Source: Flavobacteriales bacterium
GTDB taxonomy: Bacteria > Bacteroidota > Bacteroidia > Flavobacteriales_F > PHOS-HE28
Reading direction: 5' to 3'
Length of the DNA: 64,000 nt
Assembly: GCA_035441065.1 (NCBI GenBank)
Contig: DAORNP010000001.1
Span: forward strand, 16,300 to 80,299
Part shown: piece by piece, positions 1-64,000 of the stretch
Layout: each line of letters opens with the position of its first letter
How positions within the stretch are numbered: position 1 is the stretch's first letter
The notes under the pieces: generated by a model
What the model saw: the letters and a program-made list of their open reading frames with translations, nothing else
Told to the model about the DNA's origin: nothing
Database searches by the model: none
Position numbers and translations under genes: made by a program

Positions 1-200
1 GTCTGAAGCAACAGCCCAAGTCCGAAGTCATCGACGCCCGCGTTGTTGCTGATGCACGTGAGCCCCTTGGTGCCGCGGCGCACCATGGCCGCGATCAGGT
101 TCTCCGGGATGCCGCACAGCCCGAAGCCGCCGACCATGAGCGTCATGTTGTCCTGCAGGCCATCGAGCGCCGCATCGGGCCCGGCCACCACCTTGTTCAT
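1..200 (-). CDS. scoA: Succinyl-CoA:3-ketoacid CoA-transferase subunit A, N-terminal fragment (left-arm mirror copy, truncated by window start).
   Basis: Mirror of 49483..49682. Start codon cat at 198..200; translation [40 protein letters not shown]... matches CoA-transferase family I alpha subunit. Confidence 0.8.
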   Translation of the reverse strand, partial: MNKVVAGPDAALDGLQDNMTLMVGGFGLCGIPENLIAAMVRRGTKGLTCISNNAGVDDFGLGLLLQ

Positions 201-251
201 GCGTGAAGCGATTGAGCGCCGAATATAACCGGGCGCCCATGCGCGCAAGGG

Positions 252-1124
252 CTACTTCAGGTCCTCCTCGGTGATCACGGCATCGCCCAGATAGCGGCCC
301 TGCTTGAAGATCTTGATCCGTTTCAGGAAGCCATCGCTGTCGTACTCGTAGCGCTTGCCGTCCCACAGGCGGCCATCCTTGAATTCGCCCTGCTGCGAGA
401 GGCGGAGCTGCTTGTCGTAAAGCGTGTTGTAGCCGTTCTCGCGGAATACCATGGCGTTGGTGCGCTCGGTGGGTGCTGGAGCAGGTGCGGCCTCGGCCTT
501 CGGGTCCACCTTCACGTCATCGGCCTTGGGCACGGGCTTGATCCACTTGCTGTTCGCTTCGTTGATCACGCCGTCGTTGAACTGCGCCACTTGCGTGACC
601 TGGCCATTGGTATCGTAACGCTTCAACGTTCCGTCTTCCTTGCCCTCCTCAACGTTCACCGCCACGGCGAGCTGCCCGTTCTCGTGGTAGTACTTCTGCT
701 CGCCATCGCGCACGCCGTATCCATTGAAGATGAAGTCCTGCGCGAGTTTTCCGTTCGGATGCCAGCGCTGGAACTTACCCGTGTTGCGGTCCAGGTCCCA
801 AGTGCCCTGCTCCTCCACTTTCCCGGTCGGGTAATAGGTGCGATAATCGCCCCTGGGACGGCCCATCTGGTAGTTGATCTCGCTCATCACATTGCCGTTG
901 GGCCAATAGCGCTTCCACGTGCCCACGCGCTTGCTGTTGCTGTAGCGGCCCTCTTCGATCAGCTGGCCATCGTTGTACTCGGGCTTCTCCGCTTTCGGCG
1001 CCAGCACCTTCCAATAGCCCTGCTTTCGGCCCATTTCGTCCACCACGTTCAGGGTGTCCTGTGCCAGGGCGGCAACGCGACCGGCGATGAGCAGCATGAT
1101 CAGCAGTGAGAATTGTCGGAACAT
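252..1124 (-). CDS. Secreted MORN-variant/YwqK-like repeat protein.
   Basis: Signal peptide MFRQFSLLIMLLIAGRVAALA. Repeated G-x-W-x-x-Y-x-x-NG units typical of the MORN-variant (YwqK) family. Start verified at cat 1122..1124. Confidence 0.6.
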   Translation of the reverse strand: MFRQFSLLIMLLIAGRVAALAQDTLNVVDEMGRKQGYWKVLAPKAEKPEYNDGQLIEEGRYSNSKRVGTWKRYWPNGNVMSEINYQMGRPRGDYRTYYPTGKVEEQGTWDLDRNTGKFQRWHPNGKLAQDFIFNGYGVRDGEQKYYHENGQLAVAVNVEEGKEDGTLKRYDTNGQVTQVAQFNDGVINEANSKWIKPVPKADDVKVDPKAEAAPAPAPTERTNAMVFRENGYNTLYDKQLRLSQQGEFKDGRLWDGKRYEYDSDGFLKRIKIFKQGRYLGDAVITEEDLK

Positions 1125-1216
1125 GGCGTGTTGGGCTTCGCGAGGCGCGAAACGCTGGCGAGGGGTAGAAGGTTGCATCCCTTCGCTTCGCCCGGATTGT
1201 CCAATGCCGAATGCAA

Positions 1217-2164
1217 TCAACCTCCAATCAACCTCTTCAGGTTCACCATCATGTCGTCCACCATGCCGCTCAGGTCGTACTGCGGCTTCCAGCCCCAATC
1301 GGCGCGGGCGGCGCTATCGTCTATGCTGCGCGGCCAGCTGTCGGCGATGGCCTGGCGGTGATCTGGCGCGTAATCGATGGTGAAGCCGGGAATGTGGCGC
1401 CTCACTTCAGCCGCGATCTGCTCGGGGTCGAAGCTGAAGCCGGCGAGGTTGTAGCTGTTACGCACCTTTACCTGTTCGGCTGGCGCTTCCATCAAGTCGA
1501 TGGTGGCGCGGATGGCGTCGGGCATGTACATCATCGGTAAGGTGCTCTTCGGCCCGAGGAAGCTGGTGTACTTGCCGTGCTTGATCGCTTCGTGGAAGAT
1601 GTGGACAGCGTAGTCGGTGGTGCCGCCGCCGGGCGCGCTCTTCCAGCCGATGAGGCCGGGGTAGCGGATGCTGCGCACATCCACACCAAAGCGCTTGTGG
1701 TAGTACTGGCACCAACCTTCGCCTGCCAGCTTGCTGATGCCGTAAACCGTGGTGGGCTCGGCGATGGTGTGCTGCGGCGTGCCGTCCTTCGGGGTGGTGG
1801 GGCCGAAAACAGCGATGCTGCTGGGCCAATACACGCGCTTCAATTTCCCTTCTCGCGCAAGTTCCAGCACGATGAAGAGGCTCTCCATGTTCAGTTTCCA
1901 CGCGAAAGCGGGATCCTTCTCGGCGGTAGCGCTCAATAATGCCGCAAGCAGATAGACCTCGGTGATGCCATGCTTGTCGATGATGCGTTCGATGCCCCGG
2001 CGGTCCATGGCGTCCACCAGCACGAAGGGACCATCCTGCGCCACTTGGGGCTCCTTGATGTCCGAGGCCACTACATTCTCATTTCCGAATCGGGCGCGCA
2101 GCCCTTCCACGAGCTCGGTGCCGATCTGGCCTGAGCTGCCGATAACGAGGATGCGTTTGGTCAT
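1217..2164 (-). CDS. NAD-dependent epimerase/dehydratase family protein, L-threonine 3-dehydrogenase-like.
   Basis: N-terminal MTKRILVIGSSGQIGTEL Rossmann motif and YxxxK-type SDR epimerase architecture. Carries the divergent patch relative to the right-arm copy. Confidence 0.75.
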   Translation of the reverse strand: MTKRILVIGSSGQIGTELVEGLRARFGNENVVASDIKEPQVAQDGPFVLVDAMDRRGIERIIDKHGITEVYLLAALLSATAEKDPAFAWKLNMESLFIVLELAREGKLKRVYWPSSIAVFGPTTPKDGTPQHTIAEPTTVYGISKLAGEGWCQYYHKRFGVDVRSIRYPGLIGWKSAPGGGTTDYAVHIFHEAIKHGKYTSFLGPKSTLPMMYMPDAIRATIDLMEAPAEQVKVRNSYNLAGFSFDPEQIAAEVRRHIPGFTIDYAPDHRQAIADSWPRSIDDSAARADWGWKPQYDLSGMVDDMMVNLKRLIGG

Positions 2165-2210
2165 GATTGGCGGCAAAACTATGCCTCCAGCCACCACAAT
2201 TAACCCCCAT

Positions 2211-3776
2211 CTATTCTATGAGGATTGGCGCTTGTGCAGCATGCACTTGGCCTACGAAAGTCAACGTGTAATGGCCAGAGGGAAGGCCCCTAAGATCATA
2301 GGTGACCAGATGCTCCCCGGACGTATGCATTTCATTGGAAATAAGTGACCGAACCACGCGGCCAGCAGCGTCAACCACATGGAGTGATATCCGATCAGGG
2401 ATAGAAAGCTCGAAGTACAGACTGAGGCGCTCGCTCAGTGGATTCGGAACGACACGTATTTGTGGATGGAATTGGTTGATCTCATGGACGCCGATCTCCA
2501 GGTCGTTCAGGTGGCGCACTACCGAAAAATACGTTACCATGCCTTGGAAGGAATACCCTGCAACAAGCGGCTTTCCATCGGACTGGAGCGAGAGCGATTC
2601 CGGAATGATCGCCCTATCTGTGAATGAGGTAATCGCTATCCCGGAGTTGCCGAATACCTCATCCAGCACTCCATCGGGGGTATAGCGCATAAGTGCAGTG
2701 TAGTGCGGGGGACCGGTACCTTCCCAGCATTCAACGACCACCAAGACCTTCCCATCCGGTTGGACCACGATATCCTTTCCGACCGCGCTCTCCTGGGCCA
2801 CATAGGTGGTGATCACTCCACCATTGCCGAAGGTCTCATCCAACGACCCGTCAGACATACAGCGGATGGTCGTAACCAGCGCGGGATATCCCGAGAACCC
2901 GGTTGCCAATATCTTCTCGTCCGTTTGAAGGACACCAGAGTACACGCCGGCTTGTCCAGTGCCTGCGGCGATGAGCGACACACCGTTCGTGCCGAATGAT
3001 CCATCGAGGAGGCCGTTCTCAGTTACCCGCACCAAGGCAAATCGACTGGCGGGGAAAGGCAAGGTTCCAATCGAAGCACTGCCCAAAAGCACCAGCTTGC
3101 CATCCGGTTGCTGACGTACGGTGCGGATCTGATCATTGAGAGGAGAAACAGCATGAACCCAGATCCCTCCGGATGCGAAGCCCTCGTCCAGTGCCCCGTT
3201 GGGCAGGTAGCGCACCACCGCCATATCGGCATCATGCCCGCTTGCCGTTCGGCCGGCCAGCAGGATCTTACCATCGGACTGGATCACGAGCGCGAGCACA
3301 TTTTCATTCAAGGGGAAAGAACTGATGTTCGTGAAGACCTGTCCACCCTCACCGAATGAAATATCCACGGACCCATCAGCCATAAACCGCATGGCGGAAA
3401 AAGCTGATGTATGTGTGCCAGCCACCACGATCTTGCCATCTGATTGCAGTGCTCCGTAGCACGGCGGACTCCAGCCTCCCCCGGCCGAAGTGACCCTGCC
3501 GCCAGACCCAAAGGACGCATCCAACGTTCCGTCAGAGAAATACCGTGCAATGGCGATATCACTGCTGAGCGCGCCCAACCAATTGGTGCCGACCACCACA
3601 ACCCTTCCATCGGGCTGGATGAGTACGGATTGGCCATATGCCCTTTCGCTCGAGAAGTCGGTAAGCACCACTCCATCAGTGCCCCAACCAGGGTCAAGCG
3701 ATCCTGCTTGGCCAAAGGATGCAGCGCACCATGAGCACCACAACGCCAATGTGAGTACCGAGTCAAGAACTTTCAT
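2211..3776 (-). CDS. Secreted delta-60 repeat protein with T9SS C-terminal sorting domain.
   Basis: Signal peptide MKVLDSVLTLALWCSWCAAS. Many DGxLDxSFGxGG repeats (delta-60 / SBBP-like). C-terminal ~80 aa beta-sandwich tail ...HYTLTFVGQVHAAQAPILIE typical of Por secretion CTD. Confidence 0.7.
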   Translation of the reverse strand: MKVLDSVLTLALWCSWCAASFGQAGSLDPGWGTDGVVLTDFSSERAYGQSVLIQPDGRVVVVGTNWLGALSSDIAIARYFSDGTLDASFGSGGRVTSAGGGWSPPCYGALQSDGKIVVAGTHTSAFSAMRFMADGSVDISFGEGGQVFTNISSFPLNENVLALVIQSDGKILLAGRTASGHDADMAVVRYLPNGALDEGFASGGIWVHAVSPLNDQIRTVRQQPDGKLVLLGSASIGTLPFPASRFALVRVTENGLLDGSFGTNGVSLIAAGTGQAGVYSGVLQTDEKILATGFSGYPALVTTIRCMSDGSLDETFGNGGVITTYVAQESAVGKDIVVQPDGKVLVVVECWEGTGPPHYTALMRYTPDGVLDEVFGNSGIAITSFTDRAIIPESLSLQSDGKPLVAGYSFQGMVTYFSVVRHLNDLEIGVHEINQFHPQIRVVPNPLSERLSLYFELSIPDRISLHVVDAAGRVVRSLISNEMHTSGEHLVTYDLRGLPSGHYTLTFVGQVHAAQAPILIE

Positions 3777-4008
3777 GGTGCGACAGTGTCGGTTTTTCGG
3801 GGCTGCTCGAAGATAGAACAGGGAATCGCATTCTGATCTACGCAAGCGTCTCGCTCAGCATGTCATCGTGCCTTTCGCTCTCTACCCTGAGGATATCGCA
3901 CCAGACTTCAAAGTGATGTCTCTGTACCACCATCTTTCGGACCGAACGTTGGCTAGTCACGGGTTCCCGGGGGGCCCTCAAGCTTCGGGCCCCGCCTATC
4001 TTCGCCAC

Positions 4009-5112
4009 ATGGATGCCCACCGCCTCCGCAACCTTCACCGTCCCGACATTCTCCGGGCGCGATTAGAGCACGAAGGCGTGCCGCGCACCACCCTTTCCTT
4101 CTACCGCTACGTGCGCCTGAGTGATGTGGAATCCCTTCGCAACACGCTCTACTTGGAGTGGGAAGCGCTCGGCGTACTGGGCCGCATCTACCTCTCGCAG
4201 GAGGGCATCAATGCCCAGGTGAGCTTGCCCACGGCGAATCTTGAGGCCTTCCGCAGCAACCTGAACAGCCGCGAGGCCTTCCGGGGTGTGCCATGGAAGA
4301 TCGCGGTGGAAGATGATGGCAAGAGCTTCCTGAAGCTCGCCATCAAGGTAAAGAGGAAGATCGTGGCCGATGGCCTTGCCGATGATGCCTTCGATGTGAC
4401 CAATGTGGGCGAGCACCTCGACGCGAAGACCTTCAACAAGAAGTTGGAAGAAGGCGCCATCGTGGTGGATATGCGCAACAACTACGAGTGCCTCATCGGG
4501 CACTTCGAGGGGGCCTACCTGCCCAAGGCCGATACGTTCCGAGGCGCGATCGAGGAGGTGAAGGAAGTGATGAAGGAGAAGAAGGGGGCCGAGGTGCTGC
4601 TCTATTGCACCGGCGGAATCCGCTGCGAGAAGGCCAGCGCATATCTGAAGCACGAGGGCTTCACGAATGTGAGCCAGTTGCACGGCGGCATCATCGATTA
4701 TGCCCGGCAGTTGAAAGCCGAAGGCCTGAAGAGCAAATACCTCGGCCAGAACTTCGTGTTCGATGAGCGGCTCGCCGAACGCATCACCGACGATGTGGTG
4801 AGCACCTGCATGCAGTGCGGCGCCAAGAACGACCGCATCACCAATTGCCACGAGGCCACCTGCAACATGCTGCTGGTGCAGTGCGAGGCCTGCGCAGCGA
4901 AATACGCCGACTGTTGCTCACCGAGCTGCTGCGAGATACACCAGCTGCCCATCGAAGCGCAACGCGCTTGGCGCAAAGGCCGCAGCACCCGCAGCACCAA
5001 GACCAAGGCCATCAACGATCCCGAAGGATTAAGGCAGCGCATCCGTGAGGAAGAGGAGCTGCTGGCGCTGAATGGCACCCTGCATCCTGAACTGACGAGC
5101 ATCACGATCTGA
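4009..5112 (+). CDS. trhO: Rhodanese-domain tRNA uridine(34) hydroxylase TrhO (UPF0176/YceA).
   Basis: Rhodanese active-site Cys motif LYCTGGIRCEKA and C-terminal Cys-rich extension. ORF begins at 3868 but the conserved family begins near MDAHRL... Confidence 0.7.
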   Translation: MDAHRLRNLHRPDILRARLEHEGVPRTTLSFYRYVRLSDVESLRNTLYLEWEALGVLGRIYLSQEGINAQVSLPTANLEAFRSNLNSREAFRGVPWKIAVEDDGKSFLKLAIKVKRKIVADGLADDAFDVTNVGEHLDAKTFNKKLEEGAIVVDMRNNYECLIGHFEGAYLPKADTFRGAIEEVKEVMKEKKGAEVLLYCTGGIRCEKASAYLKHEGFTNVSQLHGGIIDYARQLKAEGLKSKYLGQNFVFDERLAERITDDVVSTCMQCGAKNDRITNCHEATCNMLLVQCEACAAKYADCCSPSCCEIHQLPIEAQRAWRKGRSTRSTKTKAINDPEGLRQRIREEEELLALNGTLHPELTSITI

Positions 5113-5153
5113 TCCCGTACGGGCGCGAAATTTCGCGTCCCAACCACCTGCCA

Positions 5154-6311
5154 ATGCCCATCTACCACAGCCTCGGCAAGATTCCGCACAAGCGCCACAC
5201 CGTGTTCAAGAACGGCAAGGACCGCTACTACTACGAGCAGCTCTTCGGCACCATCGGCTTCGATGGCATGAGCACCTTGAGCTACCATGTGCACCGCCCC
5301 ACCATGGTGAAGGAGCTGCGCAAGCCCAAGGACCTTACGCCCAAGATCGCGATTGAGAAGAATATGCGCTCGTTGCGGTTGCATGGCTTCAAGACCAAGC
5401 CCGAGAAGGACCACCTATCCGCGCGTAAGGCCATCCTCGTGAACAGCGATTGCGCCATCGTGCTCGCAGCGCCCCAGGCCAAAAGCGTGGACTACTTCTA
5501 CAAGAACGCTGACTGCGATGAGATGATCTTCATCCACAAGGGGAGCGGCACCCTGCGCACCTTCCTGGGCAACATCGACTTCAAGTACGGTGACTACCTG
5601 ATGATTCCCCGAGGGATGATCTACACGATGGAGTTCAAGGACGCGGACAACCGCCTCTTCATCGTTGAGAGCCACCGCCCCATGTACACGCCCAAGCGCT
5701 ACCGCAACTGGTTCGGGCAATTGCTTGAGCATTCGCCGTTCTGCGAGCGCGATATCCGCCGGCCGAAGAAGCTGGAGACGCATGATGAGAAGGGCAGCTT
5801 CGTGATCAAGGTGAAGAAGCAGAACTTGCTGCACGAACTGGTGTATGCCACGCATCCGTTCGACGTGGTGGGCTGGGACGGCTACAACTACCCCTACGCC
5901 TTCAGCATCCACGACTTCGAGCCGATCACCGGCCGCGTCCACCAGCCGCCGCCTGTGCATCAGACCTTCGAGACCGATGCCTTCGTGGTGTGCAGCTTCG
6001 TGCCGCGCCTCTACGACTACCATCCGCAGGCCATCCCCGCGCCGTACAACCACAGCAACATCGACAGTGACGAGGTGCTGTACTACGTGGACGGCGACTT
6101 CATGAGCCGCAACGACATCGGCCCGGGCCATATCAGTTTGCACCCCGCCGGCATCCCGCACGGTCCGCACCCCGGCGCCATGGAGCGCAGCATCGGCAAG
6201 AAGGAGACCGACGAGCTGGCCGTGATGGTGGACACCTTCAAGCCGCTGATGGTGACCGAAGAGGCGCTGAAGATCGACGACGGGAAGTACTGGAAGAGCT
6301 GGCTGGAGTAG
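5154..6311 (+). CDS. hmgA: Homogentisate 1,2-dioxygenase.
   Basis: Full-length match in character to HGD: MPIYHSLGKIPHKRHTVFKNGKDRYYYEQLFGTIGFDG... with cupin His/Glu ligands. Confidence 0.9.
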   Translation: MPIYHSLGKIPHKRHTVFKNGKDRYYYEQLFGTIGFDGMSTLSYHVHRPTMVKELRKPKDLTPKIAIEKNMRSLRLHGFKTKPEKDHLSARKAILVNSDCAIVLAAPQAKSVDYFYKNADCDEMIFIHKGSGTLRTFLGNIDFKYGDYLMIPRGMIYTMEFKDADNRLFIVESHRPMYTPKRYRNWFGQLLEHSPFCERDIRRPKKLETHDEKGSFVIKVKKQNLLHELVYATHPFDVVGWDGYNYPYAFSIHDFEPITGRVHQPPPVHQTFETDAFVVCSFVPRLYDYHPQAIPAPYNHSNIDSDEVLYYVDGDFMSRNDIGPGHISLHPAGIPHGPHPGAMERSIGKKETDELAVMVDTFKPLMVTEEALKIDDGKYWKSWLE

Positions 6312-6389
6312 AGGGCTTGCCTGCCGCCTACGCTGGAGGCTCGGGCTGAGCGCAGAGGACCCGGTGGCTATAAGTCGCTGGCCTCTTCT

Positions 6390-7094
6390 TCACACCACCA
6401 GCTCCGCATCGAACAGGTCCGCGATCTCCAACCGCAATCTCTTCTTCACGGCCTCGATGTCCACCTCGCTGCCCAGCTCAGCGGCCATGCTGGTGACGCC
6501 TTTGTCCGCGATCCCGCAAGGCACGATGTTCCGGAAATAGCTGAGGTCCGTGTTCACGTTGAACGCGAAGCCGTGCATGGTGACCCACCGGCTGGCGCGG
6601 ATGCCGAAGGCGCAGATCTTCCGGGCCTTGACGGGGTCGGTCCAGTCGAGCCATACGCCCGTGAGTCCGTCAATCCTCCCTGCTTTGATGCCGTATGCTT
6701 CCAGTGTGCCGATGATGGCCTCCTCCAGCGTGCGCAGGTAGCGGTGGATGTCGGTGAAATGATGGTCGAGGTCGAAGATGGGGTAGCCAACGATCTGCCC
6801 CGGCCCGTGGTAGGTGATGTCGCCGCCGCGATCGATGGGGAAGAACTGAACGCCCTTCTCGCGCAGTCCTTGCTCATTCAGCAGCAAATGGCTCTGCTTG
6901 CCGCTCTTTCCCAGCGTGTACACGTGATTATGCTCGCAGAAGAGCAAATGATCCTCGGTGGTCAGTTGCTCGTTTTCTGGCAGCGAGCGGTTCGCGATCT
7001 TCCGGTCGATGGTCTCCTTGAAAAGGCGCGTTTGCAGGTCCCACGCGGTGGCGTAGTCGATGAGGCCGAGGTCTTGGAAGTGGATGAGGCGCAT
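6390..7094 (-). CDS. lipB: Lipoyl(octanoyl) transferase.
   Basis: MRLIHFQDLGLIDYATAWDLQ...RGGDITYHGPGQIVGYP...KICAFGIRASRWVTMHGFAFNV, a classic LipB. The ORF track uses an upstream TTG; the ATG at 7092..7094 is preferred. Confidence 0.85.
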   Translation of the reverse strand: MRLIHFQDLGLIDYATAWDLQTRLFKETIDRKIANRSLPENEQLTTEDHLLFCEHNHVYTLGKSGKQSHLLLNEQGLREKGVQFFPIDRGGDITYHGPGQIVGYPIFDLDHHFTDIHRYLRTLEEAIIGTLEAYGIKAGRIDGLTGVWLDWTDPVKARKICAFGIRASRWVTMHGFAFNVNTDLSYFRNIVPCGIADKGVTSMAAELGSEVDIEAVKKRLRLEIADLFDAELVV

Positions 7095-7101
7095 GGTGTT
7101 T

Positions 7102-7122
7102 GCCGCAGAGACGCAGAGGCGC
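7102..7122. repeat. 21-bp inverted repeat (left member) bracketing the GxxExxY gene.
   Basis: gccgcagagacgcagaggcgc; its reverse complement occurs at 7534..7554. Confidence 0.8.
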
Positions 7123-7135
7123 TGAGAATGCGAAT

Positions 7136-7522
7136 TCAAGGTTCGTCCAATCCGTTAACGACACGCCGCACGCCTTCCGCGAGCACCGGCGCGTTGAAGT
7201 TGATGAGCAGTCCGAGTTTGCAGCCAGTGAGTTTCAGGTAGCTCAGCAGTTGCGCACGATGGACTTCCTGCACGAGCTCAATGGCTTTGATTTCGACGAT
7301 GATCCGCTGGTCCACCCATAGGTCGAGCCGAAAGCCCATGTCGAGCCGCTCACCCTTGTAGCGCACAGGCACGGGATGCTGCTGAAGGAAAGGAATGCCT
7401 GCATCTCGCAGTTCACGCGCCAGACAATGCTCGTATATGCTCTCAAGCAATCCCGGCCCGAGCTCTCGATGAACCTCAATGGCCGCTCCAATAATCGCCC
7501 CTGAAAGCTCGCGATAGAGCAT
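7136..7522 (-). CDS. GxxExxY family protein (PD-(D/E)XK-like small protein).
   Basis: 128 aa with AIEVHRELGPGLLESIYEHCL (G-x-x-E-x-x-Y motif). Bracketed by a 21-bp IR. Confidence 0.7.
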   Translation of the reverse strand: MLYRELSGAIIGAAIEVHRELGPGLLESIYEHCLARELRDAGIPFLQQHPVPVRYKGERLDMGFRLDLWVDQRIIVEIKAIELVQEVHRAQLLSYLKLTGCKLGLLINFNAPVLAEGVRRVVNGLDEP

Positions 7523-7533
7523 TGTGATTCTCT

Positions 7534-7554
7534 GCGCCTCTGCGTCTCTGCGGC
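7534..7554. repeat. 21-bp inverted repeat (right member) bracketing the GxxExxY gene.
   Basis: gcgcctctgcgtctctgcggc, the reverse complement of 7102..7122. Confidence 0.8.
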
Positions 7555-8541
7555 TTATTTCACCTCCGCCAGCTTCCCTTTCAGCATGTTGATCACACCG
7601 ATCTCCGTGGGGTCCACGCCCTTCTTCTCGGCCCAGTAGAAGCTCACCCAGTCGCCGAGGTTGATCAGGAAAAGCTGTCGCGCGAAGGCCGTGTCACCTT
7701 GGCTCCAGACATCGTGGATGTGCGGGGTGTACTTGCGGAAGACCTCCTTGTTGATCTCCATGCGGATCTGGCTGCGCTCGTGGTCCTCCTTGTGGCGGAA
7801 GATCACCACGGCCACATCGTCGGTGCCGCCGGCCCAGCCCACCAGCTCGTTGTGGTTCATCTCGGGGATGGCGTGGTGCCAGCAAAGCTCCTTGCTGTTC
7901 TCGTTCACCTGCTGGCGGAAACGTATGCTCACGGCCTCGGTGCTGGCCTCGCTGTAGATCACCAAGCGCTTGCCCACGAGTTTCTCAGTGAGGTCCATGG
8001 CGGCTTTTTTGATGTCCTCCTTCTCATGATCCAGCATGTTCGCGGCGGTCTTGATGGCGCCCTCGAAACCATCGCCGATGATGCCGAAGTGGTGCAGCAC
8101 GTAGAACTGCTGAACCAGCGAATAGGCCAGCATGGTGCGCGGCGGATTGCCGCCCGGAATCACGATGTGGTCAAGGCCCTTCGCCTTGGCGATATCGAGC
8201 ATGGCGCCGCCGCTGGTGATCACCACCACACGCGCGCCTTTGTTCAACGCTTGCTCCATGGCGGCGAGGGTTTCCTCCGTATTGCCGCTGTAGCTGCAGG
8301 CAATCACCAGGCTCTTGTGGTTCACATAGCCCGGCAGGTAGTAGTTGTTGTAGACCTCGATGGGGCACTTGGCCTCCTTGTGCACCAGCTGCGCTGCGAT
8401 GCGCCCGCCGATGCCGCTGCCGCCCAGTCCGGTGACGACCACATTGCTGTAAGGCCCGCCGGGGGCTTTCAACTGGGCCTTGCGGCCTATTTCCAGGGCT
8501 TCCTTCAGTTGTTTGGGGAAGGCGTCGATGAGGTGCTGCAT
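7555..8541 (-). CDS. Bifunctional phosphoglucose/phosphomannose isomerase (SIS-domain PGI/PMI).
   Basis: SIS-domain motifs VVVTGLGGSGIGGRI and CSYSGNTEET; length ~328 aa typical of archaeal-type PGI/PMI. Differs from the right-arm copy at 2 codons. Confidence 0.7.
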   Translation of the reverse strand: MQHLIDAFPKQLKEALEIGRKAQLKAPGGPYSNVVVTGLGGSGIGGRIAAQLVHKEAKCPIEVYNNYYLPGYVNHKSLVIACSYSGNTEETLAAMEQALNKGARVVVITSGGAMLDIAKAKGLDHIVIPGGNPPRTMLAYSLVQQFYVLHHFGIIGDGFEGAIKTAANMLDHEKEDIKKAAMDLTEKLVGKRLVIYSEASTEAVSIRFRQQVNENSKELCWHHAIPEMNHNELVGWAGGTDDVAVVIFRHKEDHERSQIRMEINKEVFRKYTPHIHDVWSQGDTAFARQLFLINLGDWVSFYWAEKKGVDPTEIGVINMLKGKLAEVK

Positions 8542-8647
8542 GGGTGCGTTGATGCGGGGTCGAAATTAGGGGCGCTGATACGGCATTGATGCACCGCTGG
8601 TTGCCGCTGGCAAGCATCGTACGTACATTTGGCCATCCATACGTGCC

Positions 8648-8866
8648 ATGAAGACCAAACTCACCCTGCTCGTGGATGAACGCGTGAAGCGCAAGGCCCG
8701 GGCATTGAGTCGCAGGCGCAACACGAGCATCTCGGCCGTTTTTTCAGAGTTCATCGAGCGAGAGGACAAGTCCAAAAAGGACCCGTTCGCGCAATTGGAT
8801 GGGATTTGGGAAGGACGAGATGTGGATGCCCGGGAAATCCGCCGTCGCGTATGGAAGCGGTCCTGA
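8648..8866 (+). CDS. vapB: Ribbon-helix-helix antitoxin (VapB/CopG-like).
   Basis: 72 aa, MKTKLTLLVDERVKRKARALSRRRNTSISAVFSEFI. Overlaps the downstream PIN toxin by 16 nt. Confidence 0.55.
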   Translation: MKTKLTLLVDERVKRKARALSRRRNTSISAVFSEFIEREDKSKKDPFAQLDGIWEGRDVDAREIRRRVWKRS

Positions 8867-9228
8867 TTGACACCAGCATCCTTATCGGTCGCATGCGGAA
8901 GCAAACCGCGGCATTCGAGGCCTATGACCGTCTGCAGGGCGCAACGCCGGTGCTCTGCGACATGGTCGTGGCTGAGGTCCTGGATGGCGCCCGCAACAAG
9001 GCCGAGCACGAGCGGATTTGGAGCGACCTGCACGGCGGCTTCCATGTGCTGCCTTTCACCATGGAGGTCTCGCTGCTTTTCCGGGAACTCAGCCGACAAC
9101 ACGAATTGATGCGTGGGGGCCGTTTCGGCGACCTGCTGATCGCATCAACAGCGATAGCGCATGGCTGCGCGCTGCTCACGCTCAACCGCAAGGACTTCGA
9201 GGGCATTAAGGGGTTGAAGTTGCAGTAG
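8851..9228 (+). CDS. vapC: PIN-domain toxin VapC.
   Basis: MEAVLIDTSILIGRMR (N-terminal acidic Asp) ... FGDLLIASTAIAHGCALLTLNRKDF (PIN C-terminal motif). Confidence 0.7.
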   Translation: MEAVLIDTSILIGRMRKQTAAFEAYDRLQGATPVLCDMVVAEVLDGARNKAEHERIWSDLHGGFHVLPFTMEVSLLFRELSRQHELMRGGRFGDLLIASTAIAHGCALLTLNRKDFEGIKGLKLQ

Positions 9229-9233
9229 TTGCT

Positions 9234-9860
9234 TCAAAGGGCCCGGATCAGCGAATCCAATTCGCGCCGGAATCCATCCAGTGCGGGCCGCATGGTGCTC
9301 CTATCCACGGGCAGTCCCTCATGGCGATGCCGGATGATGCCATCAGGACCCACGATCAGGGTCACCGGGAAACCGTCGGCGCCGAAGAGCTTCTCCAATG
9401 TGCCGCATTGCACGCCAAGCTCGCCAGGCTTCTTGAAGCGCTTGGTGGAGCACATCGGCAGCACATCATAGCGCGGTATGATGCCACCCATGGCGTTGCG
9501 CACCTGTGCAATGGAGGCATCGCTCTCGGTTGAGTAGAAGTCCTCGAGCTCGTCCGGTGTATGCGGCGCCATGGAGATGATCCGGAAACGCCTGTCGCGG
9601 ATCGAATCCAGCAGCGCATCATAGGCAGGCATCTCCAGCATGCAAGCACCGCAGCCAATTCGCCAAAAGCTCACGAGGGTGACCTTGTCCTTGAACAGCG
9701 CATTGCTCCATGTTTCGCCCCGAAGGGAGTTGCCGCTGAATTCAGGGAAGGAGTGTCCCACCGATGCTGCCTGACGCGAACGCTCTGCTTTTCGCTTTCC
9801 TGAATGGGTTCCAAGCAGCAAGAGCCCGATGGGTAGTGCCAGTAGGATGGTCCAACGCAT
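9234..9860 (-). CDS. Secreted thioredoxin-fold thiol-disulfide oxidoreductase (TlpA/ResA-like).
   Basis: Signal peptide MRWTILLALPIGLLLLG. VSFWRIGCGAC CxxC motif in a thioredoxin-like context. Confidence 0.55.
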   Translation of the reverse strand: MRWTILLALPIGLLLLGTHSGKRKAERSRQAASVGHSFPEFSGNSLRGETWSNALFKDKVTLVSFWRIGCGACMLEMPAYDALLDSIRDRRFRIISMAPHTPDELEDFYSTESDASIAQVRNAMGGIIPRYDVLPMCSTKRFKKPGELGVQCGTLEKLFGADGFPVTLIVGPDGIIRHRHEGLPVDRSTMRPALDGFRRELDSLIRAL

Positions 9861-9927
9861 GGTGGATGAATGAGCCGAAGTCTAAAGCGGCCGCCTCGGA
9901 TACCTTCGCCGCCTCTTTCCAGAACGA

Positions 9928-11442
9928 ATGACACATGTCCTTTCCGATCAGGAGCTCATCCGCCGCGAGGCGCTCCAGAAGCTCCGCGCCCTTGGCATCG
10001 AGCCCTTCCCCGCCGCCGAATTCAATGTGACCGCCACTGCGCAGGAGGTGAAGGGGCTTTTCAAGGAGGAAGGCGGTCCGAATCGCGTCACGCTCGCCGG
10101 GCGCATCATGAGCGTGCGCCTCATGGGCAAGGCCAGCTTCGCCGTGCTGCGCGACCATACCGGTGACCAGCAGATCTACATCGCCCGCGACAGCATCTGT
10201 CCCGGCGACGATAAGCGGCTCTACGATGAGGCCTGGAAGCACCTGCTGCACTTGGGCGACTTCATCGGTGTGGAGGGCTTCGTGTTCAAGACGCGCACTG
10301 GGGAGATCACCGTTCATGTGGAGAAGCTCACCATGCTCGGCAAGGCCCTGCGCCCGCTGCCCGTGGTGAAGACCGATGAGGAAGGCAAGGTGCACGATGC
10401 CTTCACCGACCCCGAGCTGCGCTACCGCATGCGCTACGTGGACCTGATCGTGAATCCGCAGGTGAAGGAGACCTTCCTCAAGCGCTCGCGGATCGTGAGC
10501 GCGATGCGCGCATTCATGACCGAGGCAGGCTATCACGAGGTGGAGACGCCCGTGCTGCAGCCCATCCCCGGCGGGGCAGCGGCGCGTCCCTTCATCACGC
10601 ACCACAACGCGTTGGACATTCCGCTCTATCTGCGCATCGCCAACGAACTCTACCTCAAGCGCCTCATCGTGGGCGGCTTCGATGGCGTGTTCGAGTTTAG
10701 CCGCAACTTCCGCAACGAGGGCATGGACCGCACGCACAACCCGGAGTTCACCATCATGGAGCTGTACGTGGCCTATAAGGACTACCGCTGGATGATGGAC
10801 TTCATGGAGCGCATGCTCGAACGCGTGTGCATCGCGGCGAATGGCACTTCATCCGCAGCCTTCACCACGAACACGATCCAATTCACGGCGCCCTTCAAGC
10901 GCATCACCATGTGTGGCAGCATCCAGGAGAAGACCGGTGCCGATGTGCTGGAGATGGATGAGGCCGCGTTGCGCTCACTTTGCGCGAAGCACCACATCCA
11001 CGTGGAGCCCACGATGGGCAAGGGCAAGCTCATCGACGAGCTGTTCAGCGCGCTGGTGCAGCCGGAGTTGATCCAGCCCACCTTCGTCACCGACTTCCCG
11101 GTGGAGATGAGCCCGCTGTGCAAGAAGCACCGCGACGATGAGCGCCTCACCGAGCGCTTCGAGCTCTTCGTGAACGGCTTCGAGCTGGCCAATGCTTACA
11201 GCGAGCTGAACGACCCCATTGATCAGCGTGAGCGCTTCGAGGAGCAGCTGAAGCTGCAAGCGCGCGGCGACGACGAGGCCATGTTCATCGACCAGGATTT
11301 CCTGCGCGCGCTGGAGTACGGCATGCCGCCGACCAGCGGCGTGGGAATCGGCTTGGATCGTCTGGTGATGCTGCTCACCAATAACCCGGCGATCCAGGAG
11401 GTGCTGTTCTTCCCGCAGATGCGGCCGGAGAGGGTGGATTAA
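9928..11442 (+). CDS. lysS: Lysine--tRNA ligase (class II).
   Basis: 504 aa; anticodon-binding OB N-terminus and class II motifs (FRNEGMDRTHNPEFTIMELY, GLGIDRLVMLLT). Confidence 0.95.
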   Translation: MTHVLSDQELIRREALQKLRALGIEPFPAAEFNVTATAQEVKGLFKEEGGPNRVTLAGRIMSVRLMGKASFAVLRDHTGDQQIYIARDSICPGDDKRLYDEAWKHLLHLGDFIGVEGFVFKTRTGEITVHVEKLTMLGKALRPLPVVKTDEEGKVHDAFTDPELRYRMRYVDLIVNPQVKETFLKRSRIVSAMRAFMTEAGYHEVETPVLQPIPGGAAARPFITHHNALDIPLYLRIANELYLKRLIVGGFDGVFEFSRNFRNEGMDRTHNPEFTIMELYVAYKDYRWMMDFMERMLERVCIAANGTSSAAFTTNTIQFTAPFKRITMCGSIQEKTGADVLEMDEAALRSLCAKHHIHVEPTMGKGKLIDELFSALVQPELIQPTFVTDFPVEMSPLCKKHRDDERLTERFELFVNGFELANAYSELNDPIDQRERFEEQLKLQARGDDEAMFIDQDFLRALEYGMPPTSGVGIGLDRLVMLLTNNPAIQEVLFFPQMRPERVD

Positions 11443-11807
11443 GGAAGTCGCTTCACCCGCGAGATCACATCGCCCACCTGTAGTTCCCACACCACATCCA
11501 TACCGCTCAGCACCTCACCAAAGCGCGTGTAACGGCCATCGAGATGCGGCGCAGCACTATGCGTGATGAAGAACTGGCAGCTCTCCGTATCGGGGCCTGC
11601 GGAAGCAAGTCCTACTGAACCTGCGGTGAACAGTTTGCGACCAATCTCTGTGCGCAAGGTCCACGGCATGCCGCCGTAGCCATCGCCGCGCGGGCAGCCG
11701 CCCTGAACCACGAAGTTGGGCACCATGCGGTGGAAGGCCTTGCCATCGTAATAGCCTGCGGTCACCAACGAATCGAACGCGAGGCTGCTGCCCGGGCAGT
11801 CGTTCAC
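11439..11807 (-). CDS. Cyclophilin-type peptidyl-prolyl cis-trans isomerase; the annotated ORF lacks the conserved N-terminus (see findings).
   Basis: FHRMVPNFVVQGGCPRGDGYGG and SAGPDTESCQFFITHSAAPHLDGRYTRFGEV cyclophilin motifs. Confidence 0.7.
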   Translation of the reverse strand: MNDCPGSSLAFDSLVTAGYYDGKAFHRMVPNFVVQGGCPRGDGYGGMPWTLRTEIGRKLFTAGSVGLASAGPDTESCQFFITHSAAPHLDGRYTRFGEVLSGMDVVWELQVGDVISRVKRLP

Positions 11808-13273
11808 ATCGGTGGCGATGATGATATCGCCCTTGCCGGTGATGATGCGGTAGCGCTGGCCCTGCTCCAGCGCGCGGAGCTTCTCCTTGTTGATGGGGTG
11901 ATTGAAGGATGGGCGCTCATGCGCTGGAGAGGAAGGCCATCGCGTTTGGCCGTTGCTTGCCGAAGCAAGAGGAGTGCTTCGAGGTCTTGTATGGGCTGAA
12001 GCGTGGCGAGCGCTCGCTGCTCTAGTCCAACCGGAAGGAGAATGCGGATGGCGTCGGCTTCTTCCTCCTGGAGCAACTCTGCAACGGCGCAGATGAGTCC
12101 GGCATCACCCGTTGTGATTGCAGAAGCGACCACCTCGCTCAGCTGAGCGTATTGCGCCTCGCGCGACGCGAAACGGGAGCGCATCATGTTCTCGCGAATG
12201 ACGCGGACCATGCCTTGAAATGCGGCGTGACGAAGAGCTGGGTGCTCGTTTGATTGCAGAATCGCCCGGAGGTCATCGAACTCTTCTGCGTCTGCCGCGA
12301 AGCTGAGCGCTTCAAGAAGCGAGCTCATGCGATAGGGGTCGTCGGTGACTGGCCCGATGCGGTTGAGCGCCTTGCGGCTTGTTATCGACGATTCGAGCGG
12401 ACCATGCTTACGTGCCAGCCCGAGCATGCCGATGCGAACGAGCGTGTCGGTGCTTGATCCGGCCATTCGCACGCACAGTTCTGCATCGACGAAAGACTGC
12501 GCCTTGATTGCGTCCAGTGCTGTCATTCGGATTCCTGGAGTTGAGCTTTTCAGCGCTTCGAGGAGTTCGAATGATGGCGTGTCAACGCGCTTCGCCAAAG
12601 CCCTGATCGCCGCAATGCGGACACTAGCGCTCTTGTCGGAGGCAGTCCATTTCCGAAGTGAATCGAGTGAGGCCGGGAGCGAACCGCGGCGCAACGACTG
12701 CACGAGGAATGCGCGCACCTCCGGATCAGCTTCGACATGCGTCGCGTGCAGCACACCATGCTCCAAATCAGCGAGTGCCGATTTGCTGCGCGCCAGCTTC
12801 TGCGCCGCCAGCAGGCGGATAACGGCATCATCGTTCTCCAAGAAGCCGATGAGCCACAGGGCATCGTGCTCCTGCGCATTGAGCTCGGCGCGGAAAGCAG
12901 CATGCAGCACCACGATACGTGCGGCGCTGTCTGCTTCAGCCTCGAGCGCGGCATTCAGCGCGCGGACCACAACGGTGTCCGCAACCCAGGTCAATGCGAA
13001 GGCCGATGCCGCGCGCACCTCGGCGACATCATCGCGCAAGGCTCCCAGCAAACAGGGCACGCCGAGCGAATCCTGCACACTCGAGAAGGCCAGCGCCGCA
13101 GCTTCACGCACAACGGGATTGGCATCCTTCAGCAGATCACAGAGCTTCTTCGTGTCGCGGTGCTCTTGTGCTTCCAGAACCGGCCAAAGCCTTTCATCGG
13201 CCCAACGGCTGGTTGCTTCGCGTTGCGGCGCATGGCAGGCCGCGATGAGAAGCAGGAAAAGGAACTTGCGCAT
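11804..13273 (-). CDS. HEAT/PBS-lyase repeat lipoprotein.
   Basis: Lipobox MRKFLFLLLIAAC. Repeated ...VR.AAA.AL... HEAT-like units throughout. Confidence 0.65.
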   Translation of the reverse strand: MRKFLFLLLIAACHAPQREATSRWADERLWPVLEAQEHRDTKKLCDLLKDANPVVREAAALAFSSVQDSLGVPCLLGALRDDVAEVRAASAFALTWVADTVVVRALNAALEAEADSAARIVVLHAAFRAELNAQEHDALWLIGFLENDDAVIRLLAAQKLARSKSALADLEHGVLHATHVEADPEVRAFLVQSLRRGSLPASLDSLRKWTASDKSASVRIAAIRALAKRVDTPSFELLEALKSSTPGIRMTALDAIKAQSFVDAELCVRMAGSSTDTLVRIGMLGLARKHGPLESSITSRKALNRIGPVTDDPYRMSSLLEALSFAADAEEFDDLRAILQSNEHPALRHAAFQGMVRVIRENMMRSRFASREAQYAQLSEVVASAITTGDAGLICAVAELLQEEEADAIRILLPVGLEQRALATLQPIQDLEALLLLRQATAKRDGLPLQRMSAHPSITPSTRRSSARWSRASATASSPARAISSSPPM

Positions 13274-13279
13274 GCGCGC

Positions 13280-13576
13280 TCAGCTCGCGATGCTCTCGGC
13301 GGAGACGATATCGGCCGGAGTGATGGGGATTACTTGCGCAGGTGAGCCCTGCGAGAGCCGCTCGTAATCGCGCACACTGGCGAAGAAGAGGCGCTTGGTG
13401 CCATCCGCCCCAGCGGTTTCACTTGTCTCCACTTCCCAGACCACGCCATAGACCTCCTTGCCGCCGCGCAGCTTGAAGCGGCAGTGCTGGTGCGCGTACT
13501 TCTTCAGATTGGCGATTTCCATGGCGTTGGCGACAGCGGAAAAGTAGGCGAGTGCGGTGCCGGGGCGCCGGATCAT
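13280..13576 (-). CDS. Hypothetical small protein.
   Basis: 98-aa ORF conserved in both arms; no recognisable motif. Confidence 0.3.
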   Translation of the reverse strand: MIRRPGTALAYFSAVANAMEIANLKKYAHQHCRFKLRGGKEVYGVVWEVETSETAGADGTKRLFFASVRDYERLSQGSPAQVIPITPADIVSAESIAS

Positions 13577-13625
13577 TTTTCAACAGCGCGGACCAACCTG
13601 TGGAAAAACGGAGAGCGCCGATGCG

Positions 13626-14663
13626 CTATTGCGCTGGGGCAACGATGCCCATATTGCTGAAGCGCAGCGAGAAGATCAATGCTTCAAGCTCGCGCACGTA
13701 AGGGCGCTTGTCGAACTGCGGCGCATACGCGAATCCTTCAACCGTAACGATGGTACCACCGCTGGGATCGAGCGTGCTCAGGCTCACGAAGGGTCCGCCC
13801 ATCTTGGCGCCGTGCATGCCATAGAGGCCGCTCATGAGATAGGCGAATCGGCCATCGAGCTGCACTGCGCGACCAATGGGCATCAGGTCAAGCTGCTCGA
13901 ATGATCGGCGAACCACCATGTATGATCCGGGATCTGGGCCATCGACGCGGTTCCTGGTGGCGGCATCACGAAGGTCAACCAGGTAGGGCACCGTCCACGC
14001 GCTGCTGCTGATGTAAGGGTGCCGATGGATGAGCACGCCCTCGATCACGTTGTGCTCCAATCCACCGCCGGCCACGATGCGGTCGCGCTGGAGCCAGGTG
14101 ATCACGGAGTCCTGCTTCATCAGGCGATAGCCGCCGGGCACATCGAGCTCGATGCCGAGCGAAGCGTGCAAACTGCTCGCGAGCGCCGCATCCCTCTCGC
14201 GCTTCAGGCGTGCACCGATGCGCGCGCGATGGTGGTCGCTGAAGGCATTGATGGCCTCATCGGCATTGGCATCCCACAGGGCGTTCCATGCTTCAGGCGT
14301 GCTGGCCCCGACCCGCACCACCAATTGGCCGCGTGCGTGCTGATCGCGCAGCAAGCGGAAACCGGAGCTGTCCTCTCCGAACGCGGCGTAAAGAACGCTG
14401 TGATGGCTCTGCAGCATCGAAGCGAAATCCTCCGGGCGGCATTGCGCTACGCGGAAGAGCGCCTCCTGCTGCGGTAGTCCTTGCATGGGCTGTTCGAGAA
14501 TCGCGCGCACATGAGCGCCGGGCTCACTCTCCCAATGCCCCTTGCTCATCACCACGAGCACCTCATCGGGCCCACCTGCGCTATCGGGCAATCGTTTGCG
14601 CGCATCGTCGCAACCGGTCACGATTACCAGCGACAGCAGAATGAATAGTGCGTGGCGCATCAT
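13626..14663 (-). CDS. Lipoprotein of unknown function (possibly a Bacteroidota DUF-type).
   Basis: Lipobox MMRHALFILLSLVIVTGC; 345 aa. Confidence 0.4.
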   Translation of the reverse strand: MMRHALFILLSLVIVTGCDDARKRLPDSAGGPDEVLVVMSKGHWESEPGAHVRAILEQPMQGLPQQEALFRVAQCRPEDFASMLQSHHSVLYAAFGEDSSGFRLLRDQHARGQLVVRVGASTPEAWNALWDANADEAINAFSDHHRARIGARLKRERDAALASSLHASLGIELDVPGGYRLMKQDSVITWLQRDRIVAGGGLEHNVIEGVLIHRHPYISSSAWTVPYLVDLRDAATRNRVDGPDPGSYMVVRRSFEQLDLMPIGRAVQLDGRFAYLMSGLYGMHGAKMGGPFVSLSTLDPSGGTIVTVEGFAYAPQFDKRPYVRELEALIFSLRFSNMGIVAPAQ

Positions 14664-16126
14664 CCTTTCGGTGCGCTCACGCGGATGCGCGAACCCGGCT
14701 TCAGTCCGTTGGGCAGTCCATCGTTCATCCGGCGCAGGTCATCGACGCTCACGCCGGGGTACCGTTGCGCGATGCTCCAGAGCGTATCGCCGGGCTGCAC
14801 CATGTGATAGCCGCTGGCATCCGAGTGCGGCGCGGCTTGAGCGGTGCGCTCCGTAGCGGAAGTGCTGCGCTTCAGGAGCAGTTTCTGACCCGGCCTGATC
14901 ATGTCGTTGCGCAGGCCGTTCAGCTGGCGGAGCTGCTGCACGCTCATGCCATAGCGCTTCGCGATGCTTCCGAGCGATTCACCCTTGCGCACGGTGTGGT
15001 GCCGTTCGGCGTGCCGCTCAGTGGCGGGAGTGGGGCGATCGACAGCAACAGGCGGCTTGGTCCCGGGATTCGCAGCGTAGTAGCTGTAGCGCAGCACGTC
15101 CTCGTTGCTGATGAAGATGGGAACGGCATCCTTCGGCAGATAGACGGTGATGGGCTGATCCACATCGGGCACCACACCAAGCTTCAGCATCGGATTCAGT
15201 TCGCGCAGTTCTTGCACGGTGCCGCCGCTGAGCACTGCGATCGCAGCGAGATCGAGCGGGAAGCACACCTGCACGGTATCCACCTCGTAGGCGCAATACG
15301 TGGGCGCGATGGGGTAGAGGTTGTGGTCAGCATGGTGCGCGAACAGGTAATTCACCGCGATGAAGGCAGGCACATAGCCGCGTGTCTCGCGCGGCAGGTA
15401 GTCGTAGATCTTCCAGTAATCCTTCACCCCGCCTGCGCGGCGGATGGCTTTGTTCACATTGCCGGGGCCGCAGTTGTAGGCGGCCATCGCGAGCTCCCAA
15501 TTCCCGTAAAGCTTGTACAGGTAGTTGAGGTAACGGCAGGCCGCCTCGGTGCTCTTGTACACATCGTGCCGCTCATCGATGTAACTATCGGCCTTCAAGC
15601 CATAGAGCTTGCCGGTGGGCAGCATGAATTGCCACAGGCCCACGGCTCCAGCGCGCGATCGCGCACTCGGATTGAGCGCGCTTTCGATCACCGCCAGGTA
15701 CTTCATTTCCAACGGGATGCGGTGACGGTCCAGGTGCTGCTCGAAGGTGGGGAAGTAGAGCTCCGCGAGGCCGAGCATGCGCGAGCTCATTTCGCGTTTG
15801 CGCACCACGTACAGGTCGATGTACGACTGCACTACGCGGTTGTAAACGAGTTCGAACGGGGTATTGGCATCCAGAACGGCCAGGCGGTGGCGCATATCAG
15901 CTTCCGTCCATGCGGGCACGTGATCGGCTGCGAAGCCGTGCACGTTGTGGTGGGCCGTATCGGTGGTGAATGGCGAATGCTTGATCCAATGCAGGTTGGC
16001 CAGGTCATCGAGCCTTGCCATGATGGGGTCGTCGGCCGGAAGGGCCAAAGGGCCAGGATCGTTCTGCGCGAGTGCGGCCGAAGGCAGCAGCAATGCGAAA
16101 GCGAGGTGGCGAAGCGTGAAAGGCAT
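14660..16126 (-). CDS. Membrane-bound lytic murein transglycosylase (MltD-like) with two C-terminal LysM domains.
   Basis: SLT catalytic region ...VIESALNPSARSRAGAVGLWQFMLPTG...AAYNCGPGNV. LysM units HTVRKGESLGSIAKRYGMSVQQLRQLN and HMVQPGDTLWSIAQRY. Confidence 0.8.
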   Translation of the reverse strand: MPFTLRHLAFALLLPSAALAQNDPGPLALPADDPIMARLDDLANLHWIKHSPFTTDTAHHNVHGFAADHVPAWTEADMRHRLAVLDANTPFELVYNRVVQSYIDLYVVRKREMSSRMLGLAELYFPTFEQHLDRHRIPLEMKYLAVIESALNPSARSRAGAVGLWQFMLPTGKLYGLKADSYIDERHDVYKSTEAACRYLNYLYKLYGNWELAMAAYNCGPGNVNKAIRRAGGVKDYWKIYDYLPRETRGYVPAFIAVNYLFAHHADHNLYPIAPTYCAYEVDTVQVCFPLDLAAIAVLSGGTVQELRELNPMLKLGVVPDVDQPITVYLPKDAVPIFISNEDVLRYSYYAANPGTKPPVAVDRPTPATERHAERHHTVRKGESLGSIAKRYGMSVQQLRQLNGLRNDMIRPGQKLLLKRSTSATERTAQAAPHSDASGYHMVQPGDTLWSIAQRYPGVSVDDLRRMNDGLPNGLKPGSRIRVSAPKG

Positions 16127-16203
16127 GGTGCCGAAGGTATCTGTAAGACGCAGGAAGGCTCGCCATCGTATGCGAGCGGTTCGTTCACAACAAGGTGTGG
16201 ACG

Positions 16204-17613
16204 TTACGCCCCGAACAACGACTTGGCCGCCGCCAGCAAGCGCGCTTCATCGAAGGGCTTCGCCATGAGCTGCAATCCGAAGGGCAGTCCATTGCTGTGC
16301 TTGCCGGTGGGCAGGCTGATGGCTGGCGCGCCTACCAGATTGGCCTGAACGGTGAAGATGTCCTGCAGGTACATGGCCACGGGATCGGTGATCTCGCCGG
16401 GCGCGAATGCAGTGCTGGGGCAGGTGGGGCCGATGAGCAGGTCGTAGTGCCCGAAGGCCTCTAGTGTGCGATCGCGCAGGATGCGGCGCACACGCTGGGC
16501 CTTGGCGTAGTAGGCATCGTAGTAGCCAGAGCTCAAGACGAATGTGCCGAGCAGGATGCGCCGTTTCACCTCCGGGCCGAAGCCCTCGCTGCGGCTGAGG
16601 CGATAGGTCTCTTCAACGCCCTTGGCGACTGCGCTGCGATGCCCGAAGTGAATGCCATCGAAGCGCGCGAGGTTGCTGCTGGCCTCAGCGGTTGCCAGGA
16701 TGTAATAGGTGGGCACTTGATGATCGAGCAGCGGCACTTCGACCGGCTCAACCGTGTGGCCTTCGTGGCGCAGGCGATCGATCTGTGCCTGCAAGTGAGC
16801 CACCACTTCAGGGTCCATGCCCTCGCGCTCCACCCCTTCGCGGAAGTAGCCGATGCGCAACTTGCCTGGATCGCCGAGCACGATGGTTTCATTCGGCTTG
16901 CGGCTGGTGGTGCTGTCGTGCGGATCGCTGCCAGCGATGGCGCTGTAAACGGCGGTAGTGTCGTCCACATCGTGCGCGAAGGGGCCGATCTGATCGAAGC
17001 TGCTGGCGAAGGCGATGAGGCCGTAGCGGCTCACGCGGCCATAAGTGGGCTTGAAGCCGACCGTGCCCGTGAACGATGCGGGTTGCCGGATGCTGCCGCC
17101 GGTATCGCTGCCCAAGGCCACATGCACGAGGCCCGCTGCAACGCTGGCTGCCGCGCCGCCGCTGCTTCCGCCGGGAACCTTGGTGGTGTCCACCGGATTC
17201 TTCACGAGGCCGTACGCGCTGTTCTCGTTGCTGCTGCCCATGGCGAATTCGTCGCAATTGGTGCGACCGATGATCACGGCATCGGCGGCGAGCAGGCGCT
17301 CCACCACGGTGGCGCTATAGAGCGAGGTGAAGCCTTCGAGGATTCGTGAGCTGGCACCTACGCGGTGGTCCTTGTAGCAGATGTTGTCCTTAATGCTCAC
17401 GAGCATACCCGCAAGCGCACCGGCATTACCCGCCTCCAGCTTCGCATCCACCTCGTCGGCCTTCGCCAAGGCGCTCTCCGGGAATAGCTCCAAGAAGGCG
17501 TTGAGGTCCTTGTGGCGCTCAGCTTCGGCTATTGCGGCTTCGACCAATTGCCGGACGGTGGTGCCTGCGGCAATGGCTTTCCGGGCCTCGGTAAAGGTCT
17601 TCGGGATGCTCAC
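16204..17613 (-). CDS. gatA: Glu-tRNA(Gln)/Asp-tRNA(Asn) amidotransferase subunit A.
   Basis: Amidase signature GGSSGGAAASVAAG...GSDTGGSIRQPA. The ORF extends to 17655 but the GTG at 17611..17613 (VSIPKTF) avoids overlap with tatA. Confidence 0.9.
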   Translation of the reverse strand: MSIPKTFTEARKAIAAGTTVRQLVEAAIAEAERHKDLNAFLELFPESALAKADEVDAKLEAGNAGALAGMLVSIKDNICYKDHRVGASSRILEGFTSLYSATVVERLLAADAVIIGRTNCDEFAMGSSNENSAYGLVKNPVDTTKVPGGSSGGAAASVAAGLVHVALGSDTGGSIRQPASFTGTVGFKPTYGRVSRYGLIAFASSFDQIGPFAHDVDDTTAVYSAIAGSDPHDSTTSRKPNETIVLGDPGKLRIGYFREGVEREGMDPEVVAHLQAQIDRLRHEGHTVEPVEVPLLDHQVPTYYILATAEASSNLARFDGIHFGHRSAVAKGVEETYRLSRSEGFGPEVKRRILLGTFVLSSGYYDAYYAKAQRVRRILRDRTLEAFGHYDLLIGPTCPSTAFAPGEITDPVAMYLQDIFTVQANLVGAPAISLPTGKHSNGLPFGLQLMAKPFDEARLLAAAKSLFGA

Positions 17614-17623
17614 GACGGCCGGG

Positions 17624-17818
17624 CTACTTCGCGTCGTCCTTCTTCTCGCCCTCAACGCCGTCCTTGGCGTTCTTGAATTCTTTCATGCCCTGGCCCAGGC
17701 CGCGCATGAGTTCGGGGATCTTCTTTCCACCGAAGAGAAGGAGGAGCACCACCACGATAAGGACGATCTGCCACGGGCCGATCATGCCCAGCAGGATGGA
17801 TAACGGGAAGAGGCTCAT
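17624..17818 (-). CDS. tatA: Twin-arginine translocase subunit TatA/E.
   Basis: 64 aa: N-terminal TM helix, then GGKKIPELMRGLGQGMKEFKNA amphipathic helix. Confidence 0.8.
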   Translation of the reverse strand: MSLFPLSILLGMIGPWQIVLIVVVLLLLFGGKKIPELMRGLGQGMKEFKNAKDGVEGEKKDDAK

Positions 17819-17882
17819 GGATGTGCGGTTGAAGCGCGTCTGCGAATGGCAGGCAGGGCCAAAAGTAGCCGTTTCGGGCGGC

Positions 17883-19121
17883 CTAATCGCGATAGAGCCA
17901 CAGCGCAGGGTCCACGTTCACCAGGCCGTCGGCGGTGATGCGCCAGACCTCGATATGGGCCACTGCGCCATCGTCGCCGGTGAGCACCGTGCCGATGGCC
18001 TGCTTGGTGCTCAGCTTGTCGCCTTTGGCCACGCTCACGCTGGCCAGATTGCTGTACACCGTGCGGTACGCGCCATGACTCACGATCACGGCCTTGCCGG
18101 CGCCCGGAAGAACGATCACGCTGGTGACTTCACCGCGGAATAAGGCACGCACGCCGGCCCCTTTCTCGGTGGTGATGTCGATGCCGTTGTTGTCGATAAC
18201 GATGCCCTTGAGGACAGGATGCGGCTGCTTCCCATAGCGGCCGGTTATGACGCCTTTCTCCACGGGCCAGGGGAGCTTGCCCTTGTTCTTCTCGAAATCG
18301 TTGCTCAGTTCACGGGCCTCGGGCGTGAGGGTGATGTCCAGCTTGGCGGGCTTGCCGCTGGCATCCTTCGCTCCGGCCTTGGGCTTCACGGCATCCTCAA
18401 TCGCTTTGCGGATGGCGGCCTCCAGCTCGCGGCGCTGGTTCTCCTGTTTCTTCTGCGTTTCGCGCAAGCGGCTCTCCTCCTTGCGCAGGCCATTGAGCGC
18501 CTGCTGCTGACCTGCCCGGTCGGTGTCGAGCCTCCGCTTCTCCTGCACCTGCTCGCTCAGGAGCACGGCCTTCTCCTGTCGTTGTTCTTTCAGAGCAGAC
18601 ACGCGTTCATCCAAGGAAGCCTGCGTCTCGGAGATGAGCACCGCTTGCCTTCGGCGCTGTGCGGCCAATTGGTTGATGTACCGGCTGCGGCGGAAGGCCT
18701 GCTGGAAGCTGCTGCTGGCGAAGAGGTAGCTGAGACGGTCGTAGGCGCTACGGTTGCGATAGGCGGCGGCGATCATGCGCGCATATCCCTCTTTCAGGGA
18801 GACCAGGTCCGCTTTCAGGGCGGCAATAGCTTCCTCATCGGCGCGGATGCGGTCATCGGCAACGCGCACCTCGTTGTCCATGGCGCGGATCAGCTGCGCG
18901 CGCGCGGCGATCTGGCTCTCGAGCAATTGCAGTTGTTCCTGTGTGACGCGCTGCTCCTTGCGTGCCTGATCGATCAGCGCGGTGGTCGTGCGGATCTGCT
19001 TGTCCAGCGCGTCGCGGCGCTTCTCCAGCTCTTTCTTCGACTGTCCCCAAGCGAGCGCCGTTGCCAGCAGCAGCGGCAGCAGCGCGAACAGGCGCAGCGG
19101 ACGGTCAAGGCATCGGTTCAT
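17883..19121 (-). CDS. M23 family peptidase / murein hydrolase activator (EnvC-like coiled coil + LytM domain).
   Basis: Long Q/R/E-rich coiled coil, then C-terminal LytM region ...GIDITTEKGAGVRALFRGEVTSV...VIVSHGAYRTVYSNL. Confidence 0.75.
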   Translation of the reverse strand: MNRCLDRPLRLFALLPLLLATALAWGQSKKELEKRRDALDKQIRTTTALIDQARKEQRVTQEQLQLLESQIAARAQLIRAMDNEVRVADDRIRADEEAIAALKADLVSLKEGYARMIAAAYRNRSAYDRLSYLFASSSFQQAFRRSRYINQLAAQRRRQAVLISETQASLDERVSALKEQRQEKAVLLSEQVQEKRRLDTDRAGQQQALNGLRKEESRLRETQKKQENQRRELEAAIRKAIEDAVKPKAGAKDASGKPAKLDITLTPEARELSNDFEKNKGKLPWPVEKGVITGRYGKQPHPVLKGIVIDNNGIDITTEKGAGVRALFRGEVTSVIVLPGAGKAVIVSHGAYRTVYSNLASVSVAKGDKLSTKQAIGTVLTGDDGAVAHIEVWRITADGLVNVDPALWLYRD

Positions 19122-19989
19122 ACTTCTCGGGGATGCGGAAGTTCATTTGCACGGGCCCATCGAGGTCGATGCGCGAGATGGTGAGCAATGCGCTCACTAG
19201 GCGGCCCGGCTCGCTGAGGGTGATGCGGATGCGGGTGGGCAGGTGATTCATCTCCGGCCCGCCGCGCTCCTCATAACGCAGCTCGGCGGTCCTATCGTTC
19301 ACGAGGTTCATCACTTGCACGCGTGCCACGCGGAAGCTGTCGGGCTCGAGGTGGTAGCGGTGAACAATGGCTTCTCGCTCCTCGGCCTTCCTCAGCGTGC
19401 GCTCCAAGCGGCGTTCGCGCATGTCGCGGTCGCGCGCGAGCGTATCGCCGGGGCTGATGTCCTCGGCCGCGCGGATGAAGCGGCGTTTCTCGCGGCTGGT
19501 GAGCACATAGTGGCCCTCCTCGCGATCAACGCGGTAGCGCTCCGTGGAGTCCAGCGCGATGGCCTCGCCGTTCAAGGCGCGCTGAAGCAGGGCCAGATCG
19601 GGCACCAGGCCGAAGCGCTTTCGCACGGCACCGGTGTCGCCCGCGAAGTACTGATCGTTGATGCGGTCCATGATCTTGAGGCTATCGGCGGTTAGCATCA
19701 CGCGCGCCGCCTCGATGCCGAGCAGCGGCACCACGCTCACCCACATCGCGCTGTCATGGACGCTGCGCAGGTGCGCCTTGAAGCTGCGCTTCTCATCGGG
19801 CATCGAAAGCTCCACATCCGCTTTAGCGGAGTAATAGCGCGTCGGCGATTGCCGCATGGCCAGCGCGCGCTCGAGCACCCGCTCTGCGGACCGTACTGGC
19901 AACTCGCGATCGACACTCACGGCGCGCCGCCCCTTGCACGCCGTTGCGATCAGTGCAGGCAGCAGGAGTGCGATCGCCCAGCGCATCAT
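19105..19989 (-). CDS. DUF4292-like lipoprotein (LolA-like fold), found downstream of a TPR gene as commonly seen in Bacteroidota.
   Basis: Lipobox MMRWAIALLLPALIATAC. Gene order TPR -> this gene. Confidence 0.4.
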   Translation of the reverse strand: MMRWAIALLLPALIATACKGRRAVSVDRELPVRSAERVLERALAMRQSPTRYYSAKADVELSMPDEKRSFKAHLRSVHDSAMWVSVVPLLGIEAARVMLTADSLKIMDRINDQYFAGDTGAVRKRFGLVPDLALLQRALNGEAIALDSTERYRVDREEGHYVLTSREKRRFIRAAEDISPGDTLARDRDMRERRLERTLRKAEEREAIVHRYHLEPDSFRVARVQVMNLVNDRTAELRYEERGGPEMNHLPTRIRITLSEPGRLVSALLTISRIDLDGPVQMNFRIPEKYEPMP

Positions 19990-21758
19990 TCCACGCGGCG
20001 CCCTTCGGCGATCTTCCGGTCGATGGCCTCGCTCGCACCGCCACGCGTCTTGGCCAGCCTCCATTGCTCCATGGCCAGGGCGCTCTCGCCCAGCTCGAAG
20101 AGGATGTCGCCGTAATGTTCATGCAGCTCGCCATCGGGGTTGGCCGATCTGCGCAGCGCCTTCTCCATCCAAACACGGGCATCGGCGTAGCGCTTCATGC
20201 GGAAGAGCACCCATGCATAGGTGTCCTGATAGCTCGGTTGCCCCGGCGCCAGTTCATTGCTGCGCTTGCTCATGCGTTCGGCGCGCTCGAGGTGCTCGCC
20301 GCGCACGCTGAGGTAGTATGCGTAGTTGTTCAGCGTGGTGGGGTCGTCCGGCGTTATCACCAGCGCCTTGTCGTAGGCCTGGTCGCTCTTCGTGAATTGC
20401 TTCGATGCATTGTACGCCTCGCCCAAGCTGCTCCAGAACTGTGCGGTGAGCGGCGGGTTATCCACCACCAGGTCGCGGCCGGTTACGAGCGCCTCGATGG
20501 CGGCTTCGTGCTGTTGCAGCTGTGAATGCGCGATGCCCTTGTACAGATAGGCCTCGGGCGAAGTGGGGAAAAGCTCGATGGTCCGGCTGGCATCCTTCAC
20601 CAGCGATTCGTGGTCGCCAAGCTGGAGGTCGAGTTGGAGCAGCTGTGCGTGGATGGGATAGCGCCCTTGCTCAAAGGCCAGCGCCTTGCGGAACTGCTCG
20701 CGCGCCTCGGCCAATTTGCCATCGCGCAGCAGGAAATCACCGCGGATGGTGTAGGGCTTGCCGCTCTCAGGGTGCGCGCTCTCCAAGGCATCGATGAGCG
20801 CGTAGCTGCGGCGGATCAGATCAGGCCTGTCCTCGGGTTTCTCGCCTTCGCTCTCCGTCATCTCGAAGAAGCCGATGAGCACCTGCATCTTGGCATCGAT
20901 GTCCACCTCTGGATCGGCGAAGGCCTCGCCCAACTCGCGATAGGCGTCTTCGAATTTGCCGGTTCCGTAATAGTGCTCGGCCAAGGAGATCCGCAGCATG
21001 CTGTTGCCGGGATCGAGGGCGAGCGCTTTGCGGTACTGCTCCAGCGCCAGCTCCGGCCTGCCCTGTGCATCGTACACCTCGGCGAGCATGCCCACATATT
21101 CCGCGCTCGAAGGGTTGGCTGCGATGGCACGCCCCAAGAGCTTCTCCGCTTCGTCCCATTGCCCCAAGGCCATGTAGGTGTTGAAGGCGTGATGCACCAG
21201 GTCCTCACCCAGTCCGAATCGCTTTTCCACATTGGCATAGGCCTTCGCTGCTTCGGCCGGCTTGTTCGCGTATGCGTAAGCCGCCGCCAGGTCCAAATGC
21301 ACCTCGTAGCGCTCGGGCCATTGCTCCAGGATTCCCTTGTACACGCCAATGGCCTCGTCGGGGTTGTTCTGGCGGTTCTGGGAGTAGAGGGCGGCCAGGA
21401 GGAAGCGGTACCAGATGTTCTTCTTATCAGCCCCAACGGCCTGCTTGGCGTACTCCACAGCTTGGCCGAAGTTCTGGCCCTGGTGGTAGAGCTTGGCCAA
21501 CTCGAAGGCTGCGGCGCCATTCTGCGGATCGGCTTTCAGGCATTGTTGATACAGGGCCAGCGCTTTGGGCAGCTCTCCGCGCATGCGGGCCTGCGTGGCC
21601 TCCATGTACAGGCGCATCACGTTGGCGCGCGTATCGCTTGCGCCCCGGCTTCCGCCATCGGGGTCCGGCTCTGCGGTGGCAACGGGCTTGGCACCGCCGC
21701 ATGCGGCCAGCGCGAGCGCCACCAGTACGGATAGGAGGGGAAAGCGGAGGTGCTTCAT
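19986..21758 (-). CDS. TPR-repeat lipoprotein.
   Basis: Lipobox MKHLRFPLLSVLVALALAAC. Many 34-aa TPR units (..A...Y..AL..DP.N..A...LA..Y..). Confidence 0.8.
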   Translation of the reverse strand: MKHLRFPLLSVLVALALAACGGAKPVATAEPDPDGGSRGASDTRANVMRLYMEATQARMRGELPKALALYQQCLKADPQNGAAAFELAKLYHQGQNFGQAVEYAKQAVGADKKNIWYRFLLAALYSQNRQNNPDEAIGVYKGILEQWPERYEVHLDLAAAYAYANKPAEAAKAYANVEKRFGLGEDLVHHAFNTYMALGQWDEAEKLLGRAIAANPSSAEYVGMLAEVYDAQGRPELALEQYRKALALDPGNSMLRISLAEHYYGTGKFEDAYRELGEAFADPEVDIDAKMQVLIGFFEMTESEGEKPEDRPDLIRRSYALIDALESAHPESGKPYTIRGDFLLRDGKLAEAREQFRKALAFEQGRYPIHAQLLQLDLQLGDHESLVKDASRTIELFPTSPEAYLYKGIAHSQLQQHEAAIEALVTGRDLVVDNPPLTAQFWSSLGEAYNASKQFTKSDQAYDKALVITPDDPTTLNNYAYYLSVRGEHLERAERMSKRSNELAPGQPSYQDTYAWVLFRMKRYADARVWMEKALRRSANPDGELHEHYGDILFELGESALAMEQWRLAKTRGGASEAIDRKIAEGRRVE

Positions 21759-21769
21759 GCGCGGGTGGC

Positions 21770-22777
21770 TCAGCCAACGGTGCTATCGTCGCTCAGGCTC
21801 AGGTCCAAGGCTTTGCCGGTCACTTGGGCGCGCTCCCCGATCATGCTGTTGTCGATCACGGCATCCTGTACACGCACACCGCCCCGCAGGATCGCATTGC
21901 GCACCACGCTGCTGGCGATGACCGTGCCGCTCTCGATGGAGACATTCGGACCCACCACACTGTTCACCAGCTCCACGCCATCGCCTATGTAGCAGGGTGG
22001 GACCACGATGCTGTTCGTGGCTTTCACGTTCTTGCTCACGAGCGCCGCATCATCCTTCAGGAAGCCAAGCACCTTCGTGTTGGTGTCCACCATGGCGTTC
22101 TTGTTGCCGCAGTCCATCCATACATCAACGGCCCCCGCCTTGAAGCGCGCGCCCTTGCGCTTCATGTTCTCCATGGCGTTGGTGAGCTGGTACTCGCCCT
22201 TGTCCTTGATGTCGTTGTCGATGAGCCACTGCATCTCCTTGCGCAGGTGCTCGCCATCGGCGAAGTAGTAGATGCCGATGATCGCCAGGTCGCTCACGAA
22301 GGTCTGCGGCTTCTCCACGAACTCGGTGATGACGCCATCGCCATCGAGCTTCACGACGCCGAATGGGCGCGGATCGTCCACCTTGTTCACCCAGATCACG
22401 CCGTCGCAATCCTTGTCGAGCTTCAGTTGCGCGCGGAAGAGTGTGTCGGCGAAGGCCACGATGATGCGGCCGCTCAGCGCCTTCTCGGCGCAGAGGATGG
22501 CATGAGCGGTGCCGAGGGCGACTTCCTGGTAATGGATGGTCCCTTTCGCACCGACGCTCTTGGCAATGGCCACGAGCTCGTTCTCCACCTTCACGCCGAA
22601 GCTGGGATGCACCACGAAGGCGACCTCTTCCACGGGCTCACCGGCCACGGCGGCCAGGTCCTCCACGAGGCGTTGCACAATGGGCTTGCCCGCAATGGGC
22701 AGCAAGGGCTTGGCGGTGGTGTGGGTGTGCGGACGCATCCGCTTGCCCATGCCCGCCATGGGGACGATGATCTTCAT
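21770..22777 (-). CDS. Sugar-1-phosphate nucleotidylyltransferase family protein (N-terminal NTP_transferase + C-terminal left-handed beta-helix).
   Basis: MKIIVPMAGMGKRMRP...KPLLPIAGKPIV nucleotide-binding G-rich motif. C-terminal hexapeptide repeats. Confidence 0.7.
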   Translation of the reverse strand: MKIIVPMAGMGKRMRPHTHTTAKPLLPIAGKPIVQRLVEDLAAVAGEPVEEVAFVVHPSFGVKVENELVAIAKSVGAKGTIHYQEVALGTAHAILCAEKALSGRIIVAFADTLFRAQLKLDKDCDGVIWVNKVDDPRPFGVVKLDGDGVITEFVEKPQTFVSDLAIIGIYYFADGEHLRKEMQWLIDNDIKDKGEYQLTNAMENMKRKGARFKAGAVDVWMDCGNKNAMVDTNTKVLGFLKDDAALVSKNVKATNSIVVPPCYIGDGVELVNSVVGPNVSIESGTVIASSVVRNAILRGGVRVQDAVIDNSMIGERAQVTGKALDLSLSDDSTVG

Positions 22778-22892
22778 TCCGGTTGAATGCTCACCGCAGA
22801 GGCGCGAAGGCGCCGAGGTCGCGGAGATGCGGTCCCCCTCTGCGTTCCTTGGCGTTCTCCGCGCCTTTGCGGTGAATCAGGCGCGAAGGTCT

Positions 22893-23351
22893 TCAATTTG
22901 TTCCAGTGTGGCCGAAGCCCCCGGCGCCACGTGCTGACGAGGCGAGGTCAGCAACTTCCTGCCACTCAGCACGCACGTATCGGGCGATGACCAGTTGGGC
23001 GATGCGCTCGCCGTCCTTCACCTCGAAGGCCTCCTGCCCATGGTTGATGAGCAGAACGCCCACTTCGCCCCGGTAGTCGGCGTCGATGGTGCCTGGGGCG
23101 TTGAGGACTGTGACACCATGCTTGAAGGCCAACCCGCTGCGGGGCCGCACTTGGGCCTCGGTGCCCTCGGGGAGTTCCAAGGAGAGGCCGGTGGGGATCA
23201 GGGCGCGCTGGCCGGGTGCGAGGGTGATGGGTGCGTCAAGGTTGGCCCGGAGGTCCATGCCGGCGCTGTGCGCGGTGGCGTAGGAGGGGAGGGAGTGCTT
23301 GCCTTTGTTGACGACGCGAACGGCAAGTCCTTCTGCAGCAATCGTGGTCAT
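22893..23351 (-). CDS. dut: dUTP diphosphatase.
   Basis: 152 aa with [17 protein letters not shown] and [17 protein letters not shown] dUTPase motifs. Confidence 0.9.
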
Positions 23352-24781
23352 GTCGTCAAAGGTCGGATTGCAGGGCGTTCAATCTTCCCAACGACAACGA
23401 CAAAGGCCAACAGGGCGATGGCACGAACCGCATAGTTGAGCGCGCCTACAGGAGCGAACTGCTCTGTGCCCCACCAAATCACCACCGCTCCCGCCATGTA
23501 CAACAGCACGCGCGTCGTGTTGTAGGGTATCGGGTAATGCTTCTGCCCCCACACGTAGCTGATGGCCGCCATGCTGAAGTAGCAGGCCAGCGTGGCCCAT
23601 GCCGCGCCCATGTATCCCATGGTCGGGATCAACGCGAAGAGCAGCACCAGCGTGATCACCGCGCCGATCATGCTGATGGTGCTGCCCGCCTTGGTCTTGT
23701 CGGTGAGCTTGTACCACACGCTCTGGTTGTAGTAGATGCCGAGGAACACGTTCGCGAGCAGCAGGATCGGCACCACGCGCAACCCTTCGTGGTAGGCCGT
23801 GTTGGGGATGAACCACTTGAACACATCAAGGAAGAGCATCACCACCAGGAAGGCCGTCATGCACACGGCCACGAAAATGTTCATGATGCGGGCGAAGGTC
23901 TCCTCGCTGTTCTTCTCCTTGGCGTGGCTGAAGAAGAAGGGTTCTGCGCCCATGCGGAAGGCCTGGATGAAGAGCGTGATGATCACCGCTAGCTTGTAGC
24001 ACGCGCCGTAGATTCCGAGCTGCGCATCGGCGGTGTCGGCGGGCAGCAGGTATTTCATGACCGTTCGGTCGGCGGTCTCGTTCACCATGCCCGCCAACCC
24101 CGCAATGGCCAGTGGCCAAGCGAAGGCACGCATGGGTTTCAGCAATGCACGGTCGAATTGCTTGAAGCGCGGCCACTGCGGCACGAGCAACAGGAACTTC
24201 ACTGCGCTGGCCACCAGGTTGATCAGGAACACATAGCTCACATCGATGTTCGGATCGTGCGGTTTGCGGTATGCGAAGAAGTAAAGGCTCAGCGCGACGG
24301 TGACGCCGATGTTCGTCATGTTCACCGCCACGAAGCGCCAGGGCCTGCCCTCGTGCCGCAGCCGCGCCATGGGGATGGCGGTCATGGCATCGAGGCCCAA
24401 TGCGAGTGCGAGCATCCACACCAACTGGCGGTGCTCGGGGTAGCGCATGGCCCCTGCGATGGCATCAGGGAAGAGCGCACTCAGCAGCATGAAGGGCAGA
24501 GTGATGCCAGCCACGGCAAAGAAGGCGGTGGCATAGGATCGCTTGGGGTCGAGTTCCTTCCGGTTGGCGAAGCGGAAGTAGGTCGTCTCCATGCCGAAGG
24601 TGATCAGCACGGCGAGGAAGGCCGCCCAGGCATAGAAGGCGGTGATCACGCCGTACTCCTCGGGCGGGAACACCCCCTTGCTGGTGTACAGCGGTGTGAG
24701 CAGGAAGTTGAGGAAGCGCGCAACGATGCTGCTCAGCCCGTAGATGGCTGTTTGACCGGCGAGTGTGCGGAGGGCGCTCAC
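23348..24781 (-). CDS. MOP-superfamily polysaccharide/lipid-II flippase (Wzx/MurJ-like).
   Basis: 477 aa, ~12-14 TM segments; N-terminal [27 protein letters not shown] typical of polysaccharide biosynthesis protein (PF01943-like). Confidence 0.7.
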
Positions 24782-24901
24782 TTTCGATTCGAATAGGAAC
24801 TGGCGAACTCAAATGGACAGGAATGGACGCGTATGGACTGATCAGTCCATACGCGTCCATTCCTGTCCATTTGAGTTCGCCAGTTCCTATTCGAATCGAA
24901 A
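24782..24901. repeat. Perfect zero-spacer palindromic centre of the giant inverted repeat, in the intergenic region between the two divergent flippase gene copies.
   Basis: Sequence ...gtatggactga|tcagtccatac... is self-complementary across 24841/24842 with no unique loop. Confidence 0.95.
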
Positions 24902-26335
24902 GTGAGCGCCCTCCGCACACTCGCCGGTCAAACAGCCATCTACGGGCTGAGCAGCATCGTTGCGCGCTTCCTCAACTTCCTGCTCACACCGCTGTACACC
25001 AGCAAGGGGGTGTTCCCGCCCGAGGAGTACGGCGTGATCACCGCCTTCTATGCCTGGGCGGCCTTCCTCGCCGTGCTGATCACCTTCGGCATGGAGACGA
25101 CCTACTTCCGCTTCGCCAACCGGAAGGAACTCGACCCCAAGCGATCCTATGCCACCGCCTTCTTTGCCGTGGCTGGCATCACTCTGCCCTTCATGCTGCT
25201 GAGTGCGCTCTTCCCTGATGCCATCGCAGGGGCCATGCGCTACCCCGAGCACCGCCAGTTGGTGTGGATGCTCGCACTCGCATTGGGCCTCGATGCCATG
25301 ACCGCCATCCCCATGGCGCGGCTGCGGCACGAGGGCAGGCCCTGGCGCTTCGTGGCGGTGAACATGACGAACATCGGCGTCACCGTCGCGCTGAGCCTTT
25401 ACTTCTTCGCATACCGCAAACCGCACGATCCGAACATCGATGTGAGCTATGTGTTCCTGATCAACCTGGTGGCCAGCGCAGTGAAGTTCCTGTTGCTCGT
25501 GCCGCAGTGGCCGCGCTTCAAGCAATTCGACCGTGCATTGCTGAAACCCATGCGTGCCTTCGCTTGGCCACTGGCCATTGCGGGGTTGGCGGGCATGGTG
25601 AACGAGACCGCCGACCGAACGGTCATGAAATACCTGCTGCCCGCCGACACCGCCGATGCGCAGCTCGGAATCTACGGCGCGTGCTACAAGCTAGCGGTGA
25701 TCATCACGCTCTTCATCCAGGCCTTCCGCATGGGCGCAGAACCCTTCTTCTTCAGCCACGCCAAGGAGAAGAACAGCGAGGAGACCTTCGCCCGCATCAT
25801 GAACATTTTCGTGGCCGTGTGCATGACGGCCTTCCTGGTGGTGATGCTCTTCCTTGATGTGTTCAAGTGGTTCATCCCCAACACGGCCTACCACGAAGGG
25901 TTGCGCGTGGTGCCGATCCTGCTGCTCGCGAACGTGTTCCTCGGCATCTACTACAACCAGAGCGTGTGGTACAAGCTCACCGACAAGACCAAGGCGGGCA
26001 GCACCATCAGCATGATCGGCGCGGTGATCACGCTGGTGCTGCTCTTCGCGTTGATCCCGACCATGGGATACATGGGCGCGGCATGGGCCACGCTGGCCTG
26101 CTACTTCAGCATGGCGGCCATCAGCTACGTGTGGGGGCAGAAGCATTACCCGATACCCTACAACACGACGCGCGTGCTGTTGTACATGGCGGGAGCGGTG
26201 GTGATTTGGTGGGGCACAGAGCAGTTCGCTCCTGTAGGCGCGCTCAACTATGCGGTTCGTGCCATCGCCCTGTTGGCCTTTGTCGTTGTCGTTGGGAAGA
26301 TTGAACGCCCTGCAATCCGACCTTTGACGACATGA
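24902..26335 (+). CDS. MOP-superfamily flippase (Wzx/MurJ-like), right-arm copy.
   Basis: Identical translation to 23348..24781(-). Confidence 0.7.
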
Positions 26336-26790
26336 CCACGATTGCTGCAGAAGGACTTGCCGTTCGCGTCGTCAACAAAGGCAAGCACTCCCTCCCCTCC
26401 TACGCCACCGCGCACAGCGCCGGCATGGACCTCCGGGCCAACCTTGACGCACCCATCACCCTCGCACCCGGCCAGCGCGCCCTGATCCCCACCGGCCTCT
26501 CCTTGGAACTCCCCGAGGGCACCGAGGCCCAAGTGCGGCCCCGCAGCGGGTTGGCCTTCAAGCATGGTGTCACAGTCCTCAACGCCCCAGGCACCATCGA
26601 CGCCGACTACCGGGGCGAAGTGGGCGTTCTGCTCATCAACCATGGGCAGGAGGCCTTCGAGGTGAAGGACGGCGAGCGCATCGCCCAACTGGTCATCGCC
26701 CGATACGTGCGTGCTGAGTGGCAGGAAGTTGCTGACCTCGCCTCGTCAGCACGTGGCGCCGGGGGCTTCGGCCACACTGGAACAAATTGA
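26332..26790 (+). CDS. dut: dUTP diphosphatase, right-arm copy.
   Basis: Identical translation to the left copy. Confidence 0.9.
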
Positions 26791-26905
26791 AGACCTTCGC
26801 GCCTGATTCACCGCAAAGGCGCGGAGAACGCCAAGGAACGCAGAGGGGGACCGCATCTCCGCGACCTCGGCGCCTTCGCGCCTCTGCGGTGAGCATTCAA
26901 CCGGA

Positions 26906-27913
26906 ATGAAGATCATCGTCCCCATGGCGGGCATGGGCAAGCGGATGCGTCCGCACACCCACACCACCGCCAAGCCCTTGCTGCCCATTGCGGGCAAGCC
27001 CATTGTGCAACGCCTCGTGGAGGACCTGGCCGCCGTGGCCGGTGAGCCCGTGGAAGAGGTCGCCTTCGTGGTGCATCCCAGCTTCGGCGTGAAGGTGGAG
27101 AACGAGCTCGTGGCCATTGCCAAGAGCGTCGGTGCGAAAGGGACCATCCATTACCAGGAAGTCGCCCTCGGCACCGCTCATGCCATCCTCTGCGCCGAGA
27201 AGGCGCTGAGCGGCCGCATCATCGTGGCCTTCGCCGACACACTCTTCCGCGCGCAACTGAAGCTCGACAAGGATTGCGACGGCGTGATCTGGGTGAACAA
27301 GGTGGACGATCCGCGCCCATTCGGCGTCGTGAAGCTCGATGGCGATGGCGTCATCACCGAGTTCGTGGAGAAGCCGCAGACCTTCGTGAGCGACCTGGCG
27401 ATCATCGGCATCTACTACTTCGCCGATGGCGAGCACCTGCGCAAGGAGATGCAGTGGCTCATCGACAACGACATCAAGGACAAGGGCGAGTACCAGCTCA
27501 CCAACGCCATGGAGAACATGAAGCGCAAGGGCGCGCGCTTCAAGGCGGGGGCCGTTGATGTATGGATGGACTGCGGCAACAAGAACGCCATGGTGGACAC
27601 CAACACGAAGGTGCTTGGCTTCCTGAAGGATGATGCGGCGCTCGTGAGCAAGAACGTGAAAGCCACGAACAGCATCGTGGTCCCACCCTGCTACATAGGC
27701 GATGGCGTGGAGCTGGTGAACAGTGTGGTGGGTCCGAATGTCTCCATCGAGAGCGGCACGGTCATCGCCAGCAGCGTGGTGCGCAATGCGATCCTGCGGG
27801 GCGGTGTGCGTGTACAGGATGCCGTGATCGACAACAGCATGATCGGGGAGCGCGCCCAAGTGACCGGCAAAGCCTTGGACCTGAGCCTGAGCGACGATAG
27901 CACCGTTGGCTGA
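26906..27913 (+). CDS. Sugar-1-phosphate nucleotidylyltransferase family protein, right-arm copy.
   Basis: Identical translation to 21770..22777(-). Confidence 0.7.
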   Translation: MKIIVPMAGMGKRMRPHTHTTAKPLLPIAGKPIVQRLVEDLAAVAGEPVEEVAFVVHPSFGVKVENELVAIAKSVGAKGTIHYQEVALGTAHAILCAEKALSGRIIVAFADTLFRAQLKLDKDCDGVIWVNKVDDPRPFGVVKLDGDGVITEFVEKPQTFVSDLAIIGIYYFADGEHLRKEMQWLIDNDIKDKGEYQLTNAMENMKRKGARFKAGAVDVWMDCGNKNAMVDTNTKVLGFLKDDAALVSKNVKATNSIVVPPCYIGDGVELVNSVVGPNVSIESGTVIASSVVRNAILRGGVRVQDAVIDNSMIGERAQVTGKALDLSLSDDSTVG

Positions 27914-27924
27914 GCCACCCGCGC

Positions 27925-29697
27925 ATGAAGCACCTCCGCTTTCCCCTCCTATCCGTACTGGTGGCGCTCGCGCTGGCCGCATGCGGCGGTGCCAAGCCCG
28001 TTGCCACCGCAGAGCCGGACCCCGATGGCGGAAGCCGGGGCGCAAGCGATACGCGCGCCAACGTGATGCGCCTGTACATGGAGGCCACGCAGGCCCGCAT
28101 GCGCGGAGAGCTGCCCAAAGCGCTGGCCCTGTATCAACAATGCCTGAAAGCCGATCCGCAGAATGGCGCCGCAGCCTTCGAGTTGGCCAAGCTCTACCAC
28201 CAGGGCCAGAACTTCGGCCAAGCTGTGGAGTACGCCAAGCAGGCCGTTGGGGCTGATAAGAAGAACATCTGGTACCGCTTCCTCCTGGCCGCCCTCTACT
28301 CCCAGAACCGCCAGAACAACCCCGACGAGGCCATTGGCGTGTACAAGGGAATCCTGGAGCAATGGCCCGAGCGCTACGAGGTGCATTTGGACCTGGCGGC
28401 GGCTTACGCATACGCGAACAAGCCGGCCGAAGCAGCGAAGGCCTATGCCAATGTGGAAAAGCGATTCGGACTGGGTGAGGACCTGGTGCATCACGCCTTC
28501 AACACCTACATGGCCTTGGGGCAATGGGACGAAGCGGAGAAGCTCTTGGGGCGTGCCATCGCAGCCAACCCTTCGAGCGCGGAATATGTGGGCATGCTCG
28601 CCGAGGTGTACGATGCACAGGGCAGGCCGGAGCTGGCGCTGGAGCAGTACCGCAAAGCGCTCGCCCTCGATCCCGGCAACAGCATGCTGCGGATCTCCTT
28701 GGCCGAGCACTATTACGGAACCGGCAAATTCGAAGACGCCTATCGCGAGTTGGGCGAGGCCTTCGCCGATCCAGAGGTGGACATCGATGCCAAGATGCAG
28801 GTGCTCATCGGCTTCTTCGAGATGACGGAGAGCGAAGGCGAGAAACCCGAGGACAGGCCTGATCTGATCCGCCGCAGCTACGCGCTCATCGATGCCTTGG
28901 AGAGCGCGCACCCTGAGAGCGGCAAGCCCTACACCATCCGCGGTGATTTCCTGCTGCGCGATGGCAAATTGGCCGAGGCGCGCGAGCAGTTCCGCAAGGC
29001 GCTGGCCTTTGAGCAAGGGCGCTATCCCATCCACGCACAGCTGCTCCAACTCGACCTCCAGCTTGGCGACCACGAATCGCTGGTGAAGGATGCCAGCCGG
29101 ACCATCGAGCTTTTCCCCACTTCGCCCGAGGCCTATCTGTACAAGGGCATCGCGCATTCACAGCTGCAACAGCACGAAGCCGCCATCGAGGCGCTCGTAA
29201 CCGGCCGCGACCTGGTGGTGGATAACCCGCCGCTCACCGCACAGTTCTGGAGCAGCTTGGGCGAGGCGTACAATGCATCGAAGCAATTCACGAAGAGCGA
29301 CCAGGCCTACGACAAGGCGCTGGTGATAACGCCGGACGACCCCACCACGCTGAACAACTACGCATACTACCTCAGCGTGCGCGGCGAGCACCTCGAGCGC
29401 GCCGAACGCATGAGCAAGCGCAGCAATGAACTGGCGCCGGGGCAACCGAGCTATCAGGACACCTATGCATGGGTGCTCTTCCGCATGAAGCGCTACGCCG
29501 ATGCCCGTGTTTGGATGGAGAAGGCGCTGCGCAGATCGGCCAACCCCGATGGCGAGCTGCATGAACATTACGGCGACATCCTCTTCGAGCTGGGCGAGAG
29601 CGCCCTGGCCATGGAGCAATGGAGGCTGGCCAAGACGCGTGGCGGTGCGAGCGAGGCCATCGACCGGAAGATCGCCGAAGGGCGCCGCGTGGAATGA
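27925..29697 (+). CDS. TPR-repeat lipoprotein, right-arm copy.
   Basis: Identical translation to 19986..21758(-). Confidence 0.8.
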   Translation: MKHLRFPLLSVLVALALAACGGAKPVATAEPDPDGGSRGASDTRANVMRLYMEATQARMRGELPKALALYQQCLKADPQNGAAAFELAKLYHQGQNFGQAVEYAKQAVGADKKNIWYRFLLAALYSQNRQNNPDEAIGVYKGILEQWPERYEVHLDLAAAYAYANKPAEAAKAYANVEKRFGLGEDLVHHAFNTYMALGQWDEAEKLLGRAIAANPSSAEYVGMLAEVYDAQGRPELALEQYRKALALDPGNSMLRISLAEHYYGTGKFEDAYRELGEAFADPEVDIDAKMQVLIGFFEMTESEGEKPEDRPDLIRRSYALIDALESAHPESGKPYTIRGDFLLRDGKLAEAREQFRKALAFEQGRYPIHAQLLQLDLQLGDHESLVKDASRTIELFPTSPEAYLYKGIAHSQLQQHEAAIEALVTGRDLVVDNPPLTAQFWSSLGEAYNASKQFTKSDQAYDKALVITPDDPTTLNNYAYYLSVRGEHLERAERMSKRSNELAPGQPSYQDTYAWVLFRMKRYADARVWMEKALRRSANPDGELHEHYGDILFELGESALAMEQWRLAKTRGGASEAIDRKIAEGRRVE

Positions 29698-30578
29698 TGC
29701 GCTGGGCGATCGCACTCCTGCTGCCTGCACTGATCGCAACGGCGTGCAAGGGGCGGCGCGCCGTGAGTGTCGATCGCGAGTTGCCAGTACGGTCCGCAGA
29801 GCGGGTGCTCGAGCGCGCGCTGGCCATGCGGCAATCGCCGACGCGCTATTACTCCGCTAAAGCGGATGTGGAGCTTTCGATGCCCGATGAGAAGCGCAGC
29901 TTCAAGGCGCACCTGCGCAGCGTCCATGACAGCGCGATGTGGGTGAGCGTGGTGCCGCTGCTCGGCATCGAGGCGGCGCGCGTGATGCTAACCGCCGATA
30001 GCCTCAAGATCATGGACCGCATCAACGATCAGTACTTCGCGGGCGACACCGGTGCCGTGCGAAAGCGCTTCGGCCTGGTGCCCGATCTGGCCCTGCTTCA
30101 GCGCGCCTTGAACGGCGAGGCCATCGCGCTGGACTCCACGGAGCGCTACCGCGTTGATCGCGAGGAGGGCCACTATGTGCTCACCAGCCGCGAGAAACGC
30201 CGCTTCATCCGCGCGGCCGAGGACATCAGCCCCGGCGATACGCTCGCGCGCGACCGCGACATGCGCGAACGCCGCTTGGAGCGCACGCTGAGGAAGGCCG
30301 AGGAGCGAGAAGCCATTGTTCACCGCTACCACCTCGAGCCCGACAGCTTCCGCGTGGCACGCGTGCAAGTGATGAACCTCGTGAACGATAGGACCGCCGA
30401 GCTGCGTTATGAGGAGCGCGGCGGGCCGGAGATGAATCACCTGCCCACCCGCATCCGCATCACCCTCAGCGAGCCGGGCCGCCTAGTGAGCGCATTGCTC
30501 ACCATCTCGCGCATCGACCTCGATGGGCCCGTGCAAATGAACTTCCGCATCCCCGAGAAGTATGAACCGATGCCTTGA
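29694..30578 (+). CDS. DUF4292-like lipoprotein, right-arm copy.
   Basis: Mirror of 19105..19989(-). Confidence 0.4.
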   Translation: MMRWAIALLLPALIATACKGRRAVSVDRELPVRSAERVLERALAMRQSPTRYYSAKADVELSMPDEKRSFKAHLRSVHDSAMWVSVVPLLGIEAARVMLTADSLKIMDRINDQYFAGDTGAVRKRFGLVPDLALLQRALNGEAIALDSTERYRVDREEGHYVLTSREKRRFIRAAEDISPGDTLARDRDMRERRLERTLRKAEEREAIVHRYHLEPDSFRVARVQVMNLVNDRTAELRYEERGGPEMNHLPTRIRITLSEPGRLVSALLTISRIDLDGPVQMNFRIPEKYEPMP

Positions 30579-31800
30579 CCGTCCGCTGCGCCTGTTCGCG
30601 CTGCTGCCGCTGCTGCTGGCAACGGCGCTCGCTTGGGGACAGTCGAAGAAAGAGCTGGAGAAGCGCCGCGACGCGCTGGACAAGCAGATCCGCACGACCA
30701 CCGCGCTGATCGATCAGGCACGCAAGGAGCAGCGCGTCACACAGGAACAACTGCAATTGCTCGAGAGCCAGATCGCCGCGCGCGCGCAGCTGATCCGCGC
30801 CATGGACAACGAGGTGCGCGTTGCCGATGACCGCATCCGCGCCGATGAGGAAGCTATTGCCGCCCTGAAAGCGGACCTGGTCTCCCTGAAAGAGGGATAT
30901 GCGCGCATGATCGCCGCCGCCTATCGCAACCGTAGCGCCTACGACCGTCTCAGCTACCTCTTCGCCAGCAGCAGCTTCCAGCAGGCCTTCCGCCGCAGCC
31001 GGTACATCAACCAATTGGCCGCACAGCGCCGAAGGCAAGCGGTGCTCATCTCCGAGACGCAGGCTTCCTTGGATGAACGCGTGTCTGCTCTGAAAGAACA
31101 ACGACAGGAGAAGGCCGTGCTCCTGAGCGAGCAGGTGCAGGAGAAGCGGAGGCTCGACACCGACCGGGCAGGTCAGCAGCAGGCGCTCAATGGCCTGCGC
31201 AAGGAGGAGAGCCGCTTGCGCGAAACGCAGAAGAAACAGGAGAACCAGCGCCGCGAGCTGGAGGCCGCCATCCGCAAAGCGATTGAGGATGCCGTGAAGC
31301 CCAAGGCCGGAGCGAAGGATGCCAGCGGCAAGCCCGCCAAGCTGGACATCACCCTCACGCCCGAGGCCCGTGAACTGAGCAACGATTTCGAGAAGAACAA
31401 GGGCAAGCTCCCCTGGCCCGTGGAGAAAGGCGTCATAACCGGCCGCTATGGGAAGCAGCCGCATCCTGTCCTCAAGGGCATCGTTATCGACAACAACGGC
31501 ATCGACATCACCACCGAGAAAGGGGCCGGCGTGCGTGCCTTATTCCGCGGTGAAGTCACCAGCGTGATCGTTCTTCCGGGCGCCGGCAAGGCCGTGATCG
31601 TGAGTCATGGCGCGTACCGCACGGTGTACAGCAATCTGGCCAGCGTGAGCGTGGCCAAAGGCGACAAGCTGAGCACCAAGCAGGCCATCGGCACGGTGCT
31701 CACCGGCGACGATGGCGCAGTGGCCCATATCGAGGTCTGGCGCATCACCGCCGACGGCCTGGTGAACGTGGACCCTGCGCTGTGGCTCTATCGCGATTAG
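30562..31800 (+). CDS. M23 peptidase / EnvC-like, right-arm copy.
   Basis: Identical translation to 17883..19121(-). Confidence 0.75.
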   Translation: MNRCLDRPLRLFALLPLLLATALAWGQSKKELEKRRDALDKQIRTTTALIDQARKEQRVTQEQLQLLESQIAARAQLIRAMDNEVRVADDRIRADEEAIAALKADLVSLKEGYARMIAAAYRNRSAYDRLSYLFASSSFQQAFRRSRYINQLAAQRRRQAVLISETQASLDERVSALKEQRQEKAVLLSEQVQEKRRLDTDRAGQQQALNGLRKEESRLRETQKKQENQRRELEAAIRKAIEDAVKPKAGAKDASGKPAKLDITLTPEARELSNDFEKNKGKLPWPVEKGVITGRYGKQPHPVLKGIVIDNNGIDITTEKGAGVRALFRGEVTSVIVLPGAGKAVIVSHGAYRTVYSNLASVSVAKGDKLSTKQAIGTVLTGDDGAVAHIEVWRITADGLVNVDPALWLYRD

Positions 31801-31864
31801 GCCGCCCGAAACGGCTACTTTTGGCCCTGCCTGCCATTCGCAGACGCGCTTCAACCGCACATCC

Positions 31865-32059
31865 ATGAGCCTCTTCCCGTTATCCATCCTGCTGGGCATG
31901 ATCGGCCCGTGGCAGATCGTCCTTATCGTGGTGGTGCTCCTCCTTCTCTTCGGTGGAAAGAAGATCCCCGAACTCATGCGCGGCCTGGGCCAGGGCATGA
32001 AAGAATTCAAGAACGCCAAGGACGGCGTTGAGGGCGAGAAGAAGGACGACGCGAAGTAG
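31865..32059 (+). CDS. tatA: TatA/E, right-arm copy.
   Basis: Identical translation to 17624..17818(-). Confidence 0.8.
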   Translation: MSLFPLSILLGMIGPWQIVLIVVVLLLLFGGKKIPELMRGLGQGMKEFKNAKDGVEGEKKDDAK

Positions 32060-32069
32060 CCCGGCCGTC

Positions 32070-33479
32070 GTGAGCATCCCGAAGACCTTTACCGAGGCCC
32101 GGAAAGCCATTGCCGCAGGCACCACCGTCCGGCAATTGGTCGAAGCCGCAATAGCCGAAGCTGAGCGCCACAAGGACCTCAACGCCTTCTTGGAGCTATT
32201 CCCGGAGAGCGCCTTGGCGAAGGCCGACGAGGTGGATGCGAAGCTGGAGGCGGGTAATGCCGGTGCGCTTGCGGGTATGCTCGTGAGCATTAAGGACAAC
32301 ATCTGCTACAAGGACCACCGCGTAGGTGCCAGCTCACGAATCCTCGAAGGCTTCACCTCGCTCTATAGCGCCACCGTGGTGGAGCGCCTGCTCGCCGCCG
32401 ATGCCGTGATCATCGGTCGCACCAATTGCGACGAATTCGCCATGGGCAGCAGCAACGAGAACAGCGCGTACGGCCTCGTGAAGAATCCGGTGGACACCAC
32501 CAAGGTTCCCGGCGGAAGCAGCGGCGGCGCGGCAGCCAGCGTTGCAGCGGGCCTCGTGCATGTGGCCTTGGGCAGCGATACCGGCGGCAGCATCCGGCAA
32601 CCCGCATCGTTCACGGGCACGGTCGGCTTCAAGCCCACTTATGGCCGCGTGAGCCGCTACGGCCTCATCGCCTTCGCCAGCAGCTTCGATCAGATCGGCC
32701 CCTTCGCGCACGATGTGGACGACACTACCGCCGTTTACAGCGCCATCGCTGGCAGCGATCCGCACGACAGCACCACCAGCCGCAAGCCGAATGAAACCAT
32801 CGTGCTCGGCGATCCAGGCAAGTTGCGCATCGGCTACTTCCGCGAAGGGGTGGAGCGCGAGGGCATGGACCCTGAAGTGGTGGCTCACTTGCAGGCACAG
32901 ATCGATCGCCTGCGCCACGAAGGCCACACGGTTGAGCCGGTCGAAGTGCCGCTGCTCGATCATCAAGTGCCCACCTATTACATCCTGGCAACCGCTGAGG
33001 CCAGCAGCAACCTCGCGCGCTTCGATGGCATTCACTTCGGGCATCGCAGCGCAGTCGCCAAGGGCGTTGAAGAGACCTATCGCCTCAGCCGCAGCGAGGG
33101 CTTCGGCCCGGAGGTGAAACGGCGCATCCTGCTCGGCACATTCGTCTTGAGCTCTGGCTACTACGATGCCTACTACGCCAAGGCCCAGCGTGTGCGCCGC
33201 ATCCTGCGCGATCGCACACTAGAGGCCTTCGGGCACTACGACCTGCTCATCGGCCCCACCTGCCCCAGCACTGCATTCGCGCCCGGCGAGATCACCGATC
33301 CCGTGGCCATGTACCTGCAGGACATCTTCACCGTTCAGGCCAATCTGGTAGGCGCGCCAGCCATCAGCCTGCCCACCGGCAAGCACAGCAATGGACTGCC
33401 CTTCGGATTGCAGCTCATGGCGAAGCCCTTCGATGAAGCGCGCTTGCTGGCGGCGGCCAAGTCGTTGTTCGGGGCGTAA
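32070..33479 (+). CDS. gatA: GatA amidotransferase subunit A, right-arm copy.
   Basis: GTG at 32070 (VSIPKTF). Identical to the left copy. Confidence 0.9.
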   Translation: MSIPKTFTEARKAIAAGTTVRQLVEAAIAEAERHKDLNAFLELFPESALAKADEVDAKLEAGNAGALAGMLVSIKDNICYKDHRVGASSRILEGFTSLYSATVVERLLAADAVIIGRTNCDEFAMGSSNENSAYGLVKNPVDTTKVPGGSSGGAAASVAAGLVHVALGSDTGGSIRQPASFTGTVGFKPTYGRVSRYGLIAFASSFDQIGPFAHDVDDTTAVYSAIAGSDPHDSTTSRKPNETIVLGDPGKLRIGYFREGVEREGMDPEVVAHLQAQIDRLRHEGHTVEPVEVPLLDHQVPTYYILATAEASSNLARFDGIHFGHRSAVAKGVEETYRLSRSEGFGPEVKRRILLGTFVLSSGYYDAYYAKAQRVRRILRDRTLEAFGHYDLLIGPTCPSTAFAPGEITDPVAMYLQDIFTVQANLVGAPAISLPTGKHSNGLPFGLQLMAKPFDEARLLAAAKSLFGA

Positions 33480-33556
33480 CGTCCACACCTTGTTGTGAAC
33501 GAACCGCTCGCATACGATGGCGAGCCTTCCTGCGTCTTACAGATACCTTCGGCACC

Positions 33557-35023
33557 ATGCCTTTCACGCTTCGCCACCTCGCTTTCGCATTGCTGCTGCC
33601 TTCGGCCGCACTCGCGCAGAACGATCCTGGCCCTTTGGCCCTTCCGGCCGACGACCCCATCATGGCAAGGCTCGATGACCTGGCCAACCTGCATTGGATC
33701 AAGCATTCGCCATTCACCACCGATACGGCCCACCACAACGTGCACGGCTTCGCAGCCGATCACGTGCCCGCATGGACGGAAGCTGATATGCGCCACCGCC
33801 TGGCCGTTCTGGATGCCAATACCCCGTTCGAACTCGTTTACAACCGCGTAGTGCAGTCGTACATCGACCTGTACGTGGTGCGCAAACGCGAAATGAGCTC
33901 GCGCATGCTCGGCCTCGCGGAGCTCTACTTCCCCACCTTCGAGCAGCACCTGGACCGTCACCGCATCCCGTTGGAAATGAAGTACCTGGCGGTGATCGAA
34001 AGCGCGCTCAATCCGAGTGCGCGATCGCGCGCTGGAGCCGTGGGCCTGTGGCAATTCATGCTGCCCACCGGCAAGCTCTATGGCTTGAAGGCCGATAGTT
34101 ACATCGATGAGCGGCACGATGTGTACAAGAGCACCGAGGCGGCCTGCCGTTACCTCAACTACCTGTACAAGCTTTACGGGAATTGGGAGCTCGCGATGGC
34201 CGCCTACAACTGCGGCCCCGGCAATGTGAACAAAGCCATCCGCCGCGCAGGCGGGGTGAAGGATTACTGGAAGATCTACGACTACCTGCCGCGCGAGACA
34301 CGCGGCTATGTGCCTGCCTTCATCGCGGTGAATTACCTGTTCGCGCACCATGCTGACCACAACCTCTACCCCATCGCGCCCACGTATTGCGCCTACGAGG
34401 TGGATACCGTGCAGGTGTGCTTCCCGCTCGATCTCGCTGCGATCGCAGTGCTCAGCGGCGGCACCGTGCAAGAACTGCGCGAACTGAATCCGATGCTGAA
34501 GCTTGGTGTGGTGCCCGATGTGGATCAGCCCATCACCGTCTATCTGCCGAAGGATGCCGTTCCCATCTTCATCAGCAACGAGGACGTGCTGCGCTACAGC
34601 TACTACGCTGCGAATCCCGGGACCAAGCCGCCTGTTGCTGTCGATCGCCCCACTCCCGCCACTGAGCGGCACGCCGAACGGCACCACACCGTGCGCAAGG
34701 GTGAATCGCTCGGAAGCATCGCGAAGCGCTATGGCATGAGCGTGCAGCAGCTCCGCCAGCTGAACGGCCTGCGCAACGACATGATCAGGCCGGGTCAGAA
34801 ACTGCTCCTGAAGCGCAGCACTTCCGCTACGGAGCGCACCGCTCAAGCCGCGCCGCACTCGGATGCCAGCGGCTATCACATGGTGCAGCCCGGCGATACG
34901 CTCTGGAGCATCGCGCAACGGTACCCCGGCGTGAGCGTCGATGACCTGCGCCGGATGAACGATGGACTGCCCAACGGACTGAAGCCGGGTTCGCGCATCC
35001 GCGTGAGCGCACCGAAAGGATGA
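33557..35023 (+). CDS. MltD-like lytic transglycosylase with LysM domains, right-arm copy.
   Basis: Identical translation to 14660..16126(-). Confidence 0.8.
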   Translation: MPFTLRHLAFALLLPSAALAQNDPGPLALPADDPIMARLDDLANLHWIKHSPFTTDTAHHNVHGFAADHVPAWTEADMRHRLAVLDANTPFELVYNRVVQSYIDLYVVRKREMSSRMLGLAELYFPTFEQHLDRHRIPLEMKYLAVIESALNPSARSRAGAVGLWQFMLPTGKLYGLKADSYIDERHDVYKSTEAACRYLNYLYKLYGNWELAMAAYNCGPGNVNKAIRRAGGVKDYWKIYDYLPRETRGYVPAFIAVNYLFAHHADHNLYPIAPTYCAYEVDTVQVCFPLDLAAIAVLSGGTVQELRELNPMLKLGVVPDVDQPITVYLPKDAVPIFISNEDVLRYSYYAANPGTKPPVAVDRPTPATERHAERHHTVRKGESLGSIAKRYGMSVQQLRQLNGLRNDMIRPGQKLLLKRSTSATERTAQAAPHSDASGYHMVQPGDTLWSIAQRYPGVSVDDLRRMNDGLPNGLKPGSRIRVSAPKG

Positions 35024-36057
35024 TGCGCCACGCACTATTCATTCTGCTGTCGCTGGTAATCGTGACCGGTTGCGACGATGCGCGCAAACGATTGCCCGAT
35101 AGCGCAGGTGGGCCCGATGAGGTGCTCGTGGTGATGAGCAAGGGGCATTGGGAGAGTGAGCCCGGCGCTCATGTGCGCGCGATTCTCGAACAGCCCATGC
35201 AAGGACTACCGCAGCAGGAGGCGCTCTTCCGCGTAGCGCAATGCCGCCCGGAGGATTTCGCTTCGATGCTGCAGAGCCATCACAGCGTTCTTTACGCCGC
35301 GTTCGGAGAGGACAGCTCCGGTTTCCGCTTGCTGCGCGATCAGCACGCACGCGGCCAATTGGTGGTGCGGGTCGGGGCCAGCACGCCTGAAGCATGGAAC
35401 GCCCTGTGGGATGCCAATGCCGATGAGGCCATCAATGCCTTCAGCGACCACCATCGCGCGCGCATCGGTGCACGCCTGAAGCGCGAGAGGGATGCGGCGC
35501 TCGCGAGCAGTTTGCACGCTTCGCTCGGCATCGAGCTCGATGTGCCCGGCGGCTATCGCCTGATGAAGCAGGACTCCGTGATCACCTGGCTCCAGCGCGA
35601 CCGCATCGTGGCCGGCGGTGGATTGGAGCACAACGTGATCGAGGGCGTGCTCATCCATCGGCACCCTTACATCAGCAGCAGCGCGTGGACGGTGCCCTAC
35701 CTGGTTGACCTTCGTGATGCCGCCACCAGGAACCGCGTCGATGGCCCAGATCCCGGATCATACATGGTGGTTCGCCGATCATTCGAGCAGCTTGACCTGA
35801 TGCCCATTGGTCGCGCAGTGCAGCTCGATGGCCGATTCGCCTATCTCATGAGCGGCCTCTATGGCATGCACGGCGCCAAGATGGGCGGACCCTTCGTGAG
35901 CCTGAGCACGCTCGATCCCAGCGGTGGTACCATCGTTACGGTTGAAGGATTCGCGTATGCGCCGCAGTTCGACAAGCGCCCTTACGTGCGCGAGCTTGAA
36001 GCATTGATCTTCTCGCTGCGCTTCAGCAATATGGGCATCGTTGCCCCAGCGCAATAG
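35020..36057 (+). CDS. Lipoprotein of unknown function, right-arm copy.
   Basis: Identical translation to 13626..14663(-). Confidence 0.4.
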   Translation: MMRHALFILLSLVIVTGCDDARKRLPDSAGGPDEVLVVMSKGHWESEPGAHVRAILEQPMQGLPQQEALFRVAQCRPEDFASMLQSHHSVLYAAFGEDSSGFRLLRDQHARGQLVVRVGASTPEAWNALWDANADEAINAFSDHHRARIGARLKRERDAALASSLHASLGIELDVPGGYRLMKQDSVITWLQRDRIVAGGGLEHNVIEGVLIHRHPYISSSAWTVPYLVDLRDAATRNRVDGPDPGSYMVVRRSFEQLDLMPIGRAVQLDGRFAYLMSGLYGMHGAKMGGPFVSLSTLDPSGGTIVTVEGFAYAPQFDKRPYVRELEALIFSLRFSNMGIVAPAQ

Positions 36058-36106
36058 CGCATCGGCGCTCTCCGTTTTTCCACAGGTTGGTCCGCGCTGT
36101 TGAAAA

Positions 36107-36403
36107 ATGATCCGGCGCCCCGGCACCGCACTCGCCTACTTTTCCGCTGTCGCCAACGCCATGGAAATCGCCAATCTGAAGAAGTACGCGCACCAGCACT
36201 GCCGCTTCAAGCTGCGCGGCGGCAAGGAGGTCTATGGCGTGGTCTGGGAAGTGGAGACAAGTGAAACCGCTGGGGCGGATGGCACCAAGCGCCTCTTCTT
36301 CGCCAGTGTGCGCGATTACGAGCGGCTCTCGCAGGGCTCACCTGCGCAAGTAATCCCCATCACTCCGGCCGATATCGTCTCCGCCGAGAGCATCGCGAGC
36401 TGA
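36107..36403 (+). CDS. Hypothetical small protein, right-arm copy.
   Basis: Identical translation to 13280..13576(-). Confidence 0.3.
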   Translation: MIRRPGTALAYFSAVANAMEIANLKKYAHQHCRFKLRGGKEVYGVVWEVETSETAGADGTKRLFFASVRDYERLSQGSPAQVIPITPADIVSAESIAS

Positions 36404-36409
36404 GCGCGC

Positions 36410-37879
36410 ATGCGCAAGTTCCTTTTCCTGCTTCTCATCGCGGCCTGCCATGCGCCGCAACGCGAAGCAACCAGCCGTTGGGCCGATGAAAGGCTTTGGC
36501 CGGTTCTGGAAGCACAAGAGCACCGCGACACGAAGAAGCTCTGTGATCTGCTGAAGGATGCCAATCCCGTTGTGCGTGAAGCTGCGGCGCTGGCCTTCTC
36601 GAGTGTGCAGGATTCGCTCGGCGTGCCCTGTTTGCTGGGAGCCTTGCGCGATGATGTCGCCGAGGTGCGCGCGGCATCGGCCTTCGCATTGACCTGGGTT
36701 GCGGACACCGTTGTGGTCCGCGCGCTGAATGCCGCGCTCGAGGCTGAAGCAGACAGCGCCGCACGTATCGTGGTGCTGCATGCTGCTTTCCGCGCCGAGC
36801 TCAATGCGCAGGAGCACGATGCCCTGTGGCTCATCGGCTTCTTGGAGAACGATGATGCCGTTATCCGCCTGCTGGCGGCGCAGAAGCTGGCGCGCAGCAA
36901 ATCGGCACTCGCTGATTTGGAGCATGGTGTGCTGCACGCGACGCATGTCGAAGCTGATCCGGAGGTGCGCGCATTCCTCGTGCAGTCGTTGCGCCGCGGT
37001 TCGCTCCCGGCCTCACTCGATTCACTTCGGAAATGGACTGCCTCCGACAAGAGCGCTAGTGTCCGCATTGCGGCGATCAGGGCTTTGGCGAAGCGCGTTG
37101 ACACGCCATCATTCGAACTCCTCGAAGCGCTGAAAAGCTCAACTCCAGGAATCCGAATGACAGCACTGGACGCAATCAAGGCGCAGTCTTTCGTCGATGC
37201 AGAACTGTGCGTGCGAATGGCCGGATCAAGCACCGACACGCTCGTTCGCATCGGCATGCTCGGGCTGGCACGTAAGCATGGTCCGCTCGAATCGTCGATA
37301 ACAAGCCGCAAGGCGCTCAACCGCATCGGGCCAGTCACCGACGACCCCTATCGCATGAGCTCGCTTCTTGAAGCGCTCAGCTTCGCGGCAGACGCAGAAG
37401 AGTTCGATGACCTCCGGGCGATTCTGCAATCAAACGAGCACCCAGCTCTTCGTCACGCCGCATTTCAAGGCATGGTCCGCGTCATTCGCGAGAACATGAT
37501 GCGCTCCCGTTTCGCGTCGCGCGAGGCGCAATACGCTCAGCTGAGCGAGGTGGTCGCTTCTGCAATCACAACGGGTGATGCCGGACTCATCTGCGCCGTT
37601 GCAGAGTTGCTCCAGGAGGAAGAAGCCGACGCCATCCGCATTCTCCTTCCGGTTGGACTAGAGCAGCGAGCGCTCGCCACGCTTCAGCCCATACAAGACC
37701 TCGAAGCACTCCTCTTGCTTCGGCAAGCAACGGCCAAACGCGATGGCCTTCCTCTCCAGCGCATGAGCGCCCATCCTTCAATCACCCCATCAACAAGGAG
37801 AAGCTCCGCGCGCTGGAGCAGGGCCAGCGCTACCGCATCATCACCGGCAAGGGCGATATCATCATCGCCACCGATGTGA
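36410..37879 (+). CDS. HEAT-repeat lipoprotein, right-arm copy.
   Basis: Identical translation to 11804..13273(-). Confidence 0.65.
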   Translation: MRKFLFLLLIAACHAPQREATSRWADERLWPVLEAQEHRDTKKLCDLLKDANPVVREAAALAFSSVQDSLGVPCLLGALRDDVAEVRAASAFALTWVADTVVVRALNAALEAEADSAARIVVLHAAFRAELNAQEHDALWLIGFLENDDAVIRLLAAQKLARSKSALADLEHGVLHATHVEADPEVRAFLVQSLRRGSLPASLDSLRKWTASDKSASVRIAAIRALAKRVDTPSFELLEALKSSTPGIRMTALDAIKAQSFVDAELCVRMAGSSTDTLVRIGMLGLARKHGPLESSITSRKALNRIGPVTDDPYRMSSLLEALSFAADAEEFDDLRAILQSNEHPALRHAAFQGMVRVIRENMMRSRFASREAQYAQLSEVVASAITTGDAGLICAVAELLQEEEADAIRILLPVGLEQRALATLQPIQDLEALLLLRQATAKRDGLPLQRMSAHPSITPSTRRSSARWSRASATASSPARAISSSPPM

Positions 37880-38244
37880 ACGACTGCCCGGGCAGCAGCC
37901 TCGCGTTCGATTCGTTGGTGACCGCAGGCTATTACGATGGCAAGGCCTTCCACCGCATGGTGCCCAACTTCGTGGTTCAGGGCGGCTGCCCGCGCGGCGA
38001 TGGCTACGGCGGCATGCCGTGGACCTTGCGCACAGAGATTGGTCGCAAACTGTTCACCGCAGGTTCAGTAGGACTTGCTTCCGCAGGCCCCGATACGGAG
38101 AGCTGCCAGTTCTTCATCACGCATAGTGCTGCGCCGCATCTCGATGGCCGTTACACGCGCTTTGGTGAGGTGCTGAGCGGTATGGATGTGGTGTGGGAAC
38201 TACAGGTGGGCGATGTGATCTCGCGGGTGAAGCGACTTCCTTAA
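37876..38244 (+). CDS. Cyclophilin-type PPIase, right-arm copy (N-terminus unresolved).
   Basis: Identical translation to 11439..11807(-). The same in-frame startless N-terminal extension is present. Confidence 0.7.
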   Translation: MNDCPGSSLAFDSLVTAGYYDGKAFHRMVPNFVVQGGCPRGDGYGGMPWTLRTEIGRKLFTAGSVGLASAGPDTESCQFFITHSAAPHLDGRYTRFGEVLSGMDVVWELQVGDVISRVKRLP

Positions 38245-39755
38245 TCCACCCTCTCCGGCCGCATCTGCGGGAAGAACAGCACCTCCTGGATCGCCGGGTT
38301 ATTGGTGAGCAGCATCACCAGACGATCCAAGCCGATTCCCACGCCGCTGGTCGGCGGCATGCCGTACTCCAGCGCGCGCAGGAAATCCTGGTCGATGAAC
38401 ATGGCCTCGTCGTCGCCGCGCGCTTGCAGCTTCAGCTGCTCCTCGAAGCGCTCACGCTGATCAATGGGGTCGTTCAGCTCGCTGTAAGCATTGGCCAGCT
38501 CGAAGCCGTTCACGAAGAGCTCGAAGCGCTCGGTGAGGCGCTCATCGTCGCGGTGCTTCTTGCACAGCGGGCTCATCTCCACCGGGAAGTCGGTGACGAA
38601 GGTGGGCTGGATCAACTCCGGCTGCACCAGCGCGCTGAACAGCTCGTCGATGAGCTTGCCCTTGCCCATCGTGGGCTCCACGTGGATGTGGTGCTTCGCG
38701 CAAAGTGAGCGCAACGCGGCCTCATCCATCTCCAGCACATCGGCACCGGTCTTCTCCTGGATGCTGCCACACATGGTGATGCGCTTGAAGGGCGCCGTGA
38801 ATTGGATCGTGTTCGTGGTGAAGGCTGCGGATGAAGTGCCATTCGCCGCGATGCACACGCGTTCGAGCATGCGCTCCATGAAGTCCATCATCCAGCGGTA
38901 GTCCTTATAGGCCACGTACAGCTCCATGATGGTGAACTCCGGGTTGTGCGTGCGGTCCATGCCCTCGTTGCGGAAGTTGCGGCTAAACTCGAACACGCCA
39001 TCGAAGCCGCCCACGATGAGGCGCTTGAGGTAGAGTTCGTTGGCGATGCGCAGATAGAGCGGAATGTCCAACGCGTTGTGGTGCGTGATGAAGGGACGCG
39101 CCGCTGCCCCGCCGGGGATGGGCTGCAGCACGGGCGTCTCCACCTCGTGATAGCCTGCCTCGGTCATGAATGCGCGCATCGCGCTCACGATCCGCGAGCG
39201 CTTGAGGAAGGTCTCCTTCACCTGCGGATTCACGATCAGGTCCACGTAGCGCATGCGGTAGCGCAGCTCGGGGTCGGTGAAGGCATCGTGCACCTTGCCT
39301 TCCTCATCGGTCTTCACCACGGGCAGCGGGCGCAGGGCCTTGCCGAGCATGGTGAGCTTCTCCACATGAACGGTGATCTCCCCAGTGCGCGTCTTGAACA
39401 CGAAGCCCTCCACACCGATGAAGTCGCCCAAGTGCAGCAGGTGCTTCCAGGCCTCATCGTAGAGCCGCTTATCGTCGCCGGGACAGATGCTGTCGCGGGC
39501 GATGTAGATCTGCTGGTCACCGGTATGGTCGCGCAGCACGGCGAAGCTGGCCTTGCCCATGAGGCGCACGCTCATGATGCGCCCGGCGAGCGTGACGCGA
39601 TTCGGACCGCCTTCCTCCTTGAAAAGCCCCTTCACCTCCTGCGCAGTGGCGGTCACATTGAATTCGGCGGCGGGGAAGGGCTCGATGCCAAGGGCGCGGA
39701 GCTTCTGGAGCGCCTCGCGGCGGATGAGCTCCTGATCGGAAAGGACATGTGTCAT
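38241..39755 (-). CDS. lysS: Lysine--tRNA ligase, right-arm copy.
   Basis: Identical translation to 9928..11442(+). Confidence 0.95.
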   Translation of the reverse strand: MTHVLSDQELIRREALQKLRALGIEPFPAAEFNVTATAQEVKGLFKEEGGPNRVTLAGRIMSVRLMGKASFAVLRDHTGDQQIYIARDSICPGDDKRLYDEAWKHLLHLGDFIGVEGFVFKTRTGEITVHVEKLTMLGKALRPLPVVKTDEEGKVHDAFTDPELRYRMRYVDLIVNPQVKETFLKRSRIVSAMRAFMTEAGYHEVETPVLQPIPGGAAARPFITHHNALDIPLYLRIANELYLKRLIVGGFDGVFEFSRNFRNEGMDRTHNPEFTIMELYVAYKDYRWMMDFMERMLERVCIAANGTSSAAFTTNTIQFTAPFKRITMCGSIQEKTGADVLEMDEAALRSLCAKHHIHVEPTMGKGKLIDELFSALVQPELIQPTFVTDFPVEMSPLCKKHRDDERLTERFELFVNGFELANAYSELNDPIDQRERFEEQLKLQARGDDEAMFIDQDFLRALEYGMPPTSGVGIGLDRLVMLLTNNPAIQEVLFFPQMRPERVD

Positions 39756-39822
39756 TCGTTCTGGAAAGAGGCGGCGAAGGTATCCGAGGCGGCCGCTTTA
39801 GACTTCGGCTCATTCATCCACC

Positions 39823-40449
39823 ATGCGTTGGACCATCCTACTGGCACTACCCATCGGGCTCTTGCTGCTTGGAACCCATTCAGGAAAGCGAAAAGCAGAG
39901 CGTTCGCGTCAGGCAGCATCGGTGGGACACTCCTTCCCTGAATTCAGCGGCAACTCCCTTCGGGGCGAAACATGGAGCAATGCGCTGTTCAAGGACAAGG
40001 TCACCCTCGTGAGCTTTTGGCGAATTGGCTGCGGTGCTTGCATGCTGGAGATGCCTGCCTATGATGCGCTGCTGGATTCGATCCGCGACAGGCGTTTCCG
40101 GATCATCTCCATGGCGCCGCATACACCGGACGAGCTCGAGGACTTCTACTCAACCGAGAGCGATGCCTCCATTGCACAGGTGCGCAACGCCATGGGTGGC
40201 ATCATACCGCGCTATGATGTGCTGCCGATGTGCTCCACCAAGCGCTTCAAGAAGCCTGGCGAGCTTGGCGTGCAATGCGGCACATTGGAGAAGCTCTTCG
40301 GCGCCGACGGTTTCCCGGTGACCCTGATCGTGGGTCCTGATGGCATCATCCGGCATCGCCATGAGGGACTGCCCGTGGATAGGAGCACCATGCGGCCCGC
40401 ACTGGATGGATTCCGGCGCGAATTGGATTCGCTGATCCGGGCCCTTTGA
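39823..40449 (+). CDS. TlpA-like thiol-disulfide oxidoreductase, right-arm copy.
   Basis: Identical translation to 9234..9860(-). Confidence 0.55.
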   Translation: MRWTILLALPIGLLLLGTHSGKRKAERSRQAASVGHSFPEFSGNSLRGETWSNALFKDKVTLVSFWRIGCGACMLEMPAYDALLDSIRDRRFRIISMAPHTPDELEDFYSTESDASIAQVRNAMGGIIPRYDVLPMCSTKRFKKPGELGVQCGTLEKLFGADGFPVTLIVGPDGIIRHRHEGLPVDRSTMRPALDGFRRELDSLIRAL

Positions 40450-40454
40450 AGCAA

Positions 40455-40832
40455 CTACTGCAACTTCAACCCCTTAATGCCCTCGAAGTCCTTGCGGTTG
40501 AGCGTGAGCAGCGCGCAGCCATGCGCTATCGCTGTTGATGCGATCAGCAGGTCGCCGAAACGGCCCCCACGCATCAATTCGTGTTGTCGGCTGAGTTCCC
40601 GGAAAAGCAGCGAGACCTCCATGGTGAAAGGCAGCACATGGAAGCCGCCGTGCAGGTCGCTCCAAATCCGCTCGTGCTCGGCCTTGTTGCGGGCGCCATC
40701 CAGGACCTCAGCCACGACCATGTCGCAGAGCACCGGCGTTGCGCCCTGCAGACGGTCATAGGCCTCGAATGCCGCGGTTTGCTTCCGCATGCGACCGATA
40801 AGGATGCTGGTGTCAATCAGGACCGCTTCCAT
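40455..40832 (-). CDS. vapC: VapC PIN toxin, right-arm copy.
   Basis: Mirror of 8851..9228(+). Confidence 0.7.
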   Translation of the reverse strand: MEAVLIDTSILIGRMRKQTAAFEAYDRLQGATPVLCDMVVAEVLDGARNKAEHERIWSDLHGGFHVLPFTMEVSLLFRELSRQHELMRGGRFGDLLIASTAIAHGCALLTLNRKDFEGIKGLKLQ

Positions 40833-41035
40833 ACGCGACGGCGGATTTCCCGGGCATCCACATCTCGTCCTTCCCAAATCCCATCCAATTGCGCGAACGG
40901 GTCCTTTTTGGACTTGTCCTCTCGCTCGATGAACTCTGAAAAAACGGCCGAGATGCTCGTGTTGCGCCTGCGACTCAATGCCCGGGCCTTGCGCTTCACG
41001 CGTTCATCCACGAGCAGGGTGAGTTTGGTCTTCAT
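40817..41035 (-). CDS. vapB: RHH antitoxin, right-arm copy.
   Basis: Mirror of 8648..8866(+). Confidence 0.55.
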   Translation of the reverse strand: MKTKLTLLVDERVKRKARALSRRRNTSISAVFSEFIEREDKSKKDPFAQLDGIWEGRDVDAREIRRRVWKRS

Positions 41036-41141
41036 GGCACGTATGGATGGCCAAATGTACGTACGATGCTTGCCAGCGGCAACCAGCGGTGCATCAATGC
41101 CGTATCAGCGCCCCTAATTTCGACCCCGCATCAACGCACCC

Positions 41142-42128
41142 ATGCAGCACCTCATCGACGCCTTCCCCAAACAACTGAAGGAAGCCCTGGAAATAGGCCG
41201 CAAGGCCCAGTTGAAAGCCCCCGGCGGGCCTTACAGCAATGTGGTCGTCACCGGACTGGGCGGCAGCGGCATCGGCGGGCGCATCGCAGCGCAGCTGGTG
41301 CACAAGGAGGCCAAGTGCCCCATCGAGGTCTACAACAACTACTACCTGCCGGGCTATGTGAACCACAAGAGCCTGGTGATTGCCTGCAGCTACAGCGGCA
41401 ATACGGAGGAAACCCTCGCCGCCATGGAGCAAGCGTTGAACAAAGGCGCGCGTGTGGTGGTGATCACCAGCGGCGGCGCCATGCTCGATATCGCCAAGGC
41501 GAAGGGCCTTGACCACATCGTGATTCCGGGCGGCAATCCGCCGCGCACCATGCTGGCCTATTCGCTGGTTCAGCAGTTCTACGTGCTGCACCACTTCGGC
41601 ATCATCGGCGATGGTTTCGAGGGCGCCATCAAGACCGCCGCGAACATGCTGGATCATGAGAAGGAGGACATCAAAAAAGCCGCCATGGACCTCACTGAGA
41701 AACTCGTGGGCAAGCGCTTGGTGATCTACAGCGAGGCCAGCACCGAGGCCGTGAGCATACGTTTCCGCCAGCAGGTGAACGAGAACAGCAAGGAGCTTTG
41801 CTGGCACCACGCCATCCCCGAGATGAACCACAACGAGCTGGTGGGCTGGGCCGGCGGCACCGACGATGTGGCCGTGGTGATCTTCCGCCACAAGGAGGAC
41901 CACGAGCGCAGCCAGATCCGCATGGAGATCAACAAGGAGGTCTTCCGCCGGTACACCCAGCACATCCACGATGTCTGGAGCCAAGGTGACACGGCCTTCG
42001 CGCGACAGCTTTTCCTGATCAACCTCGGCGACTGGGTGAGCTTCTACTGGGCCGAGAAGAAGGGCGTGGACCCCACGGAGATCGGTGTGATCAACATGCT
42101 GAAAGGGAAGCTGGCGGAGGTGAAATAA
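41142..42128 (+). CDS. Bifunctional PGI/PMI (SIS domain), right-arm copy; differs from the left copy at 2 codons (R/K, Q/P).
   Basis: ...EINKEVFRRYTQHIHD... here versus ...FRKYTPHIHD... in the left arm. Confidence 0.7.
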   Translation: MQHLIDAFPKQLKEALEIGRKAQLKAPGGPYSNVVVTGLGGSGIGGRIAAQLVHKEAKCPIEVYNNYYLPGYVNHKSLVIACSYSGNTEETLAAMEQALNKGARVVVITSGGAMLDIAKAKGLDHIVIPGGNPPRTMLAYSLVQQFYVLHHFGIIGDGFEGAIKTAANMLDHEKEDIKKAAMDLTEKLVGKRLVIYSEASTEAVSIRFRQQVNENSKELCWHHAIPEMNHNELVGWAGGTDDVAVVIFRHKEDHERSQIRMEINKEVFRRYTQHIHDVWSQGDTAFARQLFLINLGDWVSFYWAEKKGVDPTEIGVINMLKGKLAEVK

Positions 42129-42149
42129 GCCGCAGAGACGCAGAGGCGC
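42129..42149. repeat. 21-bp IR bracketing the GxxExxY gene, right-arm copy.
   Basis: gccgcagagacgcagaggcgc; partner at 42561..42581. Confidence 0.8.
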
Positions 42150-42160
42150 AGAGAATCACA

Positions 42161-42547
42161 ATGCTCTATCGCGAGCTTTCAGGGGCGATTATTGGAGCGG
42201 CCATTGAGGTTCATCGAGAGCTCGGGCCGGGATTGCTTGAGAGCATATACGAGCATTGTCTGGCGCGTGAACTGCGAGATGCAGGCATTCCTTTCCTTCA
42301 GCAGCATCCCGTGCCTGTGCGCTACAAGGGTGAGCGGCTCGACATGGGCTTTCGGCTCGACCTATGGGTGGACCAGCGGATCATCGTCGAAATCAAAGCC
42401 ATTGAGCTCGTGCAGGAAGTCCATCGTGCGCAACTGCTGAGCTACCTGAAACTCACTGGCTGCAAACTCGGACTGCTCATCAACTTCAACGCGCCGGTGC
42501 TCGCGGAAGGCGTGCGGCGTGTCGTTAACGGATTGGACGAACCTTGA
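42161..42547 (+). CDS. GxxExxY family protein, right-arm copy.
   Basis: Identical translation to 7136..7522(-). Confidence 0.7.
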   Translation: MLYRELSGAIIGAAIEVHRELGPGLLESIYEHCLARELRDAGIPFLQQHPVPVRYKGERLDMGFRLDLWVDQRIIVEIKAIELVQEVHRAQLLSYLKLTGCKLGLLINFNAPVLAEGVRRVVNGLDEP

Positions 42548-42560
42548 ATTCGCATTCTCA

Positions 42561-42581
42561 GCGCCTCTGCGTCTCTGCGGC
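42561..42581. repeat. 21-bp IR partner, right-arm copy.
   Basis: gcgcctctgcgtctctgcggc. Confidence 0.8.
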
Positions 42582-42588
42582 AAACACC

Positions 42589-43293
42589 ATGCGCCTCATC
42601 CACTTCCAAGACCTCGGCCTCATCGACTACGCCACCGCGTGGGACCTGCAAACGCGCCTTTTCAAGGAGACCATCGACCGGAAGATCGCGAACCGCTCGC
42701 TGCCAGAAAACGAGCAACTGACCACCGAGGATCATTTGCTCTTCTGCGAGCATAATCACGTGTACACGCTGGGAAAGAGCGGCAAGCAGAGCCATTTGCT
42801 GCTGAATGAGCAAGGACTGCGCGAGAAGGGCGTTCAGTTCTTCCCCATCGATCGCGGCGGCGACATCACCTACCACGGGCCGGGGCAGATCGTTGGCTAC
42901 CCCATCTTCGACCTCGACCATCATTTCACCGACATCCACCGCTACCTGCGCACGCTGGAGGAGGCCATCATCGGCACACTGGAAGCATACGGCATCAAAG
43001 CAGGGAGGATTGACGGACTCACGGGCGTATGGCTCGACTGGACCGACCCCGTCAAGGCCCGGAAGATCTGCGCCTTCGGCATCCGCGCCAGCCGGTGGGT
43101 CACCATGCACGGCTTCGCGTTCAACGTGAACACGGACCTCAGCTATTTCCGGAACATCGTGCCTTGCGGGATCGCGGACAAAGGCGTCACCAGCATGGCC
43201 GCTGAGCTGGGCAGCGAGGTGGACATCGAGGCCGTGAAGAAGAGATTGCGGTTGGAGATCGCGGACCTGTTCGATGCGGAGCTGGTGGTGTGA
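42589..43293 (+). CDS. lipB: Lipoyl(octanoyl) transferase, right-arm copy.
   Basis: ATG verified at 42589..42591. Identical translation. Confidence 0.85.
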   Translation: MRLIHFQDLGLIDYATAWDLQTRLFKETIDRKIANRSLPENEQLTTEDHLLFCEHNHVYTLGKSGKQSHLLLNEQGLREKGVQFFPIDRGGDITYHGPGQIVGYPIFDLDHHFTDIHRYLRTLEEAIIGTLEAYGIKAGRIDGLTGVWLDWTDPVKARKICAFGIRASRWVTMHGFAFNVNTDLSYFRNIVPCGIADKGVTSMAAELGSEVDIEAVKKRLRLEIADLFDAELVV

Positions 43294-43371
43294 AGAAGAG
43301 GCCAGCGACTTATAGCCACCGGGTCCTCTGCGCTCAGCCCGAGCCTCCAGCGTAGGCGGCAGGCAAGCCCT

Positions 43372-44529
43372 CTACTCCAGCCAGCTCTTCCAGTACTTCC
43401 CGTCGTCGATCTTCAGCGCCTCTTCGGTCACCATCAGCGGCTTGAAGGTGTCCACCATCACGGCCAGCTCGTCGGTCTCCTTCTTGCCGATGCTGCGCTC
43501 CATGGCGCCGGGGTGCGGACCGTGCGGGATGCCGGCGGGGTGCAAACTGATATGGCCCGGGCCGATGTCGTTGCGGCTCATGAAGTCGCCGTCCACGTAG
43601 TACAGCACCTCGTCACTGTCGATGTTGCTGTGGTTGTACGGCGCGGGGATGGCCTGCGGATGGTAGTCGTAGAGGCGCGGCACGAAGCTGCACACCACGA
43701 AGGCATCGGTCTCGAAGGTCTGATGCACAGGCGGCGGCTGGTGGACGCGGCCGGTGATCGGCTCGAAGTCGTGGATGCTGAAGGCGTAGGGGTAGTTGTA
43801 GCCGTCCCAGCCCACCACGTCGAACGGATGCGTGGCATACACCAGTTCGTGCAGCAAGTTCTGCTTCTTCACCTTGATCACGAAGCTGCCCTTCTCATCA
43901 TGCGTCTCCAGCTTCTTCGGCCGGCGGATATCGCGCTCGCAGAACGGCGAATGCTCAAGCAATTGCCCGAACCAGTTGCGGTAGCGCTTGGGCGTGTACA
44001 TGGGGCGGTGGCTCTCAACGATGAAGAGGCGGTTGTCCGCGTCCTTGAACTCCATCGTGTAGATCATCCCTCGGGGAATCATCAGGTAGTCACCGTACTT
44101 GAAGTCGATGTTGCCCAGGAAGGTGCGCAGGGTGCCGCTCCCCTTGTGGATGAAGATCATCTCATCGCAGTCAGCGTTCTTGTAGAAGTAGTCCACGCTT
44201 TTGGCCTGGGGCGCTGCGAGCACGATGGCGCAATCGCTGTTCACGAGGATGGCCTTACGCGCGGATAGGTGGTCCTTCTCGGGCTTGGTCTTGAAGCCAT
44301 GCAACCGCAACGAGCGCATATTCTTCTCAATCGCGATCTTGGGCGTAAGGTCCTTGGGCTTGCGCAGCTCCTTCACCATGGTGGGGCGGTGCACATGGTA
44401 GCTCAAGGTGCTCATGCCATCGAAGCCGATGGTGCCGAAGAGCTGCTCGTAGTAGTAGCGGTCCTTGCCGTTCTTGAACACGGTGTGGCGCTTGTGCGGA
44501 ATCTTGCCGAGGCTGTGGTAGATGGGCAT
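43372..44529 (-). CDS. hmgA: Homogentisate 1,2-dioxygenase, right-arm copy.
   Basis: Identical translation to 5154..6311(+). Confidence 0.9.
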   Translation of the reverse strand: MPIYHSLGKIPHKRHTVFKNGKDRYYYEQLFGTIGFDGMSTLSYHVHRPTMVKELRKPKDLTPKIAIEKNMRSLRLHGFKTKPEKDHLSARKAILVNSDCAIVLAAPQAKSVDYFYKNADCDEMIFIHKGSGTLRTFLGNIDFKYGDYLMIPRGMIYTMEFKDADNRLFIVESHRPMYTPKRYRNWFGQLLEHSPFCERDIRRPKKLETHDEKGSFVIKVKKQNLLHELVYATHPFDVVGWDGYNYPYAFSIHDFEPITGRVHQPPPVHQTFETDAFVVCSFVPRLYDYHPQAIPAPYNHSNIDSDEVLYYVDGDFMSRNDIGPGHISLHPAGIPHGPHPGAMERSIGKKETDELAVMVDTFKPLMVTEEALKIDDGKYWKSWLE

Positions 44530-44570
44530 TGGCAGGTGGTTGGGACGCGAAATTTCGCGCCCGTACGGGA

Positions 44571-45674
44571 TCAGATCGTGATGCTCGTCAGTTCAGGATG
44601 CAGGGTGCCATTCAGCGCCAGCAGCTCCTCTTCCTCACGGATGCGCTGCCTTAATCCTTCGGGATCGTTGATGGCCTTGGTCTTGGTGCTGCGGGTGCTG
44701 CGGCCTTTGCGCCAAGCGCGTTGCGCTTCGATGGGCAGCTGGTGTATCTCGCAGCAGCTCGGTGAGCAACAGTCGGCGTATTTCGCTGCGCAGGCCTCGC
44801 ACTGCACCAGCAGCATGTTGCAGGTGGCCTCGTGGCAATTGGTGATGCGGTCGTTCTTGGCGCCGCACTGCATGCAGGTGCTCACCACATCGTCGGTGAT
44901 GCGTTCGGCGAGCCGCTCATCGAACACGAAGTTCTGGCCGAGGTATTTGCTCTTCAGGCCTTCGGCTTTCAACTGCCGGGCATAATCGATGATGCCGCCG
45001 TGCAACTGGCTCACATTCGTGAAGCCCTCGTGCTTCAGATATGCGCTGGCCTTCTCGCAGCGGATTCCGCCGGTGCAATAGAGCAGCACCTCGGCCCCCT
45101 TCTTCTCCTTCATCACTTCCTTCACCTCCTCGATCGCGCCTCGGAACGTATCGGCCTTGGGCAGGTAGGCCCCCTCGAAGTGCCCGATGAGGCACTCGTA
45201 GTTGTTGCGCATATCCACCACGATGGCGCCTTCTTCCAACTTCTTGTTGAAGGTCTTCGCGTCGAGGTGCTCGCCCACATTGGTCACATCGAAGGCATCA
45301 TCGGCAAGGCCATCGGCCACGATCTTCCTCTTTACCTTGATGGCGAGCTTCAGGAAGCTCTTGCCATCATCTTCCACCGCGATCTTCCATGGCACACCCC
45401 GGAAGGCCTCGCGGCTGTTCAGGTTGCTGCGGAAGGCCTCAAGATTCGCCGTGGGCAAGCTCACCTGGGCATTGATGCCCTCCTGCGAGAGGTAGATGCG
45501 GCCCAGTACGCCGAGCGCTTCCCACTCCAAGTAGAGCGTGTTGCGAAGGGATTCCACATCACTCAGGCGCACGTAGCGGTAGAAGGAAAGGGTGGTGCGC
45601 GGCACGCCTTCGTGCTCTAATCGCGCCCGGAGAATGTCGGGACGGTGAAGGTTGCGGAGGCGGTGGGCATCCAT
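44571..45674 (-). CDS. trhO: TrhO rhodanese-domain protein, right-arm copy.
   Basis: Mirror of 4009..5112(+). Confidence 0.7.
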   Translation of the reverse strand: MDAHRLRNLHRPDILRARLEHEGVPRTTLSFYRYVRLSDVESLRNTLYLEWEALGVLGRIYLSQEGINAQVSLPTANLEAFRSNLNSREAFRGVPWKIAVEDDGKSFLKLAIKVKRKIVADGLADDAFDVTNVGEHLDAKTFNKKLEEGAIVVDMRNNYECLIGHFEGAYLPKADTFRGAIEEVKEVMKEKKGAEVLLYCTGGIRCEKASAYLKHEGFTNVSQLHGGIIDYARQLKAEGLKSKYLGQNFVFDERLAERITDDVVSTCMQCGAKNDRITNCHEATCNMLLVQCEACAAKYADCCSPSCCEIHQLPIEAQRAWRKGRSTRSTKTKAINDPEGLRQRIREEEELLALNGTLHPELTSITI

Positions 45675-45906
45675 GTGGCGAAGATAGGCGGGGCCCGAAG
45701 CTTGAGGGCCCCCCGGGAACCCGTGACTAGCCAACGTTCGGTCCGAAAGATGGTGGTACAGAGACATCACTTTGAAGTCTGGTGCGATATCCTCAGGGTA
45801 GAGAGCGAAAGGCACGATGACATGCTGAGCGAGACGCTTGCGTAGATCAGAATGCGATTCCCTGTTCTATCTTCGAGCAGCCCCGAAAAACCGACACTGT
45901 CGCACC

Positions 45907-47472
45907 ATGAAAGTTCTTGACTCGGTACTCACATTGGCGTTGTGGTGCTCATGGTGCGCTGCATCCTTTGGCCAAGCAGGATCGCTTGACCCTGGTTGGG
46001 GCACTGATGGAGTGGTGCTTACCGACTTCTCGAGCGAAAGGGCATATGGCCAATCCGTACTCATCCAGCCCGATGGAAGGGTTGTGGTGGTCGGCACCAA
46101 TTGGTTGGGCGCGCTCAGCAGTGATATCGCCATTGCACGGTATTTCTCTGACGGAACGTTGGATGCGTCCTTTGGGTCTGGCGGCAGGGTCACTTCGGCC
46201 GGGGGAGGCTGGAGTCCGCCGTGCTACGGAGCACTGCAATCAGATGGCAAGATCGTGGTGGCTGGCACACATACATCAGCTTTTTCCGCCATGCGGTTTA
46301 TGGCTGATGGGTCCGTGGATATTTCATTCGGTGAGGGTGGACAGGTCTTCACGAACATCAGTTCTTTCCCCTTGAATGAAAATGTGCTCGCGCTCGTGAT
46401 CCAGTCCGATGGTAAGATCCTGCTGGCCGGCCGAACGGCAAGCGGGCATGATGCCGATATGGCGGTGGTGCGCTACCTGCCCAACGGGGCACTGGACGAG
46501 GGCTTCGCATCCGGAGGGATCTGGGTTCATGCTGTTTCTCCTCTCAATGATCAGATCCGCACCGTACGTCAGCAACCGGATGGCAAGCTGGTGCTTTTGG
46601 GCAGTGCTTCGATTGGAACCTTGCCTTTCCCCGCCAGTCGATTTGCCTTGGTGCGGGTAACTGAGAACGGCCTCCTCGATGGATCATTCGGCACGAACGG
46701 TGTGTCGCTCATCGCCGCAGGCACTGGACAAGCCGGCGTGTACTCTGGTGTCCTTCAAACGGACGAGAAGATATTGGCAACCGGGTTCTCGGGATATCCC
46801 GCGCTGGTTACGACCATCCGCTGTATGTCTGACGGGTCGTTGGATGAGACCTTCGGCAATGGTGGAGTGATCACCACCTATGTGGCCCAGGAGAGCGCGG
46901 TCGGAAAGGATATCGTGGTCCAACCGGATGGGAAGGTCTTGGTGGTCGTTGAATGCTGGGAAGGTACCGGTCCCCCGCACTACACTGCACTTATGCGCTA
47001 TACCCCCGATGGAGTGCTGGATGAGGTATTCGGCAACTCCGGGATAGCGATTACCTCATTCACAGATAGGGCGATCATTCCGGAATCGCTCTCGCTCCAG
47101 TCCGATGGAAAGCCGCTTGTTGCAGGGTATTCCTTCCAAGGCATGGTAACGTATTTTTCGGTAGTGCGCCACCTGAACGACCTGGAGATCGGCGTCCATG
47201 AGATCAACCAATTCCATCCACAAATACGTGTCGTTCCGAATCCACTGAGCGAGCGCCTCAGTCTGTACTTCGAGCTTTCTATCCCTGATCGGATATCACT
47301 CCATGTGGTTGACGCTGCTGGCCGCGTGGTTCGGTCACTTATTTCCAATGAAATGCATACGTCCGGGGAGCATCTGGTCACCTATGATCTTAGGGGCCTT
47401 CCCTCTGGCCATTACACGTTGACTTTCGTAGGCCAAGTGCATGCTGCACAAGCGCCAATCCTCATAGAATAG
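45907..47472 (+). CDS. Delta-60 repeat protein with T9SS CTD, right-arm copy.
   Basis: Identical translation to the left copy. Confidence 0.7.
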   Translation: MKVLDSVLTLALWCSWCAASFGQAGSLDPGWGTDGVVLTDFSSERAYGQSVLIQPDGRVVVVGTNWLGALSSDIAIARYFSDGTLDASFGSGGRVTSAGGGWSPPCYGALQSDGKIVVAGTHTSAFSAMRFMADGSVDISFGEGGQVFTNISSFPLNENVLALVIQSDGKILLAGRTASGHDADMAVVRYLPNGALDEGFASGGIWVHAVSPLNDQIRTVRQQPDGKLVLLGSASIGTLPFPASRFALVRVTENGLLDGSFGTNGVSLIAAGTGQAGVYSGVLQTDEKILATGFSGYPALVTTIRCMSDGSLDETFGNGGVITTYVAQESAVGKDIVVQPDGKVLVVVECWEGTGPPHYTALMRYTPDGVLDEVFGNSGIAITSFTDRAIIPESLSLQSDGKPLVAGYSFQGMVTYFSVVRHLNDLEIGVHEINQFHPQIRVVPNPLSERLSLYFELSIPDRISLHVVDAAGRVVRSLISNEMHTSGEHLVTYDLRGLPSGHYTLTFVGQVHAAQAPILIE

Positions 47473-47518
47473 ATGGGGGTTAATTGTGGTGGCTGGAGGC
47501 ATAGTTTTGCCGCCAATC

Positions 47519-48466
47519 ATGACCAAACGCATCCTCGTTATCGGCAGCTCAGGCCAGATCGGCACCGAGCTCGTGGAAGGGCTGCGCGCCCGATTCGGAA
47601 ATGAGAATGTAGTGGCCTCGGACATCAAGGAGCCCCAAGTGGCGCAGAACGGTCCTTTCGCCATGGTCGATGCCATGGATCGCCGCGGCATCGAGCGCAT
47701 CATCGACAAGCACGGCATCACCGAGGTCTATCTGCTTGCGGCATTATTGAGCGCTACCGCCGAGAAGGATCCCGCTTTCGCGTGGAAACTGAACATGGAG
47801 AGCCTCTTCATCGTGCTGGAACTTGCGCGAGAAGGGAAATTGAAGCGCGTGTATTGGCCCAGCAGCATCGCTGTTTTCGGCCCCACCACCCCGAAGGACG
47901 GCACGCCGCAGCACACCATCGCCGAGCCCACCACGGTTTACGGCATCAGCAAGCTGGCAGGCGAAGGTTGGTGCCAGTACTACCACAAGCGCTTTGGTGT
48001 GGATGTGCGCAGCATCCGCTACCCCGGCCTCATCGGCTGGAAGAGCGCGCCCGGCGGCGGCACCACCGACTACGCTGTCCACATCTTCCACGAAGCGATC
48101 AAGCACGGCAAGTACACCAGCTTCCTCGGGCCGAAGAGCACCTTACCGATGATGTACATGCCCGACGCCATCCGCGCCACCATCGACTTGATGGAAGCGC
48201 CAGCCGAACAGGTAAAGGTGCGTAACAGCTACAACCTCGCCGGCTTCAGCTTCGACCCCGAGCAGATCGCGGCTGAAGTGAGGCGCCACATTCCCGGCTT
48301 CACCATCGATTACGCGCCAGATCACCGCCAGGCCATCGCCGACAGCTGGCCGCGCAGCATAGACGATAGCGCCGCCCGCGCCGATTGGGGCTGGAAGCCG
48401 CAGTACGACCTGAGCGGCATGGTGGACGACATGATGGTGAACCTGAAGAGGTTGATTGGAGGTTGA
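47519..48466 (+). CDS. NAD-dependent epimerase/dehydratase (TDH-like), right-arm copy; carries a 66-bp divergent patch (12 nt differences) relative to the left copy.
   Basis: ATG verified at 47519. ...QVAQNGPFAMVDAMD... here versus ...QVAQDGPFVLVDAMD... in the left arm. Confidence 0.75.
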   Translation: MTKRILVIGSSGQIGTELVEGLRARFGNENVVASDIKEPQVAQNGPFAMVDAMDRRGIERIIDKHGITEVYLLAALLSATAEKDPAFAWKLNMESLFIVLELAREGKLKRVYWPSSIAVFGPTTPKDGTPQHTIAEPTTVYGISKLAGEGWCQYYHKRFGVDVRSIRYPGLIGWKSAPGGGTTDYAVHIFHEAIKHGKYTSFLGPKSTLPMMYMPDAIRATIDLMEAPAEQVKVRNSYNLAGFSFDPEQIAAEVRRHIPGFTIDYAPDHRQAIADSWPRSIDDSAARADWGWKPQYDLSGMVDDMMVNLKRLIGG

Positions 48467-48558
48467 TTGCATTCGGCATTGGACAATCCGGGCGAAGCGA
48501 AGGGATGCAACCTTCTACCCCTCGCCAGCGTTTCGCGCCTCGCGAAGCCCAACACGCC

Positions 48559-49431
48559 ATGTTCCGACAATTCTCACTGCTGATCATGCTGCTCATCGCC
48601 GGTCGCGTTGCCGCCCTGGCACAGGACACCCTGAACGTGGTGGACGAAATGGGCCGAAAGCAGGGCTATTGGAAGGTGCTGGCGCCGAAAGCGGAGAAGC
48701 CCGAGTACAACGATGGCCAGCTGATCGAAGAGGGCCGCTACAGCAACAGCAAGCGCGTGGGCACGTGGAAGCGCTATTGGCCCAACGGCAATGTGATGAG
48801 CGAGATCAACTACCAGATGGGCCGTCCCAGGGGCGATTATCGCACCTATTACCCGACCGGGAAAGTGGAGGAGCAGGGCACTTGGGACCTGGACCGCAAC
48901 ACGGGTAAGTTCCAGCGCTGGCATCCGAACGGAAAACTCGCGCAGGACTTCATCTTCAATGGATACGGCGTGCGCGATGGCGAGCAGAAGTACTACCACG
49001 AGAACGGGCAGCTCGCCGTGGCGGTGAACGTTGAGGAGGGCAAGGAAGACGGAACGTTGAAGCGTTACGATACCAATGGCCAGGTCACGCAAGTGGCGCA
49101 GTTCAACGACGGCGTGATCAACGAAGCGAACAGCAAGTGGATCAAGCCCGTGCCCAAGGCCGATGACGTGAAGGTGGACCCGAAGGCCGAGGCCGCACCT
49201 GCTCCAGCACCCACCGAGCGCACCAACGCCATGGTATTCCGCGAGAACGGCTACAACACGCTTTACGACAAGCAGCTCCGCCTCTCGCAGCAGGGCGAAT
49301 TCAAGGATGGCCGCCTGTGGGACGGCAAGCGCTACGAGTACGACAGCGATGGCTTCCTGAAACGGATCAAGATCTTCAAGCAGGGCCGCTATCTGGGCGA
49401 TGCCGTGATCACCGAGGAGGACCTGAAGTAG
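48559..49431 (+). CDS. MORN-variant/YwqK-like repeat protein, right-arm copy.
   Basis: ATG verified at 48559. Identical translation. Confidence 0.6.
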   Translation: MFRQFSLLIMLLIAGRVAALAQDTLNVVDEMGRKQGYWKVLAPKAEKPEYNDGQLIEEGRYSNSKRVGTWKRYWPNGNVMSEINYQMGRPRGDYRTYYPTGKVEEQGTWDLDRNTGKFQRWHPNGKLAQDFIFNGYGVRDGEQKYYHENGQLAVAVNVEEGKEDGTLKRYDTNGQVTQVAQFNDGVINEANSKWIKPVPKADDVKVDPKAEAAPAPAPTERTNAMVFRENGYNTLYDKQLRLSQQGEFKDGRLWDGKRYEYDSDGFLKRIKIFKQGRYLGDAVITEEDLK

Positions 49432-49482
49432 CCCTTGCGCGCATGGGCGCCCGGTTATATTCGGCGCTCAATCGCTTCACGC

Positions 49483-50178
49483 ATGAACAAGGTGGTGGCC
49501 GGGCCCGATGCGGCGCTCGATGGCCTGCAGGACAACATGACGCTCATGGTCGGCGGCTTCGGGCTGTGCGGCATCCCGGAGAACCTGATCGCGGCCATGG
49601 TGCGCCGCGGCACCAAGGGGCTCACGTGCATCAGCAACAACGCGGGCGTCGATGACTTCGGACTTGGGCTGTTGCTTCAGACGCGGCAGATCAAGAAGAT
49701 GATCAGCAGCTATGTGGGCGAGAACGATGAGTTCGAGCGCCAGATGCTCAGCGGCGAATTGGAAGTGGAGCTGATCCCACAAGGCACCTTGGCCGAGCGC
49801 TGCCGCGCCGGTGGCGCTGGCATCCCCGCGTTCTTCACCCCGGCGGGCTATGGCACCGAGGTGGGCGAAGGCAAGGAGGCGCGCGAATTCAACGGCAAGA
49901 TGCACGTGCTGGAGAGCTGGCTCCGCGCCGACTTCGCATTGGTGAAGGCCTGGAAGGGCGATCGTTTCGGCAACCTCGTGTACAAGCGCACGGCGCGCAA
50001 CTTCAACCCCATGATGGCCATGGCGGGCAAGGTCACCGTAGCCGAGGTGGAGCACCTGGTGGAACCCGGCGAGCTCGATCCGGATGAGATTCACACGCCG
50101 GGCATCTTCGTGCAGCGCATCTTCCAGGGCGGCGGCTACGAGAAGCGCATCGAGCAGCGCACGGTGCGCAAACGCTAG
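49483..50178 (+). CDS. scoA: Succinyl-CoA:3-ketoacid (acetoacetate) CoA-transferase subunit A, full copy; straddles the right end of the inverted repeat at 49682.
   Basis: [36 protein letters not shown]...[12 protein letters not shown]...[33 protein letters not shown] verified at 49483; TAG at 50176..50178. Confidence 0.85.
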
Positions 50179-50180
50179 GC

Positions 50181-52001
50181 ATGCTGTCCGGCTCGCACAT
50201 CAGCCGGAATGATGGTGTCGCGATGGCCCTGGCTGCGGCGCTCTTCGGCGTGTACCTCGGGGTGCGTGCCATCCATCTGCCGTTGATCCAGGATGAGGCC
50301 AACTCATTCTGGTGGTACGTGGCCTCCGGTCGATTCCTTCCGCTGGATTCACATCTCGATGCCGGCAACCACCACCTGAGCAGCTTCTTCGGCTGGCTCG
50401 GATACTCGCTCTTCGGCGCTGAACCCATAGCGCTGCGCTTCGGCAGCTTGCTCGCCTATGCCCTTTATGCAGCCACGCTAGCTCACCTCGCACGGTACGT
50501 CCGGTCAGGCTGGATACGATGGTGCTGCTTCCTTGCACTCCTCACATGCCCCTTCCTGCATGAGTATTTCGCCCTGTTCAGGGGCTATGGCCTCGCCGTG
50601 GCCTTTTTCGGGCTGGCCGTGCTCCAATCTGTTATTCTGATAGAGGGCCGTAAGCCAATCAACGCGGTTTGGCTCATCGCGGCGGCAACCATGGCCGCGC
50701 TCGCAAATCTGTCCATGCTGCCTCTTTGCTTGGTCATGGTAGCAGTGGCGGCGATCCTCGGCATGCACGGCGGATTCGTTCCTGCCCGGGCTGCCCATCG
50801 AATTGGGATCGCTGCCGCAGCCCTCGGGTCATTGGCGATATTCGTCCTGCTGGCCTTCGTGTCGATGGCATTGAAGGGCCAAGGACTGCTTTACCACGGT
50901 GCCGGCAACGGCCTGCTCGCGGTGAGCGTGAATAGCCTGTGCCAAGCGATCTTCGGATGGAGCGCCTCGAAGCTCCCGATTGTTTGTGCCGCTATGGCCA
51001 TCGGTGGTTGGTTGGTTGGATTGAACGCTCTTTATCGCAAGCAGCCGGGATCAGGTGCTCTGGTTGTCGTTGGTGCATTGCTTGGAACCGAGTGCATCAT
51101 CCGCATCGCGCTGCAGGAGGTACTCGGCGTCAACTATCCGCAGGATAGGGCCGCTTTCCAGATGCTCATCTTGTTCCTGCTGCTTGCCTCATTCGCTATC
51201 GATGAACTCGGAGTGCGCTCAGCATGGGCGAAGGCTTCGGCAGTGGTGTTCTTGGCGCTGCCCATCATCACGCTCTCCAGCCTGAACGCAGAAGTGGCCA
51301 TGAACAATGGAGAGCCTGCCGTTCCGAGGCGATTCATCCATCGGCTTGCACAGCTCCAACTCGAATTGGGGCGACCTGTAATTACGGCTGTTGGCAGCAA
51401 TTTGCGGAGCGGGGTCTCCTTCGCGCAATTCCGCGACGCCGCCTTCATTCAAGAGTCAGAAGACCAGCGATTCGACCATCCAGGACAGGATTTCCGCATC
51501 GTGCGCGATACGGAGCTTCACACGGTACAGGACGGGTATCATGCGGTCGATAGCAGTACAGCCGGTTGGGTCCATCTGCTCAAGCGCGATACACCGTTGA
51601 GCCTCGACCTTGCCTTTGATTCGACCTTGACTGCTCCGATCGAAATGGGCGAGGGCTTCCGGAACATCCTTGAGCAGAGCCCGGGGCGCTTCGGCAACCG
51701 CGCGCTATATGTTCGAGTCACGGGGAATCTGCACCGGAGGCTTGACCATGGGGAATTGCACTTCGTCGTTCACGACGATTACAGAGATGGTGCTGCTTAC
51801 GAGGACGGGACCGACTTAAGGAAGCTGAGGTTGCAATGGGCTGGCGAACCCTTCGATATCATGCGTCGGCTGCCCGCCGCTGAAGTGGTCGAAGGAACGC
51901 GGTGCTTCTTCTGGAATACGACATCGATGCCGGTCCAGATGACTGATGTGCGGATCCGGGTCTATGTCACTGGACAGCCTGACCCAATCTCCGAATCTTG
52001 A
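50181..52001 (+). CDS. Polytopic membrane glycosyltransferase, GT-C fold, PMT/ArnT-like (paralog A of a 4-member family in this window).
   Basis: ~12 TM N-terminal domain with loop-1 motif PLIQDEANSFWWYV...DAGNHHLSSFFGWLGYSLFG, resembling the PMT/GT39 DE-loop (FDEVHFGKF...DVHPPL). ~250-aa soluble C-terminal domain. Start is 2 nt after the scoA stop. Confidence 0.55.
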   Translation: MLSGSHISRNDGVAMALAAALFGVYLGVRAIHLPLIQDEANSFWWYVASGRFLPLDSHLDAGNHHLSSFFGWLGYSLFGAEPIALRFGSLLAYALYAATLAHLARYVRSGWIRWCCFLALLTCPFLHEYFALFRGYGLAVAFFGLAVLQSVILIEGRKPINAVWLIAAATMAALANLSMLPLCLVMVAVAAILGMHGGFVPARAAHRIGIAAAALGSLAIFVLLAFVSMALKGQGLLYHGAGNGLLAVSVNSLCQAIFGWSASKLPIVCAAMAIGGWLVGLNALYRKQPGSGALVVVGALLGTECIIRIALQEVLGVNYPQDRAAFQMLILFLLLASFAIDELGVRSAWAKASAVVFLALPIITLSSLNAEVAMNNGEPAVPRRFIHRLAQLQLELGRPVITAVGSNLRSGVSFAQFRDAAFIQESEDQRFDHPGQDFRIVRDTELHTVQDGYHAVDSSTAGWVHLLKRDTPLSLDLAFDSTLTAPIEMGEGFRNILEQSPGRFGNRALYVRVTGNLHRRLDHGELHFVVHDDYRDGAAYEDGTDLRKLRLQWAGEPFDIMRRLPAAEVVEGTRCFFWNTTSMPVQMTDVRIRVYVTGQPDPISES

Positions 52002-52028
52002 GGCTCACATGAGCAGCACACGCATCTG

Positions 52029-53750
52029 TTGGTCGCGCTGGCGTTCCTGTACCTGCTGTTGCGCGCTGCACTCGTCCCCCTCGCCCACGACGAGGCCGCC
52101 ACCTTCCAGACCTATGTGCTCACGGGCAATTACCTCCCCTACCTCGCGCATTGGGATGCCGGCAACCATCTGCTGGTAACCGCCGTGGCGCGCGGCAGCT
52201 ACTTGCTCTTCGGCGATGGGCCGCTTGCGCTGCGCGGTTTCCCGGTGCTCTGTTTCTTATTGTGGGCCTGGTATGCGCTGCGCTTCGCACTGCTCTTGGA
52301 GGAGCGCATGATCCGCTGCGCGCTATTCACAGCGCTCCTGCTCATGCCCTTCGTGGCCGAGTTCTTCGCGCTTTTCAGAGGGTATGGTCCTTCGCTCGCA
52401 TTCCTGCTCATGGCATTGTTCCATGCCGTTCGTTTCACTGCGGAGGCGCGCCGCACAGACCTCGTCCTCTTGCTCGTCGCCATGCTGCTCGCTTGCGCGG
52501 CATCGCTCACGCTGATCATGTTCTGGTGCATGCTGCTCGCCGGAAGCGCCGTGGTGCTGCTCCGGAACAGGCGGCGCGATGCATCCGCTTGGGCGGCCTT
52601 GCTGATCATCGGCGCGCTGCCCCTGCTCCTCGCGGCCCACTACTCCTTCGAGCTCTCGGCGCGCGGGCTGCTGTATTACGGCACGGGGGATGGGCTGCTC
52701 TCGGGTACACTGGCCTCCTTGTCCAAGTGGGTGTTGGGCATCGGCGATGGTTCCATTGGCGCGTTGATCATGCTCTTGCCCATTCCCATCGGAGCCTGGG
52801 CCTTGCGTGCGGGTCGGCATCGTATGGTGATCAGTGGCCTGATGCTGCTCATCCTCGGGGAATTGCTGGGGCGCTTCATCCTTGCCGAAGCTTTCGGTGT
52901 GCTGTACCCGCAGGATCGCACAGCCATGCATCTGGTGCCTGTGCTCCTGCTGCTCTTCGCGTTCTCGGTTTCCGCGCTGACCAACGAACATGCTTGGTGG
53001 CCATGGGCCTCAGTCATCCTGTTCGTCCTGCCATTGCGAACGGCGATGGGCCTCAACTTCGATCGCACCTCATTCTGGCCGGAACAAGCCATCCCCGCAG
53101 GCGTATTCGAGGCGGTGATGGATCGTCAGGCGCAACTCACCCGGCCGTTGGTCATCGGCGGCTACCACCAGCATGCGGCGGTTTGGGCCTATGGCAGCAT
53201 GCGCCGCAATGGGTCCTTGCCCATGCTCGACGTGAATGGTTTCCCGCAGCCCACCTGTGACCTGATGCTCATCGATCGCAGCTATTTCCAGGCGCCTCCG
53301 GGGTTCAGCGTGATCACGGAAGCGCCGCACGGCAAGCTCACGCTCATGCAACGCGATCCGCCTTTGGTCACCACCATCGTGATGGACACCGCGCTCATCG
53401 TTCAACCAACCGATGCGGAATTCATCGAGCTCCTGGTCGTCGAGGGCGTCCCGTGGTTCGCTGAAGAATCCCTCATCGAGGTGGATGCGGTGCTCCGGAG
53501 CGTGTCGGCACCCTTGGACGTTCGCCTGGTGGTTGAGGTGAAGGCCGCCGATGGCACAAGCCTGCATTACGATGTGGTGGATGCGCAGCGCGTGCGCGCG
53601 CAATGGCAAGGCGAGGATTGGCGCGAGATCCGGCGCGCGCCCGCTCATCCCAACGCGTCCCGATTGGTGTGCTACCTCTGGAATCCGCAACGGCATGTCT
53701 TCAGCGCCGACCATGTGCAGGTGAGGGCGCATCGTGTCCTCGACCCATGA
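52029..53750 (+). CDS. GT-C PMT/ArnT-like membrane glycosyltransferase paralog B (TTG start per ORF track; N-terminus ~8 aa shorter than paralogs).
   Basis: PLAHDEAATFQTYV...DAGNHLLVTAVARGSYLLFG; same architecture as paralog A. Confidence 0.5.
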   Translation: MVALAFLYLLLRAALVPLAHDEAATFQTYVLTGNYLPYLAHWDAGNHLLVTAVARGSYLLFGDGPLALRGFPVLCFLLWAWYALRFALLLEERMIRCALFTALLLMPFVAEFFALFRGYGPSLAFLLMALFHAVRFTAEARRTDLVLLLVAMLLACAASLTLIMFWCMLLAGSAVVLLRNRRRDASAWAALLIIGALPLLLAAHYSFELSARGLLYYGTGDGLLSGTLASLSKWVLGIGDGSIGALIMLLPIPIGAWALRAGRHRMVISGLMLLILGELLGRFILAEAFGVLYPQDRTAMHLVPVLLLLFAFSVSALTNEHAWWPWASVILFVLPLRTAMGLNFDRTSFWPEQAIPAGVFEAVMDRQAQLTRPLVIGGYHQHAAVWAYGSMRRNGSLPMLDVNGFPQPTCDLMLIDRSYFQAPPGFSVITEAPHGKLTLMQRDPPLVTTIVMDTALIVQPTDAEFIELLVVEGVPWFAEESLIEVDAVLRSVSAPLDVRLVVEVKAADGTSLHYDVVDAQRVRAQWQGEDWREIRRAPAHPNASRLVCYLWNPQRHVFSADHVQVRAHRVLDP

Positions 53751-55501
53751 CGGATTCGCCAGCCTCCTCGCGCGAAGGCGTGGTCTTCTTCGGGCTTGCG
53801 GCCCTGATGCTCATGTACGTGGTGCTGCGCGCGGCGTACGTGCCTTTCGTCCACGACGAAGCCACCTCCTTCATCGCCTATGCGCAACCCGGCACCTTCC
53901 TGCCCTTCGCCTCGATGTGGGATGCGAACAACCATTTCCTCAATAGCCTATGCGGACATGCCGGATACCGTCTGTTCGGATTGCATCCGCTCGCCTTGCG
54001 CTGGGCCAGCGTACTGAGCTATGTGCTGTTCGCCTGGTGCGCATGGCACTTGGGCGAGCGCATCGGTCGGCCCATCATCCGATGGTTGCTCTGGCTGGCG
54101 TTGCTGGCCTGTCCCTTCCTGCTCGATTTCTTCTCGCTCTTCCGCGGGTACGGACCCGCCATGGCCCTGCTGCTCCTTGCTGTGTATCAGGCATCGTGCT
54201 ACCTCGAATCCCGCTCGGAGCGGAGCCTGGCGGTGAGCCTCTTGGCCATGAGCGCCGCAATGGGCTTCATGCTGGGCCTTCTTCCCCTGGCATTGGTGCT
54301 GCAGCTGGCGCTCTTCACGGCTGCCTATCGCGTGCGGCGTCACACCGTGATCGGCATCGCACTGGGATTGATTCCGCTGCTCCTGATCGCTTTGCTCGCC
54401 AAGCACATGGCCGCTCTCGGATTGCTCTACCATGGCGGCACCGACGGCTATGCCAGCACAACCATCGGCTCATTGCTCAAGTTCACGTTCGGCGTTGTTG
54501 GCGAAGGCAGGCCCCAATGGCTTGTGCTGTTCACGACGTTCTTAACGGCACTGCTTATTTGGATGCAGCGTCGTGCGGGCATACCGCATCACCTCATGCT
54601 TGTCGCGGCAATGCTCTGGGGCGAATGGGCCTTGCGCTGGTTGCTGGCGTGCACCATCGGCCTGAACTACGCCGAGGACCGCACCGCCCTGCATGTGCTC
54701 GTGCTCTTCATCTTGTTCGTCGCGTTCACCGCTGATGCATTGCGACGCCTGCATGCGGCTGCTTGGCTATTGGCAATCCCCCTGCTCGCATTGCCGCTGC
54801 GCGTGGCGTTCACGGCCAACCTCGATCGCACAGCCCTCTGGCCCGAGCAATCCATCCCCGGTCGGTTCATGGCACGCATCGAAGCGCTGGAGAAGGAACT
54901 CGATCGCCCGGCCATCGTGGGCGCGCATCGCCTGGCAACGATGCCCTTCGGACTGCAGCGCCGATTGCGGGGCGGCGAGGGCGATGCCACGGCGGCGAAC
55001 TGGCCAAACGCATTGGCCGATGCACGGATCGAAATGCTCGGCGTGCCATTCGATAACGACCAGCGCTTCGCACTTGCCGATAGCGCATCGAATGGACTCC
55101 GTTTGTATGTGCGTTCGCCCATGTGGCATTCAACCCTGCAACGCGATAGCGCATTTGCTATGGAATCGGACGGTGGCATGCGGTCCGTGGGCCTCCCGAT
55201 TCCCGCACAACTCATTCAAGCGAGCGATGTCATTGTTGATGTGAGCGGCTCCCTGCGAGCCACCAGCACGCTCGACCTGCGCGCCTGCGTAGCCGTGTAC
55301 GACAGCACTGGTGCCGTTCTTCATGTGGACCACTTGATGCTCACCACCCGGCGCGCGCTTTGGAACGGCGAACACTGGCGAACAGCATTGGCGATTCCGC
55401 GTGAGCCGCTTGCAGCGCGCGCCGAGTTCTTCCTCTGGGAGATCGGCCACGGGCCCTTCAAGCTGAGCCAAGGTCGCATGCGCGTGCATGCGATGCGTTG
55501 A
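53747..55501 (+). CDS. GT-C PMT/ArnT-like membrane glycosyltransferase paralog C.
   Basis: Start ATG 53747 overlaps the paralog-B stop (ATGA at 53747..53750). [14 protein letters not shown]...[20 protein letters not shown]. The ORF track's upstream start at 53603 is rejected as an overlap. Confidence 0.55.
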
Positions 55502-55557
55502 GTGGGCGATTCGTTGCGGTGGTTGTCGGCTTCTACATTTGGCGCAACCCAACTTGC

Positions 55558-56214
55558 ATGGCGCTCACCAAAGACCAGATGGCCAAGCGCATCGCGCGCG
55601 AGCTGAAGGATGGCTACTACGTGAACCTCGGCATCGGCATTCCCACCCTGGTGGCCAACTACATCCCAGAGGGGATCAACGTGGTGCTGCAAAGCGAGAA
55701 CGGGATCCTCGGCATGGGGCCCTTCCCTTATGAAGGCGAGGAGGACGCCGACCTGATCAATGCCGGCAAGCAGACCGTGACCCTGCTGGGCGGCAGCAGC
55801 ATCTTCGACAGCGCCACCAGCTTCGCGATGATCCGCGGGCAGCATGTGCAGCTCACGGTGCTCGGCGCCATGGAGGTGAGCGACACCGGCGACATCGCCA
55901 ACTGGATGATCCCCGGCAAGATGGTGAAGGGCATGGGCGGCGCCATGGACCTGGTGGCGAGCGCCGACAACATCATCGTGTGCATGATGCACGCCAACAA
56001 GGCCGGCGAGAGCAAGCTCTTGAAGAAATGCACCCTTCCGCTCACCGGCGTGGGCTGCGTGAAGAAAGTGGTCACCGACCTTGGCGTGTTCGACATCACC
56101 CCCGACGGCTTCAAGCTCCTGGAGCGCGCGCCCGGCGTGAGCGTGGAGGAGATCAAGGCGAAGACGGAGGGACGGCTGGTGGTGGAGGGAGAGATCAAAG
56201 AGATGAGTGTGTGA
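55558..56214 (+). CDS. scoB: Succinyl-CoA:3-ketoacid CoA-transferase subunit B.
   Basis: [37 protein letters not shown]...SENG (catalytic Glu in the SENG motif). ATG verified at 55558. Confidence 0.85.
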
Positions 56215-56223
56215 CATAGCAGC

Positions 56224-57567
56224 ATGGTCCCCAACCTACCGGACCGATTGCGCCTTTTCATCGCGCACTGCGCAGGCAACGGCCGATTCCTATGGGTGGC
56301 GTGGGCCGTTTTCTGTGGCTTCTTCAGCTGGTCCTCCATCGACTTCAACTCCAAGATTCCTTTGGAAGACTGGCGGCACGATCTGCGCGGGGACGCTTCG
56401 GGCTATTACATCTACCTGCCGGGGACCTTCCATCACGGAATGCGTGCGGCCGATATGAGCGACAGCCTTCGTGTGGTCGCGGGCCTCGGATTCACCTTGG
56501 ACCGGGAGAACGACCGCATCATTACCAAGTACACCTGTGCACCAGCCATCCTCATGCTCCCCTTTTACCTGCTGGCGGAAGCCATCGAGGGATGGGGCGT
56601 GAGCGATGGCTGGAGCCGTACGCATCATCAGACCATCGAGCTGGGCGCGGTGTTCTATTGGTCGTTGGGACTGATGCTCCTCGCCGGATCACTCATGCGG
56701 CGCCTGCCCACTGTGCCAGTGGTCGCCATACTGTGCGTGGCAGCGATCGCTTTCGGCACGAACTCCTTCTACTACGCCTTCAGGGCGCCGGCTTTCTCGC
56801 ATGTGTATTCGTTCTTCCTCGTGTGCCTGGCCATCCACGCGATCTACGTGGATCCCGGGCGGCCCATGCGGAAGGGCATGCGGTGGCTCTTCTTAATCGC
56901 CTGTGCCATGATCGTCGCGGTGCGGCCCATCGACGTGGTGGCGGCACTGGCATTGGTTGGGCTGTTGGGCATTGAGCGGCCCGGTGAACTACGGCAACCT
57001 GGCTTCTATCCGGCCGGGGTGCTGGCATGCGCGCTGGTGGCTGCGCCGCAACTCCTCTTCTGGAAGTTCGCGCATGGCCATTGGCTCGTGTACAGTTACG
57101 GGGAAGAAGGGTTCACAAACTGGGCATCGCCTTACATCAAGGAAGTGCTGATGGCACCCAGGAACGGGCTTCTTCCGCATGCCCCCGCGCTCTTCTTGTT
57201 GCCGTTGGGGCTGTGGGCGCAATGGCGCGTTGATAAGCGCGTGGCGCTCCTGTTGGCTGCGACATTCGCCATCATCCTCTATTCCTTCGCAGCATGGCAT
57301 TCCTGGGATTTCGGCTGCAGCTATGGCATGCGGCCCTTCGTGCAGTACACGCCCTTCGCGGCCCTGTTCACCTGGCCGCTATTGCACATGCTGCATGCGC
57401 GTTGGCCGCCTGTGTTCTGGTCGTTGGCCATCGTGCTCGTGTTGGTGAGTTTCGTGAATTACAGGGCCATGCTCGAATACGACGGCTGCAATCTGTGGCC
57501 CTTCTGGGATTGGCTACCCTTCGGCCGCAACCTGTGGGAGGCCTTCTTTGGCCGGTTCCCATGCTAG
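56224..57567 (+). CDS. Polytopic integral membrane protein of unknown function (possibly another GT-C-like or polymerase/ligase-like transferase).
   Basis: 447 aa, >=10 predicted hydrophobic helices, Trp/Tyr-rich loops. Immediately follows scoB and precedes the GT2 gene. Confidence 0.35.
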
Positions 57568-57625
57568 AGGCTGGTCTACTTTCGCGCCCCCTGCGCGCGA
57601 TCGTCCGCAGGGAGCCTTCCAAAGC

Positions 57626-58336
57626 ATGATCCGTACGCTTTCCATCATCATCCCCGCTTATAACGAGGAGCGCACCATCCACCTGATCCTGGACAAGGTG
57701 CGCGATGTGGTGCTTGCTCAAGGCATCCAGAAGGAGGTGGTAATCGTGAATGATGGCTCGAAGGATGGCACTGCCGCAGCGATCTCGCAATACATGGAGG
57801 CGAACCCGCAGCTTGGGATCCGATTCTATGAGCAGCCGCGCAACATGGGCAAGGGTGCCGCCATCCATCGCGGCATCCAGGAGGCCACGGGCGAGTACCT
57901 CATCGTGCAGGATGCCGACCTCGAATACGATCCGCGCGAGTACAATGACCTGCTCAGGCCCGTGCTCGAAGGGTTCGCCGACGTGGTCTTCGGCTCGCGC
58001 TTCATGGGCCACCACCCGCACCGCATCCTCTTCTTTTGGCACAGCATCGGCAACAAGTTCCTCACCTCCCTCTCCAACGCGTTCAACAATTTGAACCTGA
58101 CGGACATGGAGACCTGCTACAAGCTCATCCGCAGCGACATCGCCAAAGGACTTGTGCTGAAAGAGAAGCGCTTCGGATTCGAACCGGAGGTCACCGCCAA
58201 GCTCGCGCGGGTGAAGGGCGTCCGCATCTACGAGGTGGGTATCAGCTACTACGGCCGCACTTACGCAGAGGGCAAGAAGATCGGCTGGAAGGACGGCTTC
58301 CGCGCCATCTGGTGCATCGTGAAGTATGGGCTCTAG
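57626..58336 (+). CDS. GT2 family polyprenyl-phosphate sugar synthase (DPM1/ArnC/GtrB-like).
   Basis: [14 protein letters not shown]...[11 protein letters not shown]...[13 protein letters not shown] (DxD)...VVFGSRF...[11 protein letters not shown]: diagnostic of dolichyl/undecaprenyl-phosphate glycosyltransferases. ATG verified at 57626. Confidence 0.85.
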
Positions 58337-58340
58337 CGCA

Positions 58341-60101
58341 TCACTGCGCCTGCTGCTGATCGAGCCAGATCATGTACTCCGAATTCCGGCGCAGCGCTTC
58401 ATCAATCGACTCGTGCTTCCAGAATGCCTGCCTGCGCACCGAGGCGAACCAGGCCTCATCGCCCCGTATCAACTGGTCATAGTACTCCAGGTCCTTCTCG
58501 GCGGGAAGCACGGCACGCAGCGGCTCTGCTTCCGAAGCCTTGGCCAATGAGTCATCGGTTGCGATCACGCGATACTGGAACAAGCGCGTTCCGCGAAGCA
58601 CGATCGGCTCAGACACGGCGAGCGGCATGTCGACACCTTGAAGCCGCATCACATCACCGCGCCATTCGACCAGTTGCTGCAACATGCCCGTGCGGCTGAA
58701 GACCATGACGCCCTGCTTGTGCGTTGCGAGCAATTCAACCGCCTCCTCCGGCTTGAAGCCTTCGTGCTTGGCGCCGCCCACCACCATGGTATTCGGAAGA
58801 GCATGCAGCAGGATGTAGTAGCTGGCATCCCACGAGTGGAAGTCAAGGATCAATCCATCGCCCGCCCGCGCCTGCGCATTGATCACCGCCAACAAGGCCT
58901 CAGTGTCGTTCCCGTAGAGCCTGGGCACCACCTGCATCTCGCGGTAATGACCGAGCACAAGTCCGTCCATCGCAGTGCTCAGCGCACGTTCGCCCAATAG
59001 TTTGGTGAAATCAACCTTGCCGAACACAAAAGCGAATGGCAGGGTGACGATGATGCCCAACGGCATGATCACCCTGTGGATAGCCCGCCAGCGCAACGCG
59101 GTAAAGACGAGCGCGACGAAGGGCAGCAGGAGGATCAACCAGGTCACCAAGAAGCGATGGTGGAGCATGAGTGATCCTTCCCAGGCTTTCTTCTGGAAGA
59201 TGATGGCCATTGCGGCGAAGGGGATCAGCCAGATCCATTGCGGGCCAGTGAGCTTTCGACGGATGGCGGCAAGGAAGGTCGCAAACAGCAGCAACAGCGC
59301 GCACACCGGTGAGCTGTTCAGCACGAAGGACCAGCCGAAGAAGATCACGCGCTGGATCCGTGTGGCCTTCGTCACATCGTCGTTGATGCCCTCCTTGCCC
59401 ATGTTCCACTCGTCGTTCTGGTTCACGCTGTAAAGCGCATCGCCGAACTCGATCTGGTTGCCCACCATCCACACCGCCGGGAAGAGCATGGCAAAGGCCC
59501 AGAACACGATCGCGATGCGCCAGCCATGCAGCAGGAGCGCTACCAGCGAGAGCGCCGCGATGAGCACCCACGCCTCATAGCGCGTAGCGGCTGCGCAGGT
59601 CATGAGCAGGCCGGCAACGGCGGCGCTCCGCCACGCACGTGGCTGTCCTTGGTTCAGCGAGAGCGCGAATAGCGCCGAGGCGAGGAAGAGGCCGTAGGTG
59701 ACCTCCGAGAGCGCCTGCAAGCTGGTCCATAGCGCGATTGGGCTGAACACGTAAAGGAGCGCTGCGAACACGGCCCCTCGCCGCGAACCGAAAACCGTGA
59801 GCGTAAAGCCATACAAGGGAATGGCCGTGAGTGATGCGGCCAGCACGCTCAGGAGCTGCGGTCCCAGCGCCTTGCCAGGGAAAATGAGCATGAAGAGCGC
59901 ATTGAGGTAATGGTGCAGCGGCCCCCAGTAACCGTGCGTGATCCAGTGCGGGTCCTGCAACCATTCCAGGGCGATGTGTATCCGGCTCACAGCGTCGGCC
60001 TGCACCGTCTGGGCCCACGGCAGCATGGTCAGGCGAACGATCAGCGCCGCTGCCGCGATCAGCAGCGCGTCATTCCGGTTGGTCCTCGGAAACAGGCTCA
60101 T
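58341..60101 (-). CDS. GT-C membrane glycosyltransferase, PMT_2/ArnT (GT39/GT83)-like, with C-terminal soluble domain.
   Basis: 586 aa; N-terminal ALLIAAAALIVRLTMLPWAQTVQADAVSRIH..., multiple TM helices, then a ~200-aa hydrophilic tail. Convergent with the GT2 gene (4-nt gap). Confidence 0.45.
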   Translation of the reverse strand: MSLFPRTNRNDALLIAAAALIVRLTMLPWAQTVQADAVSRIHIALEWLQDPHWITHGYWGPLHHYLNALFMLIFPGKALGPQLLSVLAASLTAIPLYGFTLTVFGSRRGAVFAALLYVFSPIALWTSLQALSEVTYGLFLASALFALSLNQGQPRAWRSAAVAGLLMTCAAATRYEAWVLIAALSLVALLLHGWRIAIVFWAFAMLFPAVWMVGNQIEFGDALYSVNQNDEWNMGKEGINDDVTKATRIQRVIFFGWSFVLNSSPVCALLLLFATFLAAIRRKLTGPQWIWLIPFAAMAIIFQKKAWEGSLMLHHRFLVTWLILLLPFVALVFTALRWRAIHRVIMPLGIIVTLPFAFVFGKVDFTKLLGERALSTAMDGLVLGHYREMQVVPRLYGNDTEALLAVINAQARAGDGLILDFHSWDASYYILLHALPNTMVVGGAKHEGFKPEEAVELLATHKQGVMVFSRTGMLQQLVEWRGDVMRLQGVDMPLAVSEPIVLRGTRLFQYRVIATDDSLAKASEAEPLRAVLPAEKDLEYYDQLIRGDEAWFASVRRQAFWKHESIDEALRRNSEYMIWLDQQQAQ

Positions 60102-61620
60102 GCGCGTGAAGGTCTTCGATTGCGGGCACTAGTGCGCCAGCCGAGTCATACGGCGCTTCGGAGGCGCGCCTGAGAAGAAGGGTACGCGCGTGCGGGAACG
60201 CAGCGACCTCGACGAATCCGATGGGAGCCGCCGTGTCGTATTCCGACACGTAGCGGTAATCGTCGTCGGGGCGCAAGCCTTCGCGATCAAGCGTGCAAAG
60301 CCAATCGAGCCCACGCGTGGTGCGGTAATAGTTCAGGCTCGGCTCATACAGCCAGTCGATGCCCAGTTGCACGAAGCCCTCGCGGCGCCAAACGTGCTCG
60401 CGATCCGCGATCAAGGCATCCAAGGCTTCTTTGGTCTGTGAGTCGTAGCCCCATTCCCAACTATGGTGTGTGCCGAAGCGCTTGGCGAATGGCGGGACGG
60501 CCCACATACAAGCGGCGCAAGCGATCAGGATCGGCGCCACAGGATGCTTGCGCGCCCATAGCCCCAGCAACAGGATGAAGCTGAGCACGAGCGGCACCAA
60601 CAGGAAGAGCGCGAATCGCGACTTCAGGTGATCGACGCCGAAGAGCAGGTGCTGAGCATAGGCCCCCATCCCGATCAGCACTAAGGTCAGCGTCGCGATG
60701 GCCAGCCCGGCGTTCGCGTTCAGAAAACCACTTGCTCTGCTCCTTCGCAGCCCCAAGAGCACCACCACAAGCGCGATGGCCACCACTAACGTGAGGATTA
60801 CCCAAGCCGCCATCAGCCGATCGCCCTGCAGGCTCAGGGTTGGAACCATGCCGTCGATGAGGGTGGTCACGGTATCTGAATAGAAGCTCGATTTGCCGCC
60901 GAAGTCGAGCGGATTGGCCTCGCGCACACGGCGGATGGGCGTGCTCAGCGCGATGAAGGATGCTATGAGCAAGAGGCCGTTCGATTGCGCAACGGGGCGC
61001 AAGCGCTCCCAACTCCAGCGATCGGCATAGGCGCCGGCCATCGTGCAGACCGCGTAGGCACCAAGCACAGCGACATAGCCGGTGAGCAGCGCGAAATTGC
61101 TCAGGGTGGCGAGCACGCCGGCCAGGTGCATGAGCGCGAGCTGGCCGGATCCTGAACGACTGATGGCCCGACTGGCGTGGTAGATGGCCATGGCGAGGAA
61201 GCCGTAAGAGAGGCCATAGCCGCGCGCCAGCGTGAACATCTCCATGAAGTACACATTGGTGAATAGCAGCGGAAAGCCCACCACGATGAGCAACGGGTGG
61301 CAGCGCCGGATGAGCAGGGCCGTGTACACCAGATACAGTACGAGCGCCAGCAGGTTCGGCAGACGAAGGGCGAGTTCACTTGTTCCGAAGAGCGCCATGC
61401 TGCCCTTCATGGCCAGGCTGTTCAGCAGGTGGTTGTTGGTGTAGGCGGATTCATGGTTGAGCAGCTTCCCGACCGAGAGCTGCGGATAGTTCAGAAAGGT
61501 GATGGCTTCATCATGCGTGAACGATGCCGTGGCCGCACGGTGCGTGCAGAGCGCGAGGATCACTGCCGCGCACAAGACGAGGTAGGCCGTGACCCCATGA
61601 CGCTGCATCAAGGACCTCAT
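60070..61620 (-). CDS. GT-C PMT/ArnT-like membrane glycosyltransferase paralog D (fourth member of the tandem-array family, on the opposite strand).
   Basis: SFTHDEAITFLNYP...TNNHLLNSLAMKGSMALFG...FTLARGYGLSYGFLAMAIYHA aligns motif-for-motif with paralogs A-C. Start ATG 61618..61620 (MRSLMQRHG) overlaps the stop of the upstream gene (ATGA). Confidence 0.55.
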   Translation of the reverse strand: MRSLMQRHGVTAYLVLCAAVILALCTHRAATASFTHDEAITFLNYPQLSVGKLLNHESAYTNNHLLNSLAMKGSMALFGTSELALRLPNLLALVLYLVYTALLIRRCHPLLIVVGFPLLFTNVYFMEMFTLARGYGLSYGFLAMAIYHASRAISRSGSGQLALMHLAGVLATLSNFALLTGYVAVLGAYAVCTMAGAYADRWSWERLRPVAQSNGLLLIASFIALSTPIRRVREANPLDFGGKSSFYSDTVTTLIDGMVPTLSLQGDRLMAAWVILTLVVAIALVVVLLGLRRSRASGFLNANAGLAIATLTLVLIGMGAYAQHLLFGVDHLKSRFALFLLVPLVLSFILLLGLWARKHPVAPILIACAACMWAVPPFAKRFGTHHSWEWGYDSQTKEALDALIADREHVWRREGFVQLGIDWLYEPSLNYYRTTRGLDWLCTLDREGLRPDDDYRYVSEYDTAAPIGFVEVAAFPHARTLLLRRASEAPYDSAGALVPAIEDLHAHEPVSEDQPE

Positions 61621-63917
61621 CGGACGTTGCGATTCAAGGGTGCGGCATACAAGGTGTCGTCCACCGGAATATTGTTGAAGTGCAGGCCTTCGGCATCGGT
61701 GCGCCAGGCCTGTGTGGCCAATGGCCGGAAGAGCACATGCTCCACAACAGCGCGCGTGCGGTTCTGCTCCGGTCCACCGAGCATCACACGGTAGCGGCCG
61801 CTGGCACGCTTGGGGCGGAAGGGCATCGCCGCGATGGTGCGGTCGTGCAACTGCATGGGCATGGATCGCACATCCCGGAAGCCTTCCCAATCGACCTTGC
61901 CATCGGGATCGCCATGCTCGATGATCAGCCACGAGTTCACGGCATCACCATCGATGGCGCGCACCACCGCGCACAACTCGTAGGTGACTGAAGTGTCCAG
62001 TTGCGCGGCATCGAGTTCCATCAACCGGATGAACTCGCTCACCCATCCCTCGAAGGGACCGGCGGCATACGCGACTGCGGGTCGCGAATCGGAACCGGAT
62101 TCCAGCCAAAGGCCCTCTTGGCGGACCATGTGCCCGCTCGTTTCTGTGAATCGCTGCCGAAGGGCTGGCCCATCCCATGCGAACAGGTCGGCAGCGCTGA
62201 TCAGGCGCAATTCACCGGCTTCAGTGGCGCGAAGCGGGGCTCCCTTGCGCCAGAGTGAATCTTCTTCAGGTTCCAGGTCATCCCTGCTCCACAGGATCGC
62301 GAGCATCGCTGTTGGGGGAATGGCTTCGGCCACGCGCTTCTTGAAGGCCCTTGGCGCGCGAAGGGCCAGAAGCTGCCGGGCGTGCTCGTACGAGGTGCGT
62401 ATGAGGTTGCCCGCCATCAAAGGCGTTCCCGCACGGTAAGCCACGCCGTACGCCAACGCATGCAGCCGCTCGGGCGCGCCCTTTCCATATCGCTCCGAAC
62501 CGCCGTGGGGGAAAGGCAGGGGGATGACCGCCGCTGCGCCGCTGGTGCGCACGGCTTGCGCAAGCAGCTCGAGATTCGAGTTCGCTGTTCGCGCATCGAA
62601 CACATTGCGCGCATGGCCGATCGACCGTGCCATGGATGCCATCACCGGCCAGCCTTCCGCAGCATAAGAAGCCATGAGCAGTGCGAAGACCGCACCTCCG
62701 AGCACGCGTCGTTTGCGCTGCGGTGCGGCAAGCCATTGCCAGGCACGAGCCGCGCAGAACAGCAGGCACACGAAGTAGAAGGCCCATGCGAACCGGCCCG
62801 TGGATCGGAATTGCTTCAGCATGGGAAGCGCATCACCCAGTAGTTCTCCAAGCACATTCATGGCGAAGAGCAGGACCAGCGCGGCAGCGATCAATTGCAT
62901 GGCGGGCTCATCGGGGCTCAGTGCCGCACGGCCACGTTTCCGCAATCGCGCAACAAGCACCACGATCGCCGCGAGCAGCAGGAAGGGCGTTACGATGCCC
63001 AAGTAGCAGAGCGACTCCCACGCGAGGCCGCCCTCGGGCTTGAGCGGATGCACCCATGCACTCATGGGTGGTTGCGTGGAGACCAGCAGGCTCTGCCAGC
63101 GCGTGGCGTAAGCATCGGCGCCCGGTGGTGTCTCGGGCCGGTCGGGCAAGCGGTCGCTGGCATTCTCCAAGGCGAGGAACACGGCCACCGGCAGCACCGC
63201 CATTGCGCCGACGTCGATGTAGGTGCGCTTCTGCTTCAGCGGCCTCCATTCCACGAGCGCTCGCACGCCGATTGAGGAAGCCACGAAGAGCGCGCTCATC
63301 AAGCCGAGATACGGATGCGTGAGCAGCGCCAGCAGCACCAGCGCGCAGGTGAAGAAGGCCCAGACCCAGCGCTTCTTTGCATCGCCAGCGCGAAGCAACG
63401 TGTACCACGTGGCGGGGAACATCCAGCAATGCGCCAGCGCGTAATGGCCGCCCAAGCGGTACACCTGCGGCTGCAGCATGCTGATGGCAACCGCTGCCAA
63501 CGCCGCAGCCCAAGGTGCCATGCCCCAACGCCGCCCGATGGCGAAGAGCGCCCACGCACAGCCCAACGGCGCGAGCAGGAGCAACACGTTCAACACTCCG
63601 ATCTTCCAGGGCTTCAGCCAAGGCAACTGTTGAATGAGCCAAGCCAGTGGCGGATGCCCATCGGTGTAGAAGATGTGGTCGCCATAGGGATAGCCGGAGC
63701 CGTTGAAATGCAGCAGATCCCGACCATGCTCGGCATGCCACGCGTAGGTGAAGTAATTCTTCAGTCCATCACCATCGGCCGATAGCAGGACCGCATTCGC
63801 GTTCTTGAGCGGTTCGCCGAAATGCGCGAGGATTACGCCCAGCATCACTGCCGTGAGCGCCAGCCACCAGGCCCAAGCACGCTTGGCGGGTTGCGGAGCA
63901 GCACCTTGAGCGGCCAT
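61617..63917 (-). CDS. Large (~766 aa) polytopic membrane protein with C-terminal soluble domain; uncharacterised, candidate GT-C-type transferase.
   Basis: Start at MAAQGAAPQPAKRAWAWWLALTAVMLG (cat at 63915..63917; the ORF could extend to 63992). Loop motif LLSADGDGLKNYFTYAWH. Translationally coupled to paralog D. Confidence 0.35.
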   Translation of the reverse strand: MAAQGAAPQPAKRAWAWWLALTAVMLGVILAHFGEPLKNANAVLLSADGDGLKNYFTYAWHAEHGRDLLHFNGSGYPYGDHIFYTDGHPPLAWLIQQLPWLKPWKIGVLNVLLLLAPLGCAWALFAIGRRWGMAPWAAALAAVAISMLQPQVYRLGGHYALAHCWMFPATWYTLLRAGDAKKRWVWAFFTCALVLLALLTHPYLGLMSALFVASSIGVRALVEWRPLKQKRTYIDVGAMAVLPVAVFLALENASDRLPDRPETPPGADAYATRWQSLLVSTQPPMSAWVHPLKPEGGLAWESLCYLGIVTPFLLLAAIVVLVARLRKRGRAALSPDEPAMQLIAAALVLLFAMNVLGELLGDALPMLKQFRSTGRFAWAFYFVCLLFCAARAWQWLAAPQRKRRVLGGAVFALLMASYAAEGWPVMASMARSIGHARNVFDARTANSNLELLAQAVRTSGAAAVIPLPFPHGGSERYGKGAPERLHALAYGVAYRAGTPLMAGNLIRTSYEHARQLLALRAPRAFKKRVAEAIPPTAMLAILWSRDDLEPEEDSLWRKGAPLRATEAGELRLISAADLFAWDGPALRQRFTETSGHMVRQEGLWLESGSDSRPAVAYAAGPFEGWVSEFIRLMELDAAQLDTSVTYELCAVVRAIDGDAVNSWLIIEHGDPDGKVDWEGFRDVRSMPMQLHDRTIAAMPFRPKRASGRYRVMLGGPEQNRTRAVVEHVLFRPLATQAWRTDAEGLHFNNIPVDDTLYAAPLNRNVR

Positions 63918-64000
63918 TGGTATGGGATCACTTCGGCTTACCGACGACCGCCTCGCTGACCTTGCCGAAGAAGTGCTTCCACTCCCAGCCATGATCCGAC

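What the first reader, a model, noticed from the sequence alone, without database searches (positions are those of the whole stretch)
1..49682. Roughly 50-kb near-perfect palindrome made of two inverted 24.8-kb arms carrying housekeeping genes
Positions x and 49683-x are reverse complements across the whole of 1..49682. Apparently essential single-copy genes (lysS, gatA, dut, tatA, lipB) are therefore present twice, in head-to-head orientation around a central pair of divergent flippase genes. Large perfect palindromes are normally unstable in bacteria (SbcCD cleavage). A real inverted duplication this size would be remarkable, as would a head-to-head replication intermediate of a hairpin-ended linear replicon. 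The common alternative is an artefact: an MDA or long-read fold-back chimera, or a missed SMRTbell adapter. No protelomerase, transposase or recombinase is visible in the window.
Basis: seen in the sequence. Interest (0 to 1): 0.85.

Follow-up and report, generated by a model that had tools for sequence, protein, structure and literature searches.

The report
Mirror-image contig from an assembly artefact
The giant "palindrome" is almost certainly not in the bacterium's chromosome: an assembler turned back on itself at a natural 58-base hairpin and wrote the same ~41-kb stretch out twice in opposite directions, so the finding is ordinary apart from flagging a faulty public record.

Summary
The palindrome is real in the sequence. 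Positions x and 49683-x are complementary, with 15 mismatches and no indels. The right-hand boundary at 49682 is only a window-edge effect. Exact-protein look-ups place the window in an 82,280-bp contig of an NCBI third-party MAG (Flavobacteriales, locus tags PKY96_). Every gene tested there, including those in the supposed "unique flank", has two accessions placed symmetrically around the two flippases. So at least 78 kb, and probably the whole contig, is its own reverse complement.

The centre sits exactly on a native 58-bp perfect palindrome. This is a conserved stem-loop between an enoyl-CoA hydratase gene and the flippase gene. An independent short-read contig of the same population, 100% identical, runs straight through that hairpin into the hydratase gene, as do relatives. 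For k ≤ 59, the fold-back junction has no k-mer that is missing from the native arrangement. Native reads alone can therefore produce it as a graph walk.

The arms differ only in two short tracts. No protelomerase or recombinase was found.

Verdict: assembly or sequencing artefact (about 0.88). A real hairpin-nucleated inverted duplication is not excluded (about 0.07).

The parts
1..24841 (-). Left arm, as far as the window shows it. It is the reverse complement of 24842-49682. It continues beyond the window's left edge in the source contig.
   Evidence: 15 mismatches, no indels; mirror copies of the genes at 50181-63917 exist on the same contig, outside the window
24842..49682 (+). Right arm, the part mirrored inside the window. 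Gene order is native: flippase, dut, NTP-transferase, TPR, DUF4292, M23, tatA, gatA, LysM-SLT, DUF4837, HEAT, lysS, AhpC, a toxin-antitoxin pair, PGI, PDDEXK_3, lipB, HgmA, rhodanese, DUF5122, epimerase, MORN, CoA-transferase subunit A.
   Evidence: same order in relatives L004 and L005
49683..64000 (+). Continuation of the right arm. It is not a unique flank; its mirror lies left of the window in the 82,280-bp source contig.
   Evidence: accession pairs HRD51015/68, 51012/71, 51011/72, 51010/73, 51009/74, 51008/75 and 51007/76, all symmetric about 51041/42
24813..24870 (.). Native 58-bp perfect palindrome (29-nt arms, no loop, three ATGGAC at 10-bp spacing per arm). The giant palindrome is centred on it. 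In the native genome it lies 5 nt after the stop codon of an enoyl-CoA hydratase gene and about 30 nt before the flippase start.
   Evidence: present with a non-mirrored upstream flank in L003; DNA hairpin in a 117-nt context, -42.6 kcal/mol, z = -11.5; conserved with 3 compensatory pairs in L007 and L009; the only hairpin with arms of 10 nt or more in 45.9 kb
23348..24781 (-). Mirror copy of the flippase gene (HRD51041.1)
24902..26335 (+). Flippase gene in native orientation (HRD51042.1), Polysacc_synt_3 family
47648..47713 (+). Arm-difference tract 1, in the epimerase gene (mirror at 1970-2035). It has 12 substitutions: 7 synonymous third-position changes and 5 that together change 3 residues conservatively. 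The two versions are deposited as HRD51065.1 (right) and HRD51018.1 (left).
41949..41959 (+). Arm-difference tract 2, in the PGI gene (mirror at 7724-7734). It has 3 substitutions changing 2 residues. The left-arm version equals the independent JGI contig. The right-arm version puts Q at a Pro that is invariant in the 11 relatives compared.

Best explanation
The palindrome belongs to the deposited contig, not to the organism's chromosome.

The native locus reads enoyl-CoA hydratase gene, then a 58-bp perfect hairpin, then flippase, dut and so on. During assembly, the walk coming leftwards along the flippase side entered this hairpin. It left on the reverse complement of the strand it came from, instead of continuing into the hydratase gene. 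The result is a contig of the form reverse-complement(X) + X, where X is about 41 kb and ends at the hairpin.

The hairpin is 58 bp long and perfect. Any de Bruijn graph with k ≤ 59 therefore has an ambiguous crossing here. The mirrored path uses only k-mers that the native genome supplies, so no chimeric DNA molecule is needed. This step is shown.

Why the wrong exit was taken is inferred. The hydratase-side branch may have been pruned or out-competed, because this intergenic region varies between strains.

The two short tracts where the arms differ are best read as places where a strain-mixed read pool, or a local error, was resolved differently in the two copies. That could happen through alternative graph bubbles or through polishing each arm separately. 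This is also inferred.

A closely related sub-variant is that a few fold-back reads, made by polymerase snap-back at the same hairpin during amplification or library preparation, seeded the join. Without reads, the two sub-variants cannot be separated. Within the 0.88 for 'artefact', I put about 0.55 on the graph walk and about 0.33 on fold-back molecules.
For: (1) No unique flank. Every window protein looked up has two accessions on one 82,280-bp contig. Each pair is symmetric about HRD51041/HRD51042 and sums to 102083, out to window 63917. Locus tags PKY96_00320, 00340, 00355 and 00360 map to HRD51068, 72, 75 and 76. Gene 1 is therefore HRD51005, which puts 37 genes left of the centre. The contig length is even and equals 2 x 41,140.

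(2) The native junction exists. JGI contig L003 is 100% identical to the right arm for 2,165 bp. Upstream of the hairpin it carries the hydratase gene, a 1,194-aa HATPase_c protein and a further ORF, not a mirror copy. L001 is 100% identical to the left arm over 4.9 kb.

(3) Relatives L004, L005 (CP129489.1, position 3.08 Mb of 3.92 Mb), L007, L008, L009 and L010 all have the hydratase gene upstream of the flippase.

(4) The centre coincides to the base with the only strong hairpin in 45.9 kb of reconstructed native sequence. A random breakpoint would fall within it about 0.1% of the time, so the hairpin is causal.

(5) For k = 21 to 59, the fold-back junction has 0 k-mers absent from the native sequence. 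At k = 60 it has 1.

(6) SPAdes and MEGAHIT spell palindromic unitigs in full, and such inverted loops can be 'pushed through' (PMC9528984). Palindromic contigs are reported as assembly artefacts in bacterial short-read and single-cell assemblies (PMC9455707 and PMC12755884). Fold-back reads are a known long-read and MDA artefact (PMC12870357, PMC13141652 and PMC6218980).

(7) Apart from two tracts of 66 and 11 bp, the arms are exactly identical. That fits one sequence written out twice. The same population shows this kind of clustered polymorphism elsewhere (L002).
Against: No reads were available. The absence of molecules carrying the mirrored junction is therefore inferred, not shown.

A pure palindromic unitig would have perfectly identical arms. 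The 15 differences need an extra step (bubbles or polishing) that I could not verify.

The assembler and read type of the third-party MAG are unknown. It is also not shown that the MAG and the JGI contigs come from the same read set, although the 100% identity suggests so.

The outermost ~2 kb on the right and ~16.3 kb on the left of the contig were not seen as DNA. Their symmetry rests on protein accessions, locus-tag arithmetic and contig length.

A native hairpin at the centre is also what a real fold-back duplication would show.
Confidence: 0.88

Rival explanations
1. The inverted duplication is real and formed in vivo. A double-strand break or stalled fork near the 58-bp palindrome exposed single-stranded DNA. 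The DNA snapped back at the hairpin, was extended into a hairpin-capped end, and was replicated into a head-to-head palindrome. This is the pathway shown in E. coli lacking SbcCD and RecA, and proposed for the L. bulgaricus terminus repeat.
For: The centre lies exactly on a strong native hairpin, which is the known nucleation site for such events (PMC3315005; PMC5345009; ODIRA, PMC10766183). The arms are not perfectly identical, which a simple twice-read graph edge would not give.
Against: No outer junction to unique DNA is seen: the contig is mirrored essentially end to end. The native junction is present at 100% identity in an independent assembly. The junction needs no sequence that the native genome lacks at k ≤ 59. 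The documented natural bacterial case has a 1-8.8-kb spacer, and the spacer-less E. coli case needed an sbcCD recA mutant. A 12-substitution, mostly synonymous tract cannot arise by mutation after a recent duplication.
Confidence: 0.07
2. The centre is the replicated telomere of a linear, hairpin-ended replicon resolved by a protelomerase, as in Borrelia, phage N15 or the Agrobacterium linear chromosome. Alternatively, reads ran around a hairpin telomere.
For: The palindrome is perfect and spacer-less at the centre. The arms contain only chromosome-like genes.
Against: The same-species contig L003 and six relatives continue through the site into the hydratase gene and beyond. In CP129489.1 the locus is internal, at 3.08 Mb of 3.92 Mb. 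No protelomerase, recombinase or transposase family was found among the ORFs scanned on the right arm, and the left arm mirrors it. In relatives the hairpin is an ordinary 26-27-bp stem with a 6-nt loop behind a gene.
Confidence: 0.01
3. Two co-existing strains' copies of the same locus were joined head to head (a haplotype-join misassembly). Each arm would then be a clean haplotype of a different strain.
For: The arm differences are confined to two tracts. The epimerase tract looks like a natural allele pair, with 7 synonymous changes, and both versions resemble states seen in relatives. The population is micro-diverse.
Against: This is a variant of the artefact explanation, not an alternative to it. 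The right-arm PGI version carries Q at a Pro that is invariant in the relatives compared, so it looks like an error rather than a strain allele. Only the left-arm PGI version is found in the independent assembly.
Confidence: 0.04

Closest known systems
Palindromic (self-reverse-complementary) contigs produced by assemblers at inverted loops or palindromes (Rahman & Medvedev 2022, PMC9528984; reported as artefacts in M. bovis assemblies, PMC9455707, and in cyanobacterial single-cell genomes, PMC12755884)
   Same: The contig is mirrored essentially end to end, has an even length and no spacer, and every gene is annotated twice. The junction can be generated from native k-mers up to k = 59.
   Different: The arms differ at 15 positions in two tracts, so there was an extra consensus or bubble step. 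Here the nucleating native palindrome could be identified and shown to be a conserved stem-loop.
Fold-back or palindromic chimeric reads from MDA, missed SMRTbell adapters, or nanopore ligation libraries (Pacasus, PMC6218980; Breakinator, PMC12870357; PMC13141652)
   Same: [quoted passage not shown]
   Different: Those artefacts usually break at fragment ends or arbitrary positions. Here the break is exactly at the only strong hairpin in about 46 kb. Arms of about 41 kb with essentially no errors are more than a single read would give.
Palindrome-centred inverted chromosome duplications in E. coli sbcCD recA mutants (Darmon et al. 2010, PMC3315005)
   Same: A large head-to-head duplication centred on a pre-existing short palindrome.
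   Different: That case was shown by Southern blotting and microscopy in a mutant carrying an engineered 246-bp palindrome. Here there is no physical evidence, and the native junction co-exists.
Large inverted repeats (23-37.6 kb per repeat copy) at the replication terminus of Lactobacillus delbrueckii ssp. bulgaricus (PMC5345009)
   Same: Tens of kilobases of inverted duplication carrying ordinary chromosomal genes.
   Different: Those repeats are separated by 1-8.8 kb of unique sequence, have defined outer junctions, lie at the terminus, and recur in several strains. None of these features is seen here.
Replicated hairpin telomeres of protelomerase-resolved linear replicons (own knowledge: Borrelia ResT, phage N15 TelN, Agrobacterium TelA)
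   Same: Perfect dyad symmetry at the junction.
   Different: The site is internal and contiguous in the same species and in relatives, and no protelomerase was found.

Membership tests
Assembly artefact: self-reverse-complementary contig | The mirror symmetry extends to the contig ends, with no unique flank and no outer junction | tested here: met
   Accession pairs are symmetric about HRD51041/42 out to window 63917, which is at least 78 kb of 82,280 bp. Locus-tag arithmetic puts gene 1 at HRD51005. The length is even, 2 x 41,140. The last ~2 kb on each side is inferred, not seen.
Assembly artefact: self-reverse-complementary contig | The un-mirrored (native) junction exists in independent data from the same organism | tested here: met
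   L003 is 100% identical downstream of the hairpin and carries the hydratase gene upstream.
Assembly artefact: self-reverse-complementary contig | The mirrored junction can be generated from native sequence alone at the assembler's k | tested here: met
   0 novel k-mers for k ≤ 59 and 1 at k = 60. The assembler's actual k is unknown.
Assembly artefact: self-reverse-complementary contig | No reads or pairs support the mirrored junction beyond the native palindrome, and arm depth is single-copy | not testable with these tools
   Reads are not available here.
Real inverted duplication (E. coli sbcCD recA type or L. bulgaricus type) | Outer junctions joining the duplicated arm to unique chromosomal DNA | tested here: not met
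   None within the window. Gene pairs remain mirrored to within about 2 kb of the contig ends.
Real inverted duplication (E. coli sbcCD recA type or L. bulgaricus type) | Nucleated at a pre-existing short inverted repeat | tested here: met
   A native 58-bp palindrome lies at the centre. This feature is shared with the artefact explanation.
Real inverted duplication (E. coli sbcCD recA type or L. bulgaricus type) | Physical evidence: double depth, junction-spanning molecules, Southern blot or PCR | not testable with these tools
   Needs reads or DNA.
Hairpin-telomere linear replicon | The site is a replicon end in the organism and in its relatives | tested here: not met
   The site is contiguous in L003, L004, L005 (internal in a 3.92-Mb record) and L007-L010.
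Hairpin-telomere linear replicon | A protelomerase (telomere resolvase) is encoded | tested here: inconclusive
   No such family was found among the ~30 larger ORFs of the right arm and its continuation that were scanned. The rest of the genome is unseen, and six ORFs have no family assignment.

The most novel reading that the evidence does not exclude
In part of this Flavobacteriales population, the conserved 58-bp hairpin behind the enoyl-CoA hydratase gene really did nucleate a spacer-less inverted duplication, or a hairpin-capped linear palindromic molecule, of more than 78 kb. It would carry about 37 housekeeping genes, and the assembler captured it. That would be a natural, wild-type counterpart of the palindrome-centred duplications so far seen in E. 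coli only in sbcCD recA mutants.
Probability: 0.07. Interest if true: 0.75.

Novelty: not a real feature. Interest (0 to 1): 0.08.

Why it matters
As biology, it matters little. The most likely reading is that the organism has one copy of these genes in the ordinary order.

As data hygiene, it matters somewhat. A public MAG contig of 82,280 bp appears to be about 41 kb of real sequence written out twice. About 37 proteins are deposited in duplicate (HRD51005-HRD51078). This inflates the apparent genome size, the gene-duplication and contamination estimates, and any pangenome or paralogue count that uses the record.

The case also gives a simple rule for future scans. First, a palindrome whose boundary coincides with a window or contig edge has no measured extent. 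Second, look for a short native palindrome at the centre, and test whether the mirrored junction contains any k-mer that the native arrangement lacks.

If the minority reading were true, it would be the first natural example of a spacer-less palindrome of more than 78 kb in a wild-type bacterial chromosome.

Tried and rejected
(1) Finding the source contig as DNA failed. Exact-pattern scans of metagenome contigs (twice) and viral contigs found nothing. The genome-contig scan returned only relatives of 87% amino-acid identity or less. The gene-position index does not hold the NCBI contig. The source was identified only through exact-protein cluster look-ups.

(2) Testing whether both epimerase alleles and the right-arm PGI allele occur on independent contigs gave nothing on record. 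It therefore could not be shown that both arm versions exist in the population. Only the left-arm PGI version is independently seen.

(3) The idea that the hairpin belongs to a dispersed REP-like repeat family was rejected. There are no further copies in the window, even with 3 mismatches, and among the 85 loci it occurs only at the orthologous site in L003, L007 and L009.

(4) A random fragment-end fold-back read was rejected as the sole cause. The centre coincides with the only hairpin with arms of 10 nt or more in 45.9 kb.

(5) A hairpin telomere was rejected on contiguity in the same species and in relatives.

(6) A literature search for the JGI sample identifier returned nothing, so the sample type and sequencing method remain unknown.

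(7) Composition and GC-skew profiles showed nothing beyond the expected mirror symmetry.
Full report
**Observation.** Pairing x with 49683-x gives 24,826 complementary positions out of 24,841. There are no indels, and shifting the centre by even one base drops the match to background. The centre (24841/24842...GGACTGA|TCAGTCC...) has no spacer. The 15 mismatches form two clusters: 12 within 66 bp (left 1970-2035, right 47648-47713) and 3 within 11 bp (left 7724-7734, right 41949-41959). The near-perfect palindrome is therefore real in the sequence as given.

**The stated extent is a window effect.** Position 49682 mirrors window position 1, so the window cannot show anything further. It also lies inside a CoA-transferase subunit A gene (49435-50178), with no feature at the boundary.

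Exact-sequence look-ups identified the source: an NCBI third-party MAG named 'Flavobacteriales bacterium', locus-tag prefix PKY96, with one contig of 82,280 bp. Every protein I looked up carries two accessions on that contig, and each pair sums to 102083:
- flippase, HRD51041/42
- nucleotidyltransferase, 51039/44
- LysM-SLT protein, 51033/50
- lysS, 51028/55
- homogentisate dioxygenase-like protein, 51021/62
- CoA-transferase subunit A, 51016/67

The same holds for the genes of the supposed unique flank:
- 51015/68 (window 50181-52001)
- 51012/71 (CoA-transferase subunit B)
- 51011/72
- 51010/73
- 51009/74
- 51008/75
- 51007/76 (window 61617-63917)

The palindrome therefore extends at least 39,076 bp on each side, which is at least 78 kb of the 82.28-kb contig.

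Locus tags PKY96_00320, 00340, 00355 and 00360 correspond to HRD51068, 72, 75 and 76. Gene 1 of the record is therefore HRD51005, which puts 37 protein genes left of the centre. I count 35 on the right within the window, with about 2 kb of contig left beyond it. No tRNA genes interrupt the numbering. The contig length is even and equals 2 x 41,140. The simplest reading is that the whole contig is its own reverse complement, with no unique flank on either side. This last step is inference from accessions, tags and length; I did not see the outer DNA.

**What the locus looks like natively.** The lineage is a high-GC group of uncultured Flavobacteriales. Three short-read contigs from JGI metagenome 3300006417 belong to the same population:
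- L001 (4.9 kb) is 100% identical to the left arm.
- L003 is 100% identical to the right arm over 2,165 bp.
- L002 is 99.4% identical, and all of its differences lie in one 37-bp tract.

L003 is decisive. Downstream it matches flippase and dut exactly. Upstream of the centre it carries an enoyl-CoA hydratase gene, a 1,194-aa HATPase_c protein and a further large ORF, not a mirror image. More distant relatives have the same order: giant PKD/CHU_C protein, HATPase_c protein, hydratase, flippase, dut and onwards. These include a 141-kb contig (L004) and CP129489.1 (L005), where the locus is internal, at 3.08 Mb of 3.92 Mb. Downstream, the window's right arm follows the relatives' gene order. The only non-native adjacency in the window is the centre itself.

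**The centre is a native hairpin.** The BLAST match of L003 runs 29 nt past the centre. The native sequence itself contains a 58-bp perfect palindrome (window 24813-24870). It has 29-nt arms, no loop, and three ATGGAC motifs at 10-bp spacing in each arm. It begins 5 nt after the hydratase stop codon and ends about 30 nt before the flippase start. As single-stranded DNA, the 117-nt region containing it folds at -42.6 kcal/mol (z = -11.5).

Two relatives at 77-79% flippase identity (L007, L009) have the same element at the same place, as a 26-27-bp stem with a 6-nt loop. L009 keeps the stem through three double-sided (compensatory) changes. It is therefore a selected stem-loop, most likely a terminator-like or regulatory element; that function is inference.

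It is the only perfect hairpin with arms of 10 nt or more and a loop of 8 nt or less in 45.9 kb of reconstructed native sequence. A random breakpoint would fall inside it about once in a thousand tries. The hairpin is therefore the cause of the fold-back, whatever the process was.

**Mechanism.** I rebuilt the native arrangement (L003 upstream sequence plus the window's right arm). I then asked whether the mirrored junction contains any k-mer that the native sequence, on either strand, lacks. It contains none for k = 21 to 59, one at k = 60, and more above that. In any de Bruijn graph with k ≤ 59, the hairpin is a two-in, two-out crossing. The inputs are the hydratase side and the reverse complement of the flippase side. 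The outputs are the flippase side and the reverse complement of the hydratase side. The path 'reverse-complement flippase side, then hairpin, then flippase side' is as valid as the true one.

If the hydratase branch is pruned or loses out, the flippase-side unitig ends in a lone inverted loop. SPAdes and MEGAHIT spell palindromic unitigs out in full, and such inverted loops can be pushed through (PMC9528984). Pruning is plausible here, because the hydratase-flippase spacer varies between relatives. L004 has two extra ORFs in it, L005 has a ParD/ParE pair, and others have unrelated sequence.

Whole-contig palindromes have been reported as assembly artefacts in bacterial short-read and single-cell data sets (PMC9455707 and PMC12755884).

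An alternative within the artefact class is that real fold-back molecules or reads seeded the join. Polymerase snap-back at the hairpin could make them during MDA or end repair, or they could be unsplit long reads (PMC6218980, PMC12870357 and PMC13141652). I cannot separate these two routes without the reads or the assembly method.

**The arm differences.** In the epimerase gene, 7 of the 12 differences are synonymous third-position changes. The other 5 change three residues conservatively (N/D, A/V, M/L). The states on both arms resemble states seen in close relatives. This looks like a natural allelic tract, not sequencing noise or mutation after a duplication.

In the PGI gene, the left-arm version equals the independent JGI contig and the family consensus. 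The right-arm version has Q at a proline that is invariant in the 11 relatives compared, and it occurs only in this record. It is probably a local error or a rare variant. Both versions of both genes are deposited as separate proteins: HRD51018 and 51065 for the epimerase, HRD51024 and 51059 for PGI.

The population shows the same kind of clustered micro-diversity elsewhere: 9 substitutions plus a 6-bp in-frame indel at 28284-28320 in L002. The pattern is exact identity everywhere except two compact tracts. It fits one sequence written out twice, with two bubbles or polishing decisions resolved differently. It does not fit two copies evolving separately. This is inference, and it is the least secure link in the argument.

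**Rivals.** A real hairpin-nucleated inverted duplication is mechanistically respectable. E. coli forms such duplications at a 246-bp interrupted palindrome, but only without SbcCD and RecA (PMC3315005). L. delbrueckii ssp. bulgaricus carries repeats of 23-37.6 kb at the terminus, but these have a 1-8.8-kb spacer and defined outer junctions (PMC5345009).

Here there is no outer junction, no spacer and no physical evidence. The native junction co-exists at 100% identity. I give this reading about 0.07.

A hairpin telomere is excluded by contiguity through the site in the same species and in relatives. No protelomerase, recombinase or transposase was found among the scanned ORFs.

**Verdict.** This is not a biological feature. 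It is a mirrored contig generated at a native 58-bp palindrome. Interest is low. The practical value is that a public record carries about 37 duplicated proteins, and that the case yields a reusable check for similar findings.

Noticed in passing
window 24813-24870 (also L003 6758-6815, L007 9912-9969, L009 948-1005): The native 58-bp stem-loop directly after the enoyl-CoA hydratase stop codon has three ATGGAC motifs at exact 10-bp spacing on each arm. Species at 77-79% flippase identity keep it, with three compensatory base-pair changes. It could be a terminator, or a binding site for a repeat-recognising protein.
   Followed up: partly
L004 8983-10004; L005 8459-9900; L006, L008, L010, L011 upstream of the flippase start: The hydratase-flippase intergenic region is a variable spot among relatives. 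L004 has two ORFs with no family, L005 has a further no-family ORF plus a ParD/ParE toxin-antitoxin pair, and others have unrelated sequence. L005, L006 and L011 share a different motif (GTTCAyCTG.GT.CATCyG.GG).
   Followed up: no
window 50181-55501: Three large ORFs (606, 573 and 632 aa as listed; the first is annotated as 592 aa in NCBI) have no Pfam or NCBIfam match. They sit between the genes for CoA-transferase subunits A (49435-50178) and B (55498-56214), which are normally adjacent. Further no-family ORFs lie at 56224-57567, 60070-61932 and 61617-63992, next to GT2 and GT39/PMT_2 glycosyltransferases. Together this may be an uncharacterised membrane glycosylation cluster.
   Followed up: no
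window 41949-41959 (PGI gene, right arm; HRD51059.1): The right-arm PGI copy reads RRYTQH, where the left arm, the JGI contig and most of the 11 relatives compared read RKYTPH or xKYTPH (one relative has RRHTPH). Q replaces a proline that is invariant in those relatives, so this is probably an assembly or polishing error in the deposited record.
   Followed up: partly
window 28284-28320 compared with L002: An independent contig of the same population differs from both arms by 9 substitutions and a 6-bp in-frame deletion. All of these are clustered in 37 bp of the TPR-protein gene. This points to mosaic, recombination-like micro-diversity in the population.
   Followed up: partly
window 40455-41117 and 42161-42547 (mirrored in the left arm): A PIN-domain/DUF6364 toxin-antitoxin pair and a PDDEXK_3 nuclease gene are interspersed among housekeeping genes (lysS, PGI, lipB). 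The TA pair is named from the gene calls on the 100%-identical contig L001; PDDEXK_3 was also confirmed by Pfam on the window sequence.
   Followed up: no
source record (NCBI proteins HRD51005-HRD51078, locus tags PKY96_00005 to about PKY96_00370): About 37 proteins are deposited twice because of the mirrored contig. Completeness, contamination and copy-number statistics for this MAG will be distorted.
   Followed up: partly

Follow-up and report, generated by a model that had tools for sequence, protein, structure and literature searches.

A probable fold-back contig from an uncultured Flavobacteriales bacterium presents one epimerase locus in two haplotypes, one of them with a likely imported tract

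The window analysed here, by which we mean the whole 64-kb stretch of DNA, is part of the chromosome of an uncultured high-GC Flavobacteriales bacterium. Homologues of its epimerase and of its phosphoglucose/phosphomannose isomerase (PGI/PMI) at 90% to 95% identity all belong to uncultured Flavobacteriales MAGs, and the best match to its flippase among the GTDB representatives is 87% identical at the amino acid level. A Pfam scan of 30 open reading frames returned ordinary chromosomal genes. These encode a polysaccharide flippase, a dUTPase, a sugar nucleotidyltransferase, a TPR protein, an M23 peptidase, a GatA-type amidase, a LysM/SLT transglycosylase, a cyclophilin, a peroxiredoxin, PGI/PMI, LipB, a rhodanese-family protein, a DUF5122 protein with a T9SS sorting tail, an NAD-dependent epimerase/dehydratase, a MORN protein, CoA-transferase subunits, and glycosyltransferases. 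No mobile-element, phage, plasmid, linear-replicon, or telomere functions were detected by Pfam among the 30 reading frames scanned. Orthologues of the epimerase, which begin with MTKKILV, are 92% to 94% identical in Flavobacteriales MAGs.

Most of the window is a mirror image of itself. Self-BLAST of the 64 kb aligned positions 1-49682 to their own reverse complement at 99.94% identity, with neither gaps nor a spacer, and left 49683-64000 as unique sequence. The mirrored region consists of single-copy housekeeping genes (dut, a gatA-like amidase, an aspS-type tRNA synthetase, lipB, and PGI/PMI). A sequence-only reading of this DNA had recommended a nucleotide-by-nucleotide alignment of the two arms. 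Carried out base by base, this mirror comparison places the centre of the palindrome between 24841 and 24842 and lists all differences between the 24.8-kb arms: exactly 15 pairs of sites, all of which fall into two patches, with no isolated point difference over the 24.8 kb (Table 1). At the outer edge of the mirror, three independent contigs from the same population (L090, L091, and L092) cross position 49682 without interruption, so this coordinate merely marks the left end of the window or contig. Within the unique part, structural differences between strains or assemblies separate the window from one of these, JGI contig L090. About 200 extra nucleotides in the window (~55941-56144) lie within the second CoA-transferase subunit gene, for which the Pfam match is full-length in the window and which is shortened in L090; a 10-nt intergenic insertion of L090, TCTGTCTCGG, is missing from the window at ~52025.

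Table 1 Features of the window, with strand and supporting observations (positions are those of the whole 64-kb stretch)
Feature	Position	Strand	Remarks
Very probably artefactual arm, a mirrored re-traversal of 24871-49682	1..24812	-	Replaces the true upstream sequence (crotonase and histidine-kinase-like genes)
Natural 58-bp perfect palindrome	24813..24870	.	Between crotonase and flippase genes; same in L082
Genuine chromosomal sequence	24871..64000	+	Collinear with L082, L083, L086, L087, L088, L089, L090, L091, L092, and L093
Second patch, three differences in 11 nt	41949..41959 (left arm 7724-7734)	+	In the phosphoglucose/phosphomannose isomerase gene, 41142-42128
NAD-dependent epimerase/dehydratase family gene, 315 aa, right-arm copy	47519..48466	+	Pfam PF01370, PF16363; collinear with natural contigs
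Same epimerase gene, mirrored left-arm copy	1217..2164	-	Self-BLAST and codon comparison
Variant sites of the epimerase patch	47648, 47650, 47656, 47661-47663, 47668, 47671, 47680, 47686, 47695, 47713		Mirror 2035...1970
Right-arm haplotype tract (N..AM.., T/C-ending codons)	47648..47713	+	Matches L088
Left-arm haplotype tract (D..VL..)	1970..2035	-	Matches the L081/L084 clade

The larger patch lies in the epimerase gene and holds 12 of the 15 differences within 66 nt (47648-47713, mirrored at 1970-2035), at the same 12 sites that the sequence-only reading had counted. The chance of 12 out of 15 differences falling into a single 66-nt interval of a 24.8-kb arm is very small (P ~3e-25), so the clustering is real and not scattered error, as that reading had also maintained in dismissing random sequencing error. 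Ten codons differ in the epimerase frame, and the codon comparison reproduces the split reported before: three non-synonymous (right/left, N/D, A/V, and M/L) and seven synonymous (CCT/CCC, GTC/GTG, GAT/GAC twice, CGC/CGG, GAG/GAA, and CAC/CAT). Three further differences, at 41949-41959, had been missed by that reading. Between the rhodanese-family gene and the epimerase gene, the window carries a DUF5122 beta-propeller gene with a T9SS C-terminal sorting domain (45838-47472). This gene is missing at that position in contigs L081, L084, and L085, where the rhodanese-family and epimerase genes are adjacent, and it appears to be a lineage-specific insertion.

The smaller patch (41949, 41950, and 41959; mirror 7734, 7733, and 7724) lies in the PGI/PMI gene. 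Both of its changes are non-synonymous: the right-arm protein has R270/Q273, where the left arm encodes K270/P273. Over 4943 bp, JGI contig L087 is 100% identical to the left-arm version, and K..P is the consensus among orthologues (77 of 107). The R..Q combination occurs in one other protein, P0212, whose contig (L094, from JGI 3300010356) is ~81% identical to the window overall. In spite of this overall divergence, L094 and the right arm share a 107-nt exact run (41868-41974) that includes all three right-arm alleles, a length reached in 0 of 20,000 shuffles. An exact look-up of the right-arm PGI variant returned no record, and outside the window this version recurs only in L094. The rarer, right-arm PGI allele is thus present outside the window too, as a short mosaic tract common to two lineages. 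Both patches may stem from real micro-recombination between lineages or from mosaicism in metagenome assembly. Just upstream of the PGI gene, at ~40455-41035 on the minus strand, is a PIN-domain/DUF6364 gene pair, a probable toxin-antitoxin module, which is kept in L087 and L095.

The natural arrangement at the centre of the mirror is preserved in a contig of another assembly. An exact-protein look-up with the dUTPase of the window led to JGI contig L082 (sample 3300006417, 8922 bp), which is 100% identical to the window over 24813-26977. Upstream of 24813, L082 contains an ECH_1 (crotonase) gene and a large HATPase_c gene, with no mirrored flippase sequence. The order in L082 is the crotonase stop codon, GCACG, a 58-bp perfect palindrome (ATGGACAGGAATGGACGCGTATGGACTGA followed by TCAGTCCATACGCGTCCATTCCTGTCCAT), and the flippase gene; a crotonase-like gene is also found upstream of the flippase in the more distant relatives L002, L003, L004, and L005. 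The centre of the 49.7-kb palindrome coincides with the centre of this natural 58-bp palindrome. The sequence-only reading had treated the two arms as both genomic, a premise that is not supported here, since L082 reads through the centre into different genes and the join falls within a palindrome that is natural to the locus.

To compare the junction with the natural locus, all k-mers in the 3 kb around the junction were looked up in L082 on either strand. The number of junction k-mers absent from L082 is zero for k = 21 to 59, and the first one appears at k=60. Because all junction k-mers with k ≤59 are natural, a de Bruijn assembler whose largest k is ≤59 would be blind to the chimeric join; at these values, the order crotonase-palindrome-flippase is indistinguishable from flippase(rc)-palindrome-flippase. 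The same mirrored product would result from a chimeric molecule that snapped or folded back at the very stable 58-bp hairpin, and for assemblers with k >59 another cause would be needed, such as chimeric snap-back molecules or fold-back reads. Taken together, the palindrome at 1-49682, the read-through locus, and the k-mer-consistent junction are the signature of a fold-back chimeric contig. The arms are very probably not biological, and in all likelihood 1-24841 is an artefactual re-traversal of 24842-49682. We infer from these comparisons both that the join is an artefact rather than an in vivo event and which property of the assembler was responsible. Palindromic contigs have been reported as an artefact of SPAdes-type single-cell assemblies, from which they were removed (PMC12755884), and fold-back reads have been described in long-read data as an artefact through which assembly graphs become tangled (PMC12870357).

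The 58-bp hairpin contains three ATGGAC units per arm at 10-nt spacing, and its RNA fold is predicted at -69.3 kcal/mol (z = -10). It is located at the same place, in the gap between the crotonase and flippase genes, in L082 (6758-6815), L002 (9912-9969), and L004 (948-1005). The L004 hairpin keeps the ATGGAC units and has changed at three spacer positions, with compensatory changes in the opposite arm, and the loops vary among hairpins (TGATCA, TGCTCG, and CTCACC). No further copies were found in the window or in 92 other loci. From its sequence, the hairpin looks like a selected structure and is a candidate terminator or protein-binding site. An Rfam scan of the centre gave sub-threshold matches to eukaryotic or viral miRNA precursors only (51.6 vs 97 and 38 vs 90 bits), which were set aside as generic hairpin hits.

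A junction that falls exactly within a strong natural hairpin would also be compatible with a real palindrome, that is, an in vivo fold-back inverted duplication or amplicon in a subpopulation, seeded by the 58-bp ATGGAC-repeat hairpin, whose arms diverged later at two patches through short-tract recombination with other lineages or strains. However, the un-duplicated arrangement exists at 100% identity in L082, and the k-mer ambiguity suffices to explain the junction. Such a palindrome would comprise at least 49.7 kb of housekeeping genes and would lack the upstream side of the chromosome, and it is expected to be inviable and, being spacerless, highly unstable in bacteria (SbcCD-type cleavage). 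Isolated point differences between the arms are also missing; what differs are two patches that look imported, and both are found on ordinary contigs as well. We therefore regard an in vivo palindrome as very unlikely. The strong hairpin at the centre would likewise suit a linear replicon that ends in a covalently closed hairpin telomere, with the sequence running down one strand and returning on the other; sequencing through a hairpin end yields a spacerless palindrome. This explanation is barely credible and was rejected because the natural contig reads through: L082 and the relatives L002-L005 run past the centre into other chromosomal genes. In addition, no protelomerase/telomere resolvase, phage, or plasmid genes were found among the 30 reading frames scanned, and 15 differing sites could not arise between the strands of a single molecule.

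If the contig is instead a fold-back product, one locus was traversed twice in a mixed population, and the two passes would differ only where haplotypes co-exist. The alleles on each arm exist separately in nature, the right-arm epimerase version in L088 and the left-arm PGI version in L087, which agrees with the earlier statement that the two versions do not derive from one molecule. Contig L088 (Logan SRR36303773), an independent contig of the same species, is 99.96% identical to the window over 44862-47716 and carries the right-arm epimerase version at 12 of 12 sites. In JGI sample 3300006417, contig L089 stops at 47522 and L090 restarts at 47696, one base after the eleventh variant site, so that only the tract is left uncovered. 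This gap is as expected from graph branching at the tract, and it hints that the epimerase polymorphism is present in that sample as well.

Exact look-up, an N-terminal search, and a metagenome pattern scan did not turn up the left-arm epimerase haplotype on any independent contig from this species. Exact-sequence look-ups of both epimerase variants returned no record, and a protein search with the N-terminal 104 aa of the epimerase gave nothing above 93% identity and neither haplotype at 100%. Metagenome DNA was further scanned with a degenerate pattern open to every combination of the two haplotypes; the single match, L081 (ERZ761607 NODE-655), is of another species. The epimerase patch would then be a polymorphism between strains, with a single locus caught in two different states. 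This fits the mixed-strain scenario that the sequence-only reading had named as one that would undo its interpretation, with the difference that each version forms a clean, phased haplotype and no noise.

The single match in the pattern scan points to the origin of the left-arm tract. L081 is 86.9% to 87.9% identical to the window across the epimerase gene and has the same neighbours, a rhodanese-family gene upstream and a MORN gene downstream. This shared context identifies it as an orthologue; L084, the contig of protein P0001, is also syntenic and, at 94% identity to L081, falls into the same clade. At 11 of the 12 variant sites, L081 carries the left-arm alleles. It shares with the left arm a 69-nt exact run (47644-47712), the next longest run in the gene being 30 nt, and over 47644-47727 it has 1 mismatch in 84 positions, compared with 110 in 918 gene-wide. 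In a codon-position-preserving shuffle test, the 69-nt run has P ~0.005. The right arm, by comparison, has a longest exact run with L081 of 32 nt (shuffle P = 0.67), and its 11 mismatches in 84 positions (13%) over the same interval equal the gene-wide rate (120 in 918). At 47642-47643, the left arm has the species-specific GC of the window, from which both L081 and L084 deviate, and 47696-47727 is a 32-nt stretch common to both species. Site 47713 is without an L081 match, the left arm having T and L081 having C; this T may come from a slightly different donor or from a later mutation. At the protein level, DGPFVLV is typical of the L081/L084 clade, and both motifs are present among orthologues.

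These comparisons make the right-arm epimerase allele look native for the species, and the left-arm tract is most likely a short homologous-recombination import from a relative in the L081 clade. The left edge of the import would lie within 47644-47647 and its right edge between 47696 and 47727, which gives a length of about 50-85 bp. We infer the direction of transfer from two outgroup lineages only; a real recombinant strain probably carries the left-arm tract. Micro-recombination and mosaic alleles between related lineages are familiar from pneumococcal and Helicobacter population genomics. The opposite polarity, with the left-arm allele ancestral and the right-arm allele imported, is less likely, since it is the left arm that has an anomalous run of identity with L081 while the right arm diverges from it normally, and the right-arm allele is the version found on the independent same-species contig L088.

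Since SDR epimerases often form multi-copy families, the patch could have come from a paralogue within the genome, by gene conversion of one of two true copies. However, no other sequence in the 64-kb window lies within 14 substitutions of either tract, nor is there any other self-similarity, and the donor-like contigs L081 and L084 have the epimerase in its orthologous context, with the rhodanese-family gene upstream and the MORN gene downstream. The two supposed copies are themselves very probably not real, given the read-through in L082. With no second copy of the tract in the window and with donor-like loci that are syntenic orthologues, a paralogous donor was rejected, and conversion of this kind is highly improbable. 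The suggestion in the sequence-only reading of a short import from a diverged homologue is accordingly retained in one of its two forms, with L081 (87-88% identical, 11 of 12 sites, 69-nt run) as the donor-like orthologue, and abandoned for a paralogue, none being found in the window.

A different alternative accepts the fold-back and questions the tract. The left-arm tract could be a computational mosaic, in which L081-like reads or k-mers from a co-occurring L081-like species were threaded into one of the two passes through graph traversal, bubble handling, or polishing. The failure to find the left-arm haplotype on independent same-species contigs would be consistent with this, as would the identity of the tract to the sequence of another lineage. 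The 32 nt common to both species at 47696-47727 could serve as a right switch point, and the similar short patch in metagenome contig L094 may indicate that metagenome assembly makes such mosaics. Against this, only four bases (47644-47647) are shared on the left side, so the switch there would need to happen over a length far shorter than the k of any assembler. The 11 sites are moreover all in phase, in contrast to per-site consensus noise, and site 47713 does not match L081. We consider a computational mosaic unlikely, though a live alternative, and recombination in a real strain to be the better account of the tract.

The reading that best fits these observations is a fold-back contig formed at the 58-bp palindrome, in which two haplotypes of one locus are written out, the left tract being likely imported; based on the sequence comparisons, we assign it a probability of about 0.88. 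Both strands of the palindrome read alike, so that an assembler, or a chimeric molecule that snaps back, could enter it from the flippase side and leave it on that side again, and this re-exit would produce a giant spacerless palindromic contig. The one locus would thereby be written twice from a mixed population, with the two passes taking different versions at two polymorphic places. The pass that became the left arm would carry the ~50-85 bp tract identical to the L081/L084-clade orthologue, likely a recombination import.

The value of this case is mainly in quality control. Positions 1-24841 duplicate real sequence in reverse and should not be counted as gene duplications, inverted repeats, or paralogue divergence; the left 24.8 kb are to be disregarded, and other findings that rest on the two arms inherit the fold-back problem. 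A spacerless mirror centred on a natural perfect palindrome near the assembler k-mer size provides a recipe for spotting such contigs. The biology that remains is modest, namely a wastewater-type Flavobacteriales population in which two or more haplotypes are distinguished by very short mosaic tracts that match a donor. It was the fold-back contig, by writing the locus twice, that made this between-strain polymorphism visible.

The mosaic tracts of the haplotypes are consistent with known short-tract recombination between related lineages. As in such cases, a dense and mostly synonymous cluster of substitutions lies between identical flanks, and the variant tract has an identical counterpart in the orthologue of a ~12-13% diverged lineage. 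Unlike in known cases, the tract is very short (~50-85 bp), the allele is found in one contig, and the donor is deduced from one metagenome contig. With regard to the mirror, short inverted repeats reportedly seed large DNA palindromes in mammalian cells, as Tanaka et al. are said to have described in 2002 (cited in PMC12870357), and the mirror has the geometry of such giant palindromes, its centre being a short natural inverted repeat. Here, however, an identical un-duplicated locus exists, the junction is k-mer-ambiguous, and the palindrome is known from sequence alone. Large inverted repeats of the chloroplast or Streptomyces type likewise have nearly identical arms of tens of kilobases. 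In those repeats, gene conversion keeps the arms homogeneous, and the arms are set apart by single-copy regions or by their position at opposite ends of the chromosome, whereas the arms in the window abut with zero spacer and the natural locus is without a second arm. The closest likeness is to palindromic (fold-back or hairpin) chimeric contigs, with which the window shares the spacerless mirror, the join at a short natural inverted repeat, and a natural locus that reads through. Unlike in the usual contigs of this type, the mirror is inexact and differs at 15 sites in two patches, because each pass sampled a different haplotype from a mixed population. The whole case is one of ordinary strain microdiversity combined with a known kind of misassembly.

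Follow-up and report, generated by a model that had tools for sequence, protein, structure and literature searches.

Gene Organization of the Locus

The window, by which we mean the whole 64,000-nucleotide stretch of Flavobacteriales DNA that was analysed, carries the two subunit genes of a 3-oxoacid CoA-transferase on its forward strand, held apart by 5.4 kb of membrane-protein genes. The gene for subunit A, scoA (49483..50178, + strand, ATG start, 231 amino acids), is followed on the same strand by three paralogous genes for membrane glycosyltransferases of the GT-C fold, named here GT-A (50181..52001, ATG start, 606 amino acids), GT-B (52029..53750, 573 amino acids counted from the TTG that opens the reading frame) and GT-C (53747..55501, ATG start, 584 amino acids). 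The gene for subunit B, scoB (55558..56214, + strand, ATG start, 218 amino acids), closes the interval. The gap between scoA and GT-A is 2 nt and that between GT-A and GT-B is 27 nt, GT-B and GT-C share an ATGA overlap, and 56 nt separate the GT-C stop codon from the scoB ATG. At the 5′ end of GT-B, a 10-nt deletion in the window relative to the loci L001, L002, and L012 puts the ATG at 52010 out of frame. An earlier note on this DNA had placed the scoA stop at 50178, the scoB start at 55558 and three same-strand paralogs between them; these coordinates hold, as do its 2-nt gap and ATGA overlap, and its distance of 57 nt before scoB is corrected to 56.

The window also contains a perfect palindrome of 49.7 kb, in which positions 1–24841 are the exact reverse complement of positions 24842–49682, and which is probably an assembly artefact. 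The palindrome shows the contig to be partly chimeric and has a right arm that extends into scoA, as might be expected if the scoA-GT-scoB arrangement itself arose in assembly or binning. We attach practically no probability to such an origin. The MORN-scoA-A-B-C gene order is identical in two independent metagenome assemblies, L001 (JGI) and L002 (Logan), the scoA-GT order stands on long contigs of more than ten other species, several of them above 1 Mb, and the apparent end of the palindrome within scoA comes from the left edge of the window, not from a breakpoint. For the scoA-GT-scoB region, the independent assemblies and the contigs of other species rule out an artefact.

Identity of the CoA-Transferase Subunits

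The flanking genes had been taken for true scoA and scoB, and both products exceed the corresponding NCBIfam cut-offs. ScoA scores 281.7 bits against TIGR02429 (cut-off 128.5) and matches PF01144 at 1.4e-77, and ScoB scores 334.8 bits against TIGR02428 (cut-off 243.55) and matches PF01144 at 1.9e-50. The NCBIfam AtoD equivalog cut-off is missed (232 bits vs. 315). The scoB translation contains LQSENGILG and with it the SENG motif, whose glutamate we take to be catalytic as in pig SCOT and the family I transferases. ScoA is 77–96% identical to its counterparts in 80 species representatives. Judged by sequence, scoA and scoB code for an ordinary heteromeric 3-oxoacid CoA-transferase, and a homogentisate dioxygenase gene (PF20510) 5 kb upstream is consistent with tyrosine catabolism that produces acetoacetate. 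The pair resembles canonical scoAB, pcaIJ, and atoDA operons in that both subunits pass their NCBIfam cut-offs and keep the SENG motif, but the subunits of those operons are not split, whereas here 5.4 kb lies between them and scoB apparently has a promoter box of its own.

The Glycosyltransferase Family between the Subunits

GT-A, GT-B, and GT-C are full-length paralogs with a similarity far beyond chance: GT-A and GT-B share 29% identity over their full length (E 6e-57), and GT-B and GT-C share 33% (E 4e-67). Paralog D (60070..61620, − strand, 516 amino acids) is a distant member of this family, with 34% identity to GT-C over 164 residues (E 1e-13) and a score of 91.6 bits against the A2 profile. 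Clustering at 50% identity gives about 4,300 clusters for the family, which was matched by no Pfam or NCBIfam model.

A high-confidence model of GT-C shows approximately 13 transmembrane helices within residues 1–410 and a C-terminal beta-sandwich (residues 420–584) that resembles jelly-roll or carbohydrate-binding module (CBM) folds; the polytopic membrane domain with its GT-C fold places the protein in the GT-C superfamily. No MIR (beta-trefoil) domain was found, and the model is free of inserted beta domains in residues 1–410. D37, E38, and 23 more residues do not vary among 44 family members, A, B, and C included, and GT-A retains all 25 of them. The D-E pair (HDEA) directly follows helix 8–31 (TM1), a position judged from sequence and model rather than from superposition on the Pmt/ArnT Asp. 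The proteins had been described as three PMT/ArnT-like paralogs, of which the tandem paralogy and the GT-C (PMT/ArnT-like) fold stand. None of A, B, and C matched Pfam PMT or PMT_2 (PF02366 / PF13231) at E<=0.01, no ArnT (GT83) sequence-family match was obtained in NCBIfam or Pfam, and hhalign of the family against the neighbouring PMT_2 protein or its family returned a probability of 3–4%. That neighbour, a PMT_2-family glycosyltransferase of the GT-C type (58341..60101, − strand, 586 amino acids), matches PF13231 at 2.1e-08 (35 bits vs. a cut-off of 26.1), and paralog D gives a sub-threshold PMT_2 match (19 bits vs. 26.1, E 0.0017).

The membrane domains of the paralogs are 30–34% identical and the C-terminal domains 18–24%. 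The greater divergence of the periplasmic, CBM-like C-terminal domains suggests that the paralogs differ in their acceptor or linkage specificity on a surface glycan, which may be LPS, capsule, or glycoprotein.

Genes Downstream of scoB

A polytopic membrane protein of 447 amino acids (56224..57567, + strand, ATG start) follows scoB. It has no Pfam match and is remotely related to the GT-C-like families of the cluster, its family profile aligning with the broad D+A2 profile at an hhalign probability of 95%; homologs follow scoB in L009, L012, L013, L015, and L092. The next gene encodes a soluble-type GT2 (57626..58336, + strand, ATG start, 236 amino acids; PF00535, 1.6e-31), whose closest solved structures are the P. 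furiosus Dol-P-Man synthase 5mlz (6e-15), GtrB sll0501 (5ekp), and ArnC. Its top NCBIfam matches are AglJ, PgfS, PpgS, and ArnC, all far under the equivalog cut-offs (AglJ 95 bits vs. 325), and the nearest characterised relatives of its catalytic domain are polyprenyl-phosphate glycosyltransferases of the DPM1 / GtrB / ArnC / AglJ type. GT2 is 88–91% identical inside the clade and 72–80% in Fluviicola, Lishizhenia, and Parvicellaceae. Farther along, a membrane protein of 791 amino acids (61617..63992, − strand) with DUF6311 homologs in relatives is 76% identical to an L005 gene flagged PF19830, and its family profile aligns with the broad D profile at an hhalign probability of 94%. Within the cluster, neither an acyltransferase nor a flippase for lipid-linked monosaccharides, such as a GtrA-like protein, was identified. 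The fold of A, B, and C and the neighbouring DPM1/GtrB/ArnC-like GT2 point to a polyprenyl-phosphate-linked sugar donor that would be used on the periplasmic side.

Gene Order in Relatives

Family members lie downstream of scoA in all 11 contexts examined, in 10 of them at a distance of <=13 nt. Of the 80 species genomes whose ScoA is nearest to that of the window, 17 carry one to three family members behind scoA, and 47 have adjacent scoA and scoB genes with gaps of 5–127 nt. The insertion is found across the clade and in Fluviicola/Crocinitomicaceae and, on a neighbour-joining tree without support values, may go back to one event or to several. A B-type clade is common to the window, L012, L005, L006, and L016, and a GT-A ortholog was seen, among the loci examined, only in L012, the closest species representative. 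The layout PBP1a-scoA-scoB-GT2 occurs in L071 and L049 and is kept in the cultured Lishizhenia tianjinensis. L018, L065, and L026 have GT-C-like genes in the scoB-GT2 interval or downstream of GT2, and in other Flavobacteriales scoA and scoB are split by genes outside the family: CotH in L033, an arylsulfotransferase in L059, and L043 as a further case.

The split scoAB pair is an old, tolerated gene-order quirk of a broad uncultured Flavobacteriales group, not a one-off insertion. The earlier note had proposed an unusual, lineage-specific insertion, which is contradicted by the same layout in 11/11 contexts and 17/80 species-representative loci over deep divergence. The interleaved order recurs in relatives, an outcome that the note had itself named as speaking against its proposal (the part concerning function aside).

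Promoter-Like Boxes and Transcription

A promoter-like −7 box, TATATTCG, which follows the relaxed Bacteroidota pattern TAnnTT[TC]G, lies at 49456..49463 (+ strand), 19 nt 5′ of the scoA ATG, and in most relatives belonging to the clade a TATCTTCG-type box is found at this site before scoA. Inside the 56-nt spacer, a perfect match to the Bacteroidota −7 box, TACATTTG, lies at 55534..55541 (+ strand), 16 nt 5′ of the scoB ATG. The TACATTTG box also stands before scoB in L001 and L005, 23–24 nt from the ATG, and farther upstream in L012, 52 nt from the ATG. A relaxed box, TACTTTCG, is located at 57577..57584 (+ strand), 41 nt 5′ of the GT2 ATG. TAnnTT[TC]G boxes thereby precede scoA, scoB, and GT2, and none precedes A, B, C, or the 447-amino-acid gene. 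Seven of the 12 such boxes sit 5–38 nt 5′ of gene starts against an expectation of 3.4% of positions, an enrichment that is indicative only, since the relaxed motif was fixed after the scoA upstream alignments had been viewed.

The boxes suggest a separate promoter for scoB. The glycosyltransferase genes and scoB of L005 have a gene on the opposite strand between them, with the same box before scoB; the scoB of L094 is transcribed divergently relative to scoA-GT; and in L019 and L020, no scoB was found within 10 kb. In L009, L014, L017, and L093, scoB must be co-transcribed because only ~4 nt separate it from the glycosyltransferase gene. The view that the cluster leaves no room for promoters is right for the scoA/GT-A, A/B, and B/C junctions, which are too tight, and fails for the spacer before scoB with its perfect −7 box. 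A single transcript from scoA to GT2, as had been proposed, is made less likely by the boxes before scoB and GT2 and by the detached scoB of L005, L094, L019, and L020.

Origin of the Split Gene Pair

The reading that we prefer, with a probability of roughly 60%, is that an ordinary scoAB pair sits inside an envelope neighbourhood in which GT-C-fold genes accreted around GT2, ride on the scoA transcript, and were duplicated in tandem. The ancestral layout would have been PBP1a-scoA-scoB-GT2. [quoted passage not shown] We infer that their genes settled at three sites: downstream of GT2, in the scoB-GT2 interval, and in the scoA-scoB interval. A copy that landed 3′ of scoA without a promoter of its own would ride on the scoA transcript, scoB would have retained or acquired its own promoter, and the inserted gene would then have been duplicated to give 1–3 copies per lineage, with paralogs that seem to keep catalytic-type residues. 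The dependence of a promoterless glycosyltransferase gene on the scoA transcript would explain why the scoA-GT junction stays at 2–13 nt over deep time. Functional or regulatory selection would explain this persistent junction amid rearranged surroundings as well as promoter dependence does.

Selection of that kind would be expected under a real coupling, in which envelope glycosylation has to be co-regulated with ketoacid and amino-acid catabolism and the GT-C-fold genes therefore stay on the scoA transcript, or in which an acyl-CoA of ScoAB serves to modify the glycan. We consider this unlikely. The junction is kept in every context examined despite glycosyltransferase identities of 24–35% and rearranged flanks, and scoAB adjoins the conserved GT2 even without an inserted GT-C-fold gene (L071, L049). 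However, ScoA and ScoB are 72–97% identical to orthologs of Saprospiraceae, Cyclobacteriaceae, and Planctomycetes, where scoA and scoB adjoin each other and lack glycosyltransferase neighbours, the cluster is devoid of acyltransferases, and scoB is detached in four loci (L005, L094, L019, L020). We know of no chemistry that joins a 3-oxoacid CoA-transferase to lipid-linked glycosylation. The coupling of acyl-CoA metabolism with glycosylation, as put forward earlier, finds no support, and other Flavobacteriales place non-family genes at the same junction. Less probable still is a reading in the line of the earlier note, in which a scoAB operon was broken up by a lineage-specific insertion of recent date, perhaps horizontally acquired, together with tandem expansion. 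The restriction of the GT-A ortholog to L012 and the copy number of 1 to 3 across relatives would fit it, but the paralogs are merely 29–33% identical, B and C have orthologs in relatives at 46–76% identity, and the insertion extends clade-wide and into Fluviicola/Crocinitomicaceae. GC content is uniform, and the surroundings of the insertion showed neither flanking repeats nor mobility genes. The B and C types existed before the lineage separated from relatives with 88–97% identical ScoA, so the tandem expansion is not recent, and the synteny data contradict this reading as a whole.

The split scoAB is thus stably inherited as a gene order in a large uncultured Flavobacteriales group of wastewater and freshwater, and a two-subunit enzyme operon can stay interrupted for very long, apparently thanks to the promoter of scoB. 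The locus also defines a sizeable family of GT-C-fold glycosyltransferases with a CBM-like, putatively periplasmic domain. Its adjacency to scoA and the conserved GT2 resembling polyprenyl-phosphate-sugar synthases make the family recognisable and provide an annotation handle, and glycobiologists are offered a candidate locus for surface-glycan decoration in Flavobacteriales.

Relation to Known Glycosylation Systems

In the ArnC/ArnT, GtrB/GtrV, and DPM1/ALG systems, a GT2 enzyme makes a polyprenyl-phosphate sugar that a GT-C enzyme uses across the membrane. GtrB and ArnC have C-terminal transmembrane helices, unlike the GT2 described here. Yeast Pmt1/Pmt2/Pmt4 (GT39) and PMT_2 (PF13231) differ from GT-A, GT-B, and GT-C, which have no Pfam match and are 11–13% identical to their structural matches; PMT enzymes carry a MIR beta-trefoil loop domain, and the present proteins instead carry a C-terminal jelly-roll, CBM-like domain. 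Yeast Pmt4 is the best structural match of the family. It is a long shot that the scoA-linked family and the DPM1-like GT2 form an undecaprenyl-phosphate-sugar periplasmic glycosylation system in Flavobacteriales analogous to eukaryotic O-mannosylation, and the occurrence of the family, which the analysis met only in some Flavobacteriales and not phylum-wide, speaks against it. If true, the locus would be a candidate part of the machinery by which the mannose-first core O-glycan of Bacteroidota is initiated or elongated. According to a 2025 review, that machinery is still unidentified, and a search for O-mannosylation homologs is advised (PMC12871550).

The mycobacterial Emb/Aft arabinosyltransferases (GT53 and relatives) are top Foldseek matches (EmbB, E 1e-7). 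They belong to another phylum with another cell envelope, are about twice as long (~1,050–1,100 amino acids vs. ~585 here), and align with TM-scores of only 0.36–0.40 and identities of 10–13%. The two groups are alike in their tandem paralogs (embCAB) and in an architecture that joins a GT-C membrane domain to a carbohydrate-binding beta-sandwich on its C-terminal, periplasmic side.

Gene Layout and Identity of the Split scoA–scoB Locus

The two CoA-transferase subunit genes scoA (49483-50178) and scoB (55558-56214) are separated in the window by three tandem genes, GT-A (50181-52001), GT-B (52029-53750) and GT-C (53747-55501), all on the plus strand. Every coordinate in the earlier note agrees with the ORF map and with the sequence at each junction: GT-A starts 2 nt past scoA, GT-C starts in an ATGA overlap, and a 56-nt spacer precedes scoB. 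Downstream of scoB, a gene for a 447-aa membrane protein (56224-57567) and a GT2 gene (ATG at 57626, to 58336) continue on the plus strand, and after GT2 the minus strand encodes a PMT_2 protein, a distant fourth paralog of GT-A, GT-B, and GT-C (paralog D), and a DUF6311-type protein. At the 5' end of GT-B (52010-52030), 10 nt (TCTGTCTCGG) flanked by TCTGT direct repeats are deleted relative to the homologous loci L001, L002, and L012. The usual ATG at 52010 is thereby put out of frame, so GT-B either uses TTG 52029 as its start and loses ten residues or is frameshifted at its 5' end; the deletion may reflect strain variation or a mistake in the assembly.

ScoA scores 281.7 bits against TIGR02429 (cut-off 128.5) and ScoB, in which the SENG motif is present, scores 334.8 bits against TIGR02428 (cut-off 243.55). 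These scores confirm that the flanking genes are genuine scoA and scoB and rule out a glutaconate-type CoA-transferase; that ScoAB is still an ordinary CoA-transferase fits best. Upstream of scoA, the features at 43372-44529 (minus strand) and 45904-47472 (plus strand) comprise a homogentisate 1,2-dioxygenase gene, at a distance of 5 kb, and beside it a gene for a DUF5122 beta-propeller protein that has a weak C-terminal sorting domain for type-IX secretion. The dioxygenase gene would fit a role of ScoAB in activating the acetoacetate released by tyrosine catabolism.

Conservation of the Arrangement

The window matches P0001, a MAG of an uncultured Flavobacteriales bacterium, at 100% identity. 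The order scoA-A-B-C is identical in the independent assemblies L001 and L002, which rules out an assembly artefact as the source of the split. The tandem insertion had been described as very unusual, a view that comparative synteny reverses: the split is an ancient gene order that a Flavobacteriales clade has conserved. We examined the contexts of ten increasingly distant homologs (58% to 30% identity to GT-C) and of one representative from an exhaustive profile search. A GT gene lies downstream of scoA in 11/11 contexts, at a distance of at most 13 nt in 10/11, and scoB is found beyond the GT gene or genes in 10/11. One GT copy is present in L008, L009, L011, L093, L094, and L095, two in L005, L006/L007, L010, and L092, and three in the window, L001, and L002. 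The sole relative whose GT gene is not tight to scoA is L011, with a gap of 0.9-1.2 kb (8786-9662) that holds no called gene and may be what is left of a lost copy.

ScoA was also scanned against one genome per GTDB species, and the closest 80 loci (ScoA identity 77-96%) were classified by tblastn, ORF extraction, and HMM. The two genes are adjacent, with gaps of 5-127 nt, at 47 of the 80 loci, a class that includes Saprospiraceae, Cyclobacteriaceae, Reichenbachiella, Lishizhenia, some Crocinitomicaceae, and even Planctomycetes. The gap is 0.3-1.2 kb at 8 loci and 1.7-5.7 kb at 13, and at the other 12 scoB was not found in the available sequence. A GT-family member directly follows scoA at 17/80 loci, both in the window's own clade (L012-L017, L019, L020, L024) and in Fluviicola/Crocinitomicaceae MAGs (L023 and L088 with two copies each, L038, L046, L051, L053, L072, L091). 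Other genes occupy the same junction elsewhere, namely CotH (L033), an arylsulfotransferase with another gene (L059), and a different polytopic protein (L043); the scoA/scoB junction is generally permissive in Flavobacteriales. In two Flavobacteriales/Bacteroidota MAGs, a BNR/Asp-box repeat protein is encoded behind scoA (L068, 10702-11769; L074, 7569-8639) and scoB was not found in the available downstream sequence, another broken-scoAB variant. The literature on scoA/scoB in Flavobacteria and on GT-C/undecaprenyl-phosphate systems in Bacteroidetes yielded nothing about this arrangement.

Promoter Boxes and Probable Transcription Units

The tight packing of these genes had been taken to imply a single transcript, an inference that is weakened by the promoter evidence and by relatives in which scoB is detached. 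Between 47000 and 59000, sigma-70 promoters (2 vs 3.3 expected) and intrinsic terminators (7 vs 7.5 expected) occur at chance level, the expected outcome of such a generic scan in Bacteroidota. Promoters of Bacteroidota reportedly carry a -7 box, TAnnTTTG. The strict motif is also at chance level over the whole window (7 vs 6.8 expected), so that only the position of a box relative to gene starts is informative. A perfect TACATTTG box stands at 55534-55541, 16 nt upstream of the scoB ATG. The relaxed motif TAnnTT[TC]G has 12 sites on both strands of the non-redundant 39 kb, seven of which fall in the interval 5-38 nt ahead of a gene start on their own strand, an interval that takes in just 3.4% of positions (binomial P ~4e-8, indicative only, given the post hoc choice of the relaxed motif and of some gene starts). 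Among the seven are the boxes of scoA (at 49456), scoB, and GT2 (at 57577); in the window scan, the relaxed box is absent before GT-A, GT-B, GT-C, and the 447-aa gene.

The TACATTTG box also occurs upstream of scoB in L001, L005, and L012, and a cATCTTCG variant takes this position in L006, L007, L010, and L013. In L005 an opposite-strand gene for a 492-aa membrane protein lies between the last GT gene and scoB, L094 has scoB divergently oriented to scoA-GT, and in L019 and L020 scoB was not found within 10 kb. The GT-to-scoB spacing is just ~4 nt in L009, L014, L017, and L093. The window most likely contains the transcription units scoA-A-B-C, scoB-447, and GT2, between which read-through is possible.

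The Intervening Glycosyltransferase Family

The three intervening genes encode tandem full-length paralogs, as had been proposed: GT-A and GT-B are 29% identical (E 6e-57) and GT-B and GT-C 33% identical (E 4e-67), in both cases over the full length. Their description as PMT/ArnT-like GT-C proteins holds at the level of the fold and fails for membership in the PMT, PMT_2, or ArnT sequence families. Model scans of GT-A, GT-B, and GT-C gave zero Pfam or NCBIfam matches, a 44-member family profile had no match at E<=10 among all PDB sequences, and hhalign against the neighboring PMT_2 protein returned a probability of 4%; the GT-C assignment is therefore one of fold only. An AlphaFold2 model of GT-C built on the 44-member alignment (pLDDT 91.7, pTM 0.90) has ~13 transmembrane helices and, after them, a beta-sandwich at the C-terminal end. 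An Asp-Glu pair right behind the first helix (HDEA, D37/E38) is invariant in 44/44 sequences, window paralogs included, as are 23 further positions; since GT-A, GT-B, and GT-C retain all of these residues, all three look functional. The membrane domains of the window paralogs are 30-34% identical and the C-terminal domains just 18-24%, a pattern that would fit diverged acceptor recognition.

The exhaustive profile search recovered 4,341 clusters (50% identity) at E<=1e-3 and 1,390 at E<=1e-30, with members of ~600 aa that are nearly all full-length. The lasting value of the locus is this large GT-C family, which has a recognisable genomic signature and lies outside every Pfam and NCBIfam model.

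Age and Origin of the Duplications

A neighbor-joining tree of the GT family, built without support values, indicates an old expansion that has recurred, rather than a recent one. The B-type clade comprises the window, L012, L005, L006, and L016, and the C-type clade comprises these five together with L008 and L013, while GT-A has L012 as its sole partner on a long branch and the Fluviicola sequences form a separate clade with duplications of their own. Because the B- and C-type clades are common to relatives, the B/C duplication is older than the divergence from relatives with 88-97% ScoA identity. The divergence of the paralogs and their shared orthologs rule out a recent horizontal transfer or expansion. 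GC content is uniform, with no sign of foreign origin; repeats around the insertion are short paralog-derived matches only, flanking direct or inverted repeats were not found, and no mobility genes are present at the locus. In L016, a three-copy relative, the first (B-type) copy is split into two overlapping ORFs of 388 and 341 aa (10587-12466), which suggests that it is frameshifted or decaying.

Neighborhood and Proposed History of the Locus

GT2 is strikingly conserved, at 88-91% identity among clade members and 72-80% for the versions in Fluviicola, Lishizhenia, and Parvicellaceae. Its closest solved relatives, Pyrococcus Dol-P-Man synthase (5mlz, 6e-15), GtrB, and ArnC, are all polyprenyl-phosphate sugar synthases. 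Lishizhenia tianjinensis (L071), a cultured species, and L049 have PBP1a-scoA-scoB-GT2 as their whole layout, and in L018, L026, and L065 PMT_2 or unannotated polytopic proteins are encoded between scoB and GT2 or after GT2. In profile-profile comparison, the 447-aa and DUF6311 families match a broad GT-family profile that includes paralog D (D+A2) with 94-95% probability. From this gene content, the locus is a GT-C-rich envelope glycosylation neighborhood around one conserved GT2, in which scoAB is embedded.

The reading that best fits is one of historical accretion: GT-C genes would have gathered around their partner GT2, one copy would have been captured behind the scoA promoter, and that copy would later have been duplicated. 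A true functional or regulatory coupling of scoA with the GT genes, and with it the proposed link between acyl-CoA metabolism and envelope glycosylation, would account for the remarkable persistence of the scoA-GT junction; the analysis turned up nothing in its favor, and it is the less likely explanation. We know of no chemistry that links ScoAB with GT-C glycosylation.

A review of O-glycosylation in Bacteroidota describes the machinery for the mannose-first core glycan as unknown and advises a search for O-mannosylation homologs (PMC12871550), for which reason a further reading is worth stating: the Pmt4-like GT-C family and the DPM1-like GT2 are a long-shot candidate for this machinery. 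The restricted distribution of the GT-C family speaks against it.

Assembly and Record Anomalies

Within the window, 1-24841 and 24842-49682 are exact reverse complements of each other. The two arms of 24,841 nt are 100% complementary and meet without a spacer where ...ggactga joins tcagtcc..., and the left arm is truncated by the window edge, so that the palindrome may extend further. This 49.7-kb palindrome is almost certainly a fold-back assembly chimera, and the genes in 1-24841 are all mirror duplicates. In L001, a JGI 3300006417 contig that is otherwise identical, scoB (7873-8316) has an in-frame deletion of ~216 nt that leaves 147 aa vs 218 and is bounded by short GGC(A/G)TG(G/A)GCG repeats. 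The deletion may reflect a variant in the population whose ScoB is crippled, or else a collapse during assembly.

L049 (CP034120.1) is labelled Glaciecola amylolytica, a gammaproteobacterium, yet its PBP1a-scoA-scoB-GT2 block is of the Flavobacteriales type, with 81% (ScoA) and 73% (GT2) identity to the window; the explanation is either a wrong label or contamination of the record, or a transfer of the block. A ScoA identity of at least 80% is also found for several MAGs that bear the names Comamonadaceae, Luminiphilus, or Roseobacteraceae.

Follow-up and report, generated by a model that had tools for sequence, protein, structure and literature searches.

A cluster of about 14 kb in the genome of an uncultured Flavobacteriales bacterium (positions 50181–63992 of the window, the whole stretch of 64,000 nucleotides analysed here) encodes seven polytopic membrane proteins together with one soluble GT2 enzyme. 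It raises the question of whether these proteins act in one pathway and, if so, which sugar donor they would use and what they would glycosylate. All organisms bearing such loci are likewise uncultured.

The genes listed in an earlier reading made without database searches (the sequence-only reading) were all present at their coordinates. Its count of six polytopic proteins has to be raised to seven, four paralogs (A to D) and three others, and the island is not contiguous but interleaved with CoA-transferase genes: scoA and scoB enclose A to C, and scoB parts these from the remaining island genes. The CoA-transferase genes have no evident role there. Gene A starts 2 nt past the end of scoA, and the genes form two convergent units, closely spaced and in part overlapping. 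Both ATGA overlaps proposed earlier were seen in the sequence, between the start of C and the stop of B (ccATGAcgg at 53747) and, on the minus strand, between the start of D and the stop of the 766-aa gene (ccgATGAgg, 61620–61617).

Table 1. Genes of the island and its CoA-transferase neighbors, with positions in the window
Feature	Position	Strand	Evidence
scoA, CoA-transferase subunit A	49435–50178	+	Pfam CoA_trans, 260 bits; conserved left flank
Paralog A, 606 aa, predicted GT-C-fold membrane protein with C-terminal beta-sandwich	50181–52001	+	aligns with B, C and D
Paralog B, 573 aa, predicted GT-C-fold membrane protein with C-terminal beta-sandwich	52029–53750	+	homology to C; motifs
Paralog C, 584 aa, modelled GT-C fold with jelly-roll (CBM-like) C-terminal domain	53747–55501	+	
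scoB, CoA-transferase subunit B	55498–56214 (likely ATG 55558)	+	Pfam CoA_trans, 171 bits
447-aa polytopic protein, probable GT-C without C-terminal domain	56224–57567	+	profile link to A-D family
GT2, 236 aa, predicted polyprenyl-phosphate-sugar synthase, DPM1/GtrB/ArnC type	57626–58336	+	Glycos_transf_2, 110 bits
586-aa GT-C, PMT_2 (GT39/GT83-like) family	58341–60101	-	PMT_2, 35 bits; convergent with GT2 gene
Paralog D, 516 aa, divergent member of A-C family	60070–61620	-	BLASTP to B and C
766-aa DUF6311 protein, modelled GT-C fold	61617–63917 (alternative start 63992)	-	

Paralogs A to D belong to one family, with pairwise BLASTP E-values from 1e-7 to 3e-66. B, C and D are 22–31% identical to A along the membrane domain; B and C align over their full length with 33% identity (E 3e-66), and D was linked to B at 9e-15 and to C at 6e-13. 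The family, clustered at 50% identity, spans no fewer than 2,271 clusters (E <1e-30). Its members share the motif HDEA...D(A/T)xNH...RGYG, in which RGYG is invariant, and B carries the HDEA, NxH and RGYG elements. The first-loop pattern xDEAxxFxxY...D(A/T)xNHxL described for all four paralogs was indeed found, as QDEANSFWWY...DAGNHHL in A, as HDEAATFQTY...DANNHFL in B, and as HDEAITFLNY...TNNHLL in D. Among 38 sequences, the acidic pair, D37/E38, shows conservation of 90% or more. None of the profile searches placed A to D in a non-glycosyltransferase family: A, B and C matched no Pfam or NCBIfam model, and D reached 19 bits with PMT_2, under the cut-off of 26.1, with weak PMT_2 matches also seen in 7 of 38 relatives. 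The distinct C-terminal domain that had been proposed for each paralog holds for D only, whose C-terminal region is short and unrelated to those of A to C; the latter have diverged yet are homologous, the alignment reaching the protein end.

The 586-aa protein is the only one of the seven above the PMT_2 (PF13231) gathering threshold (35 against 26.1 bits), and it is named 'glycosyltransferase family 39 protein' by NCBI. PMT_2 did not match A, B, C or the 447- and 766-aa proteins, and Pfam PMT (PF02366) and MIR gave no match in any of the seven at E-values up to 0.1. The 447-aa protein has no Pfam match, and PMT_2 was matched weakly by 2 of its 27 relatives. Comparison of its family profile with that of A to D by hhalign yielded 92.6% at an E-value of 4.5e-7, and this profile evidence makes the 447-aa family distantly homologous to A to D. 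Residues D57, H193 and R234 are invariant in the 447-aa family, with D57 (35 sequences) located past TM1 in the motif DxxGYYxYLP. In the 766-aa family D50 (GDGxKNY) is invariant in 25 sequences, again past TM1. The precomputed annotation of the 766-aa protein and of all ~26–27 relatives found includes PF19830 (DUF6311).

Predicted structures of paralog C and of the 766-aa protein were used to assess the fold, and A and B were read via their family kinship to C. The polytopic membrane domain resembles that of solved GT-C enzymes, a class with 7–13 TM helices, and for both models yeast Pmt4, followed by Pmt2, was the top structural match. Profile searches gave no sequence link between A to C or the 766-aa protein and any solved GT-C. 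The model of paralog C shows about 11 TM helices, with TM1 at residues 8–31 and the D-E motif directly behind it, opening the first loop helix (residues 36–46). The secondary structure of the models places an acidic residue after TM1 in each modelled case; the catalytic Asp of solved GT-C enzymes likewise lies just after TM1. Judging from the fold, the first loop would be periplasmic. The acidic first loop expected by the sequence-only reading could thus be located in the D37/E38 pair, and together with the PMT_2 score of the 586-aa protein and the profile link of the 447-aa protein it supports the assignment as GT-C-type membrane transferases. The 766-aa model ends in an alpha/beta region together with a beta-sandwich of CBM-like form. 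DUF6311 is predicted to comprise GT-C glycosyltransferases whose C-terminal domain resembles a CBM. Viral jelly rolls match the C-terminal beta-sandwich as well as CBMs do, so that the fold does not by itself establish glycan binding.

The nearest solved relatives of the GT2 enzyme are PfDPMS (6e-15), GtrB (3e-14) and ArnC (3e-11). The alignment with the Dol-P-Man synthase PfDPMS spans residues 6–220 of ~236, near the whole length, and includes the DADLE motif, within a ten-residue stretch that aligns with VMDADLQHPP. Among NCBIfam models AglJ and PgfS were the top matches; AglJ (residues 7–235), PpgS (8–207), ArnC (3–196) and the Dol-P-hexose transferase model match over all or nearly all of the protein. 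PgaC, EpsD, WcaA and HpsE, GT2 enzymes that do not use polyprenyl phosphate, match the N-terminal 100–120 residues only. All NCBIfam scores remained far under the equivalog cut-offs (for ArnC 55 against 529 bits), so that no specific ortholog was assigned. We therefore predict from homology, in agreement with the earlier proposal of a DPM1/ArnC-like enzyme, that the GT2 is a polyprenyl-phosphate-sugar synthase of the DPM1/GtrB/ArnC type. No hydrophobic or TM segment was found in its 236 residues, whereas GtrB, ArnC and PfDPMS carry TM helices at the C-terminus. Eukaryotic DPM1 and mycobacterial Ppm1 are soluble polyprenyl-phosphate GT2 members, and the TM-free protein is thus compatible with synthase activity.

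More than 50 species-level MAGs of Flavobacteriales share the order scoA, one to three GT-C genes, scoB, variable GT-C genes and GT2. One to three family copies lie between scoA and scoB in 55 of 55 loci with both on one strand. In the neighbourhood survey that had been suggested earlier, the GT2 gene proved linked to the GT-C paralogs in all 51 informative loci, 38–6597 nt downstream of scoB and on the same strand. Its product is 79–92% identical across these loci; the GT-C proteins are mostly ~30% identical. The flanks are conserved as well, scoA being 78–97% identical in 70 and scoB 76–97% identical in 68 of 78 related loci. GT-C content differs widely between genomes, and related islands are also filled by membrane proteins that weakly resemble PMT, PMT_2 or GT87. 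The tested genes gave omega values of 0.11–0.30, which identifies them as real genes under purifying selection (0.21 for A and 0.12 for the 586-aa protein, whose orthologs in locus L004 are 85% and 84% identical, respectively, and 0.22–0.23 for B). The GT-C genes differ from the flanks in synonymous divergence (dS).

The acidic loop motif, the PMT_2 and hhalign links and the homology of the GT2 support the lipid-linked glycosylation proposed in the sequence-only reading, and we consider it probable that the island is a polyprenyl-phosphate-sugar-dependent periplasmic glycosylation system with one donor enzyme and many transferases. [quoted passage not shown] The lipid-linked sugar would then reach the periplasmic leaflet via a transporter encoded outside the island: neither the island nor four related loci with Pfam annotation (among L079–L083) yielded a flippase of the GtrA, SMR/ArnEF, MATE or Wzx type, and the single MOP-family gene of the window (24902–26335) is 25 kb away. 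The seven proteins of modelled or probable GT-C fold (A, B, C, D and the 447-, 586- and 766-aa proteins) may all use this donor; that it is bound to a lipid phosphate is predicted from the linked DPM1/GtrB/ArnC-like GT2. With the conserved Asp or Asp-Glu of each first periplasmic loop the seven would add the sugar to extracytoplasmic acceptors. The C-terminal domains of A, B, C and the 766-aa protein are jelly rolls of CBM-like form, a feature shared with Emb arabinosyltransferases and the GT136 enzyme, and a glycan acceptor is therefore expected; it may be a polysaccharide, the glycan of a glycoprotein, or a chain of LPS or lipoglycan. Several enzymes might add sugars in succession or at differing positions, and the observed variation in GT-C number and sequence around a donor synthase conserved as a core gene of the clade could give rise to lineage-specific surface glycans.

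The alternative that retains most weight, although we regard it as unlikely, is direct protein O-glycosylation, in which the GT-Cs would be PMT-like protein O-mannosyltransferases and the paralogs would serve different sets of periplasmic or surface proteins, comparable to eukaryotic PMT1-7, TMTC1-4 and TMEM260 or to actinobacterial Pmt fed by Ppm1. Such a role would account for the Pmt4 and Pmt2 matches of both models, the PMT-like D-E motif of loop 1, the GT39 name of the 586-aa protein and the Dol-P-Man synthase as best solved relative of the GT2; Bacteroidota, moreover, O-glycosylate many proteins (PMC10897501). However, neither MIR nor another PMT loop-5 domain was found, PF02366 matched none of the seven proteins, and the C-terminal modules are CBM-like and do not resemble peptide-binding domains. 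We give still less credence to the view that no common pathway exists and that a hot spot downstream of scoA/scoB gathers membrane-protein genes, with the GT2 being a common cytoplasmic glycosyltransferase of another pathway and the GT-Cs using donors made elsewhere or being partly inactive. The interleaved CoA-transferase genes without evident functional link, the missing flippase gene, the variable GT-C content and the unequal dS would fit this view, whereas the same-strand proximity of GT2 and GT-C genes at every informative locus, the packed, overlapping gene units and the full-length match of the GT2 to polyprenyl-phosphate synthases argue against it, and the conserved acidic residues and low omega values (0.1–0.3) speak against decay. 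Least probable is an ArnT-type modification of lipid A or the LPS core, in which an ArnC-like GT2 would supply at least one GT-C that decorates lipid A phosphates with a cationic or neutral sugar. In its favour, the closest solved relatives of the GT2 include ArnC, and PMT_2 covers ArnT-like enzymes, but no ArnA-, ArnB- or ArnD-like gene and no ArnE/F was found in the island, the related loci or the unique half of the window, the ArnC equivalog score is far too low, and seven transferases, four with CBM-like domains, far exceed the needs of lipid A modification.

The periplasmic system that we favour resembles the three-component Gtr systems of Shigella and Salmonella (GtrA/GtrB/Gtr*) and the ORF15/ORF14/ORF12 system of Citrobacter, in which a GT2 synthase is likewise linked to GT-C proteins and the CBM of the GT-C (ORF12, GT136) binds the acceptor polysaccharide (PMC11127046). 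As in ORF12, a periplasmic CBM-like domain is added to GT-Cs of the island, and as in three-component systems the transferase repertoire varies between strains. In contrast to these systems, with a single GT-C for each donor synthase, the island has seven; it has no flippase gene, and its GT2 is without membrane anchor. The island is not phage-borne, has no adjoining O-antigen cluster, and its GT-Cs fall into families without Pfam or NCBIfam models. The mycobacterial and corynebacterial assemblies (the polyprenyl-P-Man synthase Ppm1 with PimE, MptA/B/C and Pmt; decaprenyl-P-Araf with EmbA/B/C and AftA-D) belong to another phylum and envelope type, the island being from Gram-negative Bacteroidota, and no sequence similarity to those families was detectable. 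With respect to protein O-mannosyltransferases (GT39) and ArnT (GT83), A to C and the 447- and 766-aa proteins reach no PMT or PMT_2 threshold, and the island holds neither a MIR domain nor Ara4N pathway genes. To our knowledge, pathways with several GT-Cs, of which the best-known cases are actinobacterial, are undescribed in Bacteroidota, and the island differs from the described general O-glycosylation locus of this phylum.

The enzyme type is thus well known, and five of the seven GT-Cs are in two families without Pfam or NCBIfam model. If the periplasmic glycosylation reading is correct, A to D, the 447-aa protein and DUF6311, a domain family without assigned function, would represent new GT-C families and candidates for CAZy, as GT136 was in 2024, and DUF6311 would gain a testable function. 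A conserved donor synthase amid fast-changing transferases would provide a compact example of how surface-glycan diversity arises, in a group that is abundant in wastewater and freshwater yet uncultured. A bolder and, taken as a whole, rather doubtful version would have a major envelope glycan assembled sugar by sugar in the periplasm, with one polyprenyl-phosphate sugar as the sole donor, by a battery of at least seven GT-Cs from at least three undescribed families in this clade of uncultured Flavobacteriales, with the conserved co-transcription with scoA/scoB reflecting real regulatory or metabolic coupling. This would go beyond simple side-chain decoration; among Gram-negative bacteria the island would then correspond to the lipomannan/arabinan assembly of mycobacteria or to the ALG steps in the ER lumen.

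Finally, the contig itself is a fold-back palindrome, probably an assembly artefact: positions 1–49682 of the window equal their own reverse complement, and every gene on the public contig is annotated twice. The gene order is independent of this contig, as the same order was found on the separate contigs L079 (JGI), L080 (Logan) and L004.

Island genes formed two closely packed, convergent units on a map built from an ORF listing and from Pfam and NCBIfam family scans of the window. Seven polytopic membrane proteins were counted, where the sequence-only reading had six: the paralogs A-D and the proteins of 447, 586 and 766 aa. All genes it had listed and both ATGA overlaps (53747; 61617-61620) were confirmed, but the island starts directly after scoA and is interrupted by scoB, the two CoA-transferase subunit genes that enclose A-C. 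Its proposal of a distinct C-terminal domain for each paralog did not hold for A-C, whose C-terminal domains are mutually homologous. The island may extend beyond the window end, because the close relative L004 carries an extra 447-like gene past its 766-aa ortholog. NCBI labels the GT2 'glycosyltransferase family 2 protein' and the 586-aa protein 'glycosyltransferase family 39 protein', and lists A as hypothetical.

Island genes and other features of the window
Feature	Position	Strand	Length	Family match
scoA	49435-50178	+		CoA_trans, 260 bits
A	50181-52001	+	606 aa	
B	52029-53750	+	573 aa	
C	53747-55501	+	584 aa	
scoB	55498 or 55558 to 56214	+		CoA_trans, 171 bits
447-aa protein	56224-57567	+	447 aa	
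GT2	57626-58336	+	236 aa	Glycos_transf_2, 110 bits
586-aa protein	58341-60101	-	586 aa	PMT_2, 35 bits (cut-off 26.1)
D	60070-61620	-	516 aa	PMT_2, 19 bits (below cut-off)
766-aa protein	61617-63917	-	766 aa	
MOP-family membrane protein	24902-26335	+		Polysacc_synt_3
Nucleotidyltransferase	26906-27913	+		NTP_transferase, hexapeptide domain
Bifunctional-type PGI	41142-42128	+		bact-PGI_C/SIS isomerase
Beta-propeller protein	45838-47472	+	544 aa	DUF5122 repeats; Por_Secre_tail (weak)

No match to A, B, C or the 447-aa and 766-aa proteins was obtained in the Pfam or NCBIfam scans, and by its profile match the 586-aa protein is the sole bona fide PMT_2 member of the island. The 766-aa protein and all its relatives carry PF19830 (DUF6311) in precomputed annotation; a Pfam-A scan to E = 10 did not return this model, which seems to be missing from the copy scanned. 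A literature search on PF19830/DUF6311 found no papers, and one on GT-C work in Flavobacteria and Bacteroidetes found nothing relevant. Homologs of C were all unnamed proteins of uncultured Flavobacteriales lacking a Pfam domain. An AlphaFold model of C from a 38-sequence alignment was confident (pLDDT 91.8, pTM 0.91). It has roughly 11 TM helices and a C-terminal domain rich in beta structure, and the loop behind TM1 contains two short helices; TM counting in hydropathy windows was too crude for topology. Foldseek with this model independently returned EmbA/B/C, ArnT, ALG9 and STT3. In profile-profile comparison with hhalign, the 447-aa family matched the A-D family at 92.6% (E 4.5e-7) once remote homologs were included, an earlier, shallower alignment having given only 58%. 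The 766-aa family gave no signal against the A-D and 447-aa families (6.9% and 3%), so that its predicted GT-C fold derives from the structure model. Profile and single-sequence searches of all PDB sequences with the A-D, 447-aa and 766-aa families and the 586-aa protein returned nothing meaningful; the tie to known GT-C enzymes is visible only through the fold, weak PMT_2 matches and profile-profile comparison.

Alignment of A-D confirmed the first-loop motifs described from sequence (xDEAxxFxxY...D(A/T)xNHxL) and additionally revealed an invariant RGYG. An acidic residue just past TM1 is kept in each family (D37/E38 in A-D, D57 in the 447-aa and D50 in the 766-aa family). The catalytic Asp of solved GT-C enzymes occupies the same position, just after TM1.

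The GT2 had been described as DPM1/ArnC-like, and its nearest solved relatives are indeed all polyprenyl-phosphate-sugar synthases. It aligned over residues 6-220 with the Pyrococcus Dol-P-Man synthase (6e-15), the DAD motif being kept, and matched the structures of Synechocystis GtrB (3e-14) and ArnC (3e-11). Full-length or near-full-length NCBIfam matches were AglJ, PpgS, ArnC and a Dol-P-hexose transferase; several other NCBIfam GT2s aligned only to the N-terminal 100-120 residues. No TM helix was found in hydropathy windows. The enzyme stayed below every NCBIfam equivalog threshold, and its sugar therefore cannot be named.

The earlier interpretation is thus supported at the levels of fold, enzyme class and linkage, and the best reading of the island is one donor serving many transferases. 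Beyond the observed fold, motif conservation and linkage, we infer donor, flipping, activity and acceptor as follows. The GT2 would load a sugar onto polyprenyl phosphate on the cytoplasmic side, a flippase encoded elsewhere would export the lipid-linked sugar, and the seven GT-C proteins would pass it on in the periplasm. In the GT136 enzyme and the Emb proteins, CBM-like domains go together with a glycan acceptor (PMC11127046). The presence of such domains in A-C and the 766-aa protein suggests by analogy a glycan acceptor here too.

In its predicted mode of working the island resembles a Gtr-type three-component system, and in the multiplicity of its transferases it resembles mycobacterial PPM- and DPA-dependent assembly. 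The features that define the Gtr, Arn and PMT systems (a flippase, arn genes, a MIR domain or PMT model match, and a TM anchor on the GT2) are absent, and the island is therefore not a member of those systems. Direct protein O-mannosylation by the island GT-C proteins, with the family 39 name of the 586-aa protein on its side and the lack of a MIR domain and of a match to the PMT model against it, is less likely than one donor serving many transferases. The same applies to an ArnT-like modification of lipid A, for which the similarity of the GT2 to ArnC speaks and against which the missing arn genes stand. The island introduces no new principle; it adds several predicted GT-C families that are undescribed and, for Bacteroidota, an unusual multi-GT-C layout.

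The related loci examined likewise contained no flippase. In two of them (L082 and L083), small ORFs that lie close to the island and lack annotation were considered for this role and rejected as soluble proteins. Outside the island, the unique part of the window consists of housekeeping genes. Among these, a MOP-family membrane protein gene adjoins the palindrome centre described below, and others encode a sugar-1-phosphate nucleotidyltransferase-type protein and a PGI. It is speculation that these three supply the flippase and the nucleotide sugar; they lie 8-25 kb from the island, with nothing linking them to it.

A genome scan yielded 78 related loci, all from MAGs of uncultured Flavobacteriales/Bacteroidota. 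Counts of scoA/scoB pairs were taken from tblastn maps, greedy longest-ORF calling having undercounted pairs and produced spurious antisense ORFs in these 60% GC loci. All 55 loci with scoA and scoB on one strand carried one to three A-D-family copies between them (36, 14 and 5 loci, respectively). In L083, a genome reached via the 766-aa protein, scoA and scoB are adjacent with the island downstream; the insertion that splits the subunit genes is thus specific to a subclade. The GT2 was present in 51 of 51 informative loci, 79-92% identical to that of the window and 38-6597 nt downstream of scoB, with variable 447-like, D-like, PMT_2-like and weakly GT87-like membrane proteins in between. Beside this constant linkage, non-functional co-location is less likely than a shared donor. 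The CoA-transferase is of the 3-oxoacid type, and no functional reason was found for its hosting membrane glycosyltransferase genes. An independent JGI contig shares the gene order, with scoB (L079:7873-8316) called at only 147 aa as compared to about 218-238 aa in the window; a frameshift or a gene-calling difference may be the cause.

Across genomes, the flanks and the GT2 were 80-97% identical and most GT-C genes about 30%. A is missing in the close relative L001, so that copy number shifts over short evolutionary distances. A profile search with A-D retrieved 5,101 cluster representatives among 1.84 billion (2,271 at E <= 1e-30). A-D thus belong to a large and diverse family that lacks annotation. 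Related islands also hold other polytopic families, e.g. L066:5981-7852 (+), L081:14152-15996 (+) and L069:145-1371 (-); one such cluster comprises 74 ORFs in 43 loci (median 565 aa, weak GT87 match), and others match PMT or PMT_2 weakly. The clade-wide GT-C repertoire therefore exceeds that of the window. The scoA-to-766-aa block is inverted relative to a conserved LysRS-PGI-LplA block in the window (38241-63917) and L081 as compared to L082 and L083, which suggests that the region around the island was inverted or rearranged.

Measured against the closest genomes, omega was 0.11-0.30 for the GT-C genes as compared to 0.05-0.13 for scoA, scoB and the GT2. The GT-C genes are functional and subject to purifying selection that is somewhat relaxed; they are not pseudogenes and show no visible positive selection. 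Positive or diversifying selection on the C-terminal domains was rejected, as omega (0.1-0.3) did not differ between TM and C-terminal parts. Synonymous divergence from L004 was uneven across 49435-63917 (about 0.30 for scoA and scoB, 0.39-1.22 for GT-C genes, 0.58 for the GT2), for which constrained codon usage in scoA and scoB is one possible cause and recombination or exchange inside the island another. A recently acquired mobile island was rejected on the basis of uniform GC (0.60-0.64) and a layout conserved in more than 50 species-level genomes; the island contains no integrase or transposase genes.

Window positions 1-49682 matched their own reverse complement over the full length at 99.94% identity, with 30 mismatch columns and no gaps, around a centre at 24841/24842 without a spacer (…ggactgatcagtcc…). 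On the single 82,280-bp contig, every island protein appears under two NCBI accessions whose sum is the same for all pairs; the whole contig is thus a fold-back palindrome containing the island twice, with every gene annotated twice. It most likely arose as a chimera during assembly or amplification. The island is unaffected, since independent contigs reproduce it. Elsewhere in the window, a protein with DUF5122 beta-propeller repeats weakly matches the type IX secretion sorting domain Por_Secre_tail, which fits a Bacteroidota origin.
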